From positions 1 through 56,711 of IMG/VR virus record IMGVR_UViG_3300024259_000040: DNA of 56,711 nt; one strand, written 5' to 3'. Positions within the stretch are counted from its first letter, which is position 1. Every line of letters starts with the position of its first letter. The notes under the pieces are model-generated. The model was not told where the DNA came from and did not search any database. It saw only the letters and a list, made by a program, of their open reading frames with translations. Positions 1 through 56,711 of the stretch are shown here, in pieces. Both the position numbers and the translations under genes were made by a program. Source of the DNA: a virus (Duplodnaviria; Caudoviricetes).

Positions 1-636
1 ATTGCAGCGTCGGGGCGCCGCACAAGCGCGAGCGAATATGGTTCGTGGCCGACACCCGATGCACAGTTGATGAACGACGGAGCCGATCCCGAGAAACATC
101 GAGCTCGACTGGAGCGCCTGAAGGAGAAGCACAACAACGGCAATGGTGCGGGGCTTCCGCTGGCCCAGGCCGCGCACCTATCAACTTGGCCGACGCCGAC
201 GCAACCAAGTGGGGGCCAGACGGTTCCAGAGGGAACGACGGCAACGGGGAAGCGACCGGACGGGAAGAAAGCGCAAGTGACGCTGAAAGATGTGGCGAGC
301 CTGGCGGGATGGCGGACGCCATCCCTGGAGATGGAGACGGGCGGCAGTTATTGCGACCCGGTGAAGGTTCAGGCGCGAATAGCGGCGGGACATCAGGTAT
401 ATCTGAAGGATCAAGCCATGCTGGTCCAGTCAACGGCTTCTGGGCCGACGCCGAATGGCTCCCCTGCCGAGATAACAAATATCGGGCAGTTGAACCCGGC
501 CTTAAGCCGCTTTCTCCAAGCATACCCCGAAGCCTGGGACATAGCAAGTCCGAACTACGACGCCTGGCTCGCCGTGCAAGAAGCAATCGCGTCGGACGAC
601 TCAAGGGCTACGGGAACGCCATTGTGCCAGAAGTAG
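1..636 (+). CDS. Overprinted ORF inside the MTase gene, C-terminal part (putative beta subunit with motif IX)
   Basis: WPTP/WRTP repeats; GQLNPALSRFLQAYPEAW resembles C5-MTase motif IX (LTPRECARLQGFP). Confidence 0.72.
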   Translation: MAASGRRTSASEYGSWPTPDAQLMNDGADPEKHRARLERLKEKHNNGNGAGLPLAQAAHLSTWPTPTQPSGGQTVPEGTTATGKRPDGKKAQVTLKDVASLAGWRTPSLEMETGGSYCDPVKVQARIAAGHQVYLKDQAMLVQSTASGPTPNGSPAEITNIGQLNPALSRFLQAYPEAWDIASPNYDAWLAVQEAIASDDSRATGTPLCQK

Positions 637-674
637 CGGCGGAGTTTATCCGCGCTTACGAGGAGGTCGCATGA
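1..674 (+). CDS. C5-cytosine DNA methyltransferase, C-terminal part (frame of ORF 45-674)
   Basis: In frame with 56216 after circularisation; ends RLKGYGNAIVPEVAAEFI (motif X). Confidence 0.88.
   Translation, partial: CSVGAPHKRERIWFVADTRCTVDERRSRSRETSSSTGAPEGEAQQRQWCGASAGPGRAPINLADADATKWGPDGSRGNDGNGEATGREESASDAERCGEPGGMADAIPGDGDGRQLLRPGEGSGANSGGTSGISEGSSHAGPVNGFWADAEWLPCRDNKYRAVEPGLKPLSPSIPRSLGHSKSELRRLARRARSNRVGRLKGYGNAIVPEVAAEFIRAYEEVA
2..51. repeat. Terminal overlap, left copy (identical to 56662-56711); indicates a circular or circularly permuted contig
   Basis: Exact 50-nt match TTGCAGCGTC...GTTCGTGGCCG at both ends; two reading frames continue across the junction. Confidence 0.95.
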
Positions 675-916
675 TCGAGCGCCGCCACTCCGTCGCCAAC
701 CTGCGGTTCCGTTCTATCGGCTGGTGCCAGCGTATCGACTACGCCGTCGGCCCCTGCCAGCAGTGCGGCCAGGTCGGACGGCTCGGCGGCAAGCTCTATC
801 CGCTACGTCGCCAGCTCGTCTGCAGCGGCTGTTACAACGTCGCCGAGACGACGATGGCCGCCCAGGTCGAGAAGATGCCGCCGGCCGATTGGGGCGAGAA
901 AGGAGGGCGACGGTGA
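671..916 (+). CDS. Small Zn-finger-like hypothetical protein
   Basis: GGAGG SD, ATGA coupling, CQQC...CSGC. Confidence 0.65.
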   Translation: MIERRHSVANLRFRSIGWCQRIDYAVGPCQQCGQVGRLGGKLYPLRRQLVCSGCYNVAETTMAAQVEKMPPADWGEKGGRR

Positions 917-1707
917 GGTTCACGCCGATCTGCGAAGAGGCTGTCGAGGCGATGGTTGAACAGATCCCCGGGCCAGACGAGATGCGGCTGAAAGCCTGGT
1001 CAGCAGTCCATCGAATACTGCACCGCTGCCAGCGCGAGGAGGGGTATTTCAAGGGCGTCAAATTGGCGCGCGGCGAGTTCCCTTTTGGCTTGGAAGAACT
1101 TGGGAAAAGTTGCTACCTCTCAATCCAAGAAATACGGACAATTCTAAAGCATCTTGAAAAAGCCCGATTTCTAACAAGCAAACGAACAAACAAAGGCAGT
1201 ATCGGAACTGTAATAGAATTTGATACTTACGTGATCGACCTTAACGGAGCTAACAAGCAAGCTAACAAGCAGCTAACAAGCAGCCAACAAGCAGCTAACA
1301 ACACACTAAAGGGGGAAAGGGGGAAAGGGGAAAGAAAAGATACTAGTAGTGACCTGAGTGAGGACGAGAGAAAACCGGGTGACGATTACGAGATCGACAT
1401 GGTGGAGTATTGGGATATGATCGCCCCTACCTTCCCGATACCGTGGAAGCAGTTCGACCTGTGGCGCAAGAATTCCGGCGAAGCTATCGCCGTCACTGCC
1501 GCCCTGCATTGTGCCACGATCGGCAAGGAACCCGACGACCCTGTCACCTACCTGCCCTCTCTTTTCCGCGCCGCCGCCGCAGGTGAGCTGTCCACACAAC
1601 GGAACCACCACCCCGCCCTACCCGCCGGCTCCCCCCACAAGGAAAGCACCGAAGAACGCCTCGCACGCCGTCGTCGCGAGAGAGAGGAGAGAGATCGTGC
1701 AGCTTAA
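913..1707 (+). CDS. Phage replication initiator (replisome organiser, winged HTH)
   Basis: GTG start after AGGAGG; GEFPFGLEELGKSCYLSIQEIRTILKHLEK...TNKGSIGTV HTH pattern; internal iterons. Confidence 0.75.
   Translation: MRFTPICEEAVEAMVEQIPGPDEMRLKAWSAVHRILHRCQREEGYFKGVKLARGEFPFGLEELGKSCYLSIQEIRTILKHLEKARFLTSKRTNKGSIGTVIEFDTYVIDLNGANKQANKQLTSSQQAANNTLKGERGKGERKDTSSDLSEDERKPGDDYEIDMVEYWDMIAPTFPIPWKQFDLWRKNSGEAIAVTAALHCATIGKEPDDPVTYLPSLFRAAAAGELSTQRNHHPALPAGSPHKESTEERLARRRREREERDRAA
1248..1340. repeat. Putative replication origin: five 11-bp iterons AGC(T/C)AACAA(GC/CA) followed by a purine-rich tract
   Basis: Copies at 1248, 1260, 1271, 1282, 1293, then GGGGGAAAGGGGGAAAGGGGAAAGAAAAGA; located inside the initiator gene as in lambdoid phages. 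Confidence 0.75.
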
Positions 1708-2281
1708 TCAAGACCGCCAAGCCTTTGAGCGCATCGAGGCGCTCCTGCTGGCCCACTATCGGACCATGGTGCCGGATTCCCTGCTGGACGAGATCGAGCG
1801 CATCATGGGGCGCCTCGACAGCCAGATGGTCGAGGAGGCCGTCGCGCGCCACGTCGAGGACACCACCCTGGACGGACGCAATATGCCCGTCGGCAAGTTC
1901 CCTCCGTCCATCGCCGACCTGACCCGCCACTACGAGCAGCAGATGATGGAGCGGCGCCGGGAGGAGCAGCAGCGAAAGAATATCGAGCGCCAAAAAGAGC
2001 CGAGAAACCCTTCCGTCGCGAAGAGGGTGTTGGTCAAGGTCAATTGGGATGAGCTGGTCAGAGGCTACGCCGAGAAGCGGCGAGCGATCACCGCAGCCCT
2101 CCGCCAGCAATTACACCTCACCTGGAAGGATTTCTTTGAGACGATGGTCCTGGCACATACGATCAAGGCATGGATGGATAGCGGTGCCAAGATGACACCG
2201 GCCGAGGCCGTCGAAGTCGCCCGCAGATACATCGAGCAGCATACCAACCCCAAGGAGGAGCAACATGCCATCGCCCAATAA
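1697..2281 (+). CDS. Putative replicative helicase loader/inhibitor (SPP1 G39P-like)
   Basis: Follows the initiator; AVARHV...KFPPSIADL motif. Confidence 0.55.
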   Translation: MQLNQDRQAFERIEALLLAHYRTMVPDSLLDEIERIMGRLDSQMVEEAVARHVEDTTLDGRNMPVGKFPPSIADLTRHYEQQMMERRREEQQRKNIERQKEPRNPSVAKRVLVKVNWDELVRGYAEKRRAITAALRQQLHLTWKDFFETMVLAHTIKAWMDSGAKMTPAEAVEVARRYIEQHTNPKEEQHAIAQ

Positions 2282-2462
2282 ATTCCCCAAGGAGCGCGTC
2301 GCCAGGGCGGCCCGCATCTACTCGTCTAACGACGCCGCTGGCAGGGCGCTCGGCATTGCCCCGGGCAGTTTTGGGAGGCTTTGCAGGAAGTACGAAATCG
2401 ACACGCCCCTGCAGCAGAAGGAGCGACGGCGCGCCGAATTCCGCGAAGGACTGCCCGAATGA
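2265..2462 (+). CDS. Small HTH DNA-binding protein
   Basis: AGGAGG SD; NDAAGRALGIAPGSFGRLCRKY is a Fis-like HTH. Confidence 0.65.
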   Translation: MPSPNKFPKERVARAARIYSSNDAAGRALGIAPGSFGRLCRKYEIDTPLQQKERRRAEFREGLPE

Positions 2463-2938
2463 GCGCCCTTATCGCTATCACCGCCGTCCTCATCCTGCAG
2501 GCCGCCGCCGTCCTGTCGCACGCCTGGGGACAGCGGGATCGGTCGGAGCAGGCACTGATCGCCGTCCTGGTCGGTATGTGGCTGCCGTGCTTTGCGCTGG
2601 TATGGCTCGGCACCTTCCCAGCCTATTGCATCATCCACCCGCCGGCCTGGGTCTTTGTGTGGATCTGGCTGGGCGAGGATCACACCCATTGGGCGCACCG
2701 GCTCTGGATTAAAAACCTGTCCACGTCCAATCTGTTCCACTTGGCCTCGGCCCTCTCGAACTACCCGGCGTCGATCGCCCTGCTCTACTACGCCGGTATC
2801 TGGTGGCCCTGGTGGATCGTCGTGGCGCTGGTCTGCAAGGTCGAATGGAAGCTCCTCAAGCACGTCACTGGGGTCGCTCACTGGCCCCTCCTCGAAACGC
2901 AGGTTATCCGCTTTTTGCGAGAAAGGTTCGCCCGATGA
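2459..2938 (+). CDS. Polytopic membrane protein
   Basis: Several hydrophobic segments; ATGA coupling at both ends. Confidence 0.65.
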   Translation: MSALIAITAVLILQAAAVLSHAWGQRDRSEQALIAVLVGMWLPCFALVWLGTFPAYCIIHPPAWVFVWIWLGEDHTHWAHRLWIKNLSTSNLFHLASALSNYPASIALLYYAGIWWPWWIVVALVCKVEWKLLKHVTGVAHWPLLETQVIRFLRERFAR

Positions 2939-3600
2939 AACCGCAAGTAACGCGCGCCGCCGACGGCGGCAAGGTGCTGTCGTTCGCCGGCAGTAAGCTG
3001 GCGCTGTCGATCGTCGGCCCGCCCGATAACCCTATCCCACAACCCTATATGCGGCTCATGCTACTGGCCGTGGCCATGCACCCCGCCCCCAAGCGTATCC
3101 TCCTCCTGGGCCTGGGTGGAGGCGTGCAAGCGCGCTGGCTCCTACAGCACACAACCGCCGACATAGAGGCCGTCGAGATGTCCGAGGGAGTCTACGAGCT
3201 GGCGCGGACCGAGATGGGCCTGGAGCGTCACGGGCGCCTGGCCGTGGTCATCGACGACGCGCTCAACTGGCTGGATGAGCGCCCCGACCATAATGCCGAC
3301 CTGGTCCTGGTCGATCTGTTCGATGAACGTGGCATGGCGTCGGTCGTCCGCTCGATGTATTTCTGGCAGTCGCTGGAAAAGCATCTGGCCCCGGACGCGA
3401 TCGTCGTAGCCAATCTGATGGGCGACACCCACCTCGTCACCAAGACGATGGCCGAGACGCTGGGCGCACCCGTCACCAACGTCGCCTCCCCCGACGGCAA
3501 CGTCGTCGCCTTCAGCGGCGAGAATCGTGCCGATATAGGAGCATGGAGGGAGCGCCGCGACGAGATAGAGGCACGAACGGGCCTCTCTTTCGCCGTGTAG
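2935..3600 (+). CDS. Spermidine-synthase-like SAM-dependent methyltransferase-fold protein
   Basis: PKRILLLGLGGG (motif I), VEMSEGVYELAR, VVIDDAL, DLVLVDLFD, IVVANL. Confidence 0.8.
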   Translation: MKPQVTRAADGGKVLSFAGSKLALSIVGPPDNPIPQPYMRLMLLAVAMHPAPKRILLLGLGGGVQARWLLQHTTADIEAVEMSEGVYELARTEMGLERHGRLAVVIDDALNWLDERPDHNADLVLVDLFDERGMASVVRSMYFWQSLEKHLAPDAIVVANLMGDTHLVTKTMAETLGAPVTNVASPDGNVVAFSGENRADIGAWRERRDEIEARTGLSFAV

Positions 3601-3612
3601 ATCGAATAATTC

Positions 3613-3641
3613 TTGACAGGGTATTATCAATCTGCGATCAT
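3613..3641 (+). promoter_or_regulatory. Putative sigma70 promoter
   Basis: TTGACA-N17-GATCAT with extended TG, in an intergenic AT-richer patch. Confidence 0.4.
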
Positions 3642-3662
3642 GGAGAAGGGCATGGGTCTTGC

Positions 3663-3920
3663 ATGGATCAGTCAGGGGTTTTACGGGTGATAGCCACAAT
3701 CAAAGAGGCGCACACACGACCTTCTGCAGGTGAAATAACGATCCACTTTTGCCCCGAGGGGGAATGTAAATACTCCCTCACCCTCACACGCGGACATCCC
3801 AAGTCGGTAACGTTCGCCACCGAGGACGAGCTGTTGAAGTTTATCGCCGCGTTCAATGCTCCCCTACCTGCCCCCGGGCAGGAGCAGGAGATACACCACC
3901 GCACGGCGGCCAGTAACTGA
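3663..3920 (+). CDS. Hypothetical protein
   Basis: ORF downstream of the putative promoter. Confidence 0.45.
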   Translation: MDQSGVLRVIATIKEAHTRPSAGEITIHFCPEGECKYSLTLTRGHPKSVTFATEDELLKFIAAFNAPLPAPGQEQEIHHRTAASN

Positions 3921-3990
3921 CGACGATTTAAACCGGAGCGCGTTCCGGCGCGCACGGTGACATAACCGAGTAGATCATAAGACGGGTTCA

Positions 3991-4040
3991 GGCTCGTTCG
4001 ATCTGGAAGACAAATCCAGACCGGGCGGGCCTTTTTTTTT
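3991..4040 (+). terminator. Intrinsic terminator with a long interrupted hairpin
   Basis: GGCTCGTTCG-a-TCTGGA/agacaaa/TCCAGA-c-CGGGCGGGCC followed by T9. Confidence 0.7.
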
Positions 4041-4145
4041 GTTTTGCATCCCCTCGGGGATGTGGCCCTTCGCGGGAGAGGGGGGAGCAAGGGGCCGCCC
4101 CAACAACGCGACCTCTTCCGCACACCTTACTCAGGAGGACAGCGC

Positions 4146-4712
4146 GTGGCCTCTCGCTCACTCAACGACCTGACCCCCGACACAAAGATCAAAGCGCTGG
4201 AGTTCCTGCGTCTCACCTCCGACGCGGATCTGCAGGTGCTGATCTACTGCACCCACCGCGATGCCTGGGAGCAGGCGCGCCTCTACCGCCAGAGCAGGAC
4301 ACGCAAAGAGATCGACCAGAAACGCGACTTCCTCATCAAGAACGGCTATCGCGTCCTGGCCGACATCCTCGAAGCGGTCGGCCCACAGGCTGGCGCGCTG
4401 CCCCACGTCACCTGGGCCGGTCCCGGCGAGTCGTTCCATCAGTTCAGGCAAGCGTTCGACGCCGTGCCAGTGATCGACGGCAAGTGTATCTGGATAGACG
4501 ACCATCCCTCATGGCTCACGTTCGCCGCTGGCGCTAACCAGGCGGGCCTGGACTGGTCCGGCTACTGGCCCAAGGCCAAGCGCGAATACTTTCATTGCCA
4601 GATCCCCACCGCCGCACGCGAAAATCCCCTCTTCCACTACAACCCCGTCGAGATAGGCAAGGCGCTGGCCGCCGACATCGACCGCCTCAACGACGACAAG
4701 GAGGCCGCATGA
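4146..4712 (+). CDS. Endolysin, M15 family (L-Ala-D-Glu-type) peptidase
   Basis: AGGAGG + GTG; SRSLNDL..., THRD..EQARLY, GESFHQFRQAFD (SxHxxxxAxD), WSGYW...EYFHCQ. Confidence 0.85.
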   Translation: MASRSLNDLTPDTKIKALEFLRLTSDADLQVLIYCTHRDAWEQARLYRQSRTRKEIDQKRDFLIKNGYRVLADILEAVGPQAGALPHVTWAGPGESFHQFRQAFDAVPVIDGKCIWIDDHPSWLTFAAGANQAGLDWSGYWPKAKREYFHCQIPTAARENPLFHYNPVEIGKALAADIDRLNDDKEAA

Positions 4713-5527
4713 CCGCCCGCAAAAGAGCTGTTCCTATCGACGCCTCGCGCTTGCCCGAGTGGGTCCAGCCGCATGTCCCCGCCGGACTGGACGGCGTCGA
4801 TCTGATGGACTGGTATCTCACCCTCGACCAGGGACGACGGATAGGGCTGGCCGAGATGGCAGAAAAAAGCGACGACGAGGAGACGATCGGCGCGCTCTCC
4901 GTCCAGCTCGATCGTTTTTTCATGGCCCTGGCCGAGCGGTTCGATGGGCAGGATACCATGCTCTCGACCCTGTCCGAGGCGGCGAGCGTCGTCATGGCGC
5001 AGACCCGGCCGTCGGATCTCGCCCAAGAGGTCGCCCGCCGAGCCAACGGCGCGAAAAGGCTGCGCACGCCGGCACCCATCAACCCACCCCCACCCGTCGC
5101 CGATCCGTTCGACCCCGACAAGCCTATCGAGGAGTTTATCGCCGACGAGGAAGGCTACACCGACGACGGCCCCGCCAGCCCCGCCAGCCCCGCCGACGAT
5201 GCTCACACGCAGATAATCGAGAAGATCACCACCGACGACGACCCGGCCATGCGCGTGGGGATGCCACCCGACGACATACGCGCCGTGCTGGACTACGCCG
5301 TCGAGGCGGTCGAAAAGTTCCACCCCGGCGACCAGGAGGCCTTCGAGAAAGCGCGCCGTGCCGTCGTCCGGCAGATGCAGGGATGGACAGCCAACAAGGA
5401 GGCACCCAAGCAAGTGCCGTGGAAGAGTGTCCCGTCGCGCGGTTTTCACGGGGTCGTCCTGGCCAACCTGGGACGGCTCGGTATCATCCCCGCCGCCCCC
5501 AAGGAACATGACCCCGAGGTAGACTGA
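4709..5527 (+). CDS. Hypothetical acidic protein
   Basis: ATGA coupling to the endolysin; phage-like codon usage. Confidence 0.65.
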   Translation: MTARKRAVPIDASRLPEWVQPHVPAGLDGVDLMDWYLTLDQGRRIGLAEMAEKSDDEETIGALSVQLDRFFMALAERFDGQDTMLSTLSEAASVVMAQTRPSDLAQEVARRANGAKRLRTPAPINPPPPVADPFDPDKPIEEFIADEEGYTDDGPASPASPADDAHTQIIEKITTDDDPAMRVGMPPDDIRAVLDYAVEAVEKFHPGDQEAFEKARRAVVRQMQGWTANKEAPKQVPWKSVPSRGFHGVVLANLGRLGIIPAAPKEHDPEVD

Positions 5528-5530
5528 GCT

Positions 5531-6052
5531 ATGAACTTCGACAAGATCAAGATCAAGCCGTCCGACCGCTCTGTCACGCTGCAGTGGTCCGAGCCGTCCG
5601 TCGTCTCCGAGGATGCCGACAAGCACAAGCTGGAGTGTCACGACGCACCCGAGCAGTCGATGATCGACGCGTTCTACGCCCTGACGCCCTACTTCCTCGA
5701 CCTACTGGAGCTGCCCGACGATTACGCAACGAGCCTGGTCGTCTGCGGTGTCACTATCAAGACGGGCGCCGGTGGCGATACCTCCTATATCCTCACTGCG
5801 CAGAAGGCGCTGGAAGACTTCGATAGCCCCGTCGTCCTCAACACGCCGCTGATCGCTTACCCAGCGCGCGACCTGCACGACGCCCTCGATGCCCTGGAGC
5901 TGGAAGCGGAGAAGTATGTCAACGGCGAGCGCGGCCAGATGTCGCTGTTCAAGGGCGTCGGTCCCGGTGGCGAGGAGGAGGACGACGATGTGGGCGAGAA
6001 GATAGACGAGCTACTGGACGAGATCGACGCCCTCGATGACGTGACCGTCTGA
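5531..6052 (+). CDS. Hypothetical phage protein
   Basis: Clean ORF with an acidic tail. Confidence 0.7.
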   Translation: MNFDKIKIKPSDRSVTLQWSEPSVVSEDADKHKLECHDAPEQSMIDAFYALTPYFLDLLELPDDYATSLVVCGVTIKTGAGGDTSYILTAQKALEDFDSPVVLNTPLIAYPARDLHDALDALELEAEKYVNGERGQMSLFKGVGPGGEEEDDDVGEKIDELLDEIDALDDVTV

Positions 6053-6558
6053 TGAGCGCTATCACCCTGACCCCCTCCGAGCAACGTATCTGCCGCTACC
6101 TGGCCGGCGCACGTCACGCCGCCGCCCGGGAAGCTGGCAAGGTCAACGCGCGGAAAGGGCCGCAGGACGACGCCGCGACCGACCTCGAAGGGATCGGCGG
6201 CGAGATAGCGTTCTGCAAGCTGTTCGGCGTCTATCCCGACCTGTCGATAGCCGCCCGCTCGCCGGAAGAGGATAAGGGTGACTGTGTTCTACCGTCCGGC
6301 GCCGTGATCGACGTGAAGACGACGAAGTATGACAACGGTCGTCTCCTGGTCGCCCTGTGGAAGCACGCGAGGAATATCGACCTCTACGCCCTCATGGTCG
6401 GCCAGATGCCCACCTATGAGCTTCGCGGCTGGATCACACCTTTTCAGGTGCGCCAGAAGGATAATATCATCGACCTGGGGCGTGGTCCTGTCTACGCGGT
6501 CGAACAGGCGCGTCTACTCATATCCGAATCCGCTCAGAAGAGGAGCGTGCAGCTATGA
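6052..6558 (+). CDS. Hypothetical protein, possible PD-(D/E)xK nuclease fold
   Basis: GEIAF...GD...IDVKTT motif. Confidence 0.55.
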   Translation: MSAITLTPSEQRICRYLAGARHAAAREAGKVNARKGPQDDAATDLEGIGGEIAFCKLFGVYPDLSIAARSPEEDKGDCVLPSGAVIDVKTTKYDNGRLLVALWKHARNIDLYALMVGQMPTYELRGWITPFQVRQKDNIIDLGRGPVYAVEQARLLISESAQKRSVQL

Positions 6559-6716
6559 TCTGGAAGACCTGCGGACACTGCGGCGGTGCCGGCGTGATCG
6601 AAGAGGGACAGGCCAGCGCGCACATGCTCGGCCTGGTCCTGATGATGGCCGTCGTCGGCTCCTGCTGGTTCGCTATCGGCATCGCCGTCGGTAAATACGT
6701 CACGTTCGGAGGGTAG
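6555..6716 (+). CDS. Small membrane protein with CxxC (53 aa; not in the ORF track)
   Basis: AGGAG SD; MIWKTCGHCGG...LGLVLMMAVVGSCWFAIGIAVG. Confidence 0.55.
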   Translation: MIWKTCGHCGGAGVIEEGQASAHMLGLVLMMAVVGSCWFAIGIAVGKYVTFGG

Positions 6717-6917
6717 TCGTGTCGTGCGAAGATCCTGACCTCATCGCCGAGCTACTGAGCCGCGAGCGCCAACGCAATACACGCCGCAGCCGGCTCTTTT
6801 GGGACGGCCTGGTCGCCCTCGTCGTCGCCGTCGCCCTCATCGCCTTCATCGTCGCCGGTCGAGCGATCGCCCAGCTCGTCGCCTGGTGGCGGCATTAAAA
6901 AACAACGACTTGAGACA

Positions 6918-7499
6918 ATGAGCAAACTAACGCCGAGACAAGCGCGCTTCTGCGACGAGTATCTGATCGACCTCAACGCGACGCAGGCGGCGATACGCGC
7001 CGGCTACTCGCCGAGGACGGCGAATCAACAGGGCGCGCGTCTGTTGGCGAATGTTAAGATCCAGGCCGCGCTCGGCGAACGCATGGAGAAGCGCGCCGAA
7101 CGGACGGGCATCGACGCCGATAGCGTCGTGCGGCGCCTGGCTGAGATTGCGTTCGGCGACCTGGGCGAATTCCTCGACATCCTACCCGACGGGACGGCGC
7201 GCGTAGACCTGGCCAAGGCGAAGGGCAAGACGCGCCTCCTGAAGAAATACGATTGTAAGCAGATCTTGGCCGGCGATCCGAACGACGCGCTGCCGATCGG
7301 CGACATGAAGATCGAACTGCACGACGGCCTGCGCGCCCTCGATATGCTCATGCGTCACCTGGGCGCCTACGCGCCGGACAAGGTCGCACAGACCGACAGC
7401 GCCGGCAACGACGTGGAGCAGAGCGACCAGGCTATCCTCTCCCTACTCATTGGACGACTACAGCGGCGTAAGGCGGCGCGTGACAATGACGGCGATTGA
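6918..7499 (+). CDS. terS: Terminase small subunit
   Basis: LTPRQARFCDEYLIDLNATQAAIRAGYS...ALDMLMRHLG. Confidence 0.95.
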   Translation: MSKLTPRQARFCDEYLIDLNATQAAIRAGYSPRTANQQGARLLANVKIQAALGERMEKRAERTGIDADSVVRRLAEIAFGDLGEFLDILPDGTARVDLAKAKGKTRLLKKYDCKQILAGDPNDALPIGDMKIELHDGLRALDMLMRHLGAYAPDKVAQTDSAGNDVEQSDQAILSLLIGRLQRRKAARDNDGD

Positions 7500-9855
7500 C
7501 GAGCTGGTAGACGCCCTGGACGACCCCGCCGACCTGCTCCTGCTGGCCGACGACCCCGTGGCCGTCGATCTGCTCAAGCGTCGCTACTATGCCTGGTCGA
7601 AGTGGGCCAGGGCCGATCAGCTACCACCCCCGGGCGACTGGACGATCTGGCTCATCCTCGCAGGGCGTGGATGGGGTAAGACGCGCACCGGCGCCGAGTG
7701 GGTCCGTCGCCGCGTCGAGCAGGAAGGGGCGCGCCATGTCGCCCTGATCGGCGAGACGGCGGCCGACGTGCGCGACGTGATGGTCGAAGGGGAGTCCGGT
7801 ATCCTGGCTATCTCCCCGCCGTGGAATATGCCCGACTATGAGCCGTCGAAGCGGCGCATCACCTGGCCCAACGGCGCGACGGCGACGACGTTCAGCGGCG
7901 ATGCCCCCGATCAGTTGAGAGGACCGCAATCGGATACCGCCTGGTGCGATGAGACATGTTTTGTTGCCGGGACGCAGATCGAGACGCACAGGGGGCTTAT
8001 TCCCATTGAGAAGATAGAGCCAGGAGTGCAGGTATGGACTCGCCGGGGTTGGCGATCTGTCAAGGCAGCCGGCCTGACGCGACGCAATGCGCCAGTATAT
8101 GAATTGCGAACCAGTGACGGCCGCCGTCTTGTGGGAACCGGAGAGCATCCGGTTTGGGTAGAAGGTGAAGGTTTTTTGCCCTTGCGTCGGTTGCACTATG
8201 GGAATACCCTTGAGGTATGGGACAATCAAACATTAAACAGAGCATCAAGTGGGGCGGCCGTCGATGGTGGCTCAATGGCGGCTACTACTGTAATCGCCGA
8301 GGGCAACTTTTGCATCGAGCGATTTACGCTGCAGCGCATGGCCCTATCCCCGAGGGCGTCGAGATTCACCACAAAGACGGCAATAAGACTAATAACGATC
8401 TGTCCAACCTCGAAGCCCTCTCCGGCACTGACCATAGGCGGAGACACTGCACTGGCTTTAAGCGTTGGGGTTTTGAGGATCGGAGTCAAGCTAAATTGCG
8501 GCAATGGGCGAATAGGGAGCCATATTTGGCCATCTGCGCTCAATGTGGCAAGGAGTTTTCCACTACGGGGACCAGGTCGAAGTATTGCTCGGGAAATTGC
8601 CGGTCGGCTCATTATAGGGAGACGGCCAGATTCTCGAACTCTGCAGTTTGCGAGTTCTGTGGAAAGGACTTCAAGACCTCCAAATACCAAGACCATCGCT
8701 TCTGTTCACGATCCTGCGCAACATCATCTGCGAATAACAAACGCGCCTATCAGCGCCGAAGAGGCAGTAAGGTCTGTCCGATATGCGGCGCGACCTTCCG
8801 AAAAGAAGATCCGCGCACGCAAACCTGCAGTCGAAAATGCGGCTACATCCTCGCCTCACGTAGTAAGCGTACGTCTTCTTAGTACCCCCCGAGCAGTTTA
8901 CAATCTCGAAGTTGAGGACCAGCCTGAGTATTACGCCAATGGCATACTAGTCCACAATTGTAAGTGGAAGTATGCATATGATGCCTGGTCAAATATGGAG
9001 ATGGGCCTGCGTCTCGGCGCACATCCCCGCTGCGTGGCCACCACCACCCCCCGCCCTATACCTCTTATACGTGAGCTAGTCGCCGACCCTGACTGCGTCG
9101 TCACCAAGGGCAACACCTACGACAACGAGCAAAACCTGGCGCAGCCGTTCATTCAGCGCGTGCTGCGTCGCTATGAGGGGACGCGCCTGGGTCGCCAGGA
9201 GCTGCACGCTGAGATACTGGACGATGTGGTTGGCGCGCTGTGGAGCCGTCAGCTCCTCGACAAGACGCGCCGCCGTGCGGCCGGCTACCTGCTGCGCGTC
9301 GCCGTTGGCGTCGATCCGCAAGGGACGAAGTCGCTCGATGAGGACGGCGGCGACAAGCATGAGACGGGTATCGTCGTCGCCGGCAAGGGGGTAGATGAGC
9401 AGGGCTACGTCCTGGGCGACTACTCGGGTAACTACTCGCCGAACGAGTGGGCCAGCGCCGCCATCAAGGCGTATCACGACCACGAAGCTAACTGTATCGT
9501 CGCCGAGGTCAACTATGGCGGTGATATGGTCGCTCATACGATCCGCACCGTCGATCCCACCGTCAATGTCGTCGTCGTGCGCGCCAGCCGGGGCGCTGGC
9601 AAAGCGCGCCGAGCCGAGCCGATCGTCTCCCTCTACGAGCAGGGCCGCGTCCACCATGTCGGCCTGCTGCCCGAGCTAGAGGATGAGATGTGTACGTGGA
9701 CCGAGGACGGCGGCCAGCCGTCGCCCAACCGCCTCGACGGCGCTGTGTGGGCGCTGTGGAAGCTGTTCATCGACGCCGACGAGGACTATCCGCACTACGA
9801 CCCCGGTCGGCACACCTACGCCGTGCCGGCGCCACAGACGAGGAGAGTCGCATGA
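7486..9855 (+). CDS. terL: Terminase large subunit, intein-containing
   Basis: Walker A AGRGWGKT, LRGPQ, Walker B WCDE, TTTP, GVDP, DETG-like HETG, PNRLDGAVW. Confidence 0.95.
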   Translation: MTAIDELVDALDDPADLLLLADDPVAVDLLKRRYYAWSKWARADQLPPPGDWTIWLILAGRGWGKTRTGAEWVRRRVEQEGARHVALIGETAADVRDVMVEGESGILAISPPWNMPDYEPSKRRITWPNGATATTFSGDAPDQLRGPQSDTAWCDETCFVAGTQIETHRGLIPIEKIEPGVQVWTRRGWRSVKAAGLTRRNAPVYELRTSDGRRLVGTGEHPVWVEGEGFLPLRRLHYGNTLEVWDNQTLNRASSGAAVDGGSMAATTVIAEGNFCIERFTLQRMALSPRASRFTTKTAIRLITICPTSKPSPALTIGGDTALALSVGVLRIGVKLNCGNGRIGSHIWPSALNVARSFPLRGPGRSIAREIAGRLIIGRRPDSRTLQFASSVERTSRPPNTKTIASVHDPAQHHLRITNAPISAEEAVRSVRYAARPSEKKIRARKPAVENAATSSPHVVSVRLLSTPRAVYNLEVEDQPEYYANGILVHNCKWKYAYDAWSNMEMGLRLGAHPRCVATTTPRPIPLIRELVADPDCVVTKGNTYDNEQNLAQPFIQRVLRRYEGTRLGRQELHAEILDDVVGALWSRQLLDKTRRRAAGYLLRVAVGVDPQGTKSLDEDGGDKHETGIVVAGKGVDEQGYVLGDYSGNYSPNEWASAAIKAYHDHEANCIVAEVNYGGDMVAHTIRTVDPTVNVVVVRASRGAGKARRAEPIVSLYEQGRVHHVGLLPELEDEMCTWTEDGGQPSPNRLDGAVWALWKLFIDADEDYPHYDPGRHTYAVPAPQTRRVA
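7957..8958 (+). mobile_element. Intein (334 aa) inserted just after the TerL Walker B motif
   Basis: Starts CFVAGTQI, block B GTGEHPVW, block F VYNLEVED, ends ILVHN/C; removal gives WCDET-CKWKY. Confidence 0.93.
8217..8882 (+). CDS. HNH homing endonuclease with C-terminal Zn-finger repeats, encoded in an alternative frame inside the intein
   Basis: LHRAIYAAAHGPIPEGVEIHHKDGNKTNNDLSNLEAL...H; three CxxC...(Y/F/T)CSxxC repeats. Confidence 0.88.
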   Translation: MGQSNIKQSIKWGGRRWWLNGGYYCNRRGQLLHRAIYAAAHGPIPEGVEIHHKDGNKTNNDLSNLEALSGTDHRRRHCTGFKRWGFEDRSQAKLRQWANREPYLAICAQCGKEFSTTGTRSKYCSGNCRSAHYRETARFSNSAVCEFCGKDFKTSKYQDHRFCSRSCATSSANNKRAYQRRRGSKVCPICGATFRKEDPRTQTCSRKCGYILASRSKRTSS

Positions 9856-10043
9856 ATCCGATAATGAAGTATTTCGACTATGAGCATTTACCCGCGCACC
9901 TGCAGGCCATCAGTCGGCCGATCTTCGCGATGGCCCACCAGATGAACGACGACCTGCCCGATTGCGCCGAGAAGTCTGCCGGCCTGCGGAAGCTACTCGA
10001 AGCGAAGGACTGCTTCGTTCGAGCGCGTCTGGACGATAGATAG
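9852..10043 (+). CDS. Small helical-hairpin phage protein
   Basis: AGGAG SD, ATGA coupling; YFDYEHLPAHLQAISRP...EKSAGLRKLLEAKDCFVRA. Confidence 0.75.
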   Translation: MNPIMKYFDYEHLPAHLQAISRPIFAMAHQMNDDLPDCAEKSAGLRKLLEAKDCFVRARLDDR

Positions 10044-10060
10044 CCGAGGAGGGCTGCATA

Positions 10061-10432
10061 ATGCAAAGACGGAGCGTGCTAAAAGGACTCGGCCTGGCGC
10101 TGTTGGCGCCGATCCCGGCGATACGGACGGTCGCCGAGGGGAGCGAGCTGGACGCCAAGGTCGAGGAATATGCCGGGCGATTTTTCCTGAGCGAGCGCGG
10201 CGGTCGCATGAACGACCACGTCCGTATCGTCGTTCGCGCCGAGGACGCCTGGGGCGACGTTTACGGACTGGCCCTTCGCATCGTGGACAAGAGCCGGGGC
10301 GTTCTTTGGAAACAGCCATTGAGTCTCCATAGGCCAGAATTCCGCGATATCGACCATCACCGCCAGATAACGCGCCAGATGATCCGCATGTTGGTCGAGT
10401 CCGTCCCGCAGGAGCTAGTGAGGTATCTATGA
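10061..10432 (+). CDS. Hypothetical protein with a twin-arginine-like N-terminus
   Basis: MQRRSVLKGLGLALLAPIPA. Confidence 0.6.
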   Translation: MQRRSVLKGLGLALLAPIPAIRTVAEGSELDAKVEEYAGRFFLSERGGRMNDHVRIVVRAEDAWGDVYGLALRIVDKSRGVLWKQPLSLHRPEFRDIDHHRQITRQMIRMLVESVPQELVRYL

Positions 10433-10692
10433 GCGACGAAAATCGAGAGGCACTGTGCGCGACTTGCGCCCATACTATCCGACTCGAATTCGACGGCGGC
10501 GAGAAGCAGACGCGTTGTGTGCTGCAGACCCATATCGAGTCCACGACGTTTCCCGACGGCGGCCGTTACACGCCAGGCTACAGTGGTAGTCATATTGGAG
10601 TAGTCGCGTGCAGTCGCTATGAGCGAGCGCCGGATATTGGGGAAATGCTCACTACGCTCAAATCCCTTGAGCCAAAGGAATCGCGCGCATGA
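10429..10692 (+). CDS. Small Cys-containing hypothetical protein
   Basis: GAGG SD, ATGA coupling, CATC...C...C. Confidence 0.6.
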   Translation: MSDENREALCATCAHTIRLEFDGGEKQTRCVLQTHIESTTFPDGGRYTPGYSGSHIGVVACSRYERAPDIGEMLTTLKSLEPKESRA

Positions 10693-10892
10693 GCAAGCGC
10701 GGCTATCTGCGCGACATGCAGCTCGCCTTTGGCCGTCCAGATCGGCGCCATGGGTGGAACCCTCACGTCGAGCTATTGCCCGGGGAGCAGTTCTTCCACC
10801 TCGATCCGTTCGTTGAAGCGTCCACTTTCCGCGCCGATGAGTTGATCCGTGTCTACGACCCCGAGAAGGAGCGTATCCTGCGATGGGAATAG
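10689..10892 (+). CDS. Hypothetical protein
   Basis: ATGA coupling. Confidence 0.55.
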   Translation: MSKRGYLRDMQLAFGRPDRRHGWNPHVELLPGEQFFHLDPFVEASTFRADELIRVYDPEKERILRWE

Positions 10893-11533
10893 CACCCGAC
10901 CCCGATGATTATATCGACCTGGCGCGCTGCCTGACGGCGCAGGCGTGGAAGCGCCTCTCCGGCGTCTCGACGCTGATCGAGTTCGATGACCTCCTCGGCT
11001 ATGCCACCGTCGGCCTGTGTGAGGCGTGCGCCAGCTACGACGACGAGCGCGGTGTTCTCTTCGAGACGTTCGCCGGAGCGCGCATACGCGGGGCCATACT
11101 GGACGGTCTGCGCGAGTGGGACCACTTACGGCGCGTCGATCGGCGGCGCGTCAAGGCTGGTTTGCAGGAGGCGCCGTCGTTTACGTCGCTCGATGCGCCG
11201 ATACGCGATCGCCACGAGGATACCTGGACGACGCTGGCTGACCAACTCGCCGGCGATCCGTCCGACCACCCCGACCAGCAGGCCGCCCAGCGCGAGCGCG
11301 CCGCGACGGTCGCCCACGCCGTCGAGCGCCTACCAGAGACGCTGGCCGACCTGGTGGACCTCCATTATTTCCACGAATATTCGCTCGCCGAGATAGCTCG
11401 GACGCACCGCGATGTGCGGACGCCGACGGGCGCGGCGCTCCTGCACCGCCAGGCCGCCCGCGAGCTGCGGCGTATCCTGCGGGAGCGGGAGAGCGAGACA
11501 ATCGCCGAAGAAGGCGAGAGGAAGTGCGCGTGA
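10883..11533 (+). CDS. Sigma-70 family RNA polymerase sigma factor, FliA/WhiG-like
   Basis: Region 2 DDLLGYATVGLCEACASYDDERGVLFETFAGARIRGAILDGLREWD; region 4 LPE...LHYFHEYSLAEIA. Confidence 0.85.
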   Translation: MGIAPDPDDYIDLARCLTAQAWKRLSGVSTLIEFDDLLGYATVGLCEACASYDDERGVLFETFAGARIRGAILDGLREWDHLRRVDRRRVKAGLQEAPSFTSLDAPIRDRHEDTWTTLADQLAGDPSDHPDQQAAQRERAATVAHAVERLPETLADLVDLHYFHEYSLAEIARTHRDVRTPTGAALLHRQAARELRRILRERESETIAEEGERKCA

Positions 11534-11715
11534 ACACCACGACTGACCCCTACCCGTCGCGCTATGGCGACCTGAAGCGCCTCGGCATCGCCCCGTCAAC
11601 GTCGCGCGTGTTCGCCTCGGCCTGCGACGATTGCCGGCGATACCACGGCTGCCAGCTCAAGCGCGAATACGTCGTCGTCCAGTGCGGGCGGCGCGAGACG
11701 ACAAAGGAGGAGTGA
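11530..11715 (+). CDS. Small Cys-rich hypothetical protein
   Basis: GTGA coupling; CDDC...C...C. Confidence 0.5.
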   Translation: MNTTTDPYPSRYGDLKRLGIAPSTSRVFASACDDCRRYHGCQLKREYVVVQCGRRETTKEE

Positions 11716-11716
11716 G

Positions 11717-12067
11717 ATGAGCGAGGAAGAGACGAGGAAGAATAGCGCGATAAAGTGCTGTGGGACTTGTCTCTCTCGGTTGGGTAAGGCCGACCGGGAG
11801 AACATGGCCTTTTGTAATGTTTTACAACATAAAACGCACTTCTCGGCCGCTTGTTTGGACTGGCAGCCGAAAACGTCGACCTGCCTCTGCGACGGCTGCG
11901 CCAAGGGCCAGAAGATGAAGTATAGCGACGGCGAGGTGGCGCGCCTGTGTCACTACTCGTCCAGTCGCATCGAGCCGTCCAGGTGTAACGGCAACTATCC
12001 CGACGATGGCGTGCCGGTGGTCGAGTGCGACCGCTTCGAGCCGCGCGACGGTCGATCGAGTGTATAA
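11717..12067 (+). CDS. Cys-rich hypothetical protein
   Basis: AGGAGG SD; two CxxC...C...C modules. Confidence 0.65.
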   Translation: MSEEETRKNSAIKCCGTCLSRLGKADRENMAFCNVLQHKTHFSAACLDWQPKTSTCLCDGCAKGQKMKYSDGEVARLCHYSSSRIEPSRCNGNYPDDGVPVVECDRFEPRDGRSSV

Positions 12068-12296
12068 CATCGTGCAGTTTATGCGCGATTGCGGCGCTTA
12101 TGCGCGGCCTGAAGACCCCCCGCGCCGTTGTGACTCCAAGCCGGAGACGACCGACGCCGGCGATGAGGCGCCTCTCTTTCGCGTGCGCGCCCTACGGCGC
12201 GAGGATGTGAAGAAGGCGAAGGTCTTGGAAGATCTGCTTAAATGGACAATCGAGCAGGAGGAGAGCGGCGACTTTAGAATCGACAAGGAGACATAA
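12060..12296 (+). CDS. Hypothetical protein (start uncertain)
   Basis: Fills the gap in the + strand gene run. Confidence 0.4.
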   Translation: MYNIVQFMRDCGAYARPEDPPRRCDSKPETTDAGDEAPLFRVRALRREDVKKAKVLEDLLKWTIEQEESGDFRIDKET

Positions 12297-12301
12297 GCCC
12301 C

Positions 12302-12565
12302 ATGAACATGACGACCCTCAAGCAGGACATCGCCCGCAAGATAGCCACTTACGGCGAGGCGCCCGTGACGCTATCGACGCTCAAGGCGGCCGGCGCGTCC
12401 GACGACCCTGACGCTGCCGGCAAGCGGTTGTGTGCCGGGACGGCCTGGACCTACGTCCACGACGGCTATAACGAGATGCTGGTAATTCGCCCGACGCCGC
12501 CAAAGAAGCCGATAAAGGAAAAGATTATCGACGCCATCACCCCGAACGGGAGTACCCAGCCATGA
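12302..12565 (+). CDS. Hypothetical protein
   Basis: AGGAG SD. Confidence 0.6.
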   Translation: MNMTTLKQDIARKIATYGEAPVTLSTLKAAGASDDPDAAGKRLCAGTAWTYVHDGYNEMLVIRPTPPKKPIKEKIIDAITPNGSTQP

Positions 12566-14052
12566 AACGTCGCCTCTTCGCTCTTATCGCCCTCTTCGCC
12601 CTGGTCGCCGCGCCTGCGTTTGCCGCTGACCAGTATAACCCCTACGTCGGGCCGACCAACAACGACTGGACGATCACCGTCCTCGATACGGATATAGGCA
12701 CGTCCTGGGAGGTTGTCTCTGCCGATACGGGCTTCACGCCGATGGCGACCGATACGACCGTCCTGGTGGCGTGGGCCGCTCAGAGCAAGCTCGACTCGCT
12801 CCGCACGGGCAACGACGGCGTCGGCGATGTGACCGGCGTGTTTACTATGGGCAGCACAGCCGACCAGTCGATCAACGCTAACTTCTTCCAAGATCGCGGC
12901 ACCGGCACGACCAGCTATGTCACGGCTGTCTTCGGCACGGCAGCGTCGCCGCGCTATAACGCTTACCTGACGCGCCAGCAAGATACCGACCTTGCCATGG
13001 GCGCGTCGTGGACGATCGCCGCGTTCGCGGGCGGGTGGAGCGCCGGCAACCCCGGCGTCGGCACGGTCCAGACGGTTTTCTCGGCGTTCGGATCGGCGGG
13101 TAGCAAGCAGGAGGTGCGCGTCGATTTTATGCCCGGGGGTTATATCACCGGCTACGTGACCGACGACGGTGGCTCGACAGCCGACTCCCTCGTCTATCCT
13201 TACGATGTCTACAACTCAGCCTATCATTTTATCACTTTCTCGTGCGCGTCCAGCACGTTACGGCTCCGCGTCGATAACGCTACGGCGCAGACCAAGGCGC
13301 TCGATAAGGCGCTCAACCCCCTCAATCAGCTCGATACGCTCACGGTCCTGGCCGCCAGCGCCGGCACTAATGACTTCCGGGGGCGCGTCGATGAGCTGTG
13401 GATCTTCGATGACCGCACCGCCGTCAATGCGGAGATGGAGGGTTACCTGTGGGACCGCTTCCTCTCAGCCAGCGGCTCGACGCCGGATAGTGCCGCCGTG
13501 CGCCTGTCCGGCCTGCTGGATGCCGACACGACCTACATAGAGAACCACAAGGTGATCGTCCCCCTGGCATCAGCAGGAGCATCCTCGGCTGACTGGACAG
13601 CGTTCGAGGCGGCCTGGCTCGATACGGAGGAGGTCAAGCCGCTCCTGGTCTTTACCGGCGGCGCCTCCCCTCGATCAGCGCTGCTCGACTCGATCCCCGG
13701 CGGCGAGCTGCACTACCCCGTCGCCCAGCGCTATTTCGGTAAGTATGACCGCCCGTTCCTCGGCGGCGTCTCGGCGGCGCTGACCGGCGACACGGACACG
13801 CTTCATGTCGAGCTGCGCGTCTACCCCGATTGGGCCGATGGGCGCGACAACACGGACGGTTTCTATGTCGTGTGGCGTGATCGCCTGACCAACGCCGCCC
13901 CACGCGCCGAGGCGCGCCTCAACGTCGATCTGCCGAAAAGCTCACTCCTGCAGGCATGGTCGAAGGGTAACACCGGCGCGCCCAACATCAACGGCGCTAT
14001 GCGTATCACGATCGACGGCAAGCGACACGAAAAGAAGGGGTGGTTCAGGTAA
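12562..14052 (+). CDS. Signal-peptide-bearing protein with a LamG/concanavalin-like domain (probable virion-surface protein)
   Basis: MKRRLFALIALFALVAAPAFA|; YHFITFS...LRLRVDN...FRGRVDELWIFD is LamG-like; 8 D(S/T)-hydrophobic sequons. Confidence 0.75.
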   Translation: MKRRLFALIALFALVAAPAFAADQYNPYVGPTNNDWTITVLDTDIGTSWEVVSADTGFTPMATDTTVLVAWAAQSKLDSLRTGNDGVGDVTGVFTMGSTADQSINANFFQDRGTGTTSYVTAVFGTAASPRYNAYLTRQQDTDLAMGASWTIAAFAGGWSAGNPGVGTVQTVFSAFGSAGSKQEVRVDFMPGGYITGYVTDDGGSTADSLVYPYDVYNSAYHFITFSCASSTLRLRVDNATAQTKALDKALNPLNQLDTLTVLAASAGTNDFRGRVDELWIFDDRTAVNAEMEGYLWDRFLSASGSTPDSAAVRLSGLLDADTTYIENHKVIVPLASAGASSADWTAFEAAWLDTEEVKPLLVFTGGASPRSALLDSIPGGELHYPVAQRYFGKYDRPFLGGVSAALTGDTDTLHVELRVYPDWADGRDNTDGFYVVWRDRLTNAAPRAEARLNVDLPKSSLLQAWSKGNTGAPNINGAMRITIDGKRHEKKGWFR

Positions 14053-14104
14053 GGTAGGATAACGCTCTCCCGTTCATTGTAATACCAGCCCGAAAGCCCG
14101 AGCC

Positions 14105-14371
14105 ATGAAGACTTTTAATGTCCCAGCGGCAGTTGCTGCGTCCACGCGCCGAGCGCGCATGAATAACGCGACTGTCGCTTTGGTATTGTATCCCGAGATG
14201 GCCGAGACGATCGACGGCGAGCTGGGCTGGTCCGACAACGACGGTTACGAGTTCGACCTGAAAGGTCTGTCGGCTCTGCACGACCGCGCCTTCATAGTAG
14301 GCTTCCTGCGCTATGTCGCCGATCAGTTCGAGCAGGCCGACGAGGACGACCTACGCACGGAGGACGACTGA
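14105..14371 (+). CDS. Hypothetical protein
   Basis: ORF with acidic C-terminus. Confidence 0.55.
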   Translation: MKTFNVPAAVAASTRRARMNNATVALVLYPEMAETIDGELGWSDNDGYEFDLKGLSALHDRAFIVGFLRYVADQFEQADEDDLRTEDD

Positions 14372-14372
14372 T

Positions 14373-14696
14373 ATGAAGATCCCAAAGCTACCGCGCCTTT
14401 GGATGCGCCCGCCGGCCCCCGACATCTACCGCAGCGCCCGGGACTTGAAGATCCCCCGCTATATGGGCCTGGCCTACGACGACGCCTATGGCGACCGAAC
14501 GCTATGGGTCGTGATGCCGTTCAACCTCGTCGTCCTCGCTGCGTCCTGGTGCTACTGGTCCATGCACTATCGGCGTCACCGCTGGCGCAGTTTGGCTCAG
14601 GCGGCCTACCATCGCGGGCGCGCGTCCGAGCTGCGTCGCCAGAGGAAGGCGCGAGACATGGAGTGGTCGGTTTTTAAGAAGGAACATCAGCTATGA
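14373..14696 (+). CDS. Hypothetical protein with one possible TM segment
   Basis: GGAGG SD. Confidence 0.6.
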   Translation: MKIPKLPRLWMRPPAPDIYRSARDLKIPRYMGLAYDDAYGDRTLWVVMPFNLVVLAASWCYWSMHYRRHRWRSLAQAAYHRGRASELRRQRKARDMEWSVFKKEHQL

Positions 14697-15007
14697 GCAA
14701 ATCCCGCGATACTGACACGACCAAGGCCGCGCTGGCGCTCCTGCGGCGCTACGACCGCTGGATCATCGTCGGCGAGGACGACGAGGGCCATACCGAGGTG
14801 CAGGACTGCGGCTACGAGACGCCGCGCGACGTGGCGCTGACGCTGGCCGCCTGCATCATGGAGCTGGAGCCGAAGATGGTCGACCTGCCGGCACCCAACG
14901 GCGCCACCACAGCGCCGAGCTGCGTCGTCTGCGGTACAATCGGTGGTTGCGACTGTGGGAAGAAGATCCTGGGCGACGTGGACCCGGTCACACTGGAGCC
15001 GCGATAG
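14693..15007 (+). CDS. Hypothetical protein with C-terminal CxxC...CxC
   Basis: ATGA coupling. Confidence 0.6.
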   Translation: MSKSRDTDTTKAALALLRRYDRWIIVGEDDEGHTEVQDCGYETPRDVALTLAACIMELEPKMVDLPAPNGATTAPSCVVCGTIGGCDCGKKILGDVDPVTLEPR

Positions 15008-15438
15008 TGTTCATCACCGCCGACCAGCTCCTCTGCCATCTCATAGGCGACTACCTGCTGCAGTCCGACTGGATGGCGCAGAAGAAAACGTCGTCCTGGT
15101 GGCCGGCGGCCTGTCACGGCATCGCCTACACCGTGCCGTTCCTCGCCTGGATGGTCCTCTTCTGGCCACCTCACCCGCCGTCCTGGGCGTCGCTGGCCGC
15201 TATCGCCGCGACGCATGCGCTCATCGACCGCTACCGTCTGGCGCGCTACGTCGTATGGCTGAAGGAGCGTCTGTCGCCGCGTCGCTGGTGGGTCCGCTGG
15301 GTCTACTGTCGCAAGACCGGCTACGACGAGCCGGGTCGGCCAGAGTATCTGACGACCTGGCTGGCTATCATCGCTGACAACACGCTCCACGCCGTCGTTA
15401 ACGGAATCGTCCTATGGGCGGCGTTTAACTACGGATAG
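15007..15438 (+). CDS. DUF3307-like membrane protein
   Basis: QLLCHLIGDYLLQSDWMAQKK...H...THALID...IIADNTLH. Confidence 0.8.
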   Translation: MFITADQLLCHLIGDYLLQSDWMAQKKTSSWWPAACHGIAYTVPFLAWMVLFWPPHPPSWASLAAIAATHALIDRYRLARYVVWLKERLSPRRWWVRWVYCRKTGYDEPGRPEYLTTWLAIIADNTLHAVVNGIVLWAAFNYG

Positions 15439-15448
15439 GAAGGATATT

Positions 15449-15754
15449 ATGGCCAAGTATCGCAAGAAGCCCGTCGTGATCGAGGCGACGCAGTGGTGCG
15501 AGAATGGCGATCATCCCGAGGATGGCGACGACCCGAACGTCGAGGGGAAGGTCGTGCGCTACTTCAGGCACCCGACGAAAATGGGTTGGCATAAGTGCGA
15601 ACACTGTGGCGCGTTGATGAACGACCACGGTTGGATCGACACGCTCGAAGGGGGGCATACCGTCTGCCCGGGCGATTGGATCTTGACCGGCGTCCAGGGC
15701 GAGCGGTATCCCTGTAAACCGGAGATATTCCAGGCGACCTATGATGCGGTTTGA
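15449..15754 (+). CDS. Widespread small phage protein (RKKPVVIEA...TLEG...GDW...YPCKP family)
   Basis: AGGA SD; motifs as named. Confidence 0.85.
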   Translation: MAKYRKKPVVIEATQWCENGDHPEDGDDPNVEGKVVRYFRHPTKMGWHKCEHCGALMNDHGWIDTLEGGHTVCPGDWILTGVQGERYPCKPEIFQATYDAV

Positions 15755-16055
15755 CCCCAAGCGCCTGCAGTCGCTCGGCTGGGTCTTCCTCGTCGTCGCT
15801 CTCGGCCTGGCGCTCCACCTGACACAGGTCCAGCCGATACAGCCGCCGAATCAGGGGACACAATACGCCTTCTTCGACCTGTCGAGCGCCGACATGACGA
15901 TGGCCGACGGCTTCCTCGACACGCTGGCGGCCCAACGGGCGCGCGGCGAGCTGGTGACGATCGAGTATGGCGACCGCTACGTCCACGGCCCTATCGTGAC
16001 GCTCAACGCCGACTCGCTGGTGATCGGCATCGTCGCTGCGGGGTATCGGCGATGA
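15741..16055 (+). CDS. Membrane-anchored or exported small protein
   Basis: N-terminal hydrophobic helix LGWVFLVVALGLAL; DTL and DSL sequons. Confidence 0.6.
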   Translation: MMRFDPKRLQSLGWVFLVVALGLALHLTQVQPIQPPNQGTQYAFFDLSSADMTMADGFLDTLAAQRARGELVTIEYGDRYVHGPIVTLNADSLVIGIVAAGYRR

Positions 16056-16267
16056 ACCACCTGCAACGCCGCGAGATGCCGACGGCGCGCGATAACCTGC
16101 GCCGCCACCTGGGCGCCGACCGCTACGACGAGATCGCCGCCATGATGGCCGAACACCCGGGCGGCCTACGTTTGGTGACGCCGGCCAGCGGAACGCCGCT
16201 GTCGATGGACGAGGCGCATTTCTGCCTGGAGTATCGGGAGGTGTTTCTGTCGAAGGAGGAAGGATGA
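16052..16267 (+). CDS. Hypothetical protein
   Basis: ATGA coupling. Confidence 0.6.
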   Translation: MNHLQRREMPTARDNLRRHLGADRYDEIAAMMAEHPGGLRLVTPASGTPLSMDEAHFCLEYREVFLSKEEG

Positions 16268-16458
16268 TACAACTACAATTAATAGACGATGAGCTTGAGC
16301 GCTGTGGATGCCTCTATATAGATCCCAATGAGGTTGAAAGCATTGAAACCAACAGCGTTTACGCGGTAATATATTCGAAAGCCGGTCACACTCACCAAAT
16401 CACGAAGGATAGCGAGATGTTTATCCTGCCGATCTGCATGGGGTTAGGTAGGCAATGA
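16264..16458 (+). CDS. Hypothetical protein (AT-richer insert)
   Basis: GGAGG SD, ATGA coupling. Confidence 0.55.
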   Translation: MIQLQLIDDELERCGCLYIDPNEVESIETNSVYAVIYSKAGHTHQITKDSEMFILPICMGLGRQ

Positions 16459-16649
16459 TGAAGATGTGTGACGAACCAACGTATGAAGAGGCCGTTTGCG
16501 CCGCAGTCGCAATTATCGAGGAAGGCAATAAAGACCCGCTTGGGCCATACTGGTCGGCGAAGGCGTTCTTGGCAATGGAGAGGCACAAAGCACATAAACC
16601 CCTACTGTTTACCAAAGACGGAGTAAATCTGAAAGGGCTGAGTAAATGA
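16455..16649 (+). CDS. Hypothetical protein (AT-richer insert)
   Basis: ATGA coupling. Confidence 0.5.
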   Translation: MMKMCDEPTYEEAVCAAVAIIEEGNKDPLGPYWSAKAFLAMERHKAHKPLLFTKDGVNLKGLSK

Positions 16650-16870
16650 ACGCGTCAAGGGACGATTCCATGGAGTCTCTGCGGAAAATTCTATGGGCAA
16701 AGCAAGTCGCCGAGATTTCAATCATGGAAGGTATTCGTTTGAAAATGCTTATCAAGGCACTGATCGTCCACAACCGAATTGGCTCCAGGCCCGGTTATGA
16801 GCGGTGGGCGCTGAACCAATACAATTCTTGGTGCTTCCTCAATAATTACTGGGGTAGATCCAAAGCATGA
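16646..16870 (+). CDS. Hypothetical protein (AT-richer insert)
   Basis: ATGA coupling at both ends. Confidence 0.5.
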   Translation: MNASRDDSMESLRKILWAKQVAEISIMEGIRLKMLIKALIVHNRIGSRPGYERWALNQYNSWCFLNNYWGRSKA

Positions 16871-17823
16871 ACCGCCTCGTCCGTGTCTGGCAGCACGCTG
16901 ACCCGCCCATCATCGACCTGTTCCTGTCGCCGGACGCCGATAAGCCGCTGCGCGAGCAGACGGCCGACCTACGGGCGACACGCCTGTGGATGGCCGCTGC
17001 GCCACCCGACGAGACAGGGCCGTCCTATGCGTGCGTTGTTGGGGAGATCTACGACGGCGACCTGGCGCAAAAAGACCGTCCGAAGCTACTGCTGGATGAG
17101 ACGGTCGGCCTCGATCCGGCTGACTTCACGGACGATGAGTGCGAGAAATACGCCATCTACCCGCCCCATATCATCGAGAAGATACGCGCCGGCGACCTGC
17201 AGCACGAAGAGACGACGACGCTGGGCAACTACCGGCGCGGCGTCGTGGCGCTCAAGGATCTCTATCGCCCCAATATGCTGTTCGTTCCCGGGCAAGGGCT
17301 GGACTGGTCGCAAGAGACGTACGCGCGCGAGATACAGACCAACAAGTTCTTCCGTCAGATCGTTTACACCGAGGGGCTGCAGATCTACGACACGCGCTTT
17401 GAGGACGATTTCGAGAAGTGGTTCCCGTTCGGCGGCGCACGTCATCGCATCGGCATACAGACCGTCCGCGAGGATGCTGACTTCGACCAGCGCATTGTCG
17501 ATAACCTATTCGCCATCGACGCCCTGCAGGTCGCCTCGACCTGTCGCCTGTTCCATGCACGCTCGACCTGGGCGCCGATACGGCGGGCGCTGGCTATCGT
17601 CCTGGCGCAGATGCAGGACCAGGATCTGACCTATCAGATGCGCGAGTGGGACGAGGGCGAGAAGGGCTACACCGAGGCGGCGAAGATGGAGCGCGACGAG
17701 AAAGAGGCGCTGGAGCGCGCCATGGACGAGGCGATCGCCGACGCGGCGTTCCAGGCCGGTATCGACATAGGTGTCGCACCCGAGGCGATGGACGAGGACG
17801 ACCCCGGCGGCGTGGCGCTGTAA
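16867..17823 (+). CDS. Hypothetical protein upstream of the portal
   Basis: 318-aa ORF with genome-typical codon usage. Confidence 0.7.
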   Translation: MNRLVRVWQHADPPIIDLFLSPDADKPLREQTADLRATRLWMAAAPPDETGPSYACVVGEIYDGDLAQKDRPKLLLDETVGLDPADFTDDECEKYAIYPPHIIEKIRAGDLQHEETTTLGNYRRGVVALKDLYRPNMLFVPGQGLDWSQETYAREIQTNKFFRQIVYTEGLQIYDTRFEDDFEKWFPFGGARHRIGIQTVREDADFDQRIVDNLFAIDALQVASTCRLFHARSTWAPIRRALAIVLAQMQDQDLTYQMREWDEGEKGYTEAAKMERDEKEALERAMDEAIADAAFQAGIDIGVAPEAMDEDDPGGVAL

Positions 17824-17895
17824 AAGGAAGGAGAGGAGACGATGAGCGCAATAGGCGCAACCCACTCCTCTGAGAATTCCCCCACCCCCTGAAAA

Positions 17896-18016
17896 ACGAC
17901 CGATAAAGGAAATACTTGGGTCGGTCGTCGTCCTCGGGCGCACGGCGACCTTCTCTGCGGGCCGGCGTGGCGGCTTCACCTCCTGCCGCTACGTCGGCCA
18001 TCCCAAGCGCGCCCGA
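17896..18016 (+). ncRNA. Candidate structured RNA (two hairpins plus a possible pseudoknot; loop UUCACCUCCU)
   Basis: Stems 17896-903/17921-28, 17934-41/18009-16 and 17960-74/17985-99; CTTGGG (17915) complements CCCAAG (18002). Confidence 0.45.
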
Positions 18017-18084
18017 CTAAACAGCTTACCCATATCTTACCTGTGGCCTGCCCGACCACTCCAGTCGAGCAGGCTCTTTCTATT

Positions 18085-20124
18085 ATGGCGCCGAAGATAA
18101 GACACTTCCACGACGACGACCCTGACGACCTGGACGGGATCGCCCAAGAGGTCAACGAGGAGACGCAACGCGGTATCGGCGCGTGTGGTAGCTGGCGTGC
18201 AGAGGCGCGCACGGCGCTGCGCTACTATCGCTCCGATCAGTACCGCCTCCGCAAGGGCGCTGACCTGCACCGTATACGCATGGTGGCCAACTTCGTGCGG
18301 CGCGATGCCGACAAGAAGGTCAACAGTATCCTCGACAGCGAGCCTATCATCACGCCGCGCGGGCGCCGTCCGAAGTTTCAGGACATGGCGCAGATGCTCA
18401 TACAGATACTCGACTGGACGCGCGACGAAGAGGAGAACTACGAGGCGGACCTGGAGGATGGGACGACCGACTGTGTCCACATGGGCGAGGGCGTCCTTTA
18501 CGAGGGCTGGAACCAGGACGCCGATGAGGGGCGGGGGATGCCCGAGACGAAGTGGTTCGATAGTCGGTATGTCGTGTGGGATGATGGGGGACGCGACTGG
18601 CAGCGCGACGATGTCGAGTTCGTCGTCGTCCTCGAACACCTACCGACCAAGCGTATCCAGAAGATGTGGGATCTGGAGGACGAGCCAGAGGCCGAGGGGC
18701 TGGAGCTGTTCCTTACCTCTGCACAGATGGACCGCCTGGCCGCCCGCACGGGCGGGGCATCCAATGACGTAACGACCAACGGCGTAAAGAAGGCGTGGGT
18801 CAAGCGGCGCTGGAAGAAGCGTAAGAAATATGAGCTGAAATTCTTTCAGAGTGGCGAGCCGGCGCAGTTCGAGGAGGGCGGCGATCAGTTCGACATGACG
18901 CCCCAGCAATATGACGAGCTATCACCCGACCAGCAGGTAGGTATCCTGCAGATAAGCATCCCCGAGGAGGAGCTGTGGGAGACGGTCGTCTGTGGCGACG
19001 AGGTGCTGGAGCATCATATCAGTCCCTTCTGCGCGACGCAGGGCGGCCATGGCCTCTACCCGTTCGGCTTCTTCCAGGGCATACGCCTACGCGACGAGAG
19101 CCGCGCGCGCGGTGAGATAGGCTTTCTTATCGGCGTCTCGGACGTGCGCAACGAGGTCATCTCGATGATGCTCGACCAGGCGTTCCTGGCCAATAGCGGT
19201 TACATGGGCGTCGTCGCCGGGTCGATGGACCCCAACGAGCGCAAGAAGGTCAACCAGATCGGCCGGCGGTTCCCGCTGGTGATCGAGACACTTCAGGGTA
19301 TGCCGGGGCCGAGCTGGCAGGGCATCAACCCCTCCGGCACCAACGTCTTTCAGCAGATCCTACCCATCATCGACAGCATACAGGACCGCGAATCGGGTCA
19401 TGGACCGTTCGATCGTGGCGAGCTGGTTTCACAGGAATACTCCGGTCGCGCGATACGCGCCATCCAAGCGGCCGCTGACCAGCTCGGCGTCGCCCTACGC
19501 AAGCATATCGAGTCTGGAATGAAGCGTATCACGCTCCTGCGGCTCCACAACATCAGTCAGTTCATGCGCGGCAACCGCGTGGCCGACATCGTCAACAAGG
19601 ATACCGGCAAGGAAGAGTCGATCTACATCGGCGACAATGCAATGGAGATCATGGTCACGCATGGCCTGGAGGAGTCGCAAGACCCCCTGACGGGCGAGCC
19701 GATCCTTCTCGACCCACAGACGGGCGAGCCGGCGCGTATCCTGGCGCTCAACGACGACGTGACACGCGAGAATATTTTCAACAAGATACGGCTCAAGCTG
19801 GACACCGACAGGGAGAAGAACAAGGTCGAGCGCGAGGAGGACGCCCGCGAGGTGCTGGCACAAGCTGGTCCCGGGGCGCTCAACTGGTTCCTCCAGCAGA
19901 AGGGACTCGATAACGAAGATACGCTCATGGGCGACCTGGAGAAGTATAACAAGGGGCTGCAGTATGAGCAGCGCCTGACCGCCCTGCAGGAGCAGTATGG
20001 CGCCGATCCCGAGGCGGCCCTGGAGATGCTCGAACAGGCGTTCGCTGGCGGTGGACAACAGATAACCCAACAACCGGCCATGGGCGGCACGCCTATCGTC
20101 GGACAGCCCGAAGGGGGGATGTAA
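18085..20124 (+). CDS. Portal protein (P22-like)
   Basis: WRAEARTALRYYRSDQY...NFVRR; GEG; YPFGFF...GEI; SGRAI; size and position before scaffold and capsid. Confidence 0.85.
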   Translation: MAPKIRHFHDDDPDDLDGIAQEVNEETQRGIGACGSWRAEARTALRYYRSDQYRLRKGADLHRIRMVANFVRRDADKKVNSILDSEPIITPRGRRPKFQDMAQMLIQILDWTRDEEENYEADLEDGTTDCVHMGEGVLYEGWNQDADEGRGMPETKWFDSRYVVWDDGGRDWQRDDVEFVVVLEHLPTKRIQKMWDLEDEPEAEGLELFLTSAQMDRLAARTGGASNDVTTNGVKKAWVKRRWKKRKKYELKFFQSGEPAQFEEGGDQFDMTPQQYDELSPDQQVGILQISIPEEELWETVVCGDEVLEHHISPFCATQGGHGLYPFGFFQGIRLRDESRARGEIGFLIGVSDVRNEVISMMLDQAFLANSGYMGVVAGSMDPNERKKVNQIGRRFPLVIETLQGMPGPSWQGINPSGTNVFQQILPIIDSIQDRESGHGPFDRGELVSQEYSGRAIRAIQAAADQLGVALRKHIESGMKRITLLRLHNISQFMRGNRVADIVNKDTGKEESIYIGDNAMEIMVTHGLEESQDPLTGEPILLDPQTGEPARILALNDDVTRENIFNKIRLKLDTDREKNKVEREEDAREVLAQAGPGALNWFLQQKGLDNEDTLMGDLEKYNKGLQYEQRLTALQEQYGADPEAALEMLEQAFAGGGQQITQQPAMGGTPIVGQPEGGM

Positions 20125-20127
20125 ATC

Positions 20128-20811
20128 ATGCCCGCGATCATAGTGAAGGACAGCGACAAGGCGCCGTCAGGCTTCGACGCGGCGGCGCTCAACATGAAGG
20201 AGCGGACGGTCCTGGTCGATACGGAGATGGACGACGGTGGCTGGCGCATGGGACCGCCCTTTTCTGAGGTCCACCGCGCCGTCCTGTTCGCTGTTATCCA
20301 TAGTAACCCCGAGCTGCGGCGCTTGCACGCCTATTACGAGCCGCACATGACCGAGGCGCAGCAGAAGAAGAATTTCGACGTGGGCTTTTTTACGGCTCGG
20401 TTCGATCGCTTCGATGCGGCGCTCAACTGGTCGGCAGCGGCGCGCGACGGTATACCCGGCCGTCATATCGCCATAGCCTACAGAAGCGAGCCAGTGGGCG
20501 TGATCGGTCCCTACAAGACGATACGAACCTGCTGGAAGTGCAACCTGGAGGGCTACCGCGACGCCGAGAAGACGCTGCCGTGGGTCGTCCCGGGGCAACC
20601 CTGCCCGCGTTGTCGGTCGCTCGACTGGTGGGCGACAGGCATAACCGTCAATCCAAGGACCGGACGGCCTTTTATTGTGCCGATACAGGAACTACAGGAT
20701 GCAGCGGCGCAGGTCGTAGCCAAAGAGACGGGCGCCGACTATTACTGGAACGCTTTTAATGGCGATAAGGCGCAGATGGAGTTGCGCCAGATGAAAGAGA
20801 AGGAGGACTAA
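20128..20811 (+). CDS. Hypothetical protein with a Zn ribbon
   Basis: CWKC...CPRC; located between portal and scaffold. Confidence 0.65.
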   Translation: MPAIIVKDSDKAPSGFDAAALNMKERTVLVDTEMDDGGWRMGPPFSEVHRAVLFAVIHSNPELRRLHAYYEPHMTEAQQKKNFDVGFFTARFDRFDAALNWSAAARDGIPGRHIAIAYRSEPVGVIGPYKTIRTCWKCNLEGYRDAEKTLPWVVPGQPCPRCRSLDWWATGITVNPRTGRPFIVPIQELQDAAAQVVAKETGADYYWNAFNGDKAQMELRQMKEKED

Positions 20812-20915
20812 CGGCGCGATCAGCGCGACGCCATACAACTGAATAGATACAGTAACACCTGAAGTTAATCCTTCGTAGCCCGCCCGAGACTACGGGGCGC
20901 ATGTCGCTTATCCGG

Positions 20916-21044
20916 CGACCACTGCAGCTCCTTCTCCAGCGGGTTTTTTTGCTTCCATCCATGGCCACGACCACTGGCCGCCATGTCAACCCGGCACGTC
21001 GCTAACCTCTTCGCAGAAGGGGCCGACCACTACCGACGACCACT
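20916..21044 (+). promoter_or_regulatory. Four copies of CGACCACT in the leader of the scaffold/capsid genes
   Basis: Copies at 20916, 20968, 21024, 21037; a further copy at 18053 before the portal. Confidence 0.5.
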
Positions 21045-21079
21045 GGCGCGTGCAAGTCACGGCGAAAGGACGAGAAACA

Positions 21080-22069
21080 ATGGTTTTCGATGAACTGCTG
21101 CACAAAGGATTTCACTTCGCACAGGATGAGGGGGGCGGTGGGGGCGTAGCCGACGACGCGGGTGGCACCGACAGCGGCGAAGGCGGAGAGGCCGGCGGTG
21201 AGACGCAGGATGAGGTCTTCGAGGTCGGCGGCGAGCAACTGAGCCGCGACGAAGTCATCAAGCGCGCCGAGAACCACGGCAAGCTCCAGGGCGAGTATAC
21301 GCAGACGCGACAGGAGATGGCCGAGTTGAAGGGCCGCCTGGATGAGGTCTCCCGCCGACAGACGACCCCACAGGAGACGCAGGCCAAGGAGGAGGAACCC
21401 GACTTCGAGGGGCGCCTGGATGATCTGATGGCCGACCCCTACGCGGATGACTTCAAAAAAAACATGGCCGCCCTACGGCGCGAGGAGAGAGAGTGGCAGC
21501 AGCAGCAGTCAGAGCGCGGCATCGCCGACATAGAGAATCGCGTGACGCAGCGCCTGACAGCCACCGAGCGGGCCACCGAGATCGACCGGCATAACCGCGA
21601 TGTGTTCGACGCGGTCCTGGCCGACAAGGAGCGTGTCCCGATCAACATCACGAAGGAAGAGAAGGACGCCCTGTGGGCGGACTTTGAGAAGCACATCGGC
21701 GAGGGTTACGGCGAGTATGATGCCGGCGCCCGACGCTTCCGGCGCAACGAGGAGGCGGTCGAGACGGCCCTGTTCGCGGTTAAGAGCGTCAAGGAAAAAC
21801 TACTGGCTCACCGCGATGCACAGACGCGCGACGAGGGGCTGCGCGGACGCGCCAAGGGCGAGGGGGCCACACGGTCGGCCCCCACCACCACCGCGCGCCC
21901 ATCAGGTCGGCCCCACGAGGAAGCGTTCGATGAGACGGTCGATTGGCTACGCGAGCAGACGCCCGCCGCACGGAGCCGCTTCTACCGGGAGAACCCGCAG
22001 TTCGTGGACCGCTACGAGAAAGAAGAATCCCGTCGGAGACGGGAGTATTTAGACGATAATCCCAGCTAA
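21080..22069 (+). CDS. Capsid scaffolding protein
   Basis: Acidic and helical (YTQTRQEMAE), immediately upstream of the capsid gene. Confidence 0.75.
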   Translation: MVFDELLHKGFHFAQDEGGGGGVADDAGGTDSGEGGEAGGETQDEVFEVGGEQLSRDEVIKRAENHGKLQGEYTQTRQEMAELKGRLDEVSRRQTTPQETQAKEEEPDFEGRLDDLMADPYADDFKKNMAALRREEREWQQQQSERGIADIENRVTQRLTATERATEIDRHNRDVFDAVLADKERVPINITKEEKDALWADFEKHIGEGYGEYDAGARRFRRNEEAVETALFAVKSVKEKLLAHRDAQTRDEGLRGRAKGEGATRSAPTTTARPSGRPHEEAFDETVDWLREQTPAARSRFYRENPQFVDRYEKEESRRRREYLDDNPS

Positions 22070-22118
22070 ATACACCCCCTGTCTCCGGCCTTAACGATCA
22101 ATACAGGAGACAAGGGAA

Positions 22119-23249
22119 ATGTCAAACGATGCCTCTACCTCCAAAAGTTATCCCATCGGGTCGGCTGATCCGCTGACGGAGGAAATTTGGAGCCAAAAAA
22201 CGCACATCGAAGCGGAGAAGCTCAACTTCTTCAACCGCAAAGGGCTTACCGCAGAGGACAAGGGCGAGGAAGATCCGTTCAAGCGCCCGGGCGGCCCGCC
22301 CATCGTGACCAAGTCGGAGTTCGGGAAGAAAGCCGGGCAGAAGCTCAACCTGCGTATGCGCCAGCAGCTCAACCGGGGTATGCGCCTGGACGAGGATGGC
22401 GCCACCACCCTCACCACCTACACGCGCGGCACCAACTACGCGGTCGGCTACGAGGAGGCGCTGGTCTACCGCGATTGTCAGGTGTGGCTCGACAAGCTCA
22501 AGCACTTCGTCGCGATGGACTCGCCGGACATCAATCAACACCGCACCTCCATCGAGATGGAGCCGGAGATGAAGGCGGCCCTGTCGCAGTGGATCACCCA
22601 CAACGAGGAGGAGATTTACGTCGATGGTATGCTCGACGGGTCGGCTTACATTGCTCAGCAGGACAGCCTCACCTCGGCGGTGACGCACCCGCACACCTAC
22701 CGTATCAGCGGCGCCAATGCCGTCGGCGAGATCGGCGAGACGCACATCATGTCGGCGGTCGAGCTGCGGCGTATCATGCGCTTCTGCATCGTCAAGAAGC
22801 TCAGTCCCATCGACGTGGATGGCGAGGAAGCGTTCGTCGTCCTACTGTCGTCGGCGCTCGTCTCGCAGCTCCTCAACGACGAGGAGTTCCAGCGGGTCGT
22901 TTCTCAAGCCGGCGCACGCGGGGCGGACAACCCCCTCATCAGTGGGTCCATCGGCAAGTTCTACAACCTCTACCTGTTCCAGTACGAGCGCAACAGGACC
23001 GTCACCTCGTACGACAATGTCGAGCAGGTGATGATCCTGGGATCGAACGCGGTGGCTGTGGGCTACGGCTCCGAGCCGCGCTTCCTCGTGCGCAACGAGG
23101 ACGGTTATGGGGATCGGTTCGGGCGGGGTATCGCTCGCATCATCGGCGTCGGACGGATGGATTTCGCTGACAAGGATGATACCGATCTGGTCAACCAGTC
23201 CTCGGGCCTGTGGCAGGTCTACAAGGACCAGGACGAATTCGACGGATAA
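22119..23249 (+). CDS. Major capsid protein (N4 gp56/DUF4043-like)
   Basis: EIWS...FF...PIVTKSEFGKKAG...GYEEAL; NPLISGSIG; ILGSNAVAVGYG. Confidence 0.85.
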   Translation: MSNDASTSKSYPIGSADPLTEEIWSQKTHIEAEKLNFFNRKGLTAEDKGEEDPFKRPGGPPIVTKSEFGKKAGQKLNLRMRQQLNRGMRLDEDGATTLTTYTRGTNYAVGYEEALVYRDCQVWLDKLKHFVAMDSPDINQHRTSIEMEPEMKAALSQWITHNEEEIYVDGMLDGSAYIAQQDSLTSAVTHPHTYRISGANAVGEIGETHIMSAVELRRIMRFCIVKKLSPIDVDGEEAFVVLLSSALVSQLLNDEEFQRVVSQAGARGADNPLISGSIGKFYNLYLFQYERNRTVTSYDNVEQVMILGSNAVAVGYGSEPRFLVRNEDGYGDRFGRGIARIIGVGRMDFADKDDTDLVNQSSGLWQVYKDQDEFDG

Positions 23250-23338
23250 GATAGGCTGGCAGCAGCCTTAACCCGGGTGACGCCGTCCTGATCGACGGTA
23301 TCACTCACCCTCTCAACACCTTCACAAGGAGAGCAACA

Positions 23339-23914
23339 ATGTTTCGGAAACTGACCGCGCTTCTCATTGTGGCGCTGCTGGCCGTCCCGCTCCTGGTCGG
23401 CCCGGCCGACGCCGGAAAAGAGAACCGCCTGTGGGAAAACCGGTATCAGAACCGCGCCGGATGGGCGCGCGCTGATACCATCGGGATCGGCTGGGGGGCT
23501 GGCACGATGGACACCAATCTCGACACGCTGGCCGCTGCGACCTCTGACACGACCCTCGCCTTCGATATTGAGGGCTGTTCGGCCATTGTCGTGACGGTGG
23601 TCCAGAAAGAGGTGATCGCCGGGTCGAACGTGACCTATACGGTTCAGGTGAGCGACGATCGCACCAACTGGACCTCTATCACGCCGACCTTCTCGAAGGC
23701 GTCCTCGTCCGCCACCTTCATCCGCCAGGTCGTCTATGCCGAGGCGGTCCCCGACTCGATTGTGGGGAGCATGTTCGGTAATAGCGAAAACCGGGGGATC
23801 ATCAGCACGGCGAGCTATATGCGTGTGATCGGCAACCTGGGGTATATGACCGGCACGGACTCGACGATGCACAACTACATCGTCAAGAAGAAGTGGCCCC
23901 TCGATCCTAAGTAG
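23339..23914 (+). CDS. Signal-peptide-bearing beta-rich protein directly after the capsid (decoration/cement candidate)
   Basis: AGGAG SD; MFRKLTALLIVALLAVPLLVGPADA|; VQVSDDRTNW strand motif; 5 sequons. Confidence 0.7.
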   Translation: MFRKLTALLIVALLAVPLLVGPADAGKENRLWENRYQNRAGWARADTIGIGWGAGTMDTNLDTLAAATSDTTLAFDIEGCSAIVVTVVQKEVIAGSNVTYTVQVSDDRTNWTSITPTFSKASSSATFIRQVVYAEAVPDSIVGSMFGNSENRGIISTASYMRVIGNLGYMTGTDSTMHNYIVKKKWPLDPK

Positions 23915-23944
23915 CGCGCCGGCGCACACGGCAGATGTCTTCAA

Positions 23945-23979
23945 CCCGGGGGGCATGGTTAGCCCCCCGGGCTTTCCTT
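23945..23979 (+). terminator. Intrinsic terminator after the capsid-decoration pair
   Basis: CCCGGGGGGC-atggtta-GCCCCCCGGG-CTTTCCTT. Confidence 0.7.
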
Positions 23980-24007
23980 AAAAACAGCTCATCACGGAGG
24001 TTGATCC

Positions 24008-24379
24008 ATGCTTTCTAAAGGCCCGGTCCTGGTCGAATACCTCGGCAAAGCCAATAACATCAAGCAACAGCATCGCGGCGCACGCGGCGTCCTGACGTTC
24101 GCGCCCGACCCGCAGTATAACGGCCGTCGCGTCGTCCGGTTCGACTCGGAAGAGAACGCTATCACGTTCATTAACCGCATGAACTATCCCAACAAAGGTA
24201 TTTTCGCCCTCGCCGAAGATCTCATCCTCGCCGAGGACCAGGCGGCCGTCAAGAAGGTCGTCGAAGAGGTCGTCGCCCCGCTATTCGAGGCGATCGAGCG
24301 TATCGAGGCGCAACTGGCCGACAGGCCCGCCGCCCGTAGTCGTAAGAAGAAACCGCTCGAACCGCCCAGCGAAGGGTAA
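24008..24379 (+). CDS. Hypothetical head-associated protein
   Basis: GGAGG SD; position. Confidence 0.65.
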   Translation: MLSKGPVLVEYLGKANNIKQQHRGARGVLTFAPDPQYNGRRVVRFDSEENAITFINRMNYPNKGIFALAEDLILAEDQAAVKKVVEEVVAPLFEAIERIEAQLADRPAARSRKKKPLEPPSEG

Positions 24380-24382
24380 GAC

Positions 24383-25096
24383 ATGGGAACCAAGACGTTC
24401 GCCAACCTACGCACGTCCATCGCACGGCTAGGACATTGGACCATCACGGACACGGACTCGGCCTCCTATGCGGCGGCGACCGCAGCGGCCGAGGCGGGCC
24501 TGGCCGCTGTCGATAACGTCGCCGGCTGGCCGTATGCCGAGGTGCAGGCTACTTACACGCTGGCCGACGACCTGACCAGCTCCTATAAGCTGGCGCTCCC
24601 TGCGCGTCTCCTGCATCTACAGACCAAGTCGTTCCACTACGGCACGACACGCAGCTCTTACCTGGGGTGGCGCGACCTGGGTTGGATCGACGCGCAGCTC
24701 GGTCCCAACTGGCGCCAGTCGAGCGGCGCGGACGGCACGCCGCGATATATCTGTCGTGTCGGCAATAGCTTCTGGATCGCCCCCAAGCCGTCCTCCACGT
24801 TCCAGTCAGACTACCCCTACCTCTACTATGGTTACTTCCGGATGGAGGACGCCGACGACGCGACGCTCCTCATGCCCAACACCTGGTTCAATTACGCCGT
24901 GCATGGGGGGTTGGCCGAGGGGCTGAAGGGGAAAGATGACAGCGATCAGCAGTATTACGAGAACCTGTTCGAGAACGTCGATAAGCCCAAGATGCTCGGT
25001 GCTAATTTGCACCTAGACGAGAACGACCAAATGGAGGGCAGTGCGTTGGCCGAAGAACTCAACGGCGATTTTTCCGATGAGCAGGGGTATTACTGA
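24383..25096 (+). CDS. Head-tail adaptor protein (podoviral)
   Basis: TFANLRTSI, YKLALP, GTPRY, WIAPKP; position before the nozzle. Confidence 0.65.
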   Translation: MGTKTFANLRTSIARLGHWTITDTDSASYAAATAAAEAGLAAVDNVAGWPYAEVQATYTLADDLTSSYKLALPARLLHLQTKSFHYGTTRSSYLGWRDLGWIDAQLGPNWRQSSGADGTPRYICRVGNSFWIAPKPSSTFQSDYPYLYYGYFRMEDADDATLLMPNTWFNYAVHGGLAEGLKGKDDSDQQYYENLFENVDKPKMLGANLHLDENDQMEGSALAEELNGDFSDEQGYY

Positions 25097-26718
25097 TGCC
25101 TCCGCGCCGTAAAGCCCTCCCTGTCCCGCCGCATGGCGTCCCTTTCCTGGGCGAGCATGACCGCGCTGCGCTGACCTCTAATGTGTATGTGCGCGGCTTC
25201 ATGCGTCGCATGCGCAACTACCACCTGGGTATCGACGGGGCGACCAAGCGATATGGCACGCAGCCCTACCAGGCTATCGGCGAGTCTTACATGAAGGGGA
25301 CCGGCACGACCCCTATACAGTCGCTGGCTATGTATGATTTCTCTGGCACGCGCCATATTGTCGGCGTCTGCGGCGGCGATCTGTATGCCTATAACGGCAC
25401 GACGCTCGTCAAAAGCGCGATCACCGGCGCGCTGACGATCGCCTCGGGGGCCGACAGCCACCTACGCTGGGCGCCTTATGACAACAGCACCAACGCCCTC
25501 CTCATAGGGTCGGACGGCACAAACCCGCTGTTCAAGTGGACGGGGACCGGCAATGCGACCGTCCTGGGGGGGACACCGCCGACCAAGGCGCGCGGCATCG
25601 CTGCCTTCCAGGGACGGCTGTTCGTCATCAACACTGATGCGGGCGCCACAGCGACCGAATATTCTAACGACGCGACAGTCGATACGTGGGGCGCCGGGCA
25701 GATCTTCCATTGCAGTCGTAGCAGCGAGGGGATGGCGCTGGTCAATCATGGCGAGAACTACCTGATAGCGTTCCATCGTAAGTCGTGGCATAAGATCTCC
25801 TTCTTTTATGTCGATACCGGGTTGTCGGATAGTTACTTCCGGCAAGACCCTGGCGGCGAGACGGGCCTTATCTCACCCGATGCGGCGATCCACTACCAGG
25901 GCGTGACCTATTTTGCGTCCTCCGATGGCATCTACGCTATCACCGACCCCGAGAAGAAAGAGAAGAAGATCTCCGGCGCTATCGACGCTTTTTGGGAGCA
26001 GTTGGTCGATAAGCGGATAGACAATATCACGGTCTGCGAGCGCGGTCGTGGGTTCAATGAGATCGTCTTTTTCGTCTCGACGGTCGATACCGACGAAAAC
26101 GACGCGGCGATCATCTACAACCCCGAGGTGGCTAAGTATTATCGCGGGAAAGATGAGACGGCCGGCTGGACCATATTTGAGAGCGCCAGTGGCTATCTCA
26201 AGTATAACTGTGGCCTCACCTGGACCGACTCGTCGGATCGTGAGATCCTACTGCTGGGCGGGTATGACGGTATGATCCATGAGGGATGGGGCAACGACCA
26301 GTATGCGACCGGCTATCTGGATGGCGGCACGACGGGCGTGGCTGTCACGACTGAGCTATGGACCGGCTACGTCGCCCCAGCGGGACCGGCCTGGGTGACG
26401 GGCCTCCGCGCCCTACAGGCCGATCTGATCGTCAACGGCGCGCGCGACTTCTCCTTTGTCATCTATGGCAATGACCAGACACCGGCCTACGTAGACAGCC
26501 AGGCGTCCGCCGGCGGCAGCGGCGATGAGCTGGATGTAGGCTTCATATTCGATCAGTCCTACTTCACTGATGAGGGCGTCGCTGGTATAGAGCTGGACGA
26601 GATCAACGGGTCGGCGCGCTACTTCCAAGCACAGGTATCCGAGAATTCACAATTAGTCCCACACTCCGTCTCCGGTTTGCGCTACATGCACGTGCCAGAG
26701 CGAAAGGCTATCGCGTAA
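25096..26718 (+). CDS. Tail nozzle/stabilisation protein (P22 gp10/T7 gp12-like beta-propeller)
   Basis: KRYGT N-terminal motif, FQGRLFV, YFASSDGIY; beta-rich; position. Confidence 0.7.
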   Translation: MPPRRKALPVPPHGVPFLGEHDRAALTSNVYVRGFMRRMRNYHLGIDGATKRYGTQPYQAIGESYMKGTGTTPIQSLAMYDFSGTRHIVGVCGGDLYAYNGTTLVKSAITGALTIASGADSHLRWAPYDNSTNALLIGSDGTNPLFKWTGTGNATVLGGTPPTKARGIAAFQGRLFVINTDAGATATEYSNDATVDTWGAGQIFHCSRSSEGMALVNHGENYLIAFHRKSWHKISFFYVDTGLSDSYFRQDPGGETGLISPDAAIHYQGVTYFASSDGIYAITDPEKKEKKISGAIDAFWEQLVDKRIDNITVCERGRGFNEIVFFVSTVDTDENDAAIIYNPEVAKYYRGKDETAGWTIFESASGYLKYNCGLTWTDSSDREILLLGGYDGMIHEGWGNDQYATGYLDGGTTGVAVTTELWTGYVAPAGPAWVTGLRALQADLIVNGARDFSFVIYGNDQTPAYVDSQASAGGSGDELDVGFIFDQSYFTDEGVAGIELDEINGSARYFQAQVSENSQLVPHSVSGLRYMHVPERKAIA

Positions 26719-29700
26719 TGACGCAAGTGACCTCCCCTATCCCGCCCAAGAAGAAGAAACGCCCCGAGGATATGTGGGCCGACATGCAAAAACCGTCCTC
26801 GGGCATCTACGGCGAGGCGATCGCTGCGGCGAGCAAGCGCTTGAAGAATCCGACGGATGGGTTCACGACCGACCAGGCGGGCCAGGTGGAGCGGTTCTAC
26901 ACCCAGCAGTATGAGGAGGGTGCCGGCAAGCGCATGAAGGGCGTGCAGGCGCAGCTCCGCTCGATCGGTATGTATGACTCGGGCCGTCACTCGGAGGCGC
27001 TCATCAATAATGAGAAGCGCCTGTCGGCCGACATCGCCCAAAACGTCACGGTCCCGCTCATCATGGACGACCGCGACCGTCGCATGGCGCTCCAGCAACA
27101 GACGATCGAGCAAGCGCAGTCGCTGGGGCGGGGCGAGCATGATATGACGATGCAGCGGGGCGACCTGGGGCTGCGTGAGCGGGGTATGTCGTTGGAGGAG
27201 AAAGAGCAGGGGCAGGCGGCGGGTATCCGCGACAGGATGCAAGCCCTGGAGGAGAAGATAAAGTCGGGTAATCTGAGCATCGCCGAGCGTCAACAGGCTG
27301 TGGACGAGCTGGAGCAGTTGCAGGCATCGAGCGTGCGTGAGCGGGGTATGTCATTGGAGGAGAAAGAGCAGGGGTCCGTCGCGACCGCTCGGGAGGCACA
27401 GACCAAGCTGGCGCAGGATCAACTGGCTCTGGAGAAGCGCCTGGAGGAAGCGCGGCTCTCTGGCGATCTGGATGGCCATCGGACGATTGAGAAGCAGTTG
27501 GCGGATCTGGATCATATAATCCGAAGAGAGCAAGTGGAACAGGATCAGCAACGGATCGACTTAGAGAAGCGCCTGGAGGAAGCGCGCCTGTCGGGCGACA
27601 TCGGCGAACAGCGGACCATTCAGGGGCAACTGGCCGACCTACAGGGTGAGATCGAGCGCGGCCAGTTGGACGAGAATCAACGTCAGTTCAACACCTCACA
27701 GACGGGTATCCTGCAGTCTGGTCCGATCACCCTCGAATCAATCATCGACCCTGCGCGCCTGCGTGACTTCCAGACGCGCGAGCAGATGCGTCGCCTGGGG
27801 GAGGGCGAGCTGGAAGCGTTCCAAGCTGAGATCAAACAGCGTTTCTCTGAGCTGGCCGGTCGGCCGCCAACCGACGAGGAGTTCCAAGCGCTCTGGTATA
27901 ACCAGCCGGTGCAGGTGCAAGGCCAACAAACCCTCTCCGCGCAGGATCTGGCCCAACAACGGCAGTTACAACAACAGCAGATCGACATACAACAGCAACT
28001 GGCCGACCTGTCCGATAAGATCCAGACCGCCCAGCAGTCGGGCAAGCTCGGGGAGGACGAGCTGCCCACCCTGGAAGCACAGCGCGTCCAACTGGCAAAG
28101 GATCAGCAGGATATTGACGAGCGTCTGTCCTATTTCGGGCAGGCCGAGCAGTCGCGCCAGTTCAACGTCACACAGACGGGTCGCATCGGCACAGAGGGTA
28201 CAGTCAATGCAGAGACGCTCAAAATCGACCTGTCCGGCCTGGTTAATAGAGAGAAGGGTGGGTTTGATAGGGATGTTTTTGATCGCGTGGCGCCACGCGC
28301 AAAGGCAGCCCTGGAAGCGGCGGGCATACAGGCAACACCCGCTCTGATCGGCGCTATCCTATCGGGCCGCGATGTGGATAGTAATGGCCAGTTGACGTTG
28401 GCGGCGACCGAGCAGGCGACACAGGCGGGGATGCAGGCGGGTGGTCTTAACCTGGAGCAGCAGCGTGTCGAATTGGAAGCGGAGATACAACGTGACGGGG
28501 TAGCCCTGGAGAAGGCGCGCGTCATGGGCGTCGATGTGGATGAGGTCAAGACCCTGGAGGCGAAGCTGGCCGAGGGACAGCAGAAGCTGGGGGAGACCGA
28601 GCTGGCGTTGCGTGCCGAGGAGTTCTTCGCCGCGCAGACGGGTCAGGTGGGGCGCCAAGGCAGTGTGACCGCCGACCAGTTGGGCGTAGTGATACGGGGG
28701 GATGAGACGCCCGAGGAGCGGGCGACATTGACCGACCGCCTCAACCGAGCGATGACGGCGGCGGGCCTCGACCCCTCTCCGGCCAACCTGAAAAGCCTCA
28801 TGGCTGGTGAGAGCATCGACACGACAGGGACACTGACGCTGGGCGCGCGCGACCAGGCCGGGTCGCAGGCACTGGAGCAGCAGCGCATCGAGCTAGAGGA
28901 GCAACTGCGGACGGCTGAATTATCCGGCGATATTAACGGGGCCAGCACGATCAAGCAACAGATGGCCACTCTGGACGCAGAGAGGCAGCGCGCCCAGCTA
29001 TCCTTCGATGAGGCGGGGCTGACGGGGAGGTATGCGCGCCCTGTGACGGCCGCCGACTTCGGTATCGACGTGAGCGAATACCTCAACGCCGATGGCACGT
29101 TGAAGGACATGGACAAGTTCATAGCGGCGGGCGACCGCTTTGAGGCCAACTTCGAGGCTATGTATGGGCGCCCACTGACAGAGCCAGAGGCGCACGCATT
29201 AGCGATGGGCAAGGAGGTCGTCATCTCGGAGGATACACAGGCGGGCCTCTCCGAGACACAGCGGCGCACTCTGGAAGCGGAGATACAGCGTGACGGGATG
29301 GCCCTGGAGAAGGCGCGCGTCATGGGCGTCGATGAGGGGGAGATCAAGACCCTGGAGGCCAAGATAGCCGACAAGGAGGCCGAGCTGGACGCCGCCCGCC
29401 TCAAGCTGGAGGAGCGCGGCGTGGCCGTCGAGGAGGAGAAGGTCGATCTGGCTGAGAAGGAACTGAACATCAACGAAGCACTACAAGGGCGCTCCCTCGA
29501 CATCGAAGAGGCGCGCGTATCGCTACAGGAGGCGGCCGAGACGAACAGGCAGGCGCTCGAACGGTTACAGGCGCTGGGTCAGGAGGTCGATCCTGAGACG
29601 GGCGAGACGATAGAGACACTGCAGGCCCGTCAGTTTGCTCTCAATAAACAGCTTGAGGTGGCCGACAGGACGGGTAAGTTCGCCACCACAGCCAGCGCCG

Positions 29701-31544
29701 CCGATTTCGGTATCGACGTTAATACCTACCTCAATGCCGATGGCACGTTGAAGGACTTCGACAAGTCTTTAGAGATGGCCGATCTCCTTGAAAACAACTT
29801 CAAAGAGATTTACGGGCGCGAGCTGTTACCGATTGAGGCGCACGATCTGGCGATGGGTGGAGACATTGGTGTCGTGTTGGAGACGATGGAAGGAAAGAGC
29901 CTCGATAATGAGGAGGCGCGGGCGACGTGGGTCAAGTCTATGGAGGAGGCCGATCGGACGGGTAAGATCATTGATCCTATGACGGGGAACCCTCAACTGA
30001 CCCTATCGGCGCAGGCCGAGAAGAACGACAAGGAGCTGCGCGAGGCGGGGCTGGACAACGAGGCCGATTCGATCGCCAATAGTTTTAAGTCGTTCAACGC
30101 CGAGCTTAGGCAGCGGGCGAACGAGTCCATTCGGGAACACAACCTCAACGACAAACAGGCGACCGCCGCTATTGCTAATATCTATGCCGAGATTGAGAAC
30201 CGGAAGAAGGCGTTGGAGCAGTCGGCCGTCGAATTTATCTCACAGAACGAGCAGGCGTGGGCGCAGATCATGGGCAGCTCTTTCATGGGTGGCTCTATCA
30301 GCGCCGAGACGTTGGGCGTTAACCTCTCCTCGACCATGTCGGACGCCGAGAAGCGGTCTACCATCGAGCGGGCGTTCAAGACGGCGACGGGGCGCGCACC
30401 GACGAAGACGGAGTCGTACAACCTGTCCAAAGGGTACGATATTGATGTCGAGTCGTCCCCGACGCAAGCGGCGAAACAATTCGCCGCGACCATGGCGTCG
30501 CAGGACATGGACCGGGCGGTCGATGTGAGTCGCGTATCGAATGAATACACCATCGACCACGGGAAGTTGGAGCAGTATATCAAGGAATCGGATAGGAACT
30601 ACACCACCACGACGCAACAGGTGGCCGACAAGTATAGCCTGGACCGTATGCAGTTCGGCATGGCAAAGATGGAGCTGGACGCCAGGCTGACGGGTAAGGT
30701 CAATATCTCGGGTAGTTACTCGGCCAAAGACCTGGGGATAGAGGAGCCGCCTTCTCAGTGGGACCGGCTGACTACCGACCAAAAAAAGGCTTTTACGGAG
30801 TCCACGCGCGATGTCTTCGAGACGCTGCAGGGGCGCGCACTGAGCGATGATGAGATCATTAACCTCGCAGGCGGCGGTAAGGTGGCCGTGCAGACGCTCG
30901 ACACGCAGGCGTCGAAGGAATGGGCCACGGCCGCGCGCGAGTCGGCGTCGCGCTTTGGGCTGGACGAGGATAAGTTCCTCGAAGCGGCTGGACAGTTCGA
31001 CGCCGAATATGCGCTTTCTGATCGCAATACATGGGCGCAACTGACCGGCGCAGCGTATGGCGTGGAGGGGGGCGCGACGGAGGGCAAGCGGACCTCGACG
31101 GTCGGATGGAAACAGTACAGCAATGCCAAGAAGGCGTTCGATGAGAGCGAGATAGAGCGGGACGAGGTGTGGCGTGGTATGATGACGCAGGATCAAATCC
31201 CGGTGAATGCCGATTTGCTGATTAGGGAATTGAATTTTGATAACTTTGAGATAAGGGATGCTTCAAAGGTTAGCGATCAAGAGATCCAAGACGCTTTTTA
31301 TGATTCGCGCGGATATGAGTTAAAGTCTTATGAGGTTCAGATGATTCGCGATGGCGCTGGTCAAGGAAAGAAAGCAAAAATCAACATTGGCACGGGCGTC
31401 GCTTTGGGCGACCCTGACGCCGTCGCGGCGATCGCCAATTTCGTCAATGGCCATAGCGTCGCCCTGGCACCGGCTCAGTCGTCCACTTGGGAGAATATCG
31501 GCGGGTTAGTAGGCACGATCGCCACGCTGGCAATAGCCGCATAG
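26718..31544 (+). CDS. Large internal virion/ejection protein with coiled-coil and internal repeats (1608 aa)
   Basis: Q/E-rich helices, RQFN motifs, duplicated segments, C-terminal WENIGGLVGTIATLAIAA. Confidence 0.65.
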   Translation: MTQVTSPIPPKKKKRPEDMWADMQKPSSGIYGEAIAAASKRLKNPTDGFTTDQAGQVERFYTQQYEEGAGKRMKGVQAQLRSIGMYDSGRHSEALINNEKRLSADIAQNVTVPLIMDDRDRRMALQQQTIEQAQSLGRGEHDMTMQRGDLGLRERGMSLEEKEQGQAAGIRDRMQALEEKIKSGNLSIAERQQAVDELEQLQASSVRERGMSLEEKEQGSVATAREAQTKLAQDQLALEKRLEEARLSGDLDGHRTIEKQLADLDHIIRREQVEQDQQRIDLEKRLEEARLSGDIGEQRTIQGQLADLQGEIERGQLDENQRQFNTSQTGILQSGPITLESIIDPARLRDFQTREQMRRLGEGELEAFQAEIKQRFSELAGRPPTDEEFQALWYNQPVQVQGQQTLSAQDLAQQRQLQQQQIDIQQQLADLSDKIQTAQQSGKLGEDELPTLEAQRVQLAKDQQDIDERLSYFGQAEQSRQFNVTQTGRIGTEGTVNAETLKIDLSGLVNREKGGFDRDVFDRVAPRAKAALEAAGIQATPALIGAILSGRDVDSNGQLTLAATEQATQAGMQAGGLNLEQQRVELEAEIQRDGVALEKARVMGVDVDEVKTLEAKLAEGQQKLGETELALRAEEFFAAQTGQVGRQGSVTADQLGVVIRGDETPEERATLTDRLNRAMTAAGLDPSPANLKSLMAGESIDTTGTLTLGARDQAGSQALEQQRIELEEQLRTAELSGDINGASTIKQQMATLDAERQRAQLSFDEAGLTGRYARPVTAADFGIDVSEYLNADGTLKDMDKFIAAGDRFEANFEAMYGRPLTEPEAHALAMGKEVVISEDTQAGLSETQRRTLEAEIQRDGMALEKARVMGVDEGEIKTLEAKIADKEAELDAARLKLEERGVAVEEEKVDLAEKELNINEALQGRSLDIEEARVSLQEAAETNRQALERLQALGQEVDPETGETIETLQARQFALNKQLEVADRTGKFATTASAADFGIDVNTYLNADGTLKDFDKSLEMADLLENNFKEIYGRELLPIEAHDLAMGGDIGVVLETMEGKSLDNEEARATWVKSMEEADRTGKIIDPMTGNPQLTLSAQAEKNDKELREAGLDNEADSIANSFKSFNAELRQRANESIREHNLNDKQATAAIANIYAEIENRKKALEQSAVEFISQNEQAWAQIMGSSFMGGSISAETLGVNLSSTMSDAEKRSTIERAFKTATGRAPTKTESYNLSKGYDIDVESSPTQAAKQFAATMASQDMDRAVDVSRVSNEYTIDHGKLEQYIKESDRNYTTTTQQVADKYSLDRMQFGMAKMELDARLTGKVNISGSYSAKDLGIEEPPSQWDRLTTDQKKAFTESTRDVFETLQGRALSDDEIINLAGGGKVAVQTLDTQASKEWATAARESASRFGLDEDKFLEAAGQFDAEYALSDRNTWAQLTGAAYGVEGGATEGKRTSTVGWKQYSNAKKAFDESEIERDEVWRGMMTQDQIPVNADLLIRELNFDNFEIRDASKVSDQEIQDAFYDSRGYELKSYEVQMIRDGAGQGKKAKINIGTGVALGDPDAVAAIANFVNGHSVALAPAQSSTWENIGGLVGTIATLAIAA

Positions 31545-31560
31545 CACAGGAGAAAATGCA

Positions 31561-32589
31561 ATGGGTTTTCTGAGTAAGTTCGGCTCTTTCGCTGGTGGCC
31601 TCAACAAAAGCCTGCAGCCCCTGGCACAGGACAAGCTGCGGGAGAATTCGCAGATACGCGCCGACCAACGCCAATACATCCACGAAACGAAAAATCAATT
31701 TATCCGCAACCAGGACGACCTGGCGCGCGACGAGAAAAACCTTGAGGACAGTTTCCAGGCTCAGAAGCGTACGCGCGAATACCAGGCGGCCCACCCGACA
31801 CCGCAGGAGCAGGCCGACCTAGAGGCGACACGGGCGCGCACGGCGTCGTCGGACGCATCGGCGGCTTACTACGGCAAGGCGTCGGCAGCCGTCCGGTCGC
31901 CCGAGGACATCCTTGCGGCGCAGATAGAGGACAAACGCCAGAAGATTATCGCGCGCACCGCGTCGATGGAGCCGGACGCGTCCATCACCTTCCTGAAGAC
32001 GCAGGAGAAAGAGACGAAATTCTCTTTCGGTGACGCTATCGCCGAGAAGCAGCAACTGGCCAAGATCAACAAGGGCAAGACCACGGCCAAGACGGGCCGC
32101 GACATCCTGCGCGCCTGGGTGAAGGACACAGAGAGCGTCTACACTATCGACCAGGTCGAGGATGTGCGTAAGAGCTACGGCCTGGCCGCTGACGATGCTG
32201 ATTACGAGATGGCCCTGTCGCGGGCAACAGGCGGCAACCCCTACGACCAGCCGCCGCCCGTGCAGGGCAGCTACTTCCAACCGGGCGCCGATACGACCAT
32301 CGTCCCCTCGACGGGCGGCATGAGCGACGAGGAGCGCATGATAGCGGCGGGTGGTGCGGTGGCGCCGTCGTTCAGCGGCGCTGGCACGGTCGGCCCTGGT
32401 GCGCCGACCGCTCCGACGACGACTACCCCGACCGCTCCTATCGAGGTGGAAAATACGACGGGCCTCACACCGGACGACATAACCTACATACGACAGCAGG
32501 CCGAGGCGGCTGGCATGTCCTTCAACGAAGCACGGCAGGAACTCGAACGACAACTCGAAGAACAGGCGCGCACGCAAGGGAGATTCTAA
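31561..32589 (+). CDS. Putative internal virion/ejection protein
   Basis: AGGAG SD; MGFLSKFGSFAGGL N-terminus; helical. Confidence 0.6.
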   Translation: MGFLSKFGSFAGGLNKSLQPLAQDKLRENSQIRADQRQYIHETKNQFIRNQDDLARDEKNLEDSFQAQKRTREYQAAHPTPQEQADLEATRARTASSDASAAYYGKASAAVRSPEDILAAQIEDKRQKIIARTASMEPDASITFLKTQEKETKFSFGDAIAEKQQLAKINKGKTTAKTGRDILRAWVKDTESVYTIDQVEDVRKSYGLAADDADYEMALSRATGGNPYDQPPPVQGSYFQPGADTTIVPSTGGMSDEERMIAAGGAVAPSFSGAGTVGPGAPTAPTTTTPTAPIEVENTTGLTPDDITYIRQQAEAAGMSFNEARQELERQLEEQARTQGRF

Positions 32590-35500
32590 ATGGCCAGTCG
32601 ATTCGCCGGTTTGACGCTCACTTCGCCAAGGGAAGAAGAAGAGGAGCGGCCGTCGCGTAGTCGTTTCGCCGGCCTGACGCTCGCTCCCGCGCCGTCTATC
32701 CCCGAACCGCCTACCCCCGCGCTCCCACCGTCCGACCTACGCCCCGAGCAGGAGGCTTTCCTATCCGGCGATATGACGATGTCACCGCCGTCGATGCCGC
32801 GTGTAGTGCAGGCGGGTGGCGGCACGTCGGTCGTGCCGACCGCACCGGCGCAGCCCGGGCCGTCCTATACCGATCAGATGCGCACCGAGGGACGACCGCT
32901 CACGATGGGCGGCTCCTCTTATGGCGAGAAGCCTAACGCGCTGACGCGCGGCTTCGTCTCTGGCTTTGCCCAACAGAACCCCAATGCATTGGGTGCAGTC
33001 GCCGAGGCGTTCGGTCATCTGGTGCAGTCACCGACGGGCGCGGTCGTCCTGGGGACACTGGCGGGCGGCTCGCCGACGGGTGGGATCGGCCAGGGTATCC
33101 AGATGAGCGCCGGCGTGGGTGAGCGCCTGAAGAAGGCGTCGAAGAAGCTGCGCAGTTATCGGGCGGGGCAGACCTACCAGACGACCGGCCTCTCTCTCAA
33201 AGACATCGAAGACCTCGACACGGCACTGACCTATGCTGGCGAGACGGTCGGCCAGGGGGTCGCCTCAACACTCGCCCCGCTGGCGGGTGGCGCTGTCGGC
33301 GCGCTGGTGGCCGGCCCGGGGGGCGCGATCGCGGGCGCAGCAGGTCCGTCCTATGTCCTCAACATGGGCGACCTCTACGATAGCCTCATTGACGAGAAGA
33401 TCCCCGCCGCACGCGCGGCGGAGATCGCCGCTTATGGCGCTATCCCCCTGGCGGCGCTCGATGCGGCTGGCTCGCTGGGTATCCTCAAGACGATCACCGG
33501 CAACGTCAAGCGCACGCTCATTAAAAACATGGCCAAGCGTATCGCCGCGAAAGCGGCGAAGGGAGCGGCCAGTGAGGGTGGCACGGAGGCGACACAGCAG
33601 ATCGTCCAAGAGGTGATCCGCGACTTTGCATCCGATAGAGACATCCCCCTCGATGAGCAGGCCATGAACGTCCTCGATGCGGCTATCGGCGGCGTCCTGA
33701 CGGGCGGCGCGATGGCGGGGGCGGGTGGCGTGCGACCGGACAAGGCGACCGATCACACGCGGGCCGTCGAGCAGGTCAACCAACGCCTGCAGGAGAAGAT
33801 CACGCCGACGATACCGTTCAGAGAAGCCAACGAGCAGGACGGCAACCTCGGCACGGCGCCCGATGTGCTGGGCTACGAGGAGCGGGCGTTCCCCCAGGAG
33901 ATGCGCGAGCGGTTCCAGCAGGACGAAGCGAAGGCGCGCGAGAAAGCGCAAGGAGACACGGCGCGCGATGCGCTCAACCAGGCCGCCGCTAATATCGGCT
34001 TGACGGAGGAGCAGATCACAGGGCTGGACCGCGCCAGTCTCGCCGAGGCTGTCCACGTCCACGAACAATGGCAGGCACGCGATATTTCCAACAACGAGGC
34101 GACCGAGCAGATGCAGGCGCTGTTTGCTGCCGCCGGCGTTACTCAGGAAGAGGAGGCGGCGCCGATCCAGCGCGTTCAATCGGTCTTCCAAGAGGGCCAG
34201 TTCGCGGCTCCGGCAGTGCAGGCCGAACCTGAACCGGCGCCGCCAGCGGTCGAAGAGACGACCGACGAGCAGGCGACGGAGATCGTCCCACCGAAGGAGC
34301 GACCGACGCTCGACGTGCGCGGTAAGAGACTGGAGCTGCGCTATCCCAAAGGAAACGAGGCGGCGACTCAGGGTAGTATAGACGACGTTCTACTGGCCAA
34401 CATGGGCTTCCGCTATGACAAGGCGACAAAGACGTGGTTTGGCGCGCTCGATGAGGAACGGCAGCAATTCGCTGAACGGCTGGCGGCTGGCGAGGTGATG
34501 GAATTCGGCGGTCCAGAGCTTTTAAGGTCGATGGAACAAAAGGACGCAGCGCGCGCGTCGGTCAGGAAGAATTTCCTCGACAGTCACGGCCAGGTGACGT
34601 TTCAGGCGCCAGTACGGCGGGGAATCGGCGACCGCAAAGGCTTCGCTATCTTCTCACCGTCTACATCGGAGCCAGGTAAATGGCAGGCGACCCTCTTTGA
34701 TGAGGAAGGGCCAGTATCGCACGCCGTTGAAGCCGATTACGACGCACTGCTGAAGGAATACCAGGACGACTACGATATCGACCTGGGCGGCGCGAAGGTC
34801 GCCGAGGCGCCGCAGCAGCGCGCGGAAGAGACGCCAGCAGAGCCGGATTTCGAGGGTATGACCTCCTTACCCGAGCCGCGCACCGGCGGGCCTGCGGAGA
34901 AGCTATATCAGGGCATTGAGGAAGGAACAGACGAAGAGAAGGCGGGCGCCGTCAGAGGGGTCCATGAGCAGGTTATTCAGGATCTCACCATGCGCGGTCG
35001 AATTCTCGCCCATGTCACCGCTCGCCTAAAAGATCCTGACCTTAAAGAGAAAGAGCGGGAAAACCTCGAAGCAGAGAAGAATACCCTCGAACGCGACGTT
35101 GCAGACGAATACGGCGAATATGGCAACGACTTCGGCCTGGATGCCGAGGAGAAGTTGCGCGCTCATGTAGACCAGAGCGTCAACCAGGCGCCGACGAAGG
35201 AGCGAGTGGTCGCCGATATGTCGCTGGAGGAATTCAAGGCCACACGGAAGCCGCCGAATTTCAGCAGCGGTACGGGCGAGGCGACAACCTACGCCGAGAA
35301 AATCGCCAAGTATCGAGCGATGGGCGACGAGAAGGTCCAGGGGGCGGCCACCGGCAATATGCTGGCCGACAAGGTAGAGGCGCAGGCCAAGAAGCTGTTT
35401 GAGGTAGAGCAAAACGCCGATTCTGCGCCGACCGTTACGCAGGATGCGGAACCGAGTACGCCGATTGCGGCAGAGGTCGCGGCGACGGAGGTGGACGAGG

Positions 35501-38500
35501 CACCTGCGCGCCAGCCGAAGGCTTTGATGGTTCGGGACGACGGGGAAGGAGGCACAGAAGTCATCGGTGAGCTGGTAATGCCGGATTACGCACCGGGCGT
35601 TCCGCAGGATGCGGAACCGACGACGGAGGGCGAGGAAGCGCCCACGACGACGGCGACAGAGCCGTGGCAGCCTACCCCCGAAGCCACCCCCGAACCCGCT
35701 CCGGCCCCTGAACCCGCCGAGGCGACGCCTGTCGCTACCGATACCGGCGTCACGCTCAACGAGAATACCGAGCGCGGGACGATCGAGTTGTCGTTCGCAG
35801 GGAAACCGTCGTGGAAGGTGCGCAAGCGCCTGCGGGAATCGACGCCGAAATGGCACTGGTCGAAGACGAAAAGACTGTGGTATAACAAGGCGACCGACGA
35901 GACGCGCGCGCTGGCGCAGGAGATCGCTGGCGGCATGGCGGCGACGCCGGAAACTCCCGCAGCTGTTGGAGAAACGACCGACAGATTAGGGGATATAGTT
36001 CGCCGAATGTCTTTGGTTACGCGCGGGGAAAACGAGCGACGCCCCTCGCAAGGTGAGATGCGCGAATTGCGGGATGCTGGCTTGGCTGAAGAGACTCCAG
36101 ATCATTCGTTTTTTCTGACGGATAAAGGTCAAGAAGTCTTAGAGCCGTTTAAAGCTGCTCGCCCTGCAGAAACGACCGGGGAAGCGCCGACTGAAGCCCC
36201 GCAGGGGCCGACGCCAGAGGAAGCGCGCGCGACACGCGACACGGCGCAGCGGACGAAGGCAGCCGGCCAGCTCCGCAAGGTCGCCGAGAGCGTGCGGACG
36301 AAGGCCGAGGTGAAGATGGGCCAGGACCGACAGACCAACACGGCCCGGCGCGCCAATATGGCAGCCAACGCCGAAGCAGATGCTGCGCGCGAGCTACAGG
36401 TAGCTGAGACGATGGTCAATGTCGCTGACGCTATCGAGAGTGGTCAGGCGCCCCATCTGGCCGGCGTGCGCGCCAAGACGCACATACAGCTCCTCGATCA
36501 ATACCTGGGCAATGCCAAGTGGGACAGCGGACAGGATAAGGGCGAACGCTGGGAGGACAACAAGCAGCGACCTGTCACCGAGGAAGACCTGGAATTCGTC
36601 CGCGATCCCCGTCCGCGCGTCTGGTCGTCCACCCTGCGCGAGCTGGCTGATGCAGTCAAGGGCCAGCGCGGGACCAAAGAGGCAGCGCGAAAGGTGCGCG
36701 ACCGGGCAGGTAGCCAGGGCGATAGAGAGAAGATCACCCTCAATACCGACTCAGATCGCGACGCCGTCGAAACGCTACTGGCTATTGCCCGTAAGATGAA
36801 GAAGAACGGCAAAGAGCCGCGCGGGATGCACTCCATCGAAAACGACATTGGCGACGAATTTAAGAATTGGAGCCGTTTTAAGTCGATCGGCATAAACGAC
36901 GCGCGCGATATGCGCGACGCCCTGCGCGAGTTGATGGAGTTGCGGGGCGAGCTGAAGAAGGAAGACCCCGTCAAGGCCGCCGAGCGCGCTCTGGTGGGCC
37001 GTAAGATACCGGGATACTTCCCGACGCCGTCCGACCTATCTGACCGGCTGGTCGAGGAAGCGGGCATCCAGCCGGGCGACAAGGTGCTGGAGCCGTCGGC
37101 GGGCAAGGGCAACATCGCCGATGCCATCAAAGAGCGGCATCCCGACGCCGACCTGGACGCCATCGAGCCGGTCGAGGATTTGAGGAAGATACTGGAGAGC
37201 AAGGGCCACCGCCTTGCTGGTCGTGACTTCACCGAGCATGAGGGCGATTACGACAAGATCGTTATGAACCCGCCGTTTGAGGACGGCCAGGACATCGACC
37301 ATGTCCGGCGCGCCTACGACCAGCTCAAGCCCGGGGGCCGCCTGGTGTCCATCATGTCAGAGGGACCGTTCTTCCGCAATGACCGCAAGGCGACGACGTT
37401 CCGCGACTGGCTGGAGGGCGTCGGCGGTTTCTCCGAGTCGTTGCCGGAGGGGTCGTTCAAGAGCGCGGAAAGGCCGACCGGCGTGGCGACGCGCATGGTG
37501 GTGATCGAGAAGGCCGAGGAGACGACGACGGAAGCGCCGCAGGAGACGGTCGCAGCGGAGCCGATAGCGGCCGAAGATGGCGACACCAACACCGCCGAGA
37601 ATTATCGCACGCAGATCGACGGCGCCGAGACGGCGTTTGCAGTGGAGCGCATACAAGAGGAGATCGAGGAAGCTGGTAAGGGCGAGACGGCCCGTTGGGG
37701 CGATGCAGAGATGCAACATCTCTGGCAGGTGGCCGAGAGTAAACGTCTCGACCTGGAGCAGCAGGAGGCGCGCGAGTCTGAGGATTTTGCCCAACAGAGA
37801 CTTGTCGAGCGCGAGAAGCGATATAACGCCATCCTCGACGCTTTTCAGCGCGGAGAAGAGGTGACAGTAGCGACTCACACACGCGCGACTATACTATCTT
37901 CCCCCGATCAACTGCGCCTTACGAAGAATGGCGAGGTGCAGATGCCAGAGGGCAAGAATTGGGTAACGCTGACCGACGAACAGGTTGAGAATCTGGCGCG
38001 GCAGGTGGGCTATGATCCCGACGAGGGCGCAGCCGGCACGACAGAGCCACCGACACCACCGGGGCCGACCACTCCCGCCGCCGCCCTGGCCGAGCTGGCG
38101 ACGCTCAAGAGCCTGGACGACGACGCGCGCGCATGGTTCGAGCAGGCCATCGAGCGCCAGCCAGACGACTATAACGAACTCCTCCAGTCGGCGCGCGAAC
38201 TGAACGAAACGGCTTTTGCCGAGAAGGGCAAGGCGTTGTTCGGCGAGGATACGATGGACCTACCGGGGATGCCTCAGCGCCAGATGCCAGAGACGCCCCT
38301 ATCGACGGAGGGCGGCAAAGGACTCGAAGGGACAGCGTTGGCCGGCGCTGTCGAGGACGTGAAGGTCGAGGAGGCACAGAAGAAGCAGGGCAGTCTCTTT
38401 ACGACGACGTTCCCCGACGAGATGACCGTCAACCAGGCGATTACTTATGGCGGTGGGCTGGCGGCGAGTGAGATTGACCGGATCAAGGGCGCGGTCGGTA

Positions 38501-41500
38501 CGCCCGATGACAAGAATCTGCGCATGAATTGGGGTAAGCTGGTGTCGGGTACGAACACGATAGAAGTCTTTCTTGAAGATAATTGGGATTCGCCTATCGG
38601 CACGGTCTTACGTCAGGCAGGCGTCAGAGATGCCGAGGATGTGCAAGGATTCATTGATGCCGTTGCTGATCGCAACAGTCTTTTTGGTAAATACCCGACC
38701 AGTCTGGAAGCAGAAGCCGACAAGGCTTATCGCGAGCGCACCCTATCTTTCCCATCGCCAACGCAGCGACCGGGCGAGACGGGCGACGAGCAGGCGTTGA
38801 GCCGGTTGATGCCCATGCGCCTGGAAGCGCCGACCGGAGAGAGCGCCACAGCCGCCGCGCGCGTCTCTGCGACGGGCATCAATCCCGTCTCTATCATCGA
38901 CCAGATGGGAAAGGCTTTGGAGGTATTGGGGGCGAAAGTGCCGTTTCGTGTGGGGCGCATAGCGCAGAAAGCCAAGGGCATTTTTAAGGTTGCTCCCGAG
39001 GTGATACGCCTGCGCACCGCTAACGATATCACGACCGCCTCGCATGAGCTGGGGCATGGTGTCGAGAAGGCCGTCTTCAGTGGAATCGGCGAGGAGACAT
39101 GGGGGATTCTACCCCAACAGCATCAGATTGAGCTGGAACGCCTGGGGCGCGCGCTCTATGGTGACAAAGAGCCGGTGGCCGGCTATAAGTCCGAGGGGTG
39201 GGCCACCTTCATGCAGCTCTGGCTGGTGCGCGACAAGGAGACACAGCGCCTGGCGCCGACGCTGACGGACTTCTTCGAGAACGCCTTCCTTCCTGCCTTA
39301 CCGGAATTCCAGCGCGAGGTTAATAAGACGCGCGAACTCATCACCAATTGGCGCGAGGCGGGAGCTGTCGGTCGCGCGAAGGCGATGGTGACGGACCCAG
39401 CCTCAATTAAAGAGCGCACGCGCAGGGTAGCAAAGAAGGCGAAAGGGGCTGTCGATGAGATTAAGATGGCCATGGTCGATATGGGCCACCCACTCGATCA
39501 GTTGGCGCAGGCGGCTGGGGAGAAGATGGGCCGACCACTGCGGAATAGTGAGAACCCCTATACGATCCTGACGGCCCGCCGTATGACGGGGGCGCGCCTG
39601 GTGCGTTACATGGTTGAGGACGGGATGCTCGATGTGGCGGGCAATAAGGTGGGCGCTCCTCTGGCTGACATACAGTCGCTCGTCAAGGGCAAGGGCGATA
39701 ACTTCACGCTCTACCTGTGGGCGCGCCGCGCCCTGGCTATGTGGAACGATCCGCAGGGCGAACGTAATCCCGGCTTAGATAAAGAGGACGCCGAGCAGAT
39801 CGTCCGCGAATTAGAGACGCCAAAGTTCCAGCTCGCCGCCCAAAAGGTCTACGATTGGAATGATGGTATACTGAACTATGCAGCCCAAGCATCGCCGTCA
39901 CTGGCCGAGATGGTCGAAGCGATACGAAAGCGCGACCCAGGGGCATATATCCCCCTACGTCGAGAGTTTGAGCAGTTGACCTCCATGTACGATAAGAGCC
40001 GGGGGCAGGGGGGGAGTCCTATCGCGCGCCTGAAGGGATCAGGACGGCGTATCATCGACCCGTTCCCGACGATGATCTCTAATGCTGATCGCATAGTGTC
40101 GGCGGCGCACAAGCGCGAGGTGCTGGATGCCGCTATCCGACTGAGTCAGGTCGAGGGATTGGGCCATCTTATCGAGGAGGTGCCGCGCAACCAGGTGCCG
40201 GCCGCGCAGGTCAAGGTGGGCGACATCGTCAAGCGCCTGTGGAATGAGCAGGGGCTGGTTGTGGGCGTTCCCGAGACGGGCGACGAGGGGCCAGCGGCCC
40301 TATCGGAGGATGCGGCCGATCAGATACCCGACGAGATATTGGACGAAGCTATAACCTTTTTTATGCCGGCGTCGTTCCCCAAGGGCGAAGATCCAATTAT
40401 TCCACATCGCCAGGACGGTACGACGAAATGGTTCCAGGTGGACCGCAACCTCTGGCGGTCGCTTTCGGGTGTCGATATCTACCGCTTGCCGAAGATGGCC
40501 GATCTCTTCCTGGGCGGCCCCGCGCGCGTCTTCCGTGCCGGCACGACCGGCCTGCGAGCTTCCTTTAACCTGCTGTTCAACCCCGAGCGCGATTTACCGA
40601 CGTTTATCGCCAACACGCAATCGGGCGCGCGCATGGACCAGGTCACGATGGCCTATATGTCCGCCATGCGCGACGCGACGATGGGCAAGGTGGGGATGGA
40701 GAATGAGTGGTTTGACCTTTTCGTGCGGCAGGGGGTCGAGATGGCACAACCCCTTGGGCAAGACACGACGCCCACTAAGCGCGCCGCGCGCGAGCTGTTT
40801 GAGGGGAAAGCTGTCCGCGTGATTGATCCGCGTAACTGGCTCGACTTCTACCGCGATCTAATCTCTACTCCCGAGTCGGTGCCACGCATCGCTGAGATGC
40901 GCCTGGTCGCTAAAAAGATCGGATGGACACCCGGGCAACCCTTATCCCTCGACCAAGCACTTGAGCTGACGGTCGCTGGTAAGCAGGTGACGACAGACTT
41001 TACGGCCGCCGGATGGCTCGCGCGCACGATCAACGCCATGACGCCGTTCCATAATGCCGCCATCCAGGGGCCGCGCGTGACCCTACGCCGCATGAAAGAA
41101 GACCCGCTGACGGTGATCCCGCGCATGCTCGGCTTATTGACTATCCCAACGCTCCTGGCCTGGTGGGATAATAAGGATGAGGAGTGGTTCACCCAGCTCC
41201 CCTGGCGCGAAAGACTTTTAAACTGGCACATACCTATAGAGATGCCGGACGGTAGTAAGGAGATCGTTCGTATCCCCCGACCGTTCGAGGTGGGGCAGAT
41301 ATTCGCGGCTCTCCCCGAGCAGCTCTGTGATAGTTGGTATCGGCAAGATCCCAAGGGAATGGAGGAGTGGTTCTCGACGGTAGTGGAGACAACCGTTCCC
41401 CCGGGGCCATGGGAGAGTCCCGTTCCCAAGCTGGCGGCCGAGCAGTTGGCTAACTGGCAATTCTTTTGGGAGCGCCCCGTCGTCCCCGAGGGAGAGAAAG

Positions 41501-42420
41501 ACCACCCACCACCCGAACAGTTCAACGAGTACACGTCTCGCGCGGCGATCGTGTTAGGGGATATGTTCGGCCAGTCGCCGCGCCGCATCGACCATGCCAT
41601 ACGGGCGCTGATGGGTGGCGTCGGTGGTGATGTATCGCGCGGCCTGTTCGGGCGCGGCGAGGAGGGCGAAGGTAATATCGTCCAGCAGGTTGAGGAGTTC
41701 CTTTCCGGCGAGGAGGGCGAAGGTAATATCGTCCAGCAGGTTGAGGAGTTCCTTTCCGGCGAGGAGGGCGGGACCAGCGAGTTATCTGATTTGCCGATCT
41801 TCGGTCGCCAGTTCGTGCGCGGTGGGCAGTCGCCGGCGCGCAGTCAATCAACGGACGATCTGTATACAGCCTACGAGAAGGCGGTCCAGAAGTCGCAGTC
41901 TATTCGCCATCCCGAGACAAAAGCAGAGCGCCAGCGACGACTCCTCTTGATGGACGCGACGCGCGCCCTCGGCGCCCTGTTTGCCGTCCGCAGGGGGAGC
42001 GATAGTAAGGAGGCCCAGCGCCGCCTGAACTCCACCATAGACGAGATAGCGCAGGCAGCCCTCAACGAGTCGGAGATGGATGTGAGCGAGGATGATCGGG
42101 AGAAGTTCGCCGAGCGCCGCAAAGATGCCGAACTGGAAGAGGCGGTCGCCCAGGCGCGCGCCGGACGACTGGACGAGCATGACCGTCGTCGCGCGGTCGC
42201 CCGCGCGCACGCACAGGTGCAGGTGCTGGACAAGGGCGACGCCCGCTGGAAGCAGGCGCACGACGTGGTCAAGACGTTGACGGCCGACTATGGCGGGTTC
42301 GATAAGTACCGCCAGGTGCTGCAAAAGCAACGCACGGAGTCGGGCAAAAGCTCGGCGCTGACGGCGTTCAACAGCTCACTGAAGACATACCGCAAGCAAC
42401 TGCGCAAAACGAGCCGATAA
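32590..42420 (+). CDS. Giant polyvalent virion protein (3276 aa) with an N6-adenine-MTase-like domain and a C-terminal LPD38-like domain
   Basis: GYFPTP...VLEPSAGKGNI...IVMNPPF...LKPGGRLV (about 37012-37510); ASHELGH; RIPRPFEVGQIF...IDHAIRALMGGVG near the C-terminus. Confidence 0.8.
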   Translation: MASRFAGLTLTSPREEEEERPSRSRFAGLTLAPAPSIPEPPTPALPPSDLRPEQEAFLSGDMTMSPPSMPRVVQAGGGTSVVPTAPAQPGPSYTDQMRTEGRPLTMGGSSYGEKPNALTRGFVSGFAQQNPNALGAVAEAFGHLVQSPTGAVVLGTLAGGSPTGGIGQGIQMSAGVGERLKKASKKLRSYRAGQTYQTTGLSLKDIEDLDTALTYAGETVGQGVASTLAPLAGGAVGALVAGPGGAIAGAAGPSYVLNMGDLYDSLIDEKIPAARAAEIAAYGAIPLAALDAAGSLGILKTITGNVKRTLIKNMAKRIAAKAAKGAASEGGTEATQQIVQEVIRDFASDRDIPLDEQAMNVLDAAIGGVLTGGAMAGAGGVRPDKATDHTRAVEQVNQRLQEKITPTIPFREANEQDGNLGTAPDVLGYEERAFPQEMRERFQQDEAKAREKAQGDTARDALNQAAANIGLTEEQITGLDRASLAEAVHVHEQWQARDISNNEATEQMQALFAAAGVTQEEEAAPIQRVQSVFQEGQFAAPAVQAEPEPAPPAVEETTDEQATEIVPPKERPTLDVRGKRLELRYPKGNEAATQGSIDDVLLANMGFRYDKATKTWFGALDEERQQFAERLAAGEVMEFGGPELLRSMEQKDAARASVRKNFLDSHGQVTFQAPVRRGIGDRKGFAIFSPSTSEPGKWQATLFDEEGPVSHAVEADYDALLKEYQDDYDIDLGGAKVAEAPQQRAEETPAEPDFEGMTSLPEPRTGGPAEKLYQGIEEGTDEEKAGAVRGVHEQVIQDLTMRGRILAHVTARLKDPDLKEKERENLEAEKNTLERDVADEYGEYGNDFGLDAEEKLRAHVDQSVNQAPTKERVVADMSLEEFKATRKPPNFSSGTGEATTYAEKIAKYRAMGDEKVQGAATGNMLADKVEAQAKKLFEVEQNADSAPTVTQDAEPSTPIAAEVAATEVDEAPARQPKALMVRDDGEGGTEVIGELVMPDYAPGVPQDAEPTTEGEEAPTTTATEPWQPTPEATPEPAPAPEPAEATPVATDTGVTLNENTERGTIELSFAGKPSWKVRKRLRESTPKWHWSKTKRLWYNKATDETRALAQEIAGGMAATPETPAAVGETTDRLGDIVRRMSLVTRGENERRPSQGEMRELRDAGLAEETPDHSFFLTDKGQEVLEPFKAARPAETTGEAPTEAPQGPTPEEARATRDTAQRTKAAGQLRKVAESVRTKAEVKMGQDRQTNTARRANMAANAEADAARELQVAETMVNVADAIESGQAPHLAGVRAKTHIQLLDQYLGNAKWDSGQDKGERWEDNKQRPVTEEDLEFVRDPRPRVWSSTLRELADAVKGQRGTKEAARKVRDRAGSQGDREKITLNTDSDRDAVETLLAIARKMKKNGKEPRGMHSIENDIGDEFKNWSRFKSIGINDARDMRDALRELMELRGELKKEDPVKAAERALVGRKIPGYFPTPSDLSDRLVEEAGIQPGDKVLEPSAGKGNIADAIKERHPDADLDAIEPVEDLRKILESKGHRLAGRDFTEHEGDYDKIVMNPPFEDGQDIDHVRRAYDQLKPGGRLVSIMSEGPFFRNDRKATTFRDWLEGVGGFSESLPEGSFKSAERPTGVATRMVVIEKAEETTTEAPQETVAAEPIAAEDGDTNTAENYRTQIDGAETAFAVERIQEEIEEAGKGETARWGDAEMQHLWQVAESKRLDLEQQEARESEDFAQQRLVEREKRYNAILDAFQRGEEVTVATHTRATILSSPDQLRLTKNGEVQMPEGKNWVTLTDEQVENLARQVGYDPDEGAAGTTEPPTPPGPTTPAAALAELATLKSLDDDARAWFEQAIERQPDDYNELLQSARELNETAFAEKGKALFGEDTMDLPGMPQRQMPETPLSTEGGKGLEGTALAGAVEDVKVEEAQKKQGSLFTTTFPDEMTVNQAITYGGGLAASEIDRIKGAVGTPDDKNLRMNWGKLVSGTNTIEVFLEDNWDSPIGTVLRQAGVRDAEDVQGFIDAVADRNSLFGKYPTSLEAEADKAYRERTLSFPSPTQRPGETGDEQALSRLMPMRLEAPTGESATAAARVSATGINPVSIIDQMGKALEVLGAKVPFRVGRIAQKAKGIFKVAPEVIRLRTANDITTASHELGHGVEKAVFSGIGEETWGILPQQHQIELERLGRALYGDKEPVAGYKSEGWATFMQLWLVRDKETQRLAPTLTDFFENAFLPALPEFQREVNKTRELITNWREAGAVGRAKAMVTDPASIKERTRRVAKKAKGAVDEIKMAMVDMGHPLDQLAQAAGEKMGRPLRNSENPYTILTARRMTGARLVRYMVEDGMLDVAGNKVGAPLADIQSLVKGKGDNFTLYLWARRALAMWNDPQGERNPGLDKEDAEQIVRELETPKFQLAAQKVYDWNDGILNYAAQASPSLAEMVEAIRKRDPGAYIPLRREFEQLTSMYDKSRGQGGSPIARLKGSGRRIIDPFPTMISNADRIVSAAHKREVLDAAIRLSQVEGLGHLIEEVPRNQVPAAQVKVGDIVKRLWNEQGLVVGVPETGDEGPAALSEDAADQIPDEILDEAITFFMPASFPKGEDPIIPHRQDGTTKWFQVDRNLWRSLSGVDIYRLPKMADLFLGGPARVFRAGTTGLRASFNLLFNPERDLPTFIANTQSGARMDQVTMAYMSAMRDATMGKVGMENEWFDLFVRQGVEMAQPLGQDTTPTKRAARELFEGKAVRVIDPRNWLDFYRDLISTPESVPRIAEMRLVAKKIGWTPGQPLSLDQALELTVAGKQVTTDFTAAGWLARTINAMTPFHNAAIQGPRVTLRRMKEDPLTVIPRMLGLLTIPTLLAWWDNKDEEWFTQLPWRERLLNWHIPIEMPDGSKEIVRIPRPFEVGQIFAALPEQLCDSWYRQDPKGMEEWFSTVVETTVPPGPWESPVPKLAAEQLANWQFFWERPVVPEGEKDHPPPEQFNEYTSRAAIVLGDMFGQSPRRIDHAIRALMGGVGGDVSRGLFGRGEEGEGNIVQQVEEFLSGEEGEGNIVQQVEEFLSGEEGGTSELSDLPIFGRQFVRGGQSPARSQSTDDLYTAYEKAVQKSQSIRHPETKAERQRRLLLMDATRALGALFAVRRGSDSKEAQRRLNSTIDEIAQAALNESEMDVSEDDREKFAERRKDAELEEAVAQARAGRLDEHDRRRAVARAHAQVQVLDKGDARWKQAHDVVKTLTADYGGFDKYRQVLQKQRTESGKSSALTAFNSSLKTYRKQLRKTSR
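41655..41770. repeat. Exact 51-bp in-frame tandem duplication (GEEGEGNIVQQVEEFLS x2)
   Basis: Units start at 41655 and 41706, with a partial third at 41757. Confidence 0.9.
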
Positions 42421-42464
42421 AGGTATAGAGGTCGATTAGCGACCTTCACTCATCACTCCTACCC

Positions 42465-42510
42465 AAAAAGAGCGGGCCGCCCGAACCGTGGCGGCCCGCT
42501 CTCTCTTTTT
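42465..42510. terminator. Intrinsic (possibly bidirectional) terminator
   Basis: AAAA-AGAGCGGGCCGCC-loop-GGCGGCCCGCTCT-CTCTTTTT. Confidence 0.75.
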
Positions 42511-42525
42511 CTGGAGCTGCAGACC

Positions 42526-43131
42526 ATGAGATACCCGCAGACACTTACACTCGCCGCCCTGGTCGCCCTCGTCGGCTGTGGCCCTAACCTCCAATCGTTC
42601 CAGCAGGGTTTCGATAGCCTGGCGGCTACGTCGGAGGCGTTGACGACCGCCACGGCCACCGCCATTGATGTCGCTGCCGCTACCGAGGAGGCGGTCGCCC
42701 TACAGACGGCCCAGGCGCACGCCAGCGCCAACCGTATCCTCTCACAGGTCGAGCGCACGGACCGGGCGACCCGCCGGGCGCTGCGCGCCGCCGCACAGAA
42801 AGCGCCGACCAAGATCGTCAAGGCATTGCCGACCGATCTGGCGCCGGTGACGACGGAGATACGGCGTGTGCTGACCCATCAGAAGGACGCGCTGGGGCAA
42901 CTGGACAAGCAGCTCAAGGTATATCGCTCGGAGACGACCCGCCGCCTGGCCGATGTGACGGAAAAGCTCCGGCTGGCCAACGAGTTGATACAAACGGTCA
43001 ACGCTGGCCTACAGGGACGGTCGCCGCTGGAGGAGGGCGCGCCGGCCGGTATCGCTGGTATCGTCAGTCTCATCCTCGGTTTCGTTCTGCGCGGCTTCTA
43101 TTCTAAAAAGATGGAGGAATTATCCGCATGA
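42526..43131 (+). CDS. Lipoprotein with a C-terminal TM helix; candidate unimolecular spanin
   Basis: Lipobox LVGC at residue 18, coiled-coil body, GIAGIVSLILGFVL followed by a basic tail. Confidence 0.65.
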   Translation: MRYPQTLTLAALVALVGCGPNLQSFQQGFDSLAATSEALTTATATAIDVAAATEEAVALQTAQAHASANRILSQVERTDRATRRALRAAAQKAPTKIVKALPTDLAPVTTEIRRVLTHQKDALGQLDKQLKVYRSETTRRLADVTEKLRLANELIQTVNAGLQGRSPLEEGAPAGIAGIVSLILGFVLRGFYSKKMEELSA

Positions 43132-43538
43132 TCGACATGGCTAACCTACTCATCGTCCTGACCAAGCTGGCGTTCGTCGCGACGGTCCTGACCGTCGCTC
43201 TGGAGCAGATCTTCGACACGCGCTTTTACCAGAAGTGGCTCGGCAAGGGTATTGACGGCACGCCGTCGCGCTTCTTTCAGGTGTTCGAGCTGCGTCCCTG
43301 GATCTCCAGCGCTGTCGGTGTCTTTCTGGCCTGGAAGCTGCAACTGGCCGCTATCGCCGAAGGCACGTCGGCCGCGTACATACCGATCCCCGACGGCCTG
43401 GAGTCTGTCCCTGATGTGCTGGCGATCGACTTCATCCTGACGGGTCTGATCATCGGCGGTGGCACCAAGGCGGTCAAGAAGGTCGCCAAGCAGTTCGCCG
43501 CCACCAAGAAAGACCTGACCGGCACGCTCACTCAATAA
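43128..43538 (+). CDS. Holin-like membrane protein (about 3 TM)
   Basis: Hydrophobic segments, ILTGLIIGGG, basic C-terminus; coupled to the spanin candidate. Confidence 0.6.
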   Translation: MIDMANLLIVLTKLAFVATVLTVALEQIFDTRFYQKWLGKGIDGTPSRFFQVFELRPWISSAVGVFLAWKLQLAAIAEGTSAAYIPIPDGLESVPDVLAIDFILTGLIIGGGTKAVKKVAKQFAATKKDLTGTLTQ

Positions 43539-43590
43539 ACAACCCCTGCGGACGCCCGACCGCTCTCTCGTCTGTGAGGATTCTTTAGCT

Positions 43591-46356
43591 ATGCTGCGCT
43601 TACTCCTTCCTATCGTCGCTCTCTTGGCGCTCACGTCGGACGCCCTGGCCCTGTCGCAGCTCTCTGCGCGTAAGGTCTATGGCCGTGAGATCTTCACCTC
43701 GGCCGACAAGAACGCCGATGAGACGTACACCTTCGACGCTATCAACGAGGTGCGCGCCTTCTTTCCCGGCACCGACTCGCTGAAGATCACCCGCGTCGTA
43801 ACGGATACGCTGCACGCGCGCACGGCCAGCAATCTGACGGTCATATCGCGGGACACTCTACGCGCGACGAACACGCATTTCACGGCGATACGGGGCGACT
43901 CGCTCAAGGGCGACATAGGGTCGAACACCTCACCGACGCTCGACACACTGCGCGTAACCAACCTCCACACGATCTTCTCCTCGGGCAGTAGCTGGTCCAC
44001 GCGCCTCGACTCGCTCGACTACCTGCACGCCGACTCGATAGCCGTCGATAGCCTGACGGTCGCCAACAAAGCGGAATTCCTCGGGGCGATGGATGTGGCG
44101 GGGGCGCTGACGGCGACGGGCCTCATCACGGCGAACGGTGGCTTTACCTCTGCTATCGGCGCCACCTTCTCGGGAGGCCTAACGGCGCAAACGCTCTCTT
44201 CGGACGCTACGACCGAGACGACCAGCGGCACTACCGGTGCTATCCATACAGACGGTGGCCTGGGCGTCGCCAAGGATATTTATTTGGGTGACGATCTGCT
44301 GATAGCGACAGGGGGGGTGCTTAATTGGAACGCCGATAATGTGACCCTTACGCATTCTGATAAGAAATTGACGATGCTGACGGCAGGGGAGACAAATTTC
44401 GTCATCCAGAGTGCTGAATCGGAAGATGCGCTAGTCGAGTTTCGGGGCGATGGAACAGGCACCGAGTACTCCATTGGGCGCGTGGATGGCGGTGACGAGG
44501 ATAAGTTTTGCATCGGTGTTGCGGGTGGGACCAACTACATCTGGATGGACTCGTCGGGGAACCTTGGGGTGAAGAACTCGTCCCCTGGTGCAGCATTGGA
44601 CGTTACGGGAGCAGCGTTGATCTCTTCGACGCTCGGCGTCACGGGCGTTGCTACCTTCACGACGACCATCTCTGCGGCAACCGGATCGACCATTGGGGAT
44701 CTGACACTGGCGAACGGATCTATAACGTCGTCCGGTGCGGCGATTGATTTCGGGGCGGAGAACCTCTCGACGACCGGCACCCTGGGCGCAGGGGCGACCA
44801 CCGTTACCGACCTAACGTCCACCGGCAACACGACCATCGGCAACGCGACGGGAGACGCGCTGACGTTCCATCCGAGCGCATGGACGCTGACGAATGCGGT
44901 GACGATCACAGGGACATGGACAGACCTTGGTATAGTCACGACAGCGGATATCAATGGCGGGACGCTGGATGGCGTGACGATTGGTGGCGCGACTCCCGCA
45001 GCGGCGACGGTGACGACGCTGAACACCACGGGTGCAGTCGTCCACAACGAAGCGGGTGCGGATCTGGATTTTCGCGTAGCGGCAACGGGCGCAACCAATG
45101 CGCTGTTTGTGCAAGGTAGCGACGGCGCCGTCGGCATCGGCACGGCGAGTCCCTCTGCGCGGCTGCACGTTATAGGCGTTGATGCGGTTACTGCCATTTT
45201 TGGAACGGCTGTTTCTGAAGCACTGGAGGTATGGCCGGGGTCCAGTAATGCGGGACCAGCGTTGATGTATGATGATGCCTCCGCCATACGCTTCGGGACG
45301 CACTCAGCTTTTGGATCGGCTGGCTGGAGCGAGAAGATGCGCCTCGACGCAAGCGGCAATCTAGGCCTGGGGGTTACGCCGGAAGCGGCACCTTACGCAC
45401 CGTTTACAGGGTTACACGTTGGCGGCACCTCTTATATCGCCAGTGAGACAACGGCTGCTGCTGGGGCGCAGTTATGGTTAGGGCAGAATGTCACCAGCGA
45501 TACCGACGGTAATAGCGAGTACGTTGTCAATGACGAAGCAAGTCTTATCCAGATGAAAGATGGTCAAATCTTAGCTTTTACTGCTGCTGCATCCACGGGC
45601 GACATCGCCTGGGGAACGGCGAAGCTGACGATTGACAATGCTGGACAATTAGACTCACGGGGCGATGTTGCAGCGGGTTATCAGGCGTTCTTTTTTAACG
45701 ATGGCAATAACGCTAATCGTTATGGGATTGAAGTTCAAGCTGGTGCGGATGACGCATCTGGTGATACTTATTACTTGAATTGTAAAGATGGTGACGGCGG
45801 TTCTGTAGGTTACATCTGGAACACCAGCACCACTTTCCAACTCGTAGATGCGTCGGATAGGCGTATCAAAGATTCCATCGTAGACACTGAGCTTGAGGGA
45901 ATCGAAACGATCAAGAAGCTCAAGGTGCGAGACTTCAACAAGTTCGGCCATCCGGTCAAAGCTGGTTTTGTTGCACAGGAAGTAGCACAGGTTTTCCCGA
46001 AAGCGGCGGCAGGCGATTCGACCGCGACGCGCATGGTCATCACGCCAGATACCACCGACATGCGGCCTATCATCACGCAGCGTCTGAAGGAAGAGATTAC
46101 CGAATACATCCTTGGCGACTCCACTGTCGTAAGTGATACCATGGTCGTCGCCATCCCTGATACGACCTACGAGGCGCGGCAGGATACGACCATTGAACCG
46201 GTGATGATGGGCGTCGCCTACTCGGCGTTCGTGCCGCTGAATGTCAAGGCGATTCAGGAACAACAAGAGATCATCGAATATCAGAATCAGCGCATCGCCA
46301 ACTTAGAGGCGACGGTGGCCGACCTGGTCAAGCGCGTAACTAAATTGGAGAAATGA
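43591..46356 (+). CDS. Tail fibre with a C-terminal intramolecular chaperone (peptidase S74) and an N-terminal signal peptide
   Basis: MLRLLLPIVALLALTSDALA|; G(N/A)(L/V)G(V/I/L) fibre repeats; SDRRIKDSI...GFVAQEV...VKAIQEQQ plus coiled coil. Confidence 0.88.
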   Translation: MLRLLLPIVALLALTSDALALSQLSARKVYGREIFTSADKNADETYTFDAINEVRAFFPGTDSLKITRVVTDTLHARTASNLTVISRDTLRATNTHFTAIRGDSLKGDIGSNTSPTLDTLRVTNLHTIFSSGSSWSTRLDSLDYLHADSIAVDSLTVANKAEFLGAMDVAGALTATGLITANGGFTSAIGATFSGGLTAQTLSSDATTETTSGTTGAIHTDGGLGVAKDIYLGDDLLIATGGVLNWNADNVTLTHSDKKLTMLTAGETNFVIQSAESEDALVEFRGDGTGTEYSIGRVDGGDEDKFCIGVAGGTNYIWMDSSGNLGVKNSSPGAALDVTGAALISSTLGVTGVATFTTTISAATGSTIGDLTLANGSITSSGAAIDFGAENLSTTGTLGAGATTVTDLTSTGNTTIGNATGDALTFHPSAWTLTNAVTITGTWTDLGIVTTADINGGTLDGVTIGGATPAAATVTTLNTTGAVVHNEAGADLDFRVAATGATNALFVQGSDGAVGIGTASPSARLHVIGVDAVTAIFGTAVSEALEVWPGSSNAGPALMYDDASAIRFGTHSAFGSAGWSEKMRLDASGNLGLGVTPEAAPYAPFTGLHVGGTSYIASETTAAAGAQLWLGQNVTSDTDGNSEYVVNDEASLIQMKDGQILAFTAAASTGDIAWGTAKLTIDNAGQLDSRGDVAAGYQAFFFNDGNNANRYGIEVQAGADDASGDTYYLNCKDGDGGSVGYIWNTSTTFQLVDASDRRIKDSIVDTELEGIETIKKLKVRDFNKFGHPVKAGFVAQEVAQVFPKAAAGDSTATRMVITPDTTDMRPIITQRLKEEITEYILGDSTVVSDTMVVAIPDTTYEARQDTTIEPVMMGVAYSAFVPLNVKAIQEQQEIIEYQNQRIANLEATVADLVKRVTKLEK

Positions 46357-46359
46357 CCT

Positions 46360-46587
46360 ATGCCCGACACAGTATTCAACGACCATCTCGTCAAGCCCCT
46401 CGTCCGTTTCGTCTACGCCCTGGCCGCTGTAGCGGTCGTCTACGGCTGTTGCCTCGCTCACACGCAATATATCGTCCACCAGAACAACCTGGGCGAGGCG
46501 GCGCAGTTACGGGCGCAGAACCAGCAGATGGCGGCGTGGATACAGAACGCCCAAGCGCAGGCCAAGCAGCGAGCAACTGCGCCATGA
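46360..46587 (+). CDS. Small membrane protein with a coiled coil
   Basis: GGAG SD; TM segment followed by a Q-rich helix. Confidence 0.55.
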   Translation: MPDTVFNDHLVKPLVRFVYALAAVAVVYGCCLAHTQYIVHQNNLGEAAQLRAQNQQMAAWIQNAQAQAKQRATAP

Positions 46588-46925
46588 CACAGGAAACGAC
46601 GGATCGCGATCTACTCATCCGCATAGATGAGCGCGTCAACATGATGCAGCCGCAAGTCAGTCTGATTGCCGGTATGCAAGGCGTTGTATCCGCCAACGCC
46701 CAGGCCATCGAGCGCATTGACGGTACTTTGAAGCGCCATAATATGAACGGTGCGACCCCCAAGCGTGCCGCTCTCCTGCTGGCATGGATGCCCATCGTCA
46801 AGCAGATCGTCCATTTTGTCATGTTCTTCATTGTGGCCACCGCCGTCACGGCCGGCTACCTCAACCTCGATGTTCTTGGCAGATTATGGAGCATGGCTAC
46901 CACGGGGCAGCTGGGCGCGCAATGA
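46584..46925 (+). CDS. Coiled-coil plus C-terminal TM protein (holin/XhlA-like)
   Basis: DRDLLIRIDERV...TM segment; ATGA coupling. Confidence 0.55.
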   Translation: MTQETTDRDLLIRIDERVNMMQPQVSLIAGMQGVVSANAQAIERIDGTLKRHNMNGATPKRAALLLAWMPIVKQIVHFVMFFIVATAVTAGYLNLDVLGRLWSMATTGQLGAQ

Positions 46926-46980
46926 AACCAATCAGTATAATACTCGCCTGTTTCGCCTTTGTCGCCTGTTACGAAGAGCA

Positions 46981-47193
46981 ATGATACGCGACATGGACAC
47001 GGCCCCGCGCGACGGGACGCCCCTTCTCGGGTGGATTCCCGACCATCGCGGCGCGTGCATCGGCTGGGTGACGATCTCCTGGCAACGCTTTAGCTGCACA
47101 GGCGATAAGTGGTGCGCCTATCCTGATGGACTCCCCGTTAAACCGACCGCATGGATGCCCCTTCCTGATGTACACCCAATACAGGAGGACTGA
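46981..47193 (+). CDS. DUF551-like small protein
   Basis: DTAPRDGTPLL...PTAWMPLP. Confidence 0.75.
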   Translation: MIRDMDTAPRDGTPLLGWIPDHRGACIGWVTISWQRFSCTGDKWCAYPDGLPVKPTAWMPLPDVHPIQED

Positions 47194-47195
47194 TT

Positions 47196-48587
47196 TTGAC
47201 GCTATCCGATCTATCACCGCGACGCCGGCAGGTCCACGATCTTTGGTGGCAGCTATTGTGGACACAGGGCAACCCCTCGACGCAACGCATCGCCGACGAC
47301 CTGGAGATCTCTGTTCCCTCCGTCTCTGCCGCACTGCGCGATCTGCGGCACATGGGGGTCGTCCCCGAGCGACCAACGGGCAGTTACCTTGTGCCAGCGA
47401 GCTGGCTGCTGGAAAAGTTCTGCGACGATTATCCGATGGCGGTCGAGCTACGCGAGGGAGGGATGGAACCGTCGCAGGGCAGCAAAAGTAAGGGGGAGGG
47501 GGAGGCGAAGACCGAGAATGAAGAGGATGACTTCTTTCCGGTAAGGCTATCAGCCAAAGATGTGGGATACCCTGGCGCAGCGGACGAGGACAAGGACGCT
47601 CTGATCGCGGATCTACGCGAGGAGATAGACAGCCTGAAGAGGCTGCTCGAATGGACGACCCACACGCCATCTACCGACCTCCAGGGCGGAACATTCTCGT
47701 TGGCTTGCTCCGATCTGCACTACACCAACCAGGGGCATTTGCTCCATACGGCCATCAACCTGGAGGAGAAGCTGCTGGAGATGCTGGACCGCTTCCAGCC
47801 GAGGCGCTTCCAGGGGATCGTCAACGGTGATGTGATTCAAGGACGCGGCATCTTCCGCAACCAGCACCTGGATAACCTGCTGGCGAAGACCGAGGACCAG
47901 ATCAAAGCGGCCGTCTATCGTTTTTGGGAATTGGATCAGCGGATTGCCGAGAAATTCCCGAAAATGGATCGCGAATGGTGCCTGACGCAAGGTAATCACG
48001 ACTACTCAAAGGGGGAGAGTACGTGCCTACCATTCACATGGGGCTGCAAGCAGTTCGGTGTCCCCATGTCGTTCGTCGGCTACGAGCATATCATCAACCT
48101 GGCCGATGAGGGTACGCACAACGCTTTGGCGCTTCACGGTTATGGAAACAGCGCATTCTCATCCAGCTCGAACAAGCTCATCTTCGAGACGCTGAAGCGC
48201 ATCGTCGGCTATACCAACAAAGGGTATGCGGGGGAGAAGGCGATACGGCGCGTGATTCACAGCCATACGCACTGGCTTAACGTCAACGTGCAGCACGCCG
48301 AGGGGTTATCTATTGATGTGACGGGGGGACTGCATCGCAACGATAGGGCCAACCTGGGATTGAACAACCGCCCCTGTGGATGGATAGGATACGTCTCGCC
48401 GCCCAAGAGCGACGAGATCATCGAGCCGATCGAGATCACGCCGTCGCGGCGTATCCATCGGGCCGAGATAGACGATCCCGACCTGACGGAGAAGAACCGG
48501 GAGGACGCCGTCCGTTGTATCCGCGCGTTCCGCGAGAGGGCGTTGGAGTTGGGCCTCATCAAGGAGACGACCGGGGAGGCCGCATGA
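47196..48587 (+). CDS. HTH-fused calcineurin-like metallophosphoesterase
   Basis: AGGAGG SD + TTG; N-terminal HTH (STQRIADDLEISVPSVS); SDLH, GD, GNHD, HG, HTH metal-binding motifs. Confidence 0.82.
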   Translation: MTLSDLSPRRRQVHDLWWQLLWTQGNPSTQRIADDLEISVPSVSAALRDLRHMGVVPERPTGSYLVPASWLLEKFCDDYPMAVELREGGMEPSQGSKSKGEGEAKTENEEDDFFPVRLSAKDVGYPGAADEDKDALIADLREEIDSLKRLLEWTTHTPSTDLQGGTFSLACSDLHYTNQGHLLHTAINLEEKLLEMLDRFQPRRFQGIVNGDVIQGRGIFRNQHLDNLLAKTEDQIKAAVYRFWELDQRIAEKFPKMDREWCLTQGNHDYSKGESTCLPFTWGCKQFGVPMSFVGYEHIINLADEGTHNALALHGYGNSAFSSSSNKLIFETLKRIVGYTNKGYAGEKAIRRVIHSHTHWLNVNVQHAEGLSIDVTGGLHRNDRANLGLNNRPCGWIGYVSPPKSDEIIEPIEITPSRRIHRAEIDDPDLTEKNREDAVRCIRAFRERALELGLIKETTGEAA

Positions 48588-48823
48588 AAGACCCGATACT
48601 CTACGTCGAATGGGAGGATGCCCGGGGCGTTCATCAGGAATGGACTGACCTGGAGGAGTTGAAGGCGCAGGACACCTGTCGATGTCATTCTGTTGGGAGG
48701 CTCCTCCGCGAGAACAAGAAGGAGATCGTCCTGGTGCCTCACTGGTATGACGACCCGGCCAGCGGCTGCGGCGAGATGGCCATCCCCAAGGGTGCCATCA
48801 AGAAGCGCAAGAAATTGCGCTGA
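48584..48823 (+). CDS. Conserved small phage protein (VEWEDA...SVG...IPKGAI)
   Basis: GGAGG SD, ATGA coupling. Confidence 0.75.
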   Translation: MKDPILYVEWEDARGVHQEWTDLEELKAQDTCRCHSVGRLLRENKKEIVLVPHWYDDPASGCGEMAIPKGAIKKRKKLR

Positions 48824-48889
48824 GTATGTCCACGTTTTTGGGACGTACTGTGTGATAATCACCACGGTTCTTAGCTCTAACGGACTATT

Positions 48890-49153
48890 ATGGCCACGCT
48901 CATCACCATAGCTATCAGCGATGTCGCCAACGGCACCAAGGTCGCCCTGCAAGAAGACGGCGGTGAGCGGGTTGAGTATGTCGTCCAGGCGAGCGACGAT
49001 GAGCGGCGCGCCGTCGAAGCGTGGCGGGAGGCTTTGCAGACGATCTACGAGCAGCACGGGCCTGGCAGCGGTCGCTACGCGGCGGCGCGGCTCTGGCTGA
49101 CGGTCGCACCGGGCGACAAGCACGTGGGCTTCGAGGACACGCTGTATCAGTAG
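48890..49153 (+). CDS. Hypothetical protein
   Basis: Short ORF before the att region. Confidence 0.5.
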   Translation: MATLITIAISDVANGTKVALQEDGGERVEYVVQASDDERRAVEAWREALQTIYEQHGPGSGRYAAARLWLTVAPGDKHVGFEDTLYQ

Positions 49154-49229
49154 TTTGACTTTCCCGCTGTAAACCCCTATATAATGGTATAGATGCGCGC
49201 CGTTTAAATGGCGCGCCCATCGGCGGTCC

Positions 49230-49511
49230 TCGTGCGGCGTTTCGTGCGACGGTCGCCGTAAGTCGTTGACGGCGCTGGGCGGTCAGTCGCCTCGACATAC
49301 CGATTGAATCCGCCACCTGGCTGATCACCCCTTTGTAGCGCCGCAGCGCATCGCACAGGAAGCGCCGTTGCTTCTCTCCCAACGACTTACGACGATTACC
49401 GACGTTCGGCGCGACGACGATTCTGCGCGCCGTTTTTCAGGCGCCAATCGTGCCGTAGCACACTCTGTAGCACAGTCGATATAATACAAAGTGTGCTATA
49501 AAGCGTGCTAC
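49230..49511. other. Putative attP region with arm-type and IHF-like sites
   Basis: Paired repeats with 12-bp period (49230/49242; GTAGCACA 49455/49467; inverted 49492/49504); 12-bp inverted repeat CGTAAGTCGTTG 49257 / CAACGACTTACG 49380; adjacent to the integrase. Confidence 0.6.
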
Positions 49512-49529
49512 AAAAAAACGAGGTGGGAG

Positions 49530-50741
49530 ATGGCCCGAGTCTACCCCTACAAGAAGCGATTCCGTGTTGCCTATTCACTGACGCTCCCCGGCCGGACGCT
49601 GCGGCGGTCGAAGTACCCGCGCAACAAGGCCGAGGCCGACGCGCTGCGCCGTGGCGTGGAGGAGCTGGAGTCGGCGACGCGCCAGCGTATGGCACCGCTC
49701 GAAAAGATTGAGGAGTGGATCGCCCGGGGGTGGATCGCTTCTGACGACGCCGTCGCGGCGTTCCCGGCGTTCGCCCATGCGCCGGCGCGGTTCAAGGCCA
49801 TCGACCTGGATACGATGGTGCAGGCGTTCGCGGATCACTCGGAGAAGAATTCAAAGGGCGATGTGGGGCAGCATGCCCACGTCGCGCGCATGTCGGTGGC
49901 GCGTCAGGTGGTCGCCTGGCTGCGTGCCGAGTGGCCAGCGCTCGACTTCGCGGCGGCCGATCTGCGGGGTTGGCTGGATGAACTGGCGAAAAGGTATGCC
50001 GATGCGACGGTGAGCCACCGCCTGCAGACGCTCCGGCTATTGCTCGACCAGGGGCTGCAGTTGGGGATGATCGAGCGCAATATCGCCCGGGACGTGACGC
50101 TACCCGTCCCCAAGGCGCGCGAGCCGCGCCGCATCCTCACGCAGGACGAGATACGCTATGTCCTCAAGGAGACGAAGGCGCGCGGTGGCGGCTGGCTCAA
50201 CGGCGGCCTGGCGACGGTGGCGCGCCTGGGGCTGTATGCGGGCCTGCGGAACGGCGAGATGACGTGGTGTTGTTGGGACTGGCTGGATACGTCGCGGCGC
50301 CTGCTGACGATCCCCTCCAAAGCCGTGGCGGCCCATGGCGAGGTGTGGACGCCCAAGGACGGCGAGAGCCGGCAGCTCGATGTGAAGCAGGAGCTATGTG
50401 ACTGGTTCGATGAGGAGAGGGAGCGGCAGGAGCGAGAGGGGTTGCTGCATGGCCCCTACGTCATACCCAGCGGCGGGACGTGGAGGCCGCAATACCGAGG
50501 GCGGCCCGTCTGTTACATGGCCATCTCGGCGCGGTGGAGAGATTTTGCGACGACGATCGGGCTGGACAAGAAGATCACCGTCTACTCTTTTCGGCACACC
50601 TACGCGACCGAGCTTTTGCGCGCCGGCGTCGATATTATGACGGTGCGCGATCGCCTGGGCCATAGCGACCTGAAGACGACGATGGGATATTTGCATGCGC
50701 TGGATACGTCACGACACCCGACCGACGCGCTGCCCTACTGA
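49530..50741 (+). CDS. int: Tyrosine integrase
   Basis: GLRNGE (R), PKDG (K), YSFRHT, LGH, MGY catalytic residues. Confidence 0.93.
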   Translation: MARVYPYKKRFRVAYSLTLPGRTLRRSKYPRNKAEADALRRGVEELESATRQRMAPLEKIEEWIARGWIASDDAVAAFPAFAHAPARFKAIDLDTMVQAFADHSEKNSKGDVGQHAHVARMSVARQVVAWLRAEWPALDFAAADLRGWLDELAKRYADATVSHRLQTLRLLLDQGLQLGMIERNIARDVTLPVPKAREPRRILTQDEIRYVLKETKARGGGWLNGGLATVARLGLYAGLRNGEMTWCCWDWLDTSRRLLTIPSKAVAAHGEVWTPKDGESRQLDVKQELCDWFDEERERQEREGLLHGPYVIPSGGTWRPQYRGRPVCYMAISARWRDFATTIGLDKKITVYSFRHTYATELLRAGVDIMTVRDRLGHSDLKTTMGYLHALDTSRHPTDALPY

Positions 50742-50830
50742 CGCCGCCCTCTGCGCGCCCGTTCGCCGCGAACGGCGGCGCTTCTGCAACGCCGCGCGCA
50801 GAAAAAAAGCGGCGCGATGCCTACGACTCA

Positions 50831-51430
50831 TTAGTCGGCTTTCTCCTCTCCTATCCCCCAAAAGCAAAATCCGGGCTGCGTGGCCTGTTCCCTATTCTCA
50901 ACGCTTGCGCCGTTAGCCAACAGTTTCTTTATTAGCGCCGCGTCCTTGTCGTCCTTGTCGTCCTTGTCGTCCTTGTCGTCCTTGTCGTCGGGAAACTCCT
51001 TCGCCAGCAGTCTAATCCCCCCCAACATCATAGCTTGAACCCCTGGCGATAGCGCGCGGAATCGGTCGAGAAGTTCCCTTTCCTCGGGCGTGCGCGCGCT
51101 CTGGTTGTCCTGTTTTGCTATCTCCTCCTCTAACGCTAACCGGCTTTCTTCCAAGAACGCCCCTGGAGCGGGAAGAACTCTTGGCCCTTCACCAGTAAGG
51201 AGCCAGTTAATAGAAACCCCCGCCTGGTCCGATAGGGTGCAAAAAAATTCCAACGGTGGGCGCCGCTGTCCCGTAAGGTAGTATGATAGGGAGTTTTCAG
51301 CTACACCCAGGCGTTCCGCCCACGCCTTTTGGTCCCCCCATTCTTTCCTGATTTCTTTTCGTAGACGAGTCGCAATGTCAAGGAAAAATTCCTTTTCTGT
51401 GATTTTTTTCCTTGACTTCCCTGTAGGCAT
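50831..51430 (-). CDS. CI-like XRE-family repressor
   Basis: QKAWAERLGVAENSLSYYLTGQRRP...GVSINWLLTGEG; divergent from the Cro-like gene. Confidence 0.88.
   Translation of the reverse strand: MPTGKSRKKITEKEFFLDIATRLRKEIRKEWGDQKAWAERLGVAENSLSYYLTGQRRPPLEFFCTLSDQAGVSINWLLTGEGPRVLPAPGAFLEESRLALEEEIAKQDNQSARTPEERELLDRFRALSPGVQAMMLGGIRLLAKEFPDDKDDKDDKDDKDDKDAALIKKLLANGASVENREQATQPGFCFWGIGEEKAD
50941..50989. repeat. 9-bp tandem repeat (CGTCCTTGT)x5, encoding (DDK)5 in the repressor
   Basis: Directly visible. Confidence 0.9.
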
Positions 51431-51446
51431 ACTGTAAATTCCTTTT
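51377..51446. promoter_or_regulatory. Lysis/lysogeny switch: rightward promoter and operator-like repeats
   Basis: TTGACT(51412)-N17-TAAATT(51435); palindrome AAGGAAAAATTCCTT (51380); inverted repeat GTCAAGGAAAAA/TTTTTCCTTGAC. Confidence 0.6.
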
Positions 51447-51484
51447 TAGTGAATTTGTTCACATTTTAATGGAGGTCAGAAACC

Positions 51485-51715
51485 ATGACGCCGACGGAAA
51501 TTAAAGTTCGTATGCTACTGTTCGGCGTAAAGCAGGTGCGAATTGCCGAGCGCCTGGGTGTTTACCCCTCTGCCGTTCACAACGTTATCTCCGGCTTTAG
51601 TCGTGCTGAGAAGGTCGAGCGGGCTATCGCCAATGAGATCGGGATGGACCGCGACGAGATTTTTCCGGTTATCAGGGGGAAATATACACCCGAGCATGTC
51701 GTAGTATCGACGTAA
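51485..51715 (+). CDS. Cro/Ner-like HTH protein
   Basis: GGAGG SD; KQVRIAERLGVYPSAVHNVISG. Confidence 0.85.
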   Translation: MTPTEIKVRMLLFGVKQVRIAERLGVYPSAVHNVISGFSRAEKVERAIANEIGMDRDEIFPVIRGKYTPEHVVVST

Positions 51716-51861
51716 AAAAGCCGCCGTCGCGTGTTTGCGGCAGCGGCCTAAACCCTTCGTTTTTCTCGCTGATCGGTTGTCGAGGCCAGGACAGTGAGAA
51801 AAACACACACCCCAAACAGCACCGGCTAAGAACGCGATTTTAGCCGCCACAGGAGGCTTTT

Positions 51862-52167
51862 ATGGGATTGCCTTATTATACGAACAAGTCCTCTCTTCGT
51901 CAACCCGAGAATATATCGCCACCCGACGCTATTCTCGACGCTCACGCCGCTCTCGCCGCCCGTCGCATCGCTTCTCGGCGCGCCCTGGCCGCTATCAAGG
52001 CTGAGCTGGCGAACGACCCCCCCGACATCAAGAAGAACCGTTTTACGGCCCGTCTGCGCGCCGAAGTACTGAAGGAGCGCGGGCTGGCCGTTTCTGTGGG
52101 TGCCGCTGGCCGGACGTGGCGCGACGACGAGCTGGTCGCCCGCGCCGCCGAGCGGGGGGAGCTGTGA
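51862..52167 (+). CDS. Hypothetical early protein
   Basis: AGGAGG SD. Confidence 0.65.
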   Translation: MGLPYYTNKSSLRQPENISPPDAILDAHAALAARRIASRRALAAIKAELANDPPDIKKNRFTARLRAEVLKERGLAVSVGAAGRTWRDDELVARAAERGEL

Positions 52168-52169
52168 GT

Positions 52170-52370
52170 ATGGCCACTACGACGAAGCACCTTGACGCGG
52201 CCTCCGACGCGCGAATCCTCCGCACTATCGCCCGCGAAGACCTCATCTACGCACTGCAGCACCCCGAGACGTTCGATCCGGCGCAGCTCCGCGCTGTCTT
52301 GAGTGCCTTGCCCGAGCCGCCCGCCGACGAGATCGCCGGCATCGAGGCGGCCCTGGAGGACTCCCAATGA
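52170..52370 (+). CDS. Hypothetical protein
   Basis: GGAG SD; closely packed. Confidence 0.55.
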   Translation: MATTTKHLDAASDARILRTIAREDLIYALQHPETFDPAQLRAVLSALPEPPADEIAGIEAALEDSQ

Positions 52371-52507
52371 ACTGCACACGCCCCGACTACTGGCTGCGCG
52401 CCGAACGCGCCGCCGATTACCTCGCCGTGACGGCGTTCGTCGTGCTGGCCCTGCTCTGTGGGGCCGGCCTGGCGGCGCTGACCAACGGCTGAAAGGACGC
52501 CCGAGAA

Positions 52508-52660
52508 ATGAAATCCTATCACATCAACGCCGTGCAGGACGACTGGAGATTCCTAAGTGCGCAGATCCGCGCTCGCTCCGAGAAGGAAGCCAAGAAAAAG
52601 TTTCGGCGCCGGTTCAAGGGCGTTCGGGATGTTCAAGTCGAGTTCACCGAGGAAGCATAG
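52508..52660 (+). CDS. Small basic hypothetical protein (50 aa; not in the ORF track)
   Basis: MKSYHINAV...ARSEKEAKKKF. Confidence 0.5.
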   Translation: MKSYHINAVQDDWRFLSAQIRARSEKEAKKKFRRRFKGVRDVQVEFTEEA

Positions 52661-52662
52661 CC

Positions 52663-52827
52663 ATGCACGACGCCAAGGACCATATCGACCACCCCTGCCC
52701 CAACTGCGGCAAGGACGGCCTGCACTGGCTCATGGGCGAGATCCACTGCGACGCCTGTGACTGTTCGTGGACGATAGCCGAATTTCGCAAAGAACCCGAC
52801 ATGGACGATTTACCGGAGATCATCTGA
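52663..52827 (+). CDS. Small Zn-ribbon protein
   Basis: CPNC...CDAC. Confidence 0.6.
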   Translation: MHDAKDHIDHPCPNCGKDGLHWLMGEIHCDACDCSWTIAEFRKEPDMDDLPEII

Positions 52828-53006
52828 TGCACACCACCTACGACCTGCACGACATGCGGCGGGACATCGCCGGCGGGATCACGCGCCTGGCTGAGTATCC
52901 GCCCGAAGCGCGGTCGGCCTATTCGAGCTGGCGTCTGCGGGATTACCTGCGGCGCCAGCGCGACGAGGATCGGCAGCAGAAAGAGATGAGCAATGCCACT
53001 CAATAA
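52827..53006 (+). CDS. Hypothetical protein
   Basis: TGATG coupling. Confidence 0.5.
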   Translation: MHTTYDLHDMRRDIAGGITRLAEYPPEARSAYSSWRLRDYLRRQRDEDRQQKEMSNATQ

Positions 53007-53805
53007 TAAGTCGATTCTCGCAGCTCCCGATAGCACCGTCTTCGTCGAGTACAGCTTCCCCGGCCCCCGTCCACCAAAGCCGGACGAACATGGCGCGCTG
53101 GAATGGTTTTATGGCGTCCAGCAGTGGGATGGACAGGCGTATGGCCAGAAGGAATCGCTCTACGCTTACGCCGCTCTGCACGATACGATACAGGCCGCTG
53201 GCTGCGGTAAGGGCATCCAGGCCGCTATCAAGAAGGTCGGCCAGGGACAGGGAAGCCATTGGGAGGTGACGGTCAACAATCAGACGTTCGACAGTAACGC
53301 GGTCGCTCATCCCGACCACAGTCACGAAGCGCCGGCCAGCACCCCGCCGCCCAACGGCAACCAGCAAGCACCCCCGCAAGGGCCACCGCAGAACGCCGCC
53401 GCGCCGCCGCCTATGGGCGGACCGCCGCAAGGCGCACCACAGGGGCCACCACCGGCCAACGGTCACCAGGGGCCGCCCCAGGCCGCGCCAGCGCAGGCCG
53501 GTAATCCGACGCGCGACCAGGTCGCCGCCGCGATGAGTTGGTGCGTCTGCACGGCCTACCAGATATGGGACGCTTCCGGTGCCACCTATGACAGCGCCAA
53601 CGTCCAGGGCAGCGCCAACACGCTTTTTATCTCCCTGAAGGATCTGCGCCTCCTCGACCAGCCGGTCGCCGCGCCGACAGCGCCGGCGAACAATCCCGCA
53701 CCAGCGCCCACGCCGCCGCCCACGCCGCAGCCGGCCAATGGCCCGCCGCCGCAGCAGGCGCCGCCCGTTGGCAGTTACTCAGACGAGGATCTTCCGTTCA
53801 GTTGA
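52993..53805 (+). CDS. Putative ssDNA-binding protein
   Basis: Pro/Gln-rich linkers and an acidic-aromatic tail DEDLPFS; early region. Confidence 0.55.
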   Translation: MPLNNKSILAAPDSTVFVEYSFPGPRPPKPDEHGALEWFYGVQQWDGQAYGQKESLYAYAALHDTIQAAGCGKGIQAAIKKVGQGQGSHWEVTVNNQTFDSNAVAHPDHSHEAPASTPPPNGNQQAPPQGPPQNAAAPPPMGGPPQGAPQGPPPANGHQGPPQAAPAQAGNPTRDQVAAAMSWCVCTAYQIWDASGATYDSANVQGSANTLFISLKDLRLLDQPVAAPTAPANNPAPAPTPPPTPQPANGPPPQQAPPVGSYSDEDLPFS

Positions 53806-54107
53806 GATAGCACCACCCAACGGGGGAGCTACGGCCTTGAGGCGGTCGCTCCCCGAACGAACTAAACGGTTTTAAAGGAATTCGGATGCGCCGCGTCGAA
53901 AACCACATCACGCTTGACAATCGGCACCACGGCCTGAGAGCGTCGCCGGGGGAACGGCGGCAGCCATGACCAGGGCAGAGATTGACAGGGAAAGAGCATG
54001 TCCAAAAATGGGGGGAGATGCTTTACTCGCCGACGCGGCGCATCCGAAAAAGGACAAAAACCATGCAGATGAAGAATAAGAACCTCCGACTCAAGCGTCA
54101 GATCGCC

Positions 54108-55313
54108 ATGACCACGGAGGAGCAAATCGACCGAGGCGAGGAGCGGAGCGATGACGGGCAACGCCCGGAGGAGGAGAACGATGGACAAGAGACTGAAGTG
54201 GATAGAGCGAGTGCAATTAGTGCAATCGGTAGCTTGGAGGCACTGCCCACTCGCCCTTCGGACGACTCCAACGACACCCATAACTGCTATATATGCTCGG
54301 GTAAAGATGGAGTATGCGCAGTCTGCGGTCAGCATACGGACGACGAGCAGACCGAGGAGACGGCGACGGAGGCGATGGAGATGCTGGACGATGATGTATG
54401 CCCGAATTGTCGTTGCGGAGTGTGCCAATGCTTAGAGGACGCGCCTATCACTTGCCCTGATTGTGGTCATACGGCGTGGTCAATCGAATGGTGGTGTCCA
54501 GAATGTGGCTGCTGGAAAGAACATGGGAGTTTACCCGACGCACCGCCCACTCGCCCATCGGACTCCGCGCAGACCGAGGAGACGGCGACGGAGGCGATGG
54601 AGATGCTGGACGATGCGCCAGCGGCGGCGGAACCGATGCGGATTGGCGAGAAGTCATGGGTGTCGAGCGATTTAATGGCAGCGCTGAACGATCACGCAGA
54701 CCATCTCCAGCGACTCGACAGCGATGTCCGGTTCATCCGCGATCAGATGGCGTTCGGCAGCAAGGTGACGCAAATCCAGCAGCAGAGCGGCAAATTAGAA
54801 ACGCAACTGCGTAATATTGTCGCTGGTCGGACACTCAACCCCGACGATCTGGACCACGACACCCACGCTGAGAAGCACCGCGAGATACAGCGGCAGATCG
54901 ACAAGTTGGATACAGCTATAACAGAGGTTGATAAGCGCCGAGGGAATGTCACGTCAAGTCTCCAAGAGCAGATCGACACTGCAAAGCAAGCGACAATTGA
55001 TGTGCATATTGCTGCTGAGAAGCAGATCGACACTATCTCTGCCGGTATGGATCGCCAGGTCCACACGAATGATCGGGTGGAAGCACGGATCTTCGAGGTG
55101 CAGCAGCAAATCGACACGCTCCAGCAGACCATCAACGTCCACTACCCCGATTGCCTCGCGGAGATATCGGAGCGGATGGATGTTCACCGCCAACGACTGA
55201 ACGAAGCCTACGACGCCATCGAGAAGCTGGAGCAGCGGCTGTCACCGGAGAAGATCGACCACATCAATCAAGCGGGCGATGCTACACCGCCGTCGCCAAC
55301 GGAGGAGGAGTGA
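54108..55313 (+). CDS. Hypothetical protein with Zn ribbons and a coiled coil (start uncertain; frame open from 53982)
   Basis: Six CxxC pairs; repeated Q(Q/R)QID(T/K) heptads. Confidence 0.6.
   Translation: MTTEEQIDRGEERSDDGQRPEEENDGQETEVDRASAISAIGSLEALPTRPSDDSNDTHNCYICSGKDGVCAVCGQHTDDEQTEETATEAMEMLDDDVCPNCRCGVCQCLEDAPITCPDCGHTAWSIEWWCPECGCWKEHGSLPDAPPTRPSDSAQTEETATEAMEMLDDAPAAAEPMRIGEKSWVSSDLMAALNDHADHLQRLDSDVRFIRDQMAFGSKVTQIQQQSGKLETQLRNIVAGRTLNPDDLDHDTHAEKHREIQRQIDKLDTAITEVDKRRGNVTSSLQEQIDTAKQATIDVHIAAEKQIDTISAGMDRQVHTNDRVEARIFEVQQQIDTLQQTINVHYPDCLAEISERMDVHRQRLNEAYDAIEKLEQRLSPEKIDHINQAGDATPPSPTEEE
54347..54615. repeat. 47-bp exact direct repeat (54347-54393 and 54569-54615), QTEETATEAMEMLDD
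   Basis: Directly visible. Confidence 0.9.
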
Positions 55314-55489
55314 TGGCAATATCAGTCTTTACCGGCACGGAGGAAGCGGAGGAGGAACGCTGGTGGCATGATGACCTCGACGACCAGCAACGGCTGTATG
55401 TTTTGCGGGTTATGTGCAAAACTCGACCCATACCGCAAGGGATTGAATTTTACCGCGCGGCGAAGCGAATGTTAAAGGAGGAGGAGTAG
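55313..55489 (+). CDS. Hypothetical protein
   Basis: GGAGG SD, TGATG coupling. Confidence 0.55.
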   Translation: MAISVFTGTEEAEEERWWHDDLDDQQRLYVLRVMCKTRPIPQGIEFYRAAKRMLKEEE

Positions 55490-55490
55490 C

Positions 55491-55694
55491 ATGACCATCA
55501 TACTACCAGATCCAAAGAAATGCTCTAAGTGTGGGTCTACTAACTCACGCAAATTTCACGATGAGTTTGTTGAAGGTGTCGAGTGTAAGGATTGTTTACA
55601 CCGAGCGGCATTGCGTGTGCGTAAAACGGGAAAAGACTACACTCAACCTGAAAGCAAATCGTGGATATACTCAGATGCAGACCGGACTTTTTAG
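55491..55694 (+). CDS. Small Zn-ribbon protein (AT-richer)
   Basis: CSKC...CKDC; GGAG SD. Confidence 0.6.
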   Translation: MTIILPDPKKCSKCGSTNSRKFHDEFVEGVECKDCLHRAALRVRKTGKDYTQPESKSWIYSDADRTF

Positions 55695-55793
55695 AGGGGG
55701 AGTAGCATGGATATACTCGATGCTGCAGGACGGCGCGGTCGAGCGCAAGGACGCCGTCGAGAAGATTCGCGAATTCATGCTCAAGGAGGATCT

Positions 55794-56219
55794 ATGGCGC
55801 GCTCCCACGTCGCTCAGAGCGGCATAGGCCGCCGCAGCCAGACGCTCGTTATCGAGGGCGGCCTGCCGACGCTGAACGAGTATATCAACGCCGAGCGGAC
55901 GAACAGGCACAAGGCCGCCAAGCTCAAGAAGGCGACCGAGGTAGTTATTCAGGTATTCATCAAGAAGTCGAAGCTGAAGCCCATCCAGTCCTACCCGGTC
56001 GATATGGCGTATTTCTGGTATTGCCGCGATCGGCGCACCGATAAATCGAATATCAGCTCAATCGGGATCAAGTTCATTGAAGATTCCCTACAGAAGGCCA
56101 AGATACTACGGAATGATGGGTGGAAAGAAATCAACGAGATGACAAATAGCTACCTGGTCGATAAGAAGAAGCCCCGCATCGAGGTGGTGCTGATCGAGCG
56201 GGGGACAGGAGCCGCATGA
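55794..56219 (+). CDS. rusA: RusA-like Holliday junction resolvase
   Basis: AGGAGG SD; LPTLNEYI...RRTDKSN...KFIEDSL...RNDG...PRIEV. Confidence 0.8.
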   Translation: MARSHVAQSGIGRRSQTLVIEGGLPTLNEYINAERTNRHKAAKLKKATEVVIQVFIKKSKLKPIQSYPVDMAYFWYCRDRRTDKSNISSIGIKFIEDSLQKAKILRNDGWKEINEMTNSYLVDKKKPRIEVVLIERGTGAA

Positions 56220-56711
56220 TCGCCTATTACAACGAGATAGATCCGTTCGCCGCACAGTGGATACGGAATCTGATGGACGCGGGGGAGATAGCCCCAGGAG
56301 AAGTGGATGAACGATCAATTGTCGATGTTCGACCGGACGACCTCAGAGGATACGCCCAATGTCATTTCTTCGCGGGAGTTGCCGGCTGGTCCCGCGCCCT
56401 CCGACTCGCCGGATGGGACGACGAGCGGCCCGTCTGGACCGGCTCCTGTCCCTGCCAGCCCTTCTCGGTCGCAGGGAAGCGAGAAGGCACAGCCGACGAG
56501 CGCCACCTCTGGCCCGCTTTCTTCGATCTCATCCGACAGTGCCGTCCTGTCGCAGTCTTTGGCGAGCAGGTTGGGGGCAAGGATGGTATCGACTGGCTCG
56601 ACGCTGTACACGCTGACTTGGAAGGTGCAGACTACCGCGTCGGGGCGACGGTTTTACCGGCTTGCAGCGTCGGGGCGCCGCACAAGCGCGAGCGAATATG
56701 GTTCGTGGCCG
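56216..56711 (+). CDS. C5-cytosine DNA methyltransferase, N-terminal part (joins 1-674 across the origin; about 372 aa in total)
   Basis: ATG overlaps the RusA stop (ATGA). Translation MIAYYNEIDPFAAQW...HFFAGVAGW (motif I), GSCPCQPFS (catalytic motif IV), FGEQV (motif VI), GAPHKRERIWFV (motif VIII). Confidence 0.9.
   Translation, partial: MIAYYNEIDPFAAQWIRNLMDAGEIAPGEVDERSIVDVRPDDLRGYAQCHFFAGVAGWSRALRLAGWDDERPVWTGSCPCQPFSVAGKREGTADERHLWPAFFDLIRQCRPVAVFGEQVGGKDGIDWLDAVHADLEGADYRVGATVLPACSVGAPHKRERIWFVA
56307..56711 (+). CDS. Overprinted ORF inside the MTase gene, N-terminal part (putative beta subunit; joins 1-636; about 329 aa)
   Basis: AGGAG Shine-Dalgarno 6 nt before ATG 56307; frame stays open through the junction: MNDQLSMFD...GSTLYTLTWKVQTTASGRRFYRLAASGRRTSASEYGSWP. 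Confidence 0.7.
   Translation, partial: MNDQLSMFDRTTSEDTPNVISSRELPAGPAPSDSPDGTTSGPSGPAPVPASPSRSQGSEKAQPTSATSGPLSSISSDSAVLSQSLASRLGARMVSTGSTLYTLTWKVQTTASGRRFYRLAASGRRTSASEYGSWP
56662..56711. repeat. Terminal overlap, right copy
   Basis: Identical to 2-51. Confidence 0.95.

Follow-up and report, generated by a model that had tools for sequence, protein, structure and literature searches.

In canonical HNH inteins, the HNH-class homing endonuclease is a domain of the intein polypeptide itself (Dalgaard et al. 1997). A layout in which the endonuclease is instead encoded out of frame was first described in 2025, and the cases published by the Gogarten lab in 2025-26 comprise endonuclease VII-like, LAGLIDADG and ShiLan elements. 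As described in 2025, the endonuclease VII-like inteins (IPR004211) are contiguous, have terL among their host genes, and carry the nuclease in 'reading frame 3' relative to the intein, flanked by the splicing blocks, with an in-frame middle that has no recognisable structure; the proposed origin was a free-standing endonuclease gene invading an intein. ShiLan, in a mycobacteriophage DNA methylase, is a third-frame HNH flanked by zinc fingers in a host frame without stops, and the report found no detectable ribosome-binding site and treated the mode of translation as an open question (Arsenault et al., Genes 2025, PMC11855218). In the cyanobacterial dnaX intein, a LAGLIDADG frame with a confident nuclease fold and evidence of purifying selection overlaps a disordered intein middle, and the authors propose that a mini-intein was invaded secondarily (Phillips, DeSimone and Gogarten, bioRxiv 10.64898/2026.09.14.751524). 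In the 'fractured genes' of Dassa et al. 2009 (PMC2677866), a free-standing endonuclease gene separates the two halves of a split intein. I-HmuI of Bacillus phage SPO1 (PDB 1u3e), which resides in a group I intron, combines its HNH core with a beta region at the N-terminus and with extended modules for DNA binding.

Here we analyze an intein in terL, the DNA-packaging gene of a marine phage, within a 56,711-nt stretch of DNA that we refer to as the window (IMG/VR record IMGVR_UViG_3300024259_000040). As in the endonuclease VII-like inteins, the intein is contiguous, its in-frame middle lacks recognisable structure, and the nuclease lies between the splicing blocks at the same offset; the nuclease itself differs, being a predicted HNH_3 protein with three Zn ribbons. 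ShiLan likewise combines a third-frame HNH, zinc fingers and a stop-free host frame, and at both loci the HNH lacks a detectable ribosome-binding site, but the host genes and host phages differ, and ShiLan has no splicing domain, so that its insert stays in the host protein, whereas the complete intein of the window should remove the overprint. With the dnaX intein the window shares overlapping frames, a disordered middle and a confident nuclease fold, and its family shares the purifying selection on the nuclease frame; in dnaX a LAGLIDADG nuclease overlaps a cellular gene, in the window an HNH overlaps a phage terL. Canonical HNH inteins have the same class of nuclease, although the window encodes it apart from the intein polypeptide, as an ORF in a different frame. 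The parts are also those of a fractured gene, but terL is continuous in the window, as expected of a cis-splicing intein. I-HmuI is the best structural match of the predicted HNH protein, at a low TM score, and the HNH differs from it in residing in an intein and in having three predicted Zn ribbons as its C-terminal DNA-binding part. The preliminary description of this locus had cautioned that its novelty needed a literature check, and rightly so, since out-of-frame intein endonucleases and 'hidden' HNH insertions were both published in 2025-26. The layout is thus of a known kind, while the HNH_3 family is not among the Gogarten-lab cases in the main texts of those reports. The features of the locus are collected in Table 1.

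Table 1. Features of the terL locus in the window, with positions counted from the first nucleotide of the window.
Feature	Position	Strand	Basis or remark
Terminase small subunit gene	6918..7499	+	Pfam Terminase_2, E 4e-36; upstream of terL, overlaps terL start
terL precursor ORF (N-extein, intein, C-extein)	7486..9855	+	First ATG 7486; open from TTG 7450
Class-1 intein, 1002 nt = 334 codons	7957..8958	+	Cys1, TxxH, terminal HN, Cys+1
N-terminal splicing half (blocks A, B), intein residues 1-90	7957..8226	+	AF2 pLDDT 86-96
Predicted HNH homing-endonuclease ORF, 221 aa + TAG	8217..8882	+	Offset 2 (= -1) relative to TerL; Pfam HNH_3
TerL-frame 'linker', intein residues 92-296 (~205 residues)	8230..8844	+	No stops; AF2 pLDDT ~30
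Three predicted Zn-ribbon repeats (CxxC...CxxxC) of HNH protein	8535-8600, 8649-8717, 8775-8840	+	Sequence motif
C-terminal splicing half (blocks F, G, 'VYNLEVEDQPEYYANGILVHN')	8854..8958	+	AF2 pLDDT 92-96, residues 300-334
C-extein of TerL	8959..9855	+	Begins with Cys+1 nucleophile

The terL frame is continuous over 7450-9855, through the whole element, and counted from the first TTG (7450) the ORF is 801 aa, in which Pfam places Terminase_6N at aa 68-176 and Terminase_6C at aa 620-748. The insertion point lies one residue past a Walker-B-like 'DE' ('WCDET/C...HN/CKW', slashes marking the intein boundaries). The N-terminal nucleophile of block A is Cys1 (TGT, 7957-7959, in the context '...WCDET/CFVAGT'), block B contains T61-x-x-H64 within 'GTGEHPV', and block G reads 'GILVHN/C' at 8941-8961, with the terminal HN at 8956-8958 followed by Cys+1 in 'CKWKY'. 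These splicing blocks had been described as intact, which an 11-sequence intein alignment bears out: Cys1, T61, H64, V319, A327, N328, L331 and N334 are invariant. Pfam Hint_2 scores 29.9 bits on the intein against a cut-off of 28.4, and Intein_splicing scores 35.4 bits, just below its gathering cut-off of 35.8. The N-terminal splicing half is identical to that of the closest relative, locus L006, at 45 of 85 residues, and the first ~9 codons of the C-terminal half overlap the tail of the HNH ORF. AlphaFold2 (AF2) models both ends (residues 1-90 and 300-334) as all beta, and together they are predicted to form the HINT splicing domain. The stretch between them, called featureless in the preliminary description, has the low model confidence given in Table 1, and the terL frame over 8215-8880 contains no stop and matches no Pfam family at E<=0.01. 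The models thus portray the middle of the intein, as read in the terL frame, as a stop-free, unstructured tether.

The same middle is covered by the HNH ORF, one reading frame over from terL. Profile searches of both frames had been suggested as a check on the claim that the shifted frame encodes an HNH nuclease with three zinc-finger repeats, and they support it: the HNH frame matches Pfam HNH_3 (PF13392; 57.4 bits, cut-off 24.8, E 1.1e-15; core at 8307-8447), and all three CxxC...CxxxC units are in place. An alternate-frame ORF of 221 codons with a 1e-15 Pfam match is not a product of chance. AF2 gives the HNH-frame product a confident fold (pLDDT 83.7), in which the Zn-ribbon region appears as strand-strand-helix units; Pfam matches of that region to FCS and treble-clef zinc fingers are weak, and Endonuclease_7 was not found in the HNH ORF by Pfam at E<=0.1. 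The top Foldseek match of the model in the PDB is I-HmuI (1u3e; probability 0.98, E 8.6e-3), with a low TM score of 0.23-0.28. In an alignment of 13 HNH sequences, H51, H52, N60, N64 and four cysteines never vary, and conservation is at least 90% at both H73 and H77, so that the cysteines of the first ribbon and the catalytic H/N/H residues are all invariant or nearly so (at least 90%). Profile, motifs and model together identify the -1 product as a predicted HNH_3 nuclease, I-HmuI-like and equipped with three Zn ribbons.

A pair of compensating indels, introduced by assembly or sequencing error into an ordinary in-frame HNH intein, would produce the same picture, and the preliminary description had named this beforehand as the result that would refute it. 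Contigs from three other runs or studies cover 7842-9100, 7906-9100 and 7800-8852 without a single gap, including across both frame boundaries, and their only substitutions, at 7902 and 7905, both fall outside the intein. With 0 indels across the element in three independent assemblies, we reject an assembly artefact. In addition, the HNH frame has stops of its own (TGA 8211 and TAG 8880), its ATG lies one codon past the upstream stop, and the same frame offset recurs in four cultured-phage genomes and 29 other contigs. A search for a protein of at least 388 aa with this HNH in frame, which is weak evidence, found none at E<=1e-5. We therefore regard the error explanation as having a negligible chance of being correct.

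Conservation of the HNH frame had been made a further test, and the frame is conserved, both in the closest relative and, with the same frame relation, in many unrelated phages. Between the window and L006, the HNH frame is identical at 120 of 221 residues (54%), and a terL-frame reading of that DNA at 64 of 210 (30%). The preliminary description had also argued that both frames are constrained. Among three relatives (L016, L019 and L020), dN/dS is 0.16-0.29 in the HNH frame as opposed to 0.54-0.86 in the host frame, values that are biased wherever frames overlap, and the differences are concentrated at the third position of HNH codons. These ratios describe relatives, as L006, at the 54% identity given above, was the only relative found close to the window itself. 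In the relatives, then, selection preserves the HNH protein, while all it demands of the terL frame is freedom from stops.

How improbable that openness is depends on the null and on the number of loci considered. Given the HNH protein of the window, the probability of an open terL frame is 0.28 under synonymous permutation, 0.07 under extein codon usage and 0.017 under uniform usage, and the first of these is too conservative because the codon composition within the ORF is itself shaped by stop avoidance. Taken alone, the open frame of the window is only mildly improbable. The terL-type frame is open at all 15 loci tested, with permutation P ranging from 1e-4 to 0.52 per locus, and in two cases in which the HNH lies in the other frame, none of 20,000 permutations was open. 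Free-standing HNH homologues carry 8-13 stops in the frame corresponding to terL. Across the family, the evidence that openness of the terL frame is non-chance is overwhelming, in agreement with the dual constraint that had been claimed.

These results also bear on a scenario in which the HNH ORF is a silent relic, left by a free-standing nuclease gene that entered a mini-intein, unexpressed and too young to have decayed. The window has neither a well-spaced Shine-Dalgarno (SD) sequence nor a promoter-like site for the HNH, and chance could account for its open terL frame at P up to 0.28, both of which count in favour of a relic. On the other side, the ORF is intact over 221 codons with all catalytic residues and Zn ligands present, the HNH frame is more similar to L006 than the terL frame is, the relatives show the low dN/dS reported above, and the layout has been kept across lineages whose HNH proteins are far diverged. 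We consider a relic unlikely.

The start of the HNH ORF is unusual in the way that the preliminary description had reported: GAGGT directly abuts ATG 8217, and an in-frame TGA lies just upstream at 8211-8213. Thus the HNH of the window has no usable SD, while other genes of the window use well-spaced ones, and L006 resembles the window in lacking an SD and in having an in-frame stop 0-1 codons before the ATG. A start codon is conserved at the equivalent point in all but two of 31 loci, and 12 of these 29 nested relatives have an SD-like motif 4-12 nt upstream. Around the HNH start of the window the RNA is not notably folded (z = +1.2), which agrees with an accessible start but says no more than that. 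A scan of 7400-9200 gave 0 sigma-70-like promoters where 0.7 were expected, an uninformative result, as late promoters of phages may be of another type. On the minus strand, three terminator-like hairpins fall within the ORF and were judged to be chance occurrences (1.2 +/- 1.2 in shuffles), and a contig from a metatranscriptome library (8086-8242) was set aside as a sign of HNH expression, as it is short and strandless and could equally derive from terL mRNA, HNH mRNA or DNA carry-over.

The missing SD and the stop immediately ahead of the ATG in the window and L006, as well as the -1 frame of the HNH in 29 of 32 nested relatives, could be taken to mean that the HNH is made by ribosomes already translating terL, either through a -1 frameshift giving an N-extein/N-intein/HNH fusion or through termination and reinitiation. 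We consider this quite improbable. When the sequence was read by eye, no X_XXY_YYZ slippery heptamer was found from TGA 8211 to the conserved HNH N-terminus, and the upstream in-frame stop excludes a fusion beginning before 8214. The start codon has been kept at most loci, many of them with an SD, and three contigs have the +1 relation instead. Stop-codon arithmetic alone explains the frame bias: 0.5-5 stops are expected in the +1 frame of HNH genes as opposed to 6-35 in the +2 frame, and the usual relation would be favoured because the +1 frame of a K/R/E/N-rich HNH protein needs few stop-avoiding choices.

The nested layout extends well beyond the window. A tblastn search gave 29 records, and in all four cultured phages whose terL covered the match, infecting Tetrasphaera, Acinetobacter, Clostridium and Rhodobacteraceae, the HNH is nested in the frame seen in the window. 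Actinophages of the 2025 endonuclease VII-like set, as given in that report, were not among the 29 records. Among the best 15 IMG/VR loci 12 are nested, and a profile scan found 32 nested cases among 53 matches of at least 300 nt, 29 of the 32 in the frame of the window and three in the other. A scan of genome contigs yielded 10 loci, of which L138, on a Sutterella MAG contig, is nested and the others are short HNH-core matches. The position of the HNH start is also stable, 85-92 codons past Cys1 at 17 of 17 loci measured. A rule that the HNH always occupies frame 3 was nevertheless rejected, since the other offset is found in L104-L106 (HNH_3) and in the second intein of L012, whose HNH belongs to PF01844. 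The HNH proteins of the nested lineages are only ~30-40% identical, and the layout is therefore long-lived and under selection. The authors of the 2025 report, in the parts bearing on this point, regard their layout as rare and possibly transitional, whereas the HNH_3 family, with 32 nested contigs and four cultured phages, is widespread and, at this level of divergence, old.

Several observations relate to mobility. The GC content of the intein is 0.49-0.56 as opposed to 0.60-0.74 in the flanks, leaving the element ~0.1 below its surroundings. A terL homologue in Microcystis phage Mae-JY09 has no intein and reads '...AAWADE-L-AAW...' across the insertion site. The same HNH family is found at two or more different terL sites, as free-standing genes, and in a split intein at L083, where terL-N plus intein-N, the HNH ORF, and intein-C plus terL-C follow each other, exactly the fractured-gene arrangement with the HNH_3 family as its nuclease. 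Occurrence at several terL sites, free-standing and in a split intein is the pattern of a homing element.

A nuclease lodged in terL might instead have been domesticated as a non-selfish accessory that works with the terminase. In HK97-like phages, HNH proteins adjoining terminase genes work with the terminase in packaging. The abstract of PMC3592412 mentions HNH genes of this terminase-adjoining kind, and several of the free-standing homologues that we found lie near terminase or portal genes. Against domestication, close terL homologues lack the whole element, its GC content is below that of the flanks, the same HNH occurs in the several settings listed above, and HNH_3/I-HmuI-like proteins are a class of intron-encoded and free-standing homing nucleases. 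We rate domestication as slightly less probable even than production of the HNH by terL-translating ribosomes.

Together, these results lead us to conclude, with a probability of roughly 0.8, that the element is a mobile class-1 terL intein, and that its homing endonuclease, rather than belonging to the intein polypeptide, comes from a gene of its own that overprints the central linker in the -1 frame. Precursor TerL would splice itself at C1, N334 and C+1 to give a working terminase, as the splicing blocks are intact and the gene is essential. Translation of the HNH would begin independently at ATG 8217, with ribosomes either entering the terL message internally or using a transcript that belongs to the HNH alone. 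During co-infection, the nuclease may cut intein-less terL alleles near the 'DE-x/' site, and repair of the cut allele would copy the intein and the HNH into it. As the origin of the layout, we propose the insertion of a previously free-standing HNH gene into a mini-intein.

The finding has consequences for how such elements are recognized. All four cultured-phage records annotate only terL over the HNH ORF; the nuclease family is invisible in annotated phage genomes because gene callers cannot report a same-strand gene nested in a longer ORF. A survey that took the intein middle for 'a degenerate endonuclease domain' would wrongly file such elements under mini-inteins or decayed inteins. Out-of-frame homing endonucleases of inteins are neither rare nor confined to actinophages, and the arrangement can outlast deep divergence. 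The finding is relevant to how inteins originated, in particular to the 'splicing first, endonuclease later' model. A single nuclease family connects inteins that are contiguous, inteins that are split and endonuclease genes that stand alone, and the locus offers a natural example of dual coding under asymmetric constraint, in which one frame needs its protein and the other just an open tether. Predicted compact HNH nucleases that target terL, and inteins predicted to tolerate a 200-residue disordered insert, are possible tools.

More tentatively, we speculate that the overprint is an old and stable design of a large terL-intein family, in which the HNH_3/Zn-ribbon cassette moves between free-standing, split-spacer and out-of-frame states. 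The contiguous form might then be kept because it uncouples the dose and timing of the nuclease from abundant late TerL, and members without an SD might use non-canonical initiation on ribosome-covered terL mRNA, through structure-poor, SD-independent entry or reinitiation. This proposal is possible but doubtful at present; if it is true, a selfish gene would here have a novel means of setting its expression to a low level from within an essential gene.

An I-HmuI-like HNH homing endonuclease is overprinted in the terL intein of the window, and we conclude that this dual-coding module is real and under selection. The preliminary description had placed an HNH gene in a shifted frame of a terL intein, and both that claim and its interpretation are upheld. 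The insert carries the hallmarks of a class-1 intein, namely Cys1, a TxxH motif ('GTGEHPV') and 'VYNLEVEDQPEYYANGILVHN' followed by Cys+1. Pfam Hint_2 scores above its cut-off, and Intein_splicing reaches 35.4 bits, slightly under its cut-off of 35.8. Searching both frames, as had been proposed, returned HNH_3 at 57.4 bits (cut-off 24.8; E 1.1e-15) for the HNH ORF, the product of which has three CxxC...CxxxC ribbons, and zero Pfam families for the TerL-frame stretch opposite it, which is stop-free throughout the overlap, as originally described. The window record (56,711 bp, estimated completeness 71% in IMG/VR) also holds two very large ORFs, listed with the other features in the table.

Coordinates of features in the window and in related sequences
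Sequence	Feature	Position	Strand	Details
Window	terminase small-subunit gene	6918-7499	+	Terminase_2, E 4e-36
Window	terL ORF	7450/7486-9855	+	Terminase_6N + Terminase_6C domains
Window	intein	7957-8958	+	334 codons; insert between TerL '...WCDET' and 'CKWKY...'
Window	HNH ORF	8217-8882	+	221 residues; offset 2 (-1 frame) vs terL; HNH_3 domain
Window	very large ORF	26718-31544	+	1608 aa; SD-led ATG
Window	very large ORF	32590-42420	+	3276 aa; SD-led ATG
L083	fractured gene	1907-4225		terL-N + intein-N to 3388
L083	HNH ORF	3348-4079		
L083	short ORF	4016-4225		intein-C + final ~19 TerL residues
L012	host ORF	230-3685		
L012	second intein	761-1765		Walker-B region
L012	ORF of second intein	903-1721		PF01844-type HNH, E 1.5e-4
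L013	host ORF	1235-3694		
L014	host ORF	170-3694		
L104	HNH_3 ORF	3384-3920		host = HNH+2; likewise L105, L106
KT734862.1/NC_028980.1 (PAE1)	HNH tblastn match	2328-2888		Pseudomonas phage
PP813866.1	HNH tblastn match	6822-7445		Pseudomonas phage

An alternative raised with the preliminary description is that compensating indel errors hide a single in-frame HNH intein. Of the 16 listed runs, 8 contain 50% or more of the words sampled from 7800-9100, and contigs of three other runs span 7842-9100, 7906-9100 and 7800-8852 with 0 gaps, their sole differences being substitutions at 7902 and 7905, both outside the intein. Since the contigs from three runs are gap-free over the stretch, the artefact is excluded. 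Positions 8086-8242, which include the HNH start codon, are matched exactly by a 157-nt contig of a seawater metatranscriptome library; this contig is indistinguishable from terL mRNA or DNA carry-over.

Structures were predicted with AlphaFold2 from a 13-sequence alignment for the HNH frame and an 11-sequence alignment for the TerL-frame intein. The HNH-frame model has a mean pLDDT of 83.7, exceeding 90 across most of residues 10-170, and the homing endonuclease I-HmuI is its top match in the PDB (1u3e; probability 0.98, E 8.6e-3, TM low). In the TerL frame, intein residues 1-90 (pLDDT 86-96) and 300-334 (92-96) are predicted to form an all-beta HINT-like body, and the overprinted stretch, residues 92-296, has a pLDDT of about 30.

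The nearest relative, IMG/VR contig L006, has its terL family and insertion site in common with the window. Identity between the two across the overlap is 120/221 (54%) in the HNH frame and 64/210 (30%) in the TerL frame; elsewhere it is 45/85 and 15/26 in the N- and C-terminal splicing parts, and 61/124 and 114/282 in the N- and C-exteins. The suggested dN/dS comparison was run on three more closely related contigs (L016, L019 and L020), in which HNH codon position 3 is enriched in differences (e.g. 51/95 and 46/101). The Nei-Gojobori ratios, which are biased by the overlap, were 0.16-0.29 in the HNH frame versus 0.54-0.86 in the host (terL) frame, and the asymmetry is clear despite this bias. 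An alignment of 13 HNH sequences shows no variation at H51, H52, N60, N64 and at four cysteines, and H73 and H77 are at least 90% conserved.

As a null for the open frame, synonymous codons were permuted within each of 15 HNH ORFs. Permutation gave the host frame (HNH +1) a mean of 0.5-5 stops and left it free of stops in a fraction between 1e-4 and 0.52 of the permuted sequences, while the actual host frame is open in 15/15; the other frame acquired 6-35 stops. For the window, the probability of an open frame was 0.28 by permutation; with codon usage taken from the exteins, taken from the intein splicing parts or set as uniform, it was 0.07, 0.035 and 0.017, respectively. Four free-standing homologues have 8-13 stops in the equivalent frame, and for the harder-frame cases (related contig L104 and the second intein of contig L012) 0/20,000 permutations were open. 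Openness of the host frame is thus under selection in this HNH family.

A start codon lies at the equivalent position in 29 of the 31 loci examined, usually overlapping a host Trp or Cys codon (xxA/TGG). An A directly after the HNH ATG would not be allowed, because TGA would arise in the host frame. SD-like motifs lie 4-12 nt upstream in 12 of the 29 loci with a start codon and are absent from that interval in the window and L006; the GAGGT abutting ATG 8217 and the TGA at 8211 are both present in the window as first reported. By a rule of the same kind, well-spaced SDs precede 18 of 49 listed window ORFs, among them the majority of the long + strand ORFs, taken here as the real genes. No sigma-70-like promoter was seen in a scan of 7400-9200, and the RNA near the start is unstructured (z = +1.2). 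We favor a model in which HNH would be translated from ATG 8217 by SD-independent internal initiation, with reinitiation or frameshifting as a minor possibility.

The GC content is 0.49-0.56 in the intein versus 0.60-0.74 in flanking terL (a dip over 7925-9050). This composition matches that of L006, a relative of lower GC, and suggests that the intein was gained fairly recently from a phage of lower GC. The terL of Microcystis phage Mae-JY09 (420 aa) is intein-less, reads 'AAWADE-L-AAW' across the insertion site, and shares 67% identity with the window in the N-extein segment and 51% in the C-extein. Free-standing members of the same HNH family were found, and in contig L083 an HNH_3-family ORF sits between the halves of a split terL intein; the short final ORF of this 'fractured gene' contains '...NGGLIIHN/CDAIRYY'. 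Contigs L012, L013 and L014 have near-identical terLs that differ only in additional inteins: L013 has none, L012 a Walker-B HNH intein, and L014 a P-loop intein containing an 'LAGLIDTDG' motif in frame. The three appear to capture continuing gain and loss of inteins within a single phage population. The second intein of L012 shares its terL with an HNH_3-overprinted intein, and its nuclease ORF, with N-terminal Zn ribbons, lies at the other offset (host +1). The Pseudomonas phage matches overlap both a portal/structural-protein gene and a gene annotated as HNH or hypothetical, and could be another arrangement of this sort, nested or adjacent, in a portal gene.

This kind of arrangement was described by one laboratory in 2025-26: an endonuclease VII-like nuclease is encoded out of frame in inteins (Gosselin et al.), a hidden HNH (ShiLan) occupies the third frame of a methylase without an intein (Arsenault et al. 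2025, PMC11855218), and a dnaX intein has an out-of-frame LAGLIDADG nuclease (Phillips et al. 2026 preprint, bioRxiv 10.64898/2026.09.14.751524). In the accessible portions of that literature on out-of-frame endonucleases, we found no terL intein overprinted with an HNH_3/Zn-ribbon nuclease and no instance of the layout beyond actinophages and cyanobacteria, and on that basis the nuclease family and host range here appear not yet to be in print.

A tblastn search with HNH against 50,697 phage records matched 29, six of which (four phages) have the match under an annotated terL. In 4/4 of these cultured phages (Tetrasphaera TJE1, Acinetobacter Highwayman, Clostridium phiCDHM19 and Rhodobacteraceae LS06-2018-MD07), terL is one contiguous ORF, and its intein, located near the TerL C-terminus and not at the terL site used in the window, contains the HNH ORF at offset 2. 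The single-protein search found 62 IMG/VR loci; 12 of the best 15 are nested, both alternative frames are interrupted by stops in the remaining 3, and the 47 weaker matches, none of them nested, are confined to the HNH core. A profile scan gave 69 loci from viruses and 10 from genomes. Of the 53 whose match reached 300 nt, 29 are nested with the host frame at HNH+1 (12 being contigs already in the single-protein scan), 3 are nested at HNH+2 and 21 are not nested. We infer that the 29:3 bias is explained without frameshifting, because a stop in the host frame requires a T as the second base of an HNH codon, and such codons are rare in this K/R/E/N/C-rich protein. The HNH+2 cases, L104-L106, are one lineage and the exception to a frame relation that is uniform elsewhere; the phage has a GC of 0.35, and the ORF starts at TTG after an AAGGAG SD. 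The nested members have locus GC values of 0.30-0.63, the distance from Cys1 to the HNH start is 85-92 codons in 17/17 loci measured, and 0-25 codons separate the HNH stop from the intein end. Together this shows that the out-of-frame HNH arrangement is common and long-lived.

What the first reader, a model, noticed from the sequence alone, without database searches (positions are those of the whole stretch)
12562..46356. Virion-surface proteins with Sec signal peptides and dense O-glycosylation sequons: possible periplasmic host-glycosylation route for phage structural proteins
Seen in the sequence: three beta-rich genes have good SD sites and classic n/h/AxA signal peptides. They are the LamG-like protein (12562, APAFA|), the protein right after the major capsid (23339, PADA|) and the S74-chaperone tail fibre (43591, DALA|). 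Hand counts of D-(S/T)-(A/L/V/I/M/T) give 8 in 496 aa, 5 in 191 aa and 15 in 921 aa. Structural proteins without signal peptides have far fewer: nozzle 0 in 540, capsid 1 in 376, portal about 2 in 680, giant protein about 7 in 3276. Established: this tripeptide is the acceptor sequon of the general O-glycosylation system of Bacteroidota, which acts on exported proteins, and tailed-phage structural proteins normally fold and assemble in the cytoplasm. Inference: the phage may export its fibre and decoration proteins so that the host glycosylates them, then attach them to particles at or after inner-membrane disruption, producing glycan-coated virions. No phage glycosyltransferase was recognised, which would fit use of the host machinery.
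Basis: partly seen in the sequence, partly recalled or inferred. Interest (0 to 1): 0.9.

Follow-up and report, generated by a model that had tools for sequence, protein, structure and literature searches.

The report
Exported, sequon-rich phage morphogenesis proteins
An uncultured marine tailed phage and its relatives put secretion signals, and an excess of a known bacterial sugar-attachment motif, on three unrelated late proteins including the tail fibre, which suggests these parts mature outside the cytoplasm where tailed phages are normally built.

Summary
The three genes start at the first ATG after an in-frame stop, behind SD-like sites, and encode n/h/AxA signal peptides. The D-[ST]-[ALVIMT] counts (8, 5, 15) are exact. 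Pooled they give 28 against 10.9 expected from shuffles, while the reversed motif gives 11 against 10.8 and the other 54 ORFs give 40 against 42.1.

Signal peptide and sequons are co-conserved. All 19 full-length homologues of the LamG-like protein, all 5 syntenic post-capsid proteins and 3 of 3 fibre N-domain homologues carry a leader. Seven conserved Asp columns of the LamG family are sequons. Over 70 leader-bearing proteins the enriched residues are D, then S over T, then L/T/I/V/A/M. This is the published Bacteroidota sequon.

The mature domains of two of the families show no detectable homology.

SD use, sigma-70-type promoters, lack of the Bacteroidota Q-rule and a Phycisphaerae-binned relative all argue against a classical Bacteroidota host. 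Seven of the 15 fibre sequons lie in the self-cleaved S74 chaperone. Virion incorporation and glycosylation remain untested inferences.

The parts
12562..14052 (+). LamG-like, two-jellyroll protein precursor (496 aa, P0001). Leader is residues 1-21 (nt 12562-12624). It has 8 sequons, of which 7 sit at family-conserved Asp columns.
   Evidence: AF2 model pLDDT 79.3. Foldseek finds laminin-G/neurexin-type and phage LamG jellyrolls. PF13385 is precomputed on homologues.
23339..23914 (+). Small beta-sandwich protein precursor encoded directly after the major capsid gene (191 aa, P0002). Leader is residues 1-25 (nt 23339-23413). It has 5 sequons, 4 of them invariant in 5 syntenic homologues.
   Evidence: The Atlas gives viral look-alikes and a Bbp16-like lead only. 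The AF2 model is poor (pLDDT 54.5).
43591..46356 (+). Tail-fibre-type protein precursor with a C-terminal S74 intramolecular chaperone (921 aa, P0003). Leader is residues 1-20 (nt 43591-43650).
   Evidence: The C-terminal half resembles fibres of marine phages at 25-31% identity.
43774..44055 (+). Fibre N-terminal domain with 8 D-S/T-L/I motifs (residues 62-155). It is shared, together with the leader, by fibres that have other tips.
   Evidence: 8 observed vs 1.55 expected in residues 21-160.
45853..46356 (+). S74 chaperone-protease region (S755-D-R-R-I-K760 motif) and the released C-terminal fragment, which carries 7 sequons.
   Evidence: 7 observed vs 0.79 expected in residues 755-921.
42526..43131 (+). 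Lipoprotein (lipobox LVGC) with a C-terminal membrane helix. This is a unimolecular-spanin-like lysis protein, two genes upstream of the fibre gene (the 43128-43538 gene lies between).
   Evidence: The assignment is by architecture only, with no family hit.
43128..43538 (+). Two-helix membrane protein, holin-like, directly upstream of the fibre gene.
   Evidence: No family hit.
22119..23249 (+). Major capsid protein (context; no leader; 1 sequon vs 1.2 expected).
18043..20124 (+). P22-type portal (context). In relatives L001-L003 the LamG-like gene follows it directly.

Best explanation
A lineage of temperate, short-tailed marine phages makes at least three unrelated beta-rich late proteins as Sec pre-proteins: a LamG-like protein, the small protein encoded after the capsid gene, and an S74-type fibre. 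After export and leader cleavage, their mature parts meet a periplasmic machinery that reads D-(S/T)-(L/T/I/V/A/M). This is most likely a host general O-glycosylation system of the Bacteroidota type. The sequons are kept by selection in the globular domains.

Shown: the leaders, their conservation, and the motif excess with its exact residue specificity.

Inferred: export, glycosylation, and the fate of the proteins. For the fibre the most likely fate is attachment to finished particles when the membranes are breached at lysis, because holin-like and spanin-like genes lie directly upstream. For the other two proteins, particle decoration and action on the cell envelope are about equally likely.
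For: 1. Starts and leaders.
2. Motif excess of 28 vs 10.9, with 0 of 1000 shuffles reaching it, a flat reversed motif and flat E/N/G variants. The other 54 ORFs give 40 vs 42.1.
3. Replication in relatives with 28-40% capsid identity. In L001-L003, 8 leader-bearing ORFs give 40 vs 11.4, and a ninth missed by my threshold gives 8 vs 2.9. The remaining 30 ORFs give 28 vs 26.8.
4. LamG family: 63 of 75 HMMER hits have a leader-like N-terminus and 50 of those 63 are individually enriched (p<=0.05). Six hits that share only the LamG domain and have no leader give 11 vs 14.8.
5. Conservation: in the 19-sequence alignment 7 of 16 conserved Asp columns are full sequons in at least 14 sequences. In the post-capsid family D62-T-L, D70-T, D139 and D174 are invariant.
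6. Independence: a profile-profile comparison of the two families aligns only the leaders.
7. Fingerprint over 70 leader-bearing proteins (25,230 aa; related sequences, so descriptive only). Position 1: D 3.4x, E 0.9x. Position 2: S 3.9x, T 3.0x. Position 3: L 5.1, T 4.2, I 3.7, V 2.6, A 2.3, M 2.2; every other residue <=1.8 except Cys (4 counts). This equals the published sequon, including Glu being disfavoured and Ser being slightly preferred over Thr (PMC12871550, passages and section 7 read). That paper also states that excess of the motif in non-cytoplasmic proteins is found mainly in Bacteroidota.
8. The fold alone does not give the excess. Ten Planctomycetota LamG proteins give 24 vs 27.9.
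9. Exported S74 fibres with a leader and a conserved ~130-aa N-domain exist in Bdellovibrio (PMC10769870, passages read). Leader-bearing proteins are annotated as MS/MS-detected virion proteins in Cellulophaga phage phi18:3.
Against: - No glycan, export or virion data exist for any member.
- Host markers do not fit Bacteroidota: SD use, sigma-70 promoters and no Q-rule, set against PMC3155529 and PMC5837995.
- The only genome-collection relative is a 5.8-kb, low-coverage contig binned in a Phycisphaerae MAG. Leader-bearing proteins sampled from five Phycisphaerae genomes show no excess (27 proteins, 30 vs 29.4).
- In some homologues the Asp is kept where the Ser/Thr is lost, for example 3 of 19 at column D208. 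This hints at a structural role for the Asp.
- In the AF2 model 4 of 8 sequons sit at loop-to-strand junctions, as a strand-capping motif would.
- The fibre's N-domain motifs recur every 10-16 residues, like a structural repeat.
- Seven fibre sequons lie in the discarded chaperone.
- Four cultured Bacteroidota phages show no leader-bearing, sequon-rich structural proteins, and phi18:3 gp085-087 are sequon-poor.
Confidence: 0.5

Rival explanations
1. The proteins are exported, and perhaps glycosylated, but are not virion parts. They act on the cell envelope: receptor masking, superinfection exclusion, keeping progeny from sticking to debris, or a surface adhesin fibre of the Bdellovibrio MAT type. 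They carry sequons simply because exported proteins in such a host do.
For: Exported accessory genes embedded in structural modules are well known (lambda lom, T5 llp, T1 cor; recalled, not from a call). The fibre has the MAT layout: leader, conserved N-domain, fibre, then an S74 or other tip (PMC10769870). No test here places any of the three proteins in a particle. The LamG gene sits far from the head genes in the window (12562 versus portal at 18043).
Against: Positions are fixed across relatives with 28-40% capsid identity: directly after the portal (LamG) and directly after the capsid gene. P0003 is the only fibre-type or receptor-binding-type protein recognised in the window. Its leader travels with the conserved N-domain while the tips vary, as in virion fibres. 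phi18:3 shows that leader-bearing proteins can be found in particles.
Confidence: 0.25
2. The leaders are real, but D-S/T-hydrophobic is not a glycosylation site. It is a structural element such as an Asx/ST cap at strand starts or a fibre repeat, or the target of another process such as a chaperone, protease or other modification.
For: The Asp is more conserved than the Ser/Thr at some columns. Several sequons sit at loop-strand junctions. The motif is periodic in the fibre N-domain. Host markers are non-Bacteroidota. Sampled Phycisphaerae exported proteins show no excess.
Against: The excess appears in three families, and the two compared by profiles share no detectable homology in their mature parts. 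It is absent from LamG domains without leaders. It reproduces all three positions of the known sequon, including the exact set of six third-position residues. The reversed tripeptide is flat.
Confidence: 0.18
3. The N-terminal hydrophobic segments are not export signals. They are uncleaved membrane anchors that hold cytoplasmic assembly intermediates at the inner membrane, or they result from mis-called starts.
For: SignalP was not run. P0002's c-region (GPADA) is less classical than the others.
Against: No alternative start lies upstream, and the next in-frame ATG lies 56-60 codons downstream (P0001, P0002) or is absent within 100 codons (P0003). The h-regions are short (12-16 residues). Basic n-regions and small -3/-1 residues are conserved in 19 of 19, 5 of 5 and 3 of 3 homologues.
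Confidence: 0.05

Closest known systems
General O-glycosylation system of Bacteroidota (sequon D-(S/T)-(A/I/L/V/M/T); PMC12871550)
   Same: The same tripeptide with the same residue preferences at all three positions. The excess is confined to leader-bearing proteins.
   Different: The substrates are phage late proteins. The phage's SD use, promoters and leader cleavage sites do not look Bacteroidota. No glycan has been shown.
Cellulophaga phage phi18:3 gp085, gp086, gp087 (NC_021794)
   Same: These are leader-bearing proteins of a short-tailed marine phage. The record annotates them as virion or tail proteins from MS/MS.
   Different: Their leaders obey the Bacteroidetes Q-rule by eye (my crude predictor placed Gln at +1 for 2 of the 3). 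They are sequon-poor (3 vs 9.7). No sequence relation to the window's proteins was sought. I did not read the original paper.
Bdellovibrio MAT (mosaic adhesive trimer) fibres (PMC10769870)
   Same: Leader, then a conserved beta-rich N-domain of about 130 aa, a long trimeric fibre, and an S74 self-cleaving chaperone or another tip. This shows that S74 fibres can mature after export.
   Different: These are cellular surface adhesins of a predatory bacterium, not phage genes. Homology of the N-domains was not tested. No sequon excess has been reported.
Exported proteins of Porphyromonas gingivalis phages (PMC10367356)
   Same: Phage genes with Sec leaders adapted to the host's secretion rules.
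   Different: That paper reads capsid-protein 'leaders' as prohead-protease targets and the rest as host-modifying proteins. It does not mention glycosylation (0 occurrences of 'glycosyl').
Glycosylated mycobacteriophage virions and Sec/YidC-inserted coat proteins of filamentous phages (recalled, not read here)
   Same: Glycan-bearing phage particles exist, and virion proteins that cross the inner membrane exist.
   Different: As I recall, mycobacteriophages use their own cytoplasmic glycosyltransferases. Filamentous phages assemble at the membrane and are not tailed.

Membership tests
Sec / signal peptidase I signal peptide | Basic n-region, hydrophobic h-region of about 7-16 residues, small uncharged residues at -3 and -1 | tested here: met
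   Read directly from the sequences. A heuristic scan gave the same result. SignalP was not available.
Sec / signal peptidase I signal peptide | Leader conserved in homologues and supported by the start codon | tested here: met
   19 of 19, 5 of 5 and 3 of 3 homologues carry a leader. Each gene starts at the first start codon after an in-frame stop, behind an SD-like site.
Sec / signal peptidase I signal peptide | Cleavage and export actually occur | not testable with these tools
   This needs N-terminal sequencing or fractionation.
Substrate of Bacteroidota-type general O-glycosylation | D-(S/T)-(A/I/L/V/M/T) in the soluble part of a non-cytoplasmic protein, in excess over chance | tested here: met
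Substrate of Bacteroidota-type general O-glycosylation | Host belongs to Bacteroidota (no SD use, TAnnTTTG promoters, Q-rule leaders) | tested here: not met
   SD sites occur in 40-71% of genes against 6-17% in four Bacteroidota phages. Sigma-70-type promoters are in excess and TAnnTTTG is not. Gln is at +1 in 7 of 73 leaders. The host itself was not identified.
Substrate of Bacteroidota-type general O-glycosylation | Glycan attached to the Ser/Thr | not testable with these tools
   This needs glycoproteomics.
Peptidase_S74 intramolecular-chaperone fibre | PF13884 match over the curated cut-off | tested here: met
   28.1 bits against a cut-off of 22, residues 755-805.
Peptidase_S74 intramolecular-chaperone fibre | Ser-Lys dyad in an S-D-x-x-x-K motif | tested here: met
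   S755-D-R-R-I-K760. The motif is as given in PMC10769870.
LamG / concanavalin-A-like jellyroll | Fold or profile match | tested here: met
   Foldseek finds neurexin/laminin LG domains and phage LamG proteins at probability 1.0 but TM 0.2-0.36. PF13385 is precomputed on 3 homologues. P0001 itself has no Pfam hit at E<=0.01.
Capsid decoration / cement protein | Gene next to the capsid gene, small beta-sandwich, binds the capsid lattice | tested here: inconclusive
   The position is conserved in 4 phages. The fold model is poor. The Atlas gives a Bbp16-like lead at TM 0.52. Binding was not shown.
Bdellovibrio MAT fibre family | Leader + conserved N-domain + fibre + S74 or alternative tip | tested here: inconclusive
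   The architecture matches. Sequence homology to MAT N-domains was not tested because no MAT sequence was at hand.

The most novel reading that the evidence does not exclude
A marine bacterial lineage outside classical Bacteroidota (it uses SD sites and sigma-70-type promoters and lacks the Q-rule) has a general O-glycosylation system that reads the same D-S/T-hydrophobic sequon. Its short-tailed phages build their outer parts (fibre, capsid-adjacent protein, LamG protein) from periplasm-matured, host-glycosylated proteins that join cytoplasmic particles only when the inner membrane is breached at lysis.
Probability: 0.2. Interest if true: 0.95.

Novelty: new variant of a known kind. Interest (0 to 1): 0.8.

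Why it matters
Tailed phages are taught to fold and assemble entirely in the cytoplasm. A conserved export signal on a tail fibre and on genes inside the head module would mean that some virion parts take a second, periplasmic route, if these proteins do end up on particles. That route would give them access to host glycosylation. This would bear on receptor recognition, particle stability, immune and defence recognition, and phage engineering.

The motif fingerprint could also serve as a host marker read from phage genomes alone. Here it conflicts with three other host markers. That conflict either widens the known range of this glycosylation system or shows that the motif has another meaning. 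Both outcomes can be tested.

Tried and rejected
- Capsid binding: a prediction of capsid protein with mature P0002 gave no verdict (score 0.00, controls not run). It counts neither for nor against binding.
- Host search:
  - Capsid, portal and P0001 have no tblastn match in 50,697 phage records.
  - The portal alone found nothing in IMG/VR.
  - The P0001 alignment found nothing in genome contigs.
  - The portal alignment found one 5.8-kb contig.
  - 401 Planctomycetota genomes hold only LamG-domain matches, with no full-length P0001.
  - 8 of 401 Phycisphaerae genomes hold distant capsid matches (E 1e-22 to 7e-8), without a consistent leader-plus-sequon neighbour.
  - The metagenome scan gave 5 contigs of at most 8.5 kb, with no host flanks.
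  - Cluster look-ups gave no names.
  - TerS and integrase matches in phages are spread over many hosts.
  - No tRNA was found.
  - I could reach no genome handles outside Planctomycetota, so other phyla were not tested.
- P0002 had no word-based homologue but itself. Its relatives were found by synteny instead.
- Circularity: the cut methylase at the right end does not continue at the left end.
- Shaft depletion: the fibre shaft's lack of sequons (0 vs 4.5) is not evidence of avoidance. Leaderless shaft-repeat proteins are also low (5 vs 9.9, 3 vs 4.5, 2 vs 5.5).
- Literature: searches (top 15 listings and abstract starts only) showed no paper on exported or host-glycosylated structural proteins of tailed phages. 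Searches found nothing on this sequon outside Bacteroidota.
Fig. 2A and the supplements of PMC12871550, which show which other clades have the motif excess, could not be seen.

Full report
WHAT THE WINDOW IS. The window is a whole 56,711-base contig with 61% G+C. Near-identical DNA occurs in seawater and marine metagenome runs: 9 of 15 listed runs hold at least half of the sampled words, and two of those may be the source.

It is a temperate, short-tailed phage. The recognised genes are:
- small terminase, and a large terminase interrupted by an intein
- P22-type portal
- HK97-type capsid protein
- SU10-type adaptor and a nozzle-like protein
- proteins of 1608 and 3276 residues
- tyrosine integrase and CI-type repressor

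Nearly all genes lie on the + strand. The record is rated linear and 71% complete. Its right end cuts a C5-methylase gene that does not resume at the left end. Capsid, portal and P0001 have no match among 50,697 deposited phage records.

Each of the three genes begins at the first start codon after the upstream in-frame stop, behind an SD-like site. Each encodes a basic n-region, a 12-16 residue hydrophobic core and small residues at -3/-1.

Against 2000 composition-preserving shuffles per protein, the three leader-bearing proteins give:
- 8 vs 3.0 (p=0.006)
- 5 vs 0.9 (p=0.0005)
- 15 vs 6.9 (p=0.001)

Pooled, they give 28 vs 10.9 +/- 3.1, and none of 1000 shuffles reaches 28. The reversed tripeptide is flat at 11 vs 10.8. 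Replacing Asp by Glu, Asn or Gly, or the third residue by a non-hydrophobic one, removes the excess. The other 54 ORFs give 40 vs 42.1.

REPLICATION OUTSIDE THE WINDOW. A full HMMER search with P0001 found 75 cluster representatives.
- All 19 full-length homologues (30-50% identity) begin with a leader.
- By a hydropathy criterion, 63 of the 75 hits are leader-like, and 50 of those 63 are individually enriched at p<=0.05.
- Of the 12 hits without a leader, six look like N-terminally cut family members.
- The other six share only the LamG domain. Those six give 11 vs 14.8.

Three IMG/VR contigs (L001-L003) carry a P0001 homologue directly after the portal gene. Directly after the capsid gene they carry one or two small leader-bearing proteins homologous to P0002, at 24-29% identity. 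Capsid identity to the window is 28-40%.

In these three loci I examined 39 ORFs. Eight classed as leader-bearing give 40 vs 11.4. A ninth, the L003 P0001 homologue with a long n-region that my threshold missed, gives 8 vs 2.9. The remaining 30 give 28 vs 26.8.

For the fibre, three database proteins share its N-terminal domain (P0152, P0080, P0083), and all three have a leader. Their tips differ, and only P0152 carries a recorded S74 (PF13884) match. Their D-S/T-h motifs fall at matching places within residues 60-155. Three other hits share only shaft repeats. They have no leader and no excess.

THE MOTIF IS UNDER SELECTION AND MATCHES A KNOWN SEQUON. In the 19-sequence P0001 alignment, 16 columns are at least 80% Asp. 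Nine of them are followed by Ser/Thr in at least 15 sequences, and seven are full sequons in at least 14. In the P0002 family, 7 of 16 invariant columns belong to four sequons. A profile-profile comparison of the two families aligns only the leaders, so their mature domains show no detectable homology.

Over 70 leader-bearing proteins the position-specific ratios are as follows. The proteins are related, so this is descriptive.
- Position 1: Asp 3.4, Glu 0.9, all others at most 1.5.
- Position 2: Ser 3.9, Thr 3.0, all others at most 1.4.
- Position 3: Leu 5.1, Thr 4.2, Ile 3.7, Val 2.6, Ala 2.3, Met 2.2. Everything else is at most 1.8, except Cys with 4 counts.

This is the sequon of the Bacteroidota general O-glycosylation system. 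A 2025 review describes Asp as almost obligatory, Glu as not tolerated in B. fragilis, a slight preference for Ser, and a hydrophobic third residue. It states that excess of the motif in non-cytoplasmic proteins is found mainly in Bacteroidota (PMC12871550; passages and section 7 read, figure not seen).

The fold alone does not produce the excess. Ten Planctomycetota LamG-domain proteins give 24 vs 27.9.

WHAT THE PROTEINS ARE.
- P0001 models with mean pLDDT 79. Its neighbours are laminin-G/neurexin-type jellyrolls and phage LamG, tail-fibre and receptor-binding proteins, at low TM scores.
- P0002 models poorly (pLDDT 54.5). The Atlas lists viral hypothetical proteins and, as a lead only, the Bbp16 fold.
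- P0003 has the S74 domain with the S755-D-x-x-x-K760 dyad. Its C-terminal half resembles fibres of Pelagibacter, Synechococcus and Roseobacter phages at 25-31% identity. It is the only fibre-type protein recognised in the window.

The fibre's sequons are very unevenly placed:
- 8 in residues 21-160 (exp 1.55)
- none in the 594-residue shaft (exp 4.5)
- 7 in residues 755-921 (exp 0.79)

Residues 755-921 are the fragment the S74 protease releases. The mature fibre as a whole is not enriched (8 vs 5.9).

Directly upstream of the fibre gene lie two membrane proteins. One is a lipoprotein with a C-terminal membrane helix, which is spanin-like. The other has two helices, which is holin-like. An M15-type endolysin candidate is at 4044-4712.

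THE HOST DOES NOT LOOK LIKE CLASSICAL BACTEROIDOTA.
- SD use. An SD core lies at -18 to -5 in 20 of 41 window genes, 5 of 7 in L001, 6 of 13 in L002 and 8 of 20 in L003, against 15-21% of background windows. The same script gives 3 of 44 for Bacteroides phage B40-8, 3 of 49 for Cellulophaga phage phi38:1, and 2 of 33 and 7 of 42 for two Salinibacter phages, all at background. Bacteroidetes, including Rhodothermus and Salinibacter, are reported to lack SD sites (PMC3155529, passages read).
- Promoters. Sigma-70-type promoters are in excess in the immunity region (9 vs 3.6 +/- 2.2, one 11/12 match). TAnnTTTG is not in excess (5 vs 7.3). That this is the Bacteroidota -7 consensus is recalled, not from a call.
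- Q-rule. Gln follows my predicted cleavage site in 7 of 73 leaders, against an average of 71% in Bacteroidetes (PMC5837995, passages read).
- Nearest genome relative. The only match in 185,579 species genomes is a 41%-identical portal on a 5.8-kb, 1.3x-coverage contig binned in a Phycisphaerae MAG, which is weak evidence. The phage sigma factor's region 4 weakly matches a Planctomycetaceae-specific model, below its cut-off.

Leader-bearing proteins sampled from five Phycisphaerae genomes show no motif excess (27 proteins, 30 vs 29.4). The same pipeline gives 2.7-fold for the window. The host therefore remains unknown, and the motif fingerprint conflicts with the other host markers.

COMPARISON WITH CULTURED PHAGES AND EARLIER NOTES. 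In B40-8, phi38:1 (first 50 kb) and the two Salinibacter phages, I found no leader-bearing, sequon-rich structural protein. The phi38:1 S74 fibre has no leader and gives 5 vs 5.1.

Earlier notes of this scan report leader-bearing, sequon-rich fibres in several phages assigned to Bacteroidota. They point to Cellulophaga phage phi18:3. I confirmed that its gp085-087 have clear leaders followed by Gln and are annotated as MS/MS-detected virion or tail proteins. They are sequon-poor (3 vs 9.7).

Bdellovibrio MAT fibres show that leader-bearing S74 fibres with a conserved N-domain can mature after export (PMC10769870, passages read). Porphyromonas phages encode leader-bearing proteins that obey the Q-rule (PMC10367356, passages read).

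Three literature searches found no description of exported or host-glycosylated structural proteins of tailed phages. I saw only the top 15 listings and abstract starts for each.

VERDICT. Export of the three proteins is very likely; I put it at about 0.85. Their sequons are read by some machinery, and I put O-glycosylation at about 0.5. It is the best single explanation because the residue fingerprint is so exact and appears in several families, two of which lack detectable homology in their mature parts.

Whether the proteins end up on particles is open. It is most plausible for the fibre. It is the only recognised fibre, its N-domain is conserved, and lysis genes lie next to it. Recalled and not tested here: P22 tailspikes can be added to finished heads in vitro.

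The claim of a Bacteroidota host is not supported. No glycosyltransferase was seen in the window, but the contig is incomplete.

Noticed in passing
window 7450-9855 (+): The large terminase (801 aa) is interrupted by an intein. Terminase_6N matches residues 68-176 and Terminase_6C matches 620-748. Between them are Hint_2 (over cut-off) and Intein_splicing (below cut-off) matches.
   Followed up: no
window 32590-42420 (+): A 3276-residue protein carries an LPD38 domain (residues 2864-3020, E 1.4e-27) and a weak methyltransferase match (1496-1589). It follows proteins of 1608 and 342 residues of no known family.
   Followed up: no
window 42526-43538 (+): One protein is a lipoprotein with lipobox LVGC and a C-terminal membrane helix (unimolecular-spanin-like). 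It is followed by a two-helix holin-like protein, directly upstream of the fibre gene. An endolysin candidate lies far away at 4044-4712 (phrog_465, E 2.7e-11).
   Followed up: partly
window 10061-10432 (+): A 123-residue protein begins MQRRSVLKGLGLALLAP. This resembles a twin-arginine (Tat) export signal. It has no family hit and no sequons.
   Followed up: no
window 10883-11533 (+): A phage-encoded FliA/WhiG-like sigma factor. Its region 4 also weakly matches a Planctomycetaceae-specific sigma subfamily, below cut-off.
   Followed up: no
window 2803-3600 (+): A polyamine aminopropyltransferase (spermidine-synthase)-like gene in a phage, with Pfam over cut-off and NCBIfam below cut-off.
   Followed up: no
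window 56216-56711 and 1-674: The right end cuts a C5 cytosine methylase gene after 165 codons. The in-frame continuation at the left end shows no methylase match. The contig is therefore truncated rather than circularly closed (CheckV 71%).
   Followed up: yes
L021 2416-3852 (G567:C150): In a Phycisphaerae genome, a distant capsid homologue is followed by a leader-bearing protein (MKRFLIGLLALAATAAVVVPAFA...) that has no sequon excess (5 vs 5.2). A leader on the post-capsid gene may be older than the sequon excess.
   Followed up: no
L016 (Salinibacter phage M1EM-1): Many genes are preceded by a CCCCGCT-like motif just before the start codon instead of an SD site.
   Followed up: no
window 52993-53805 and 53982-55313 (+): Two leaderless proteins have a mild sequon excess (3 vs 0.4, p=0.006; 5 vs 2.0, p=0.045). 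The first is Pro/Gln-rich and low in complexity, and the second has Cys-rich zinc-ribbon-like repeats. Chance among 57 tests is possible.
   Followed up: no
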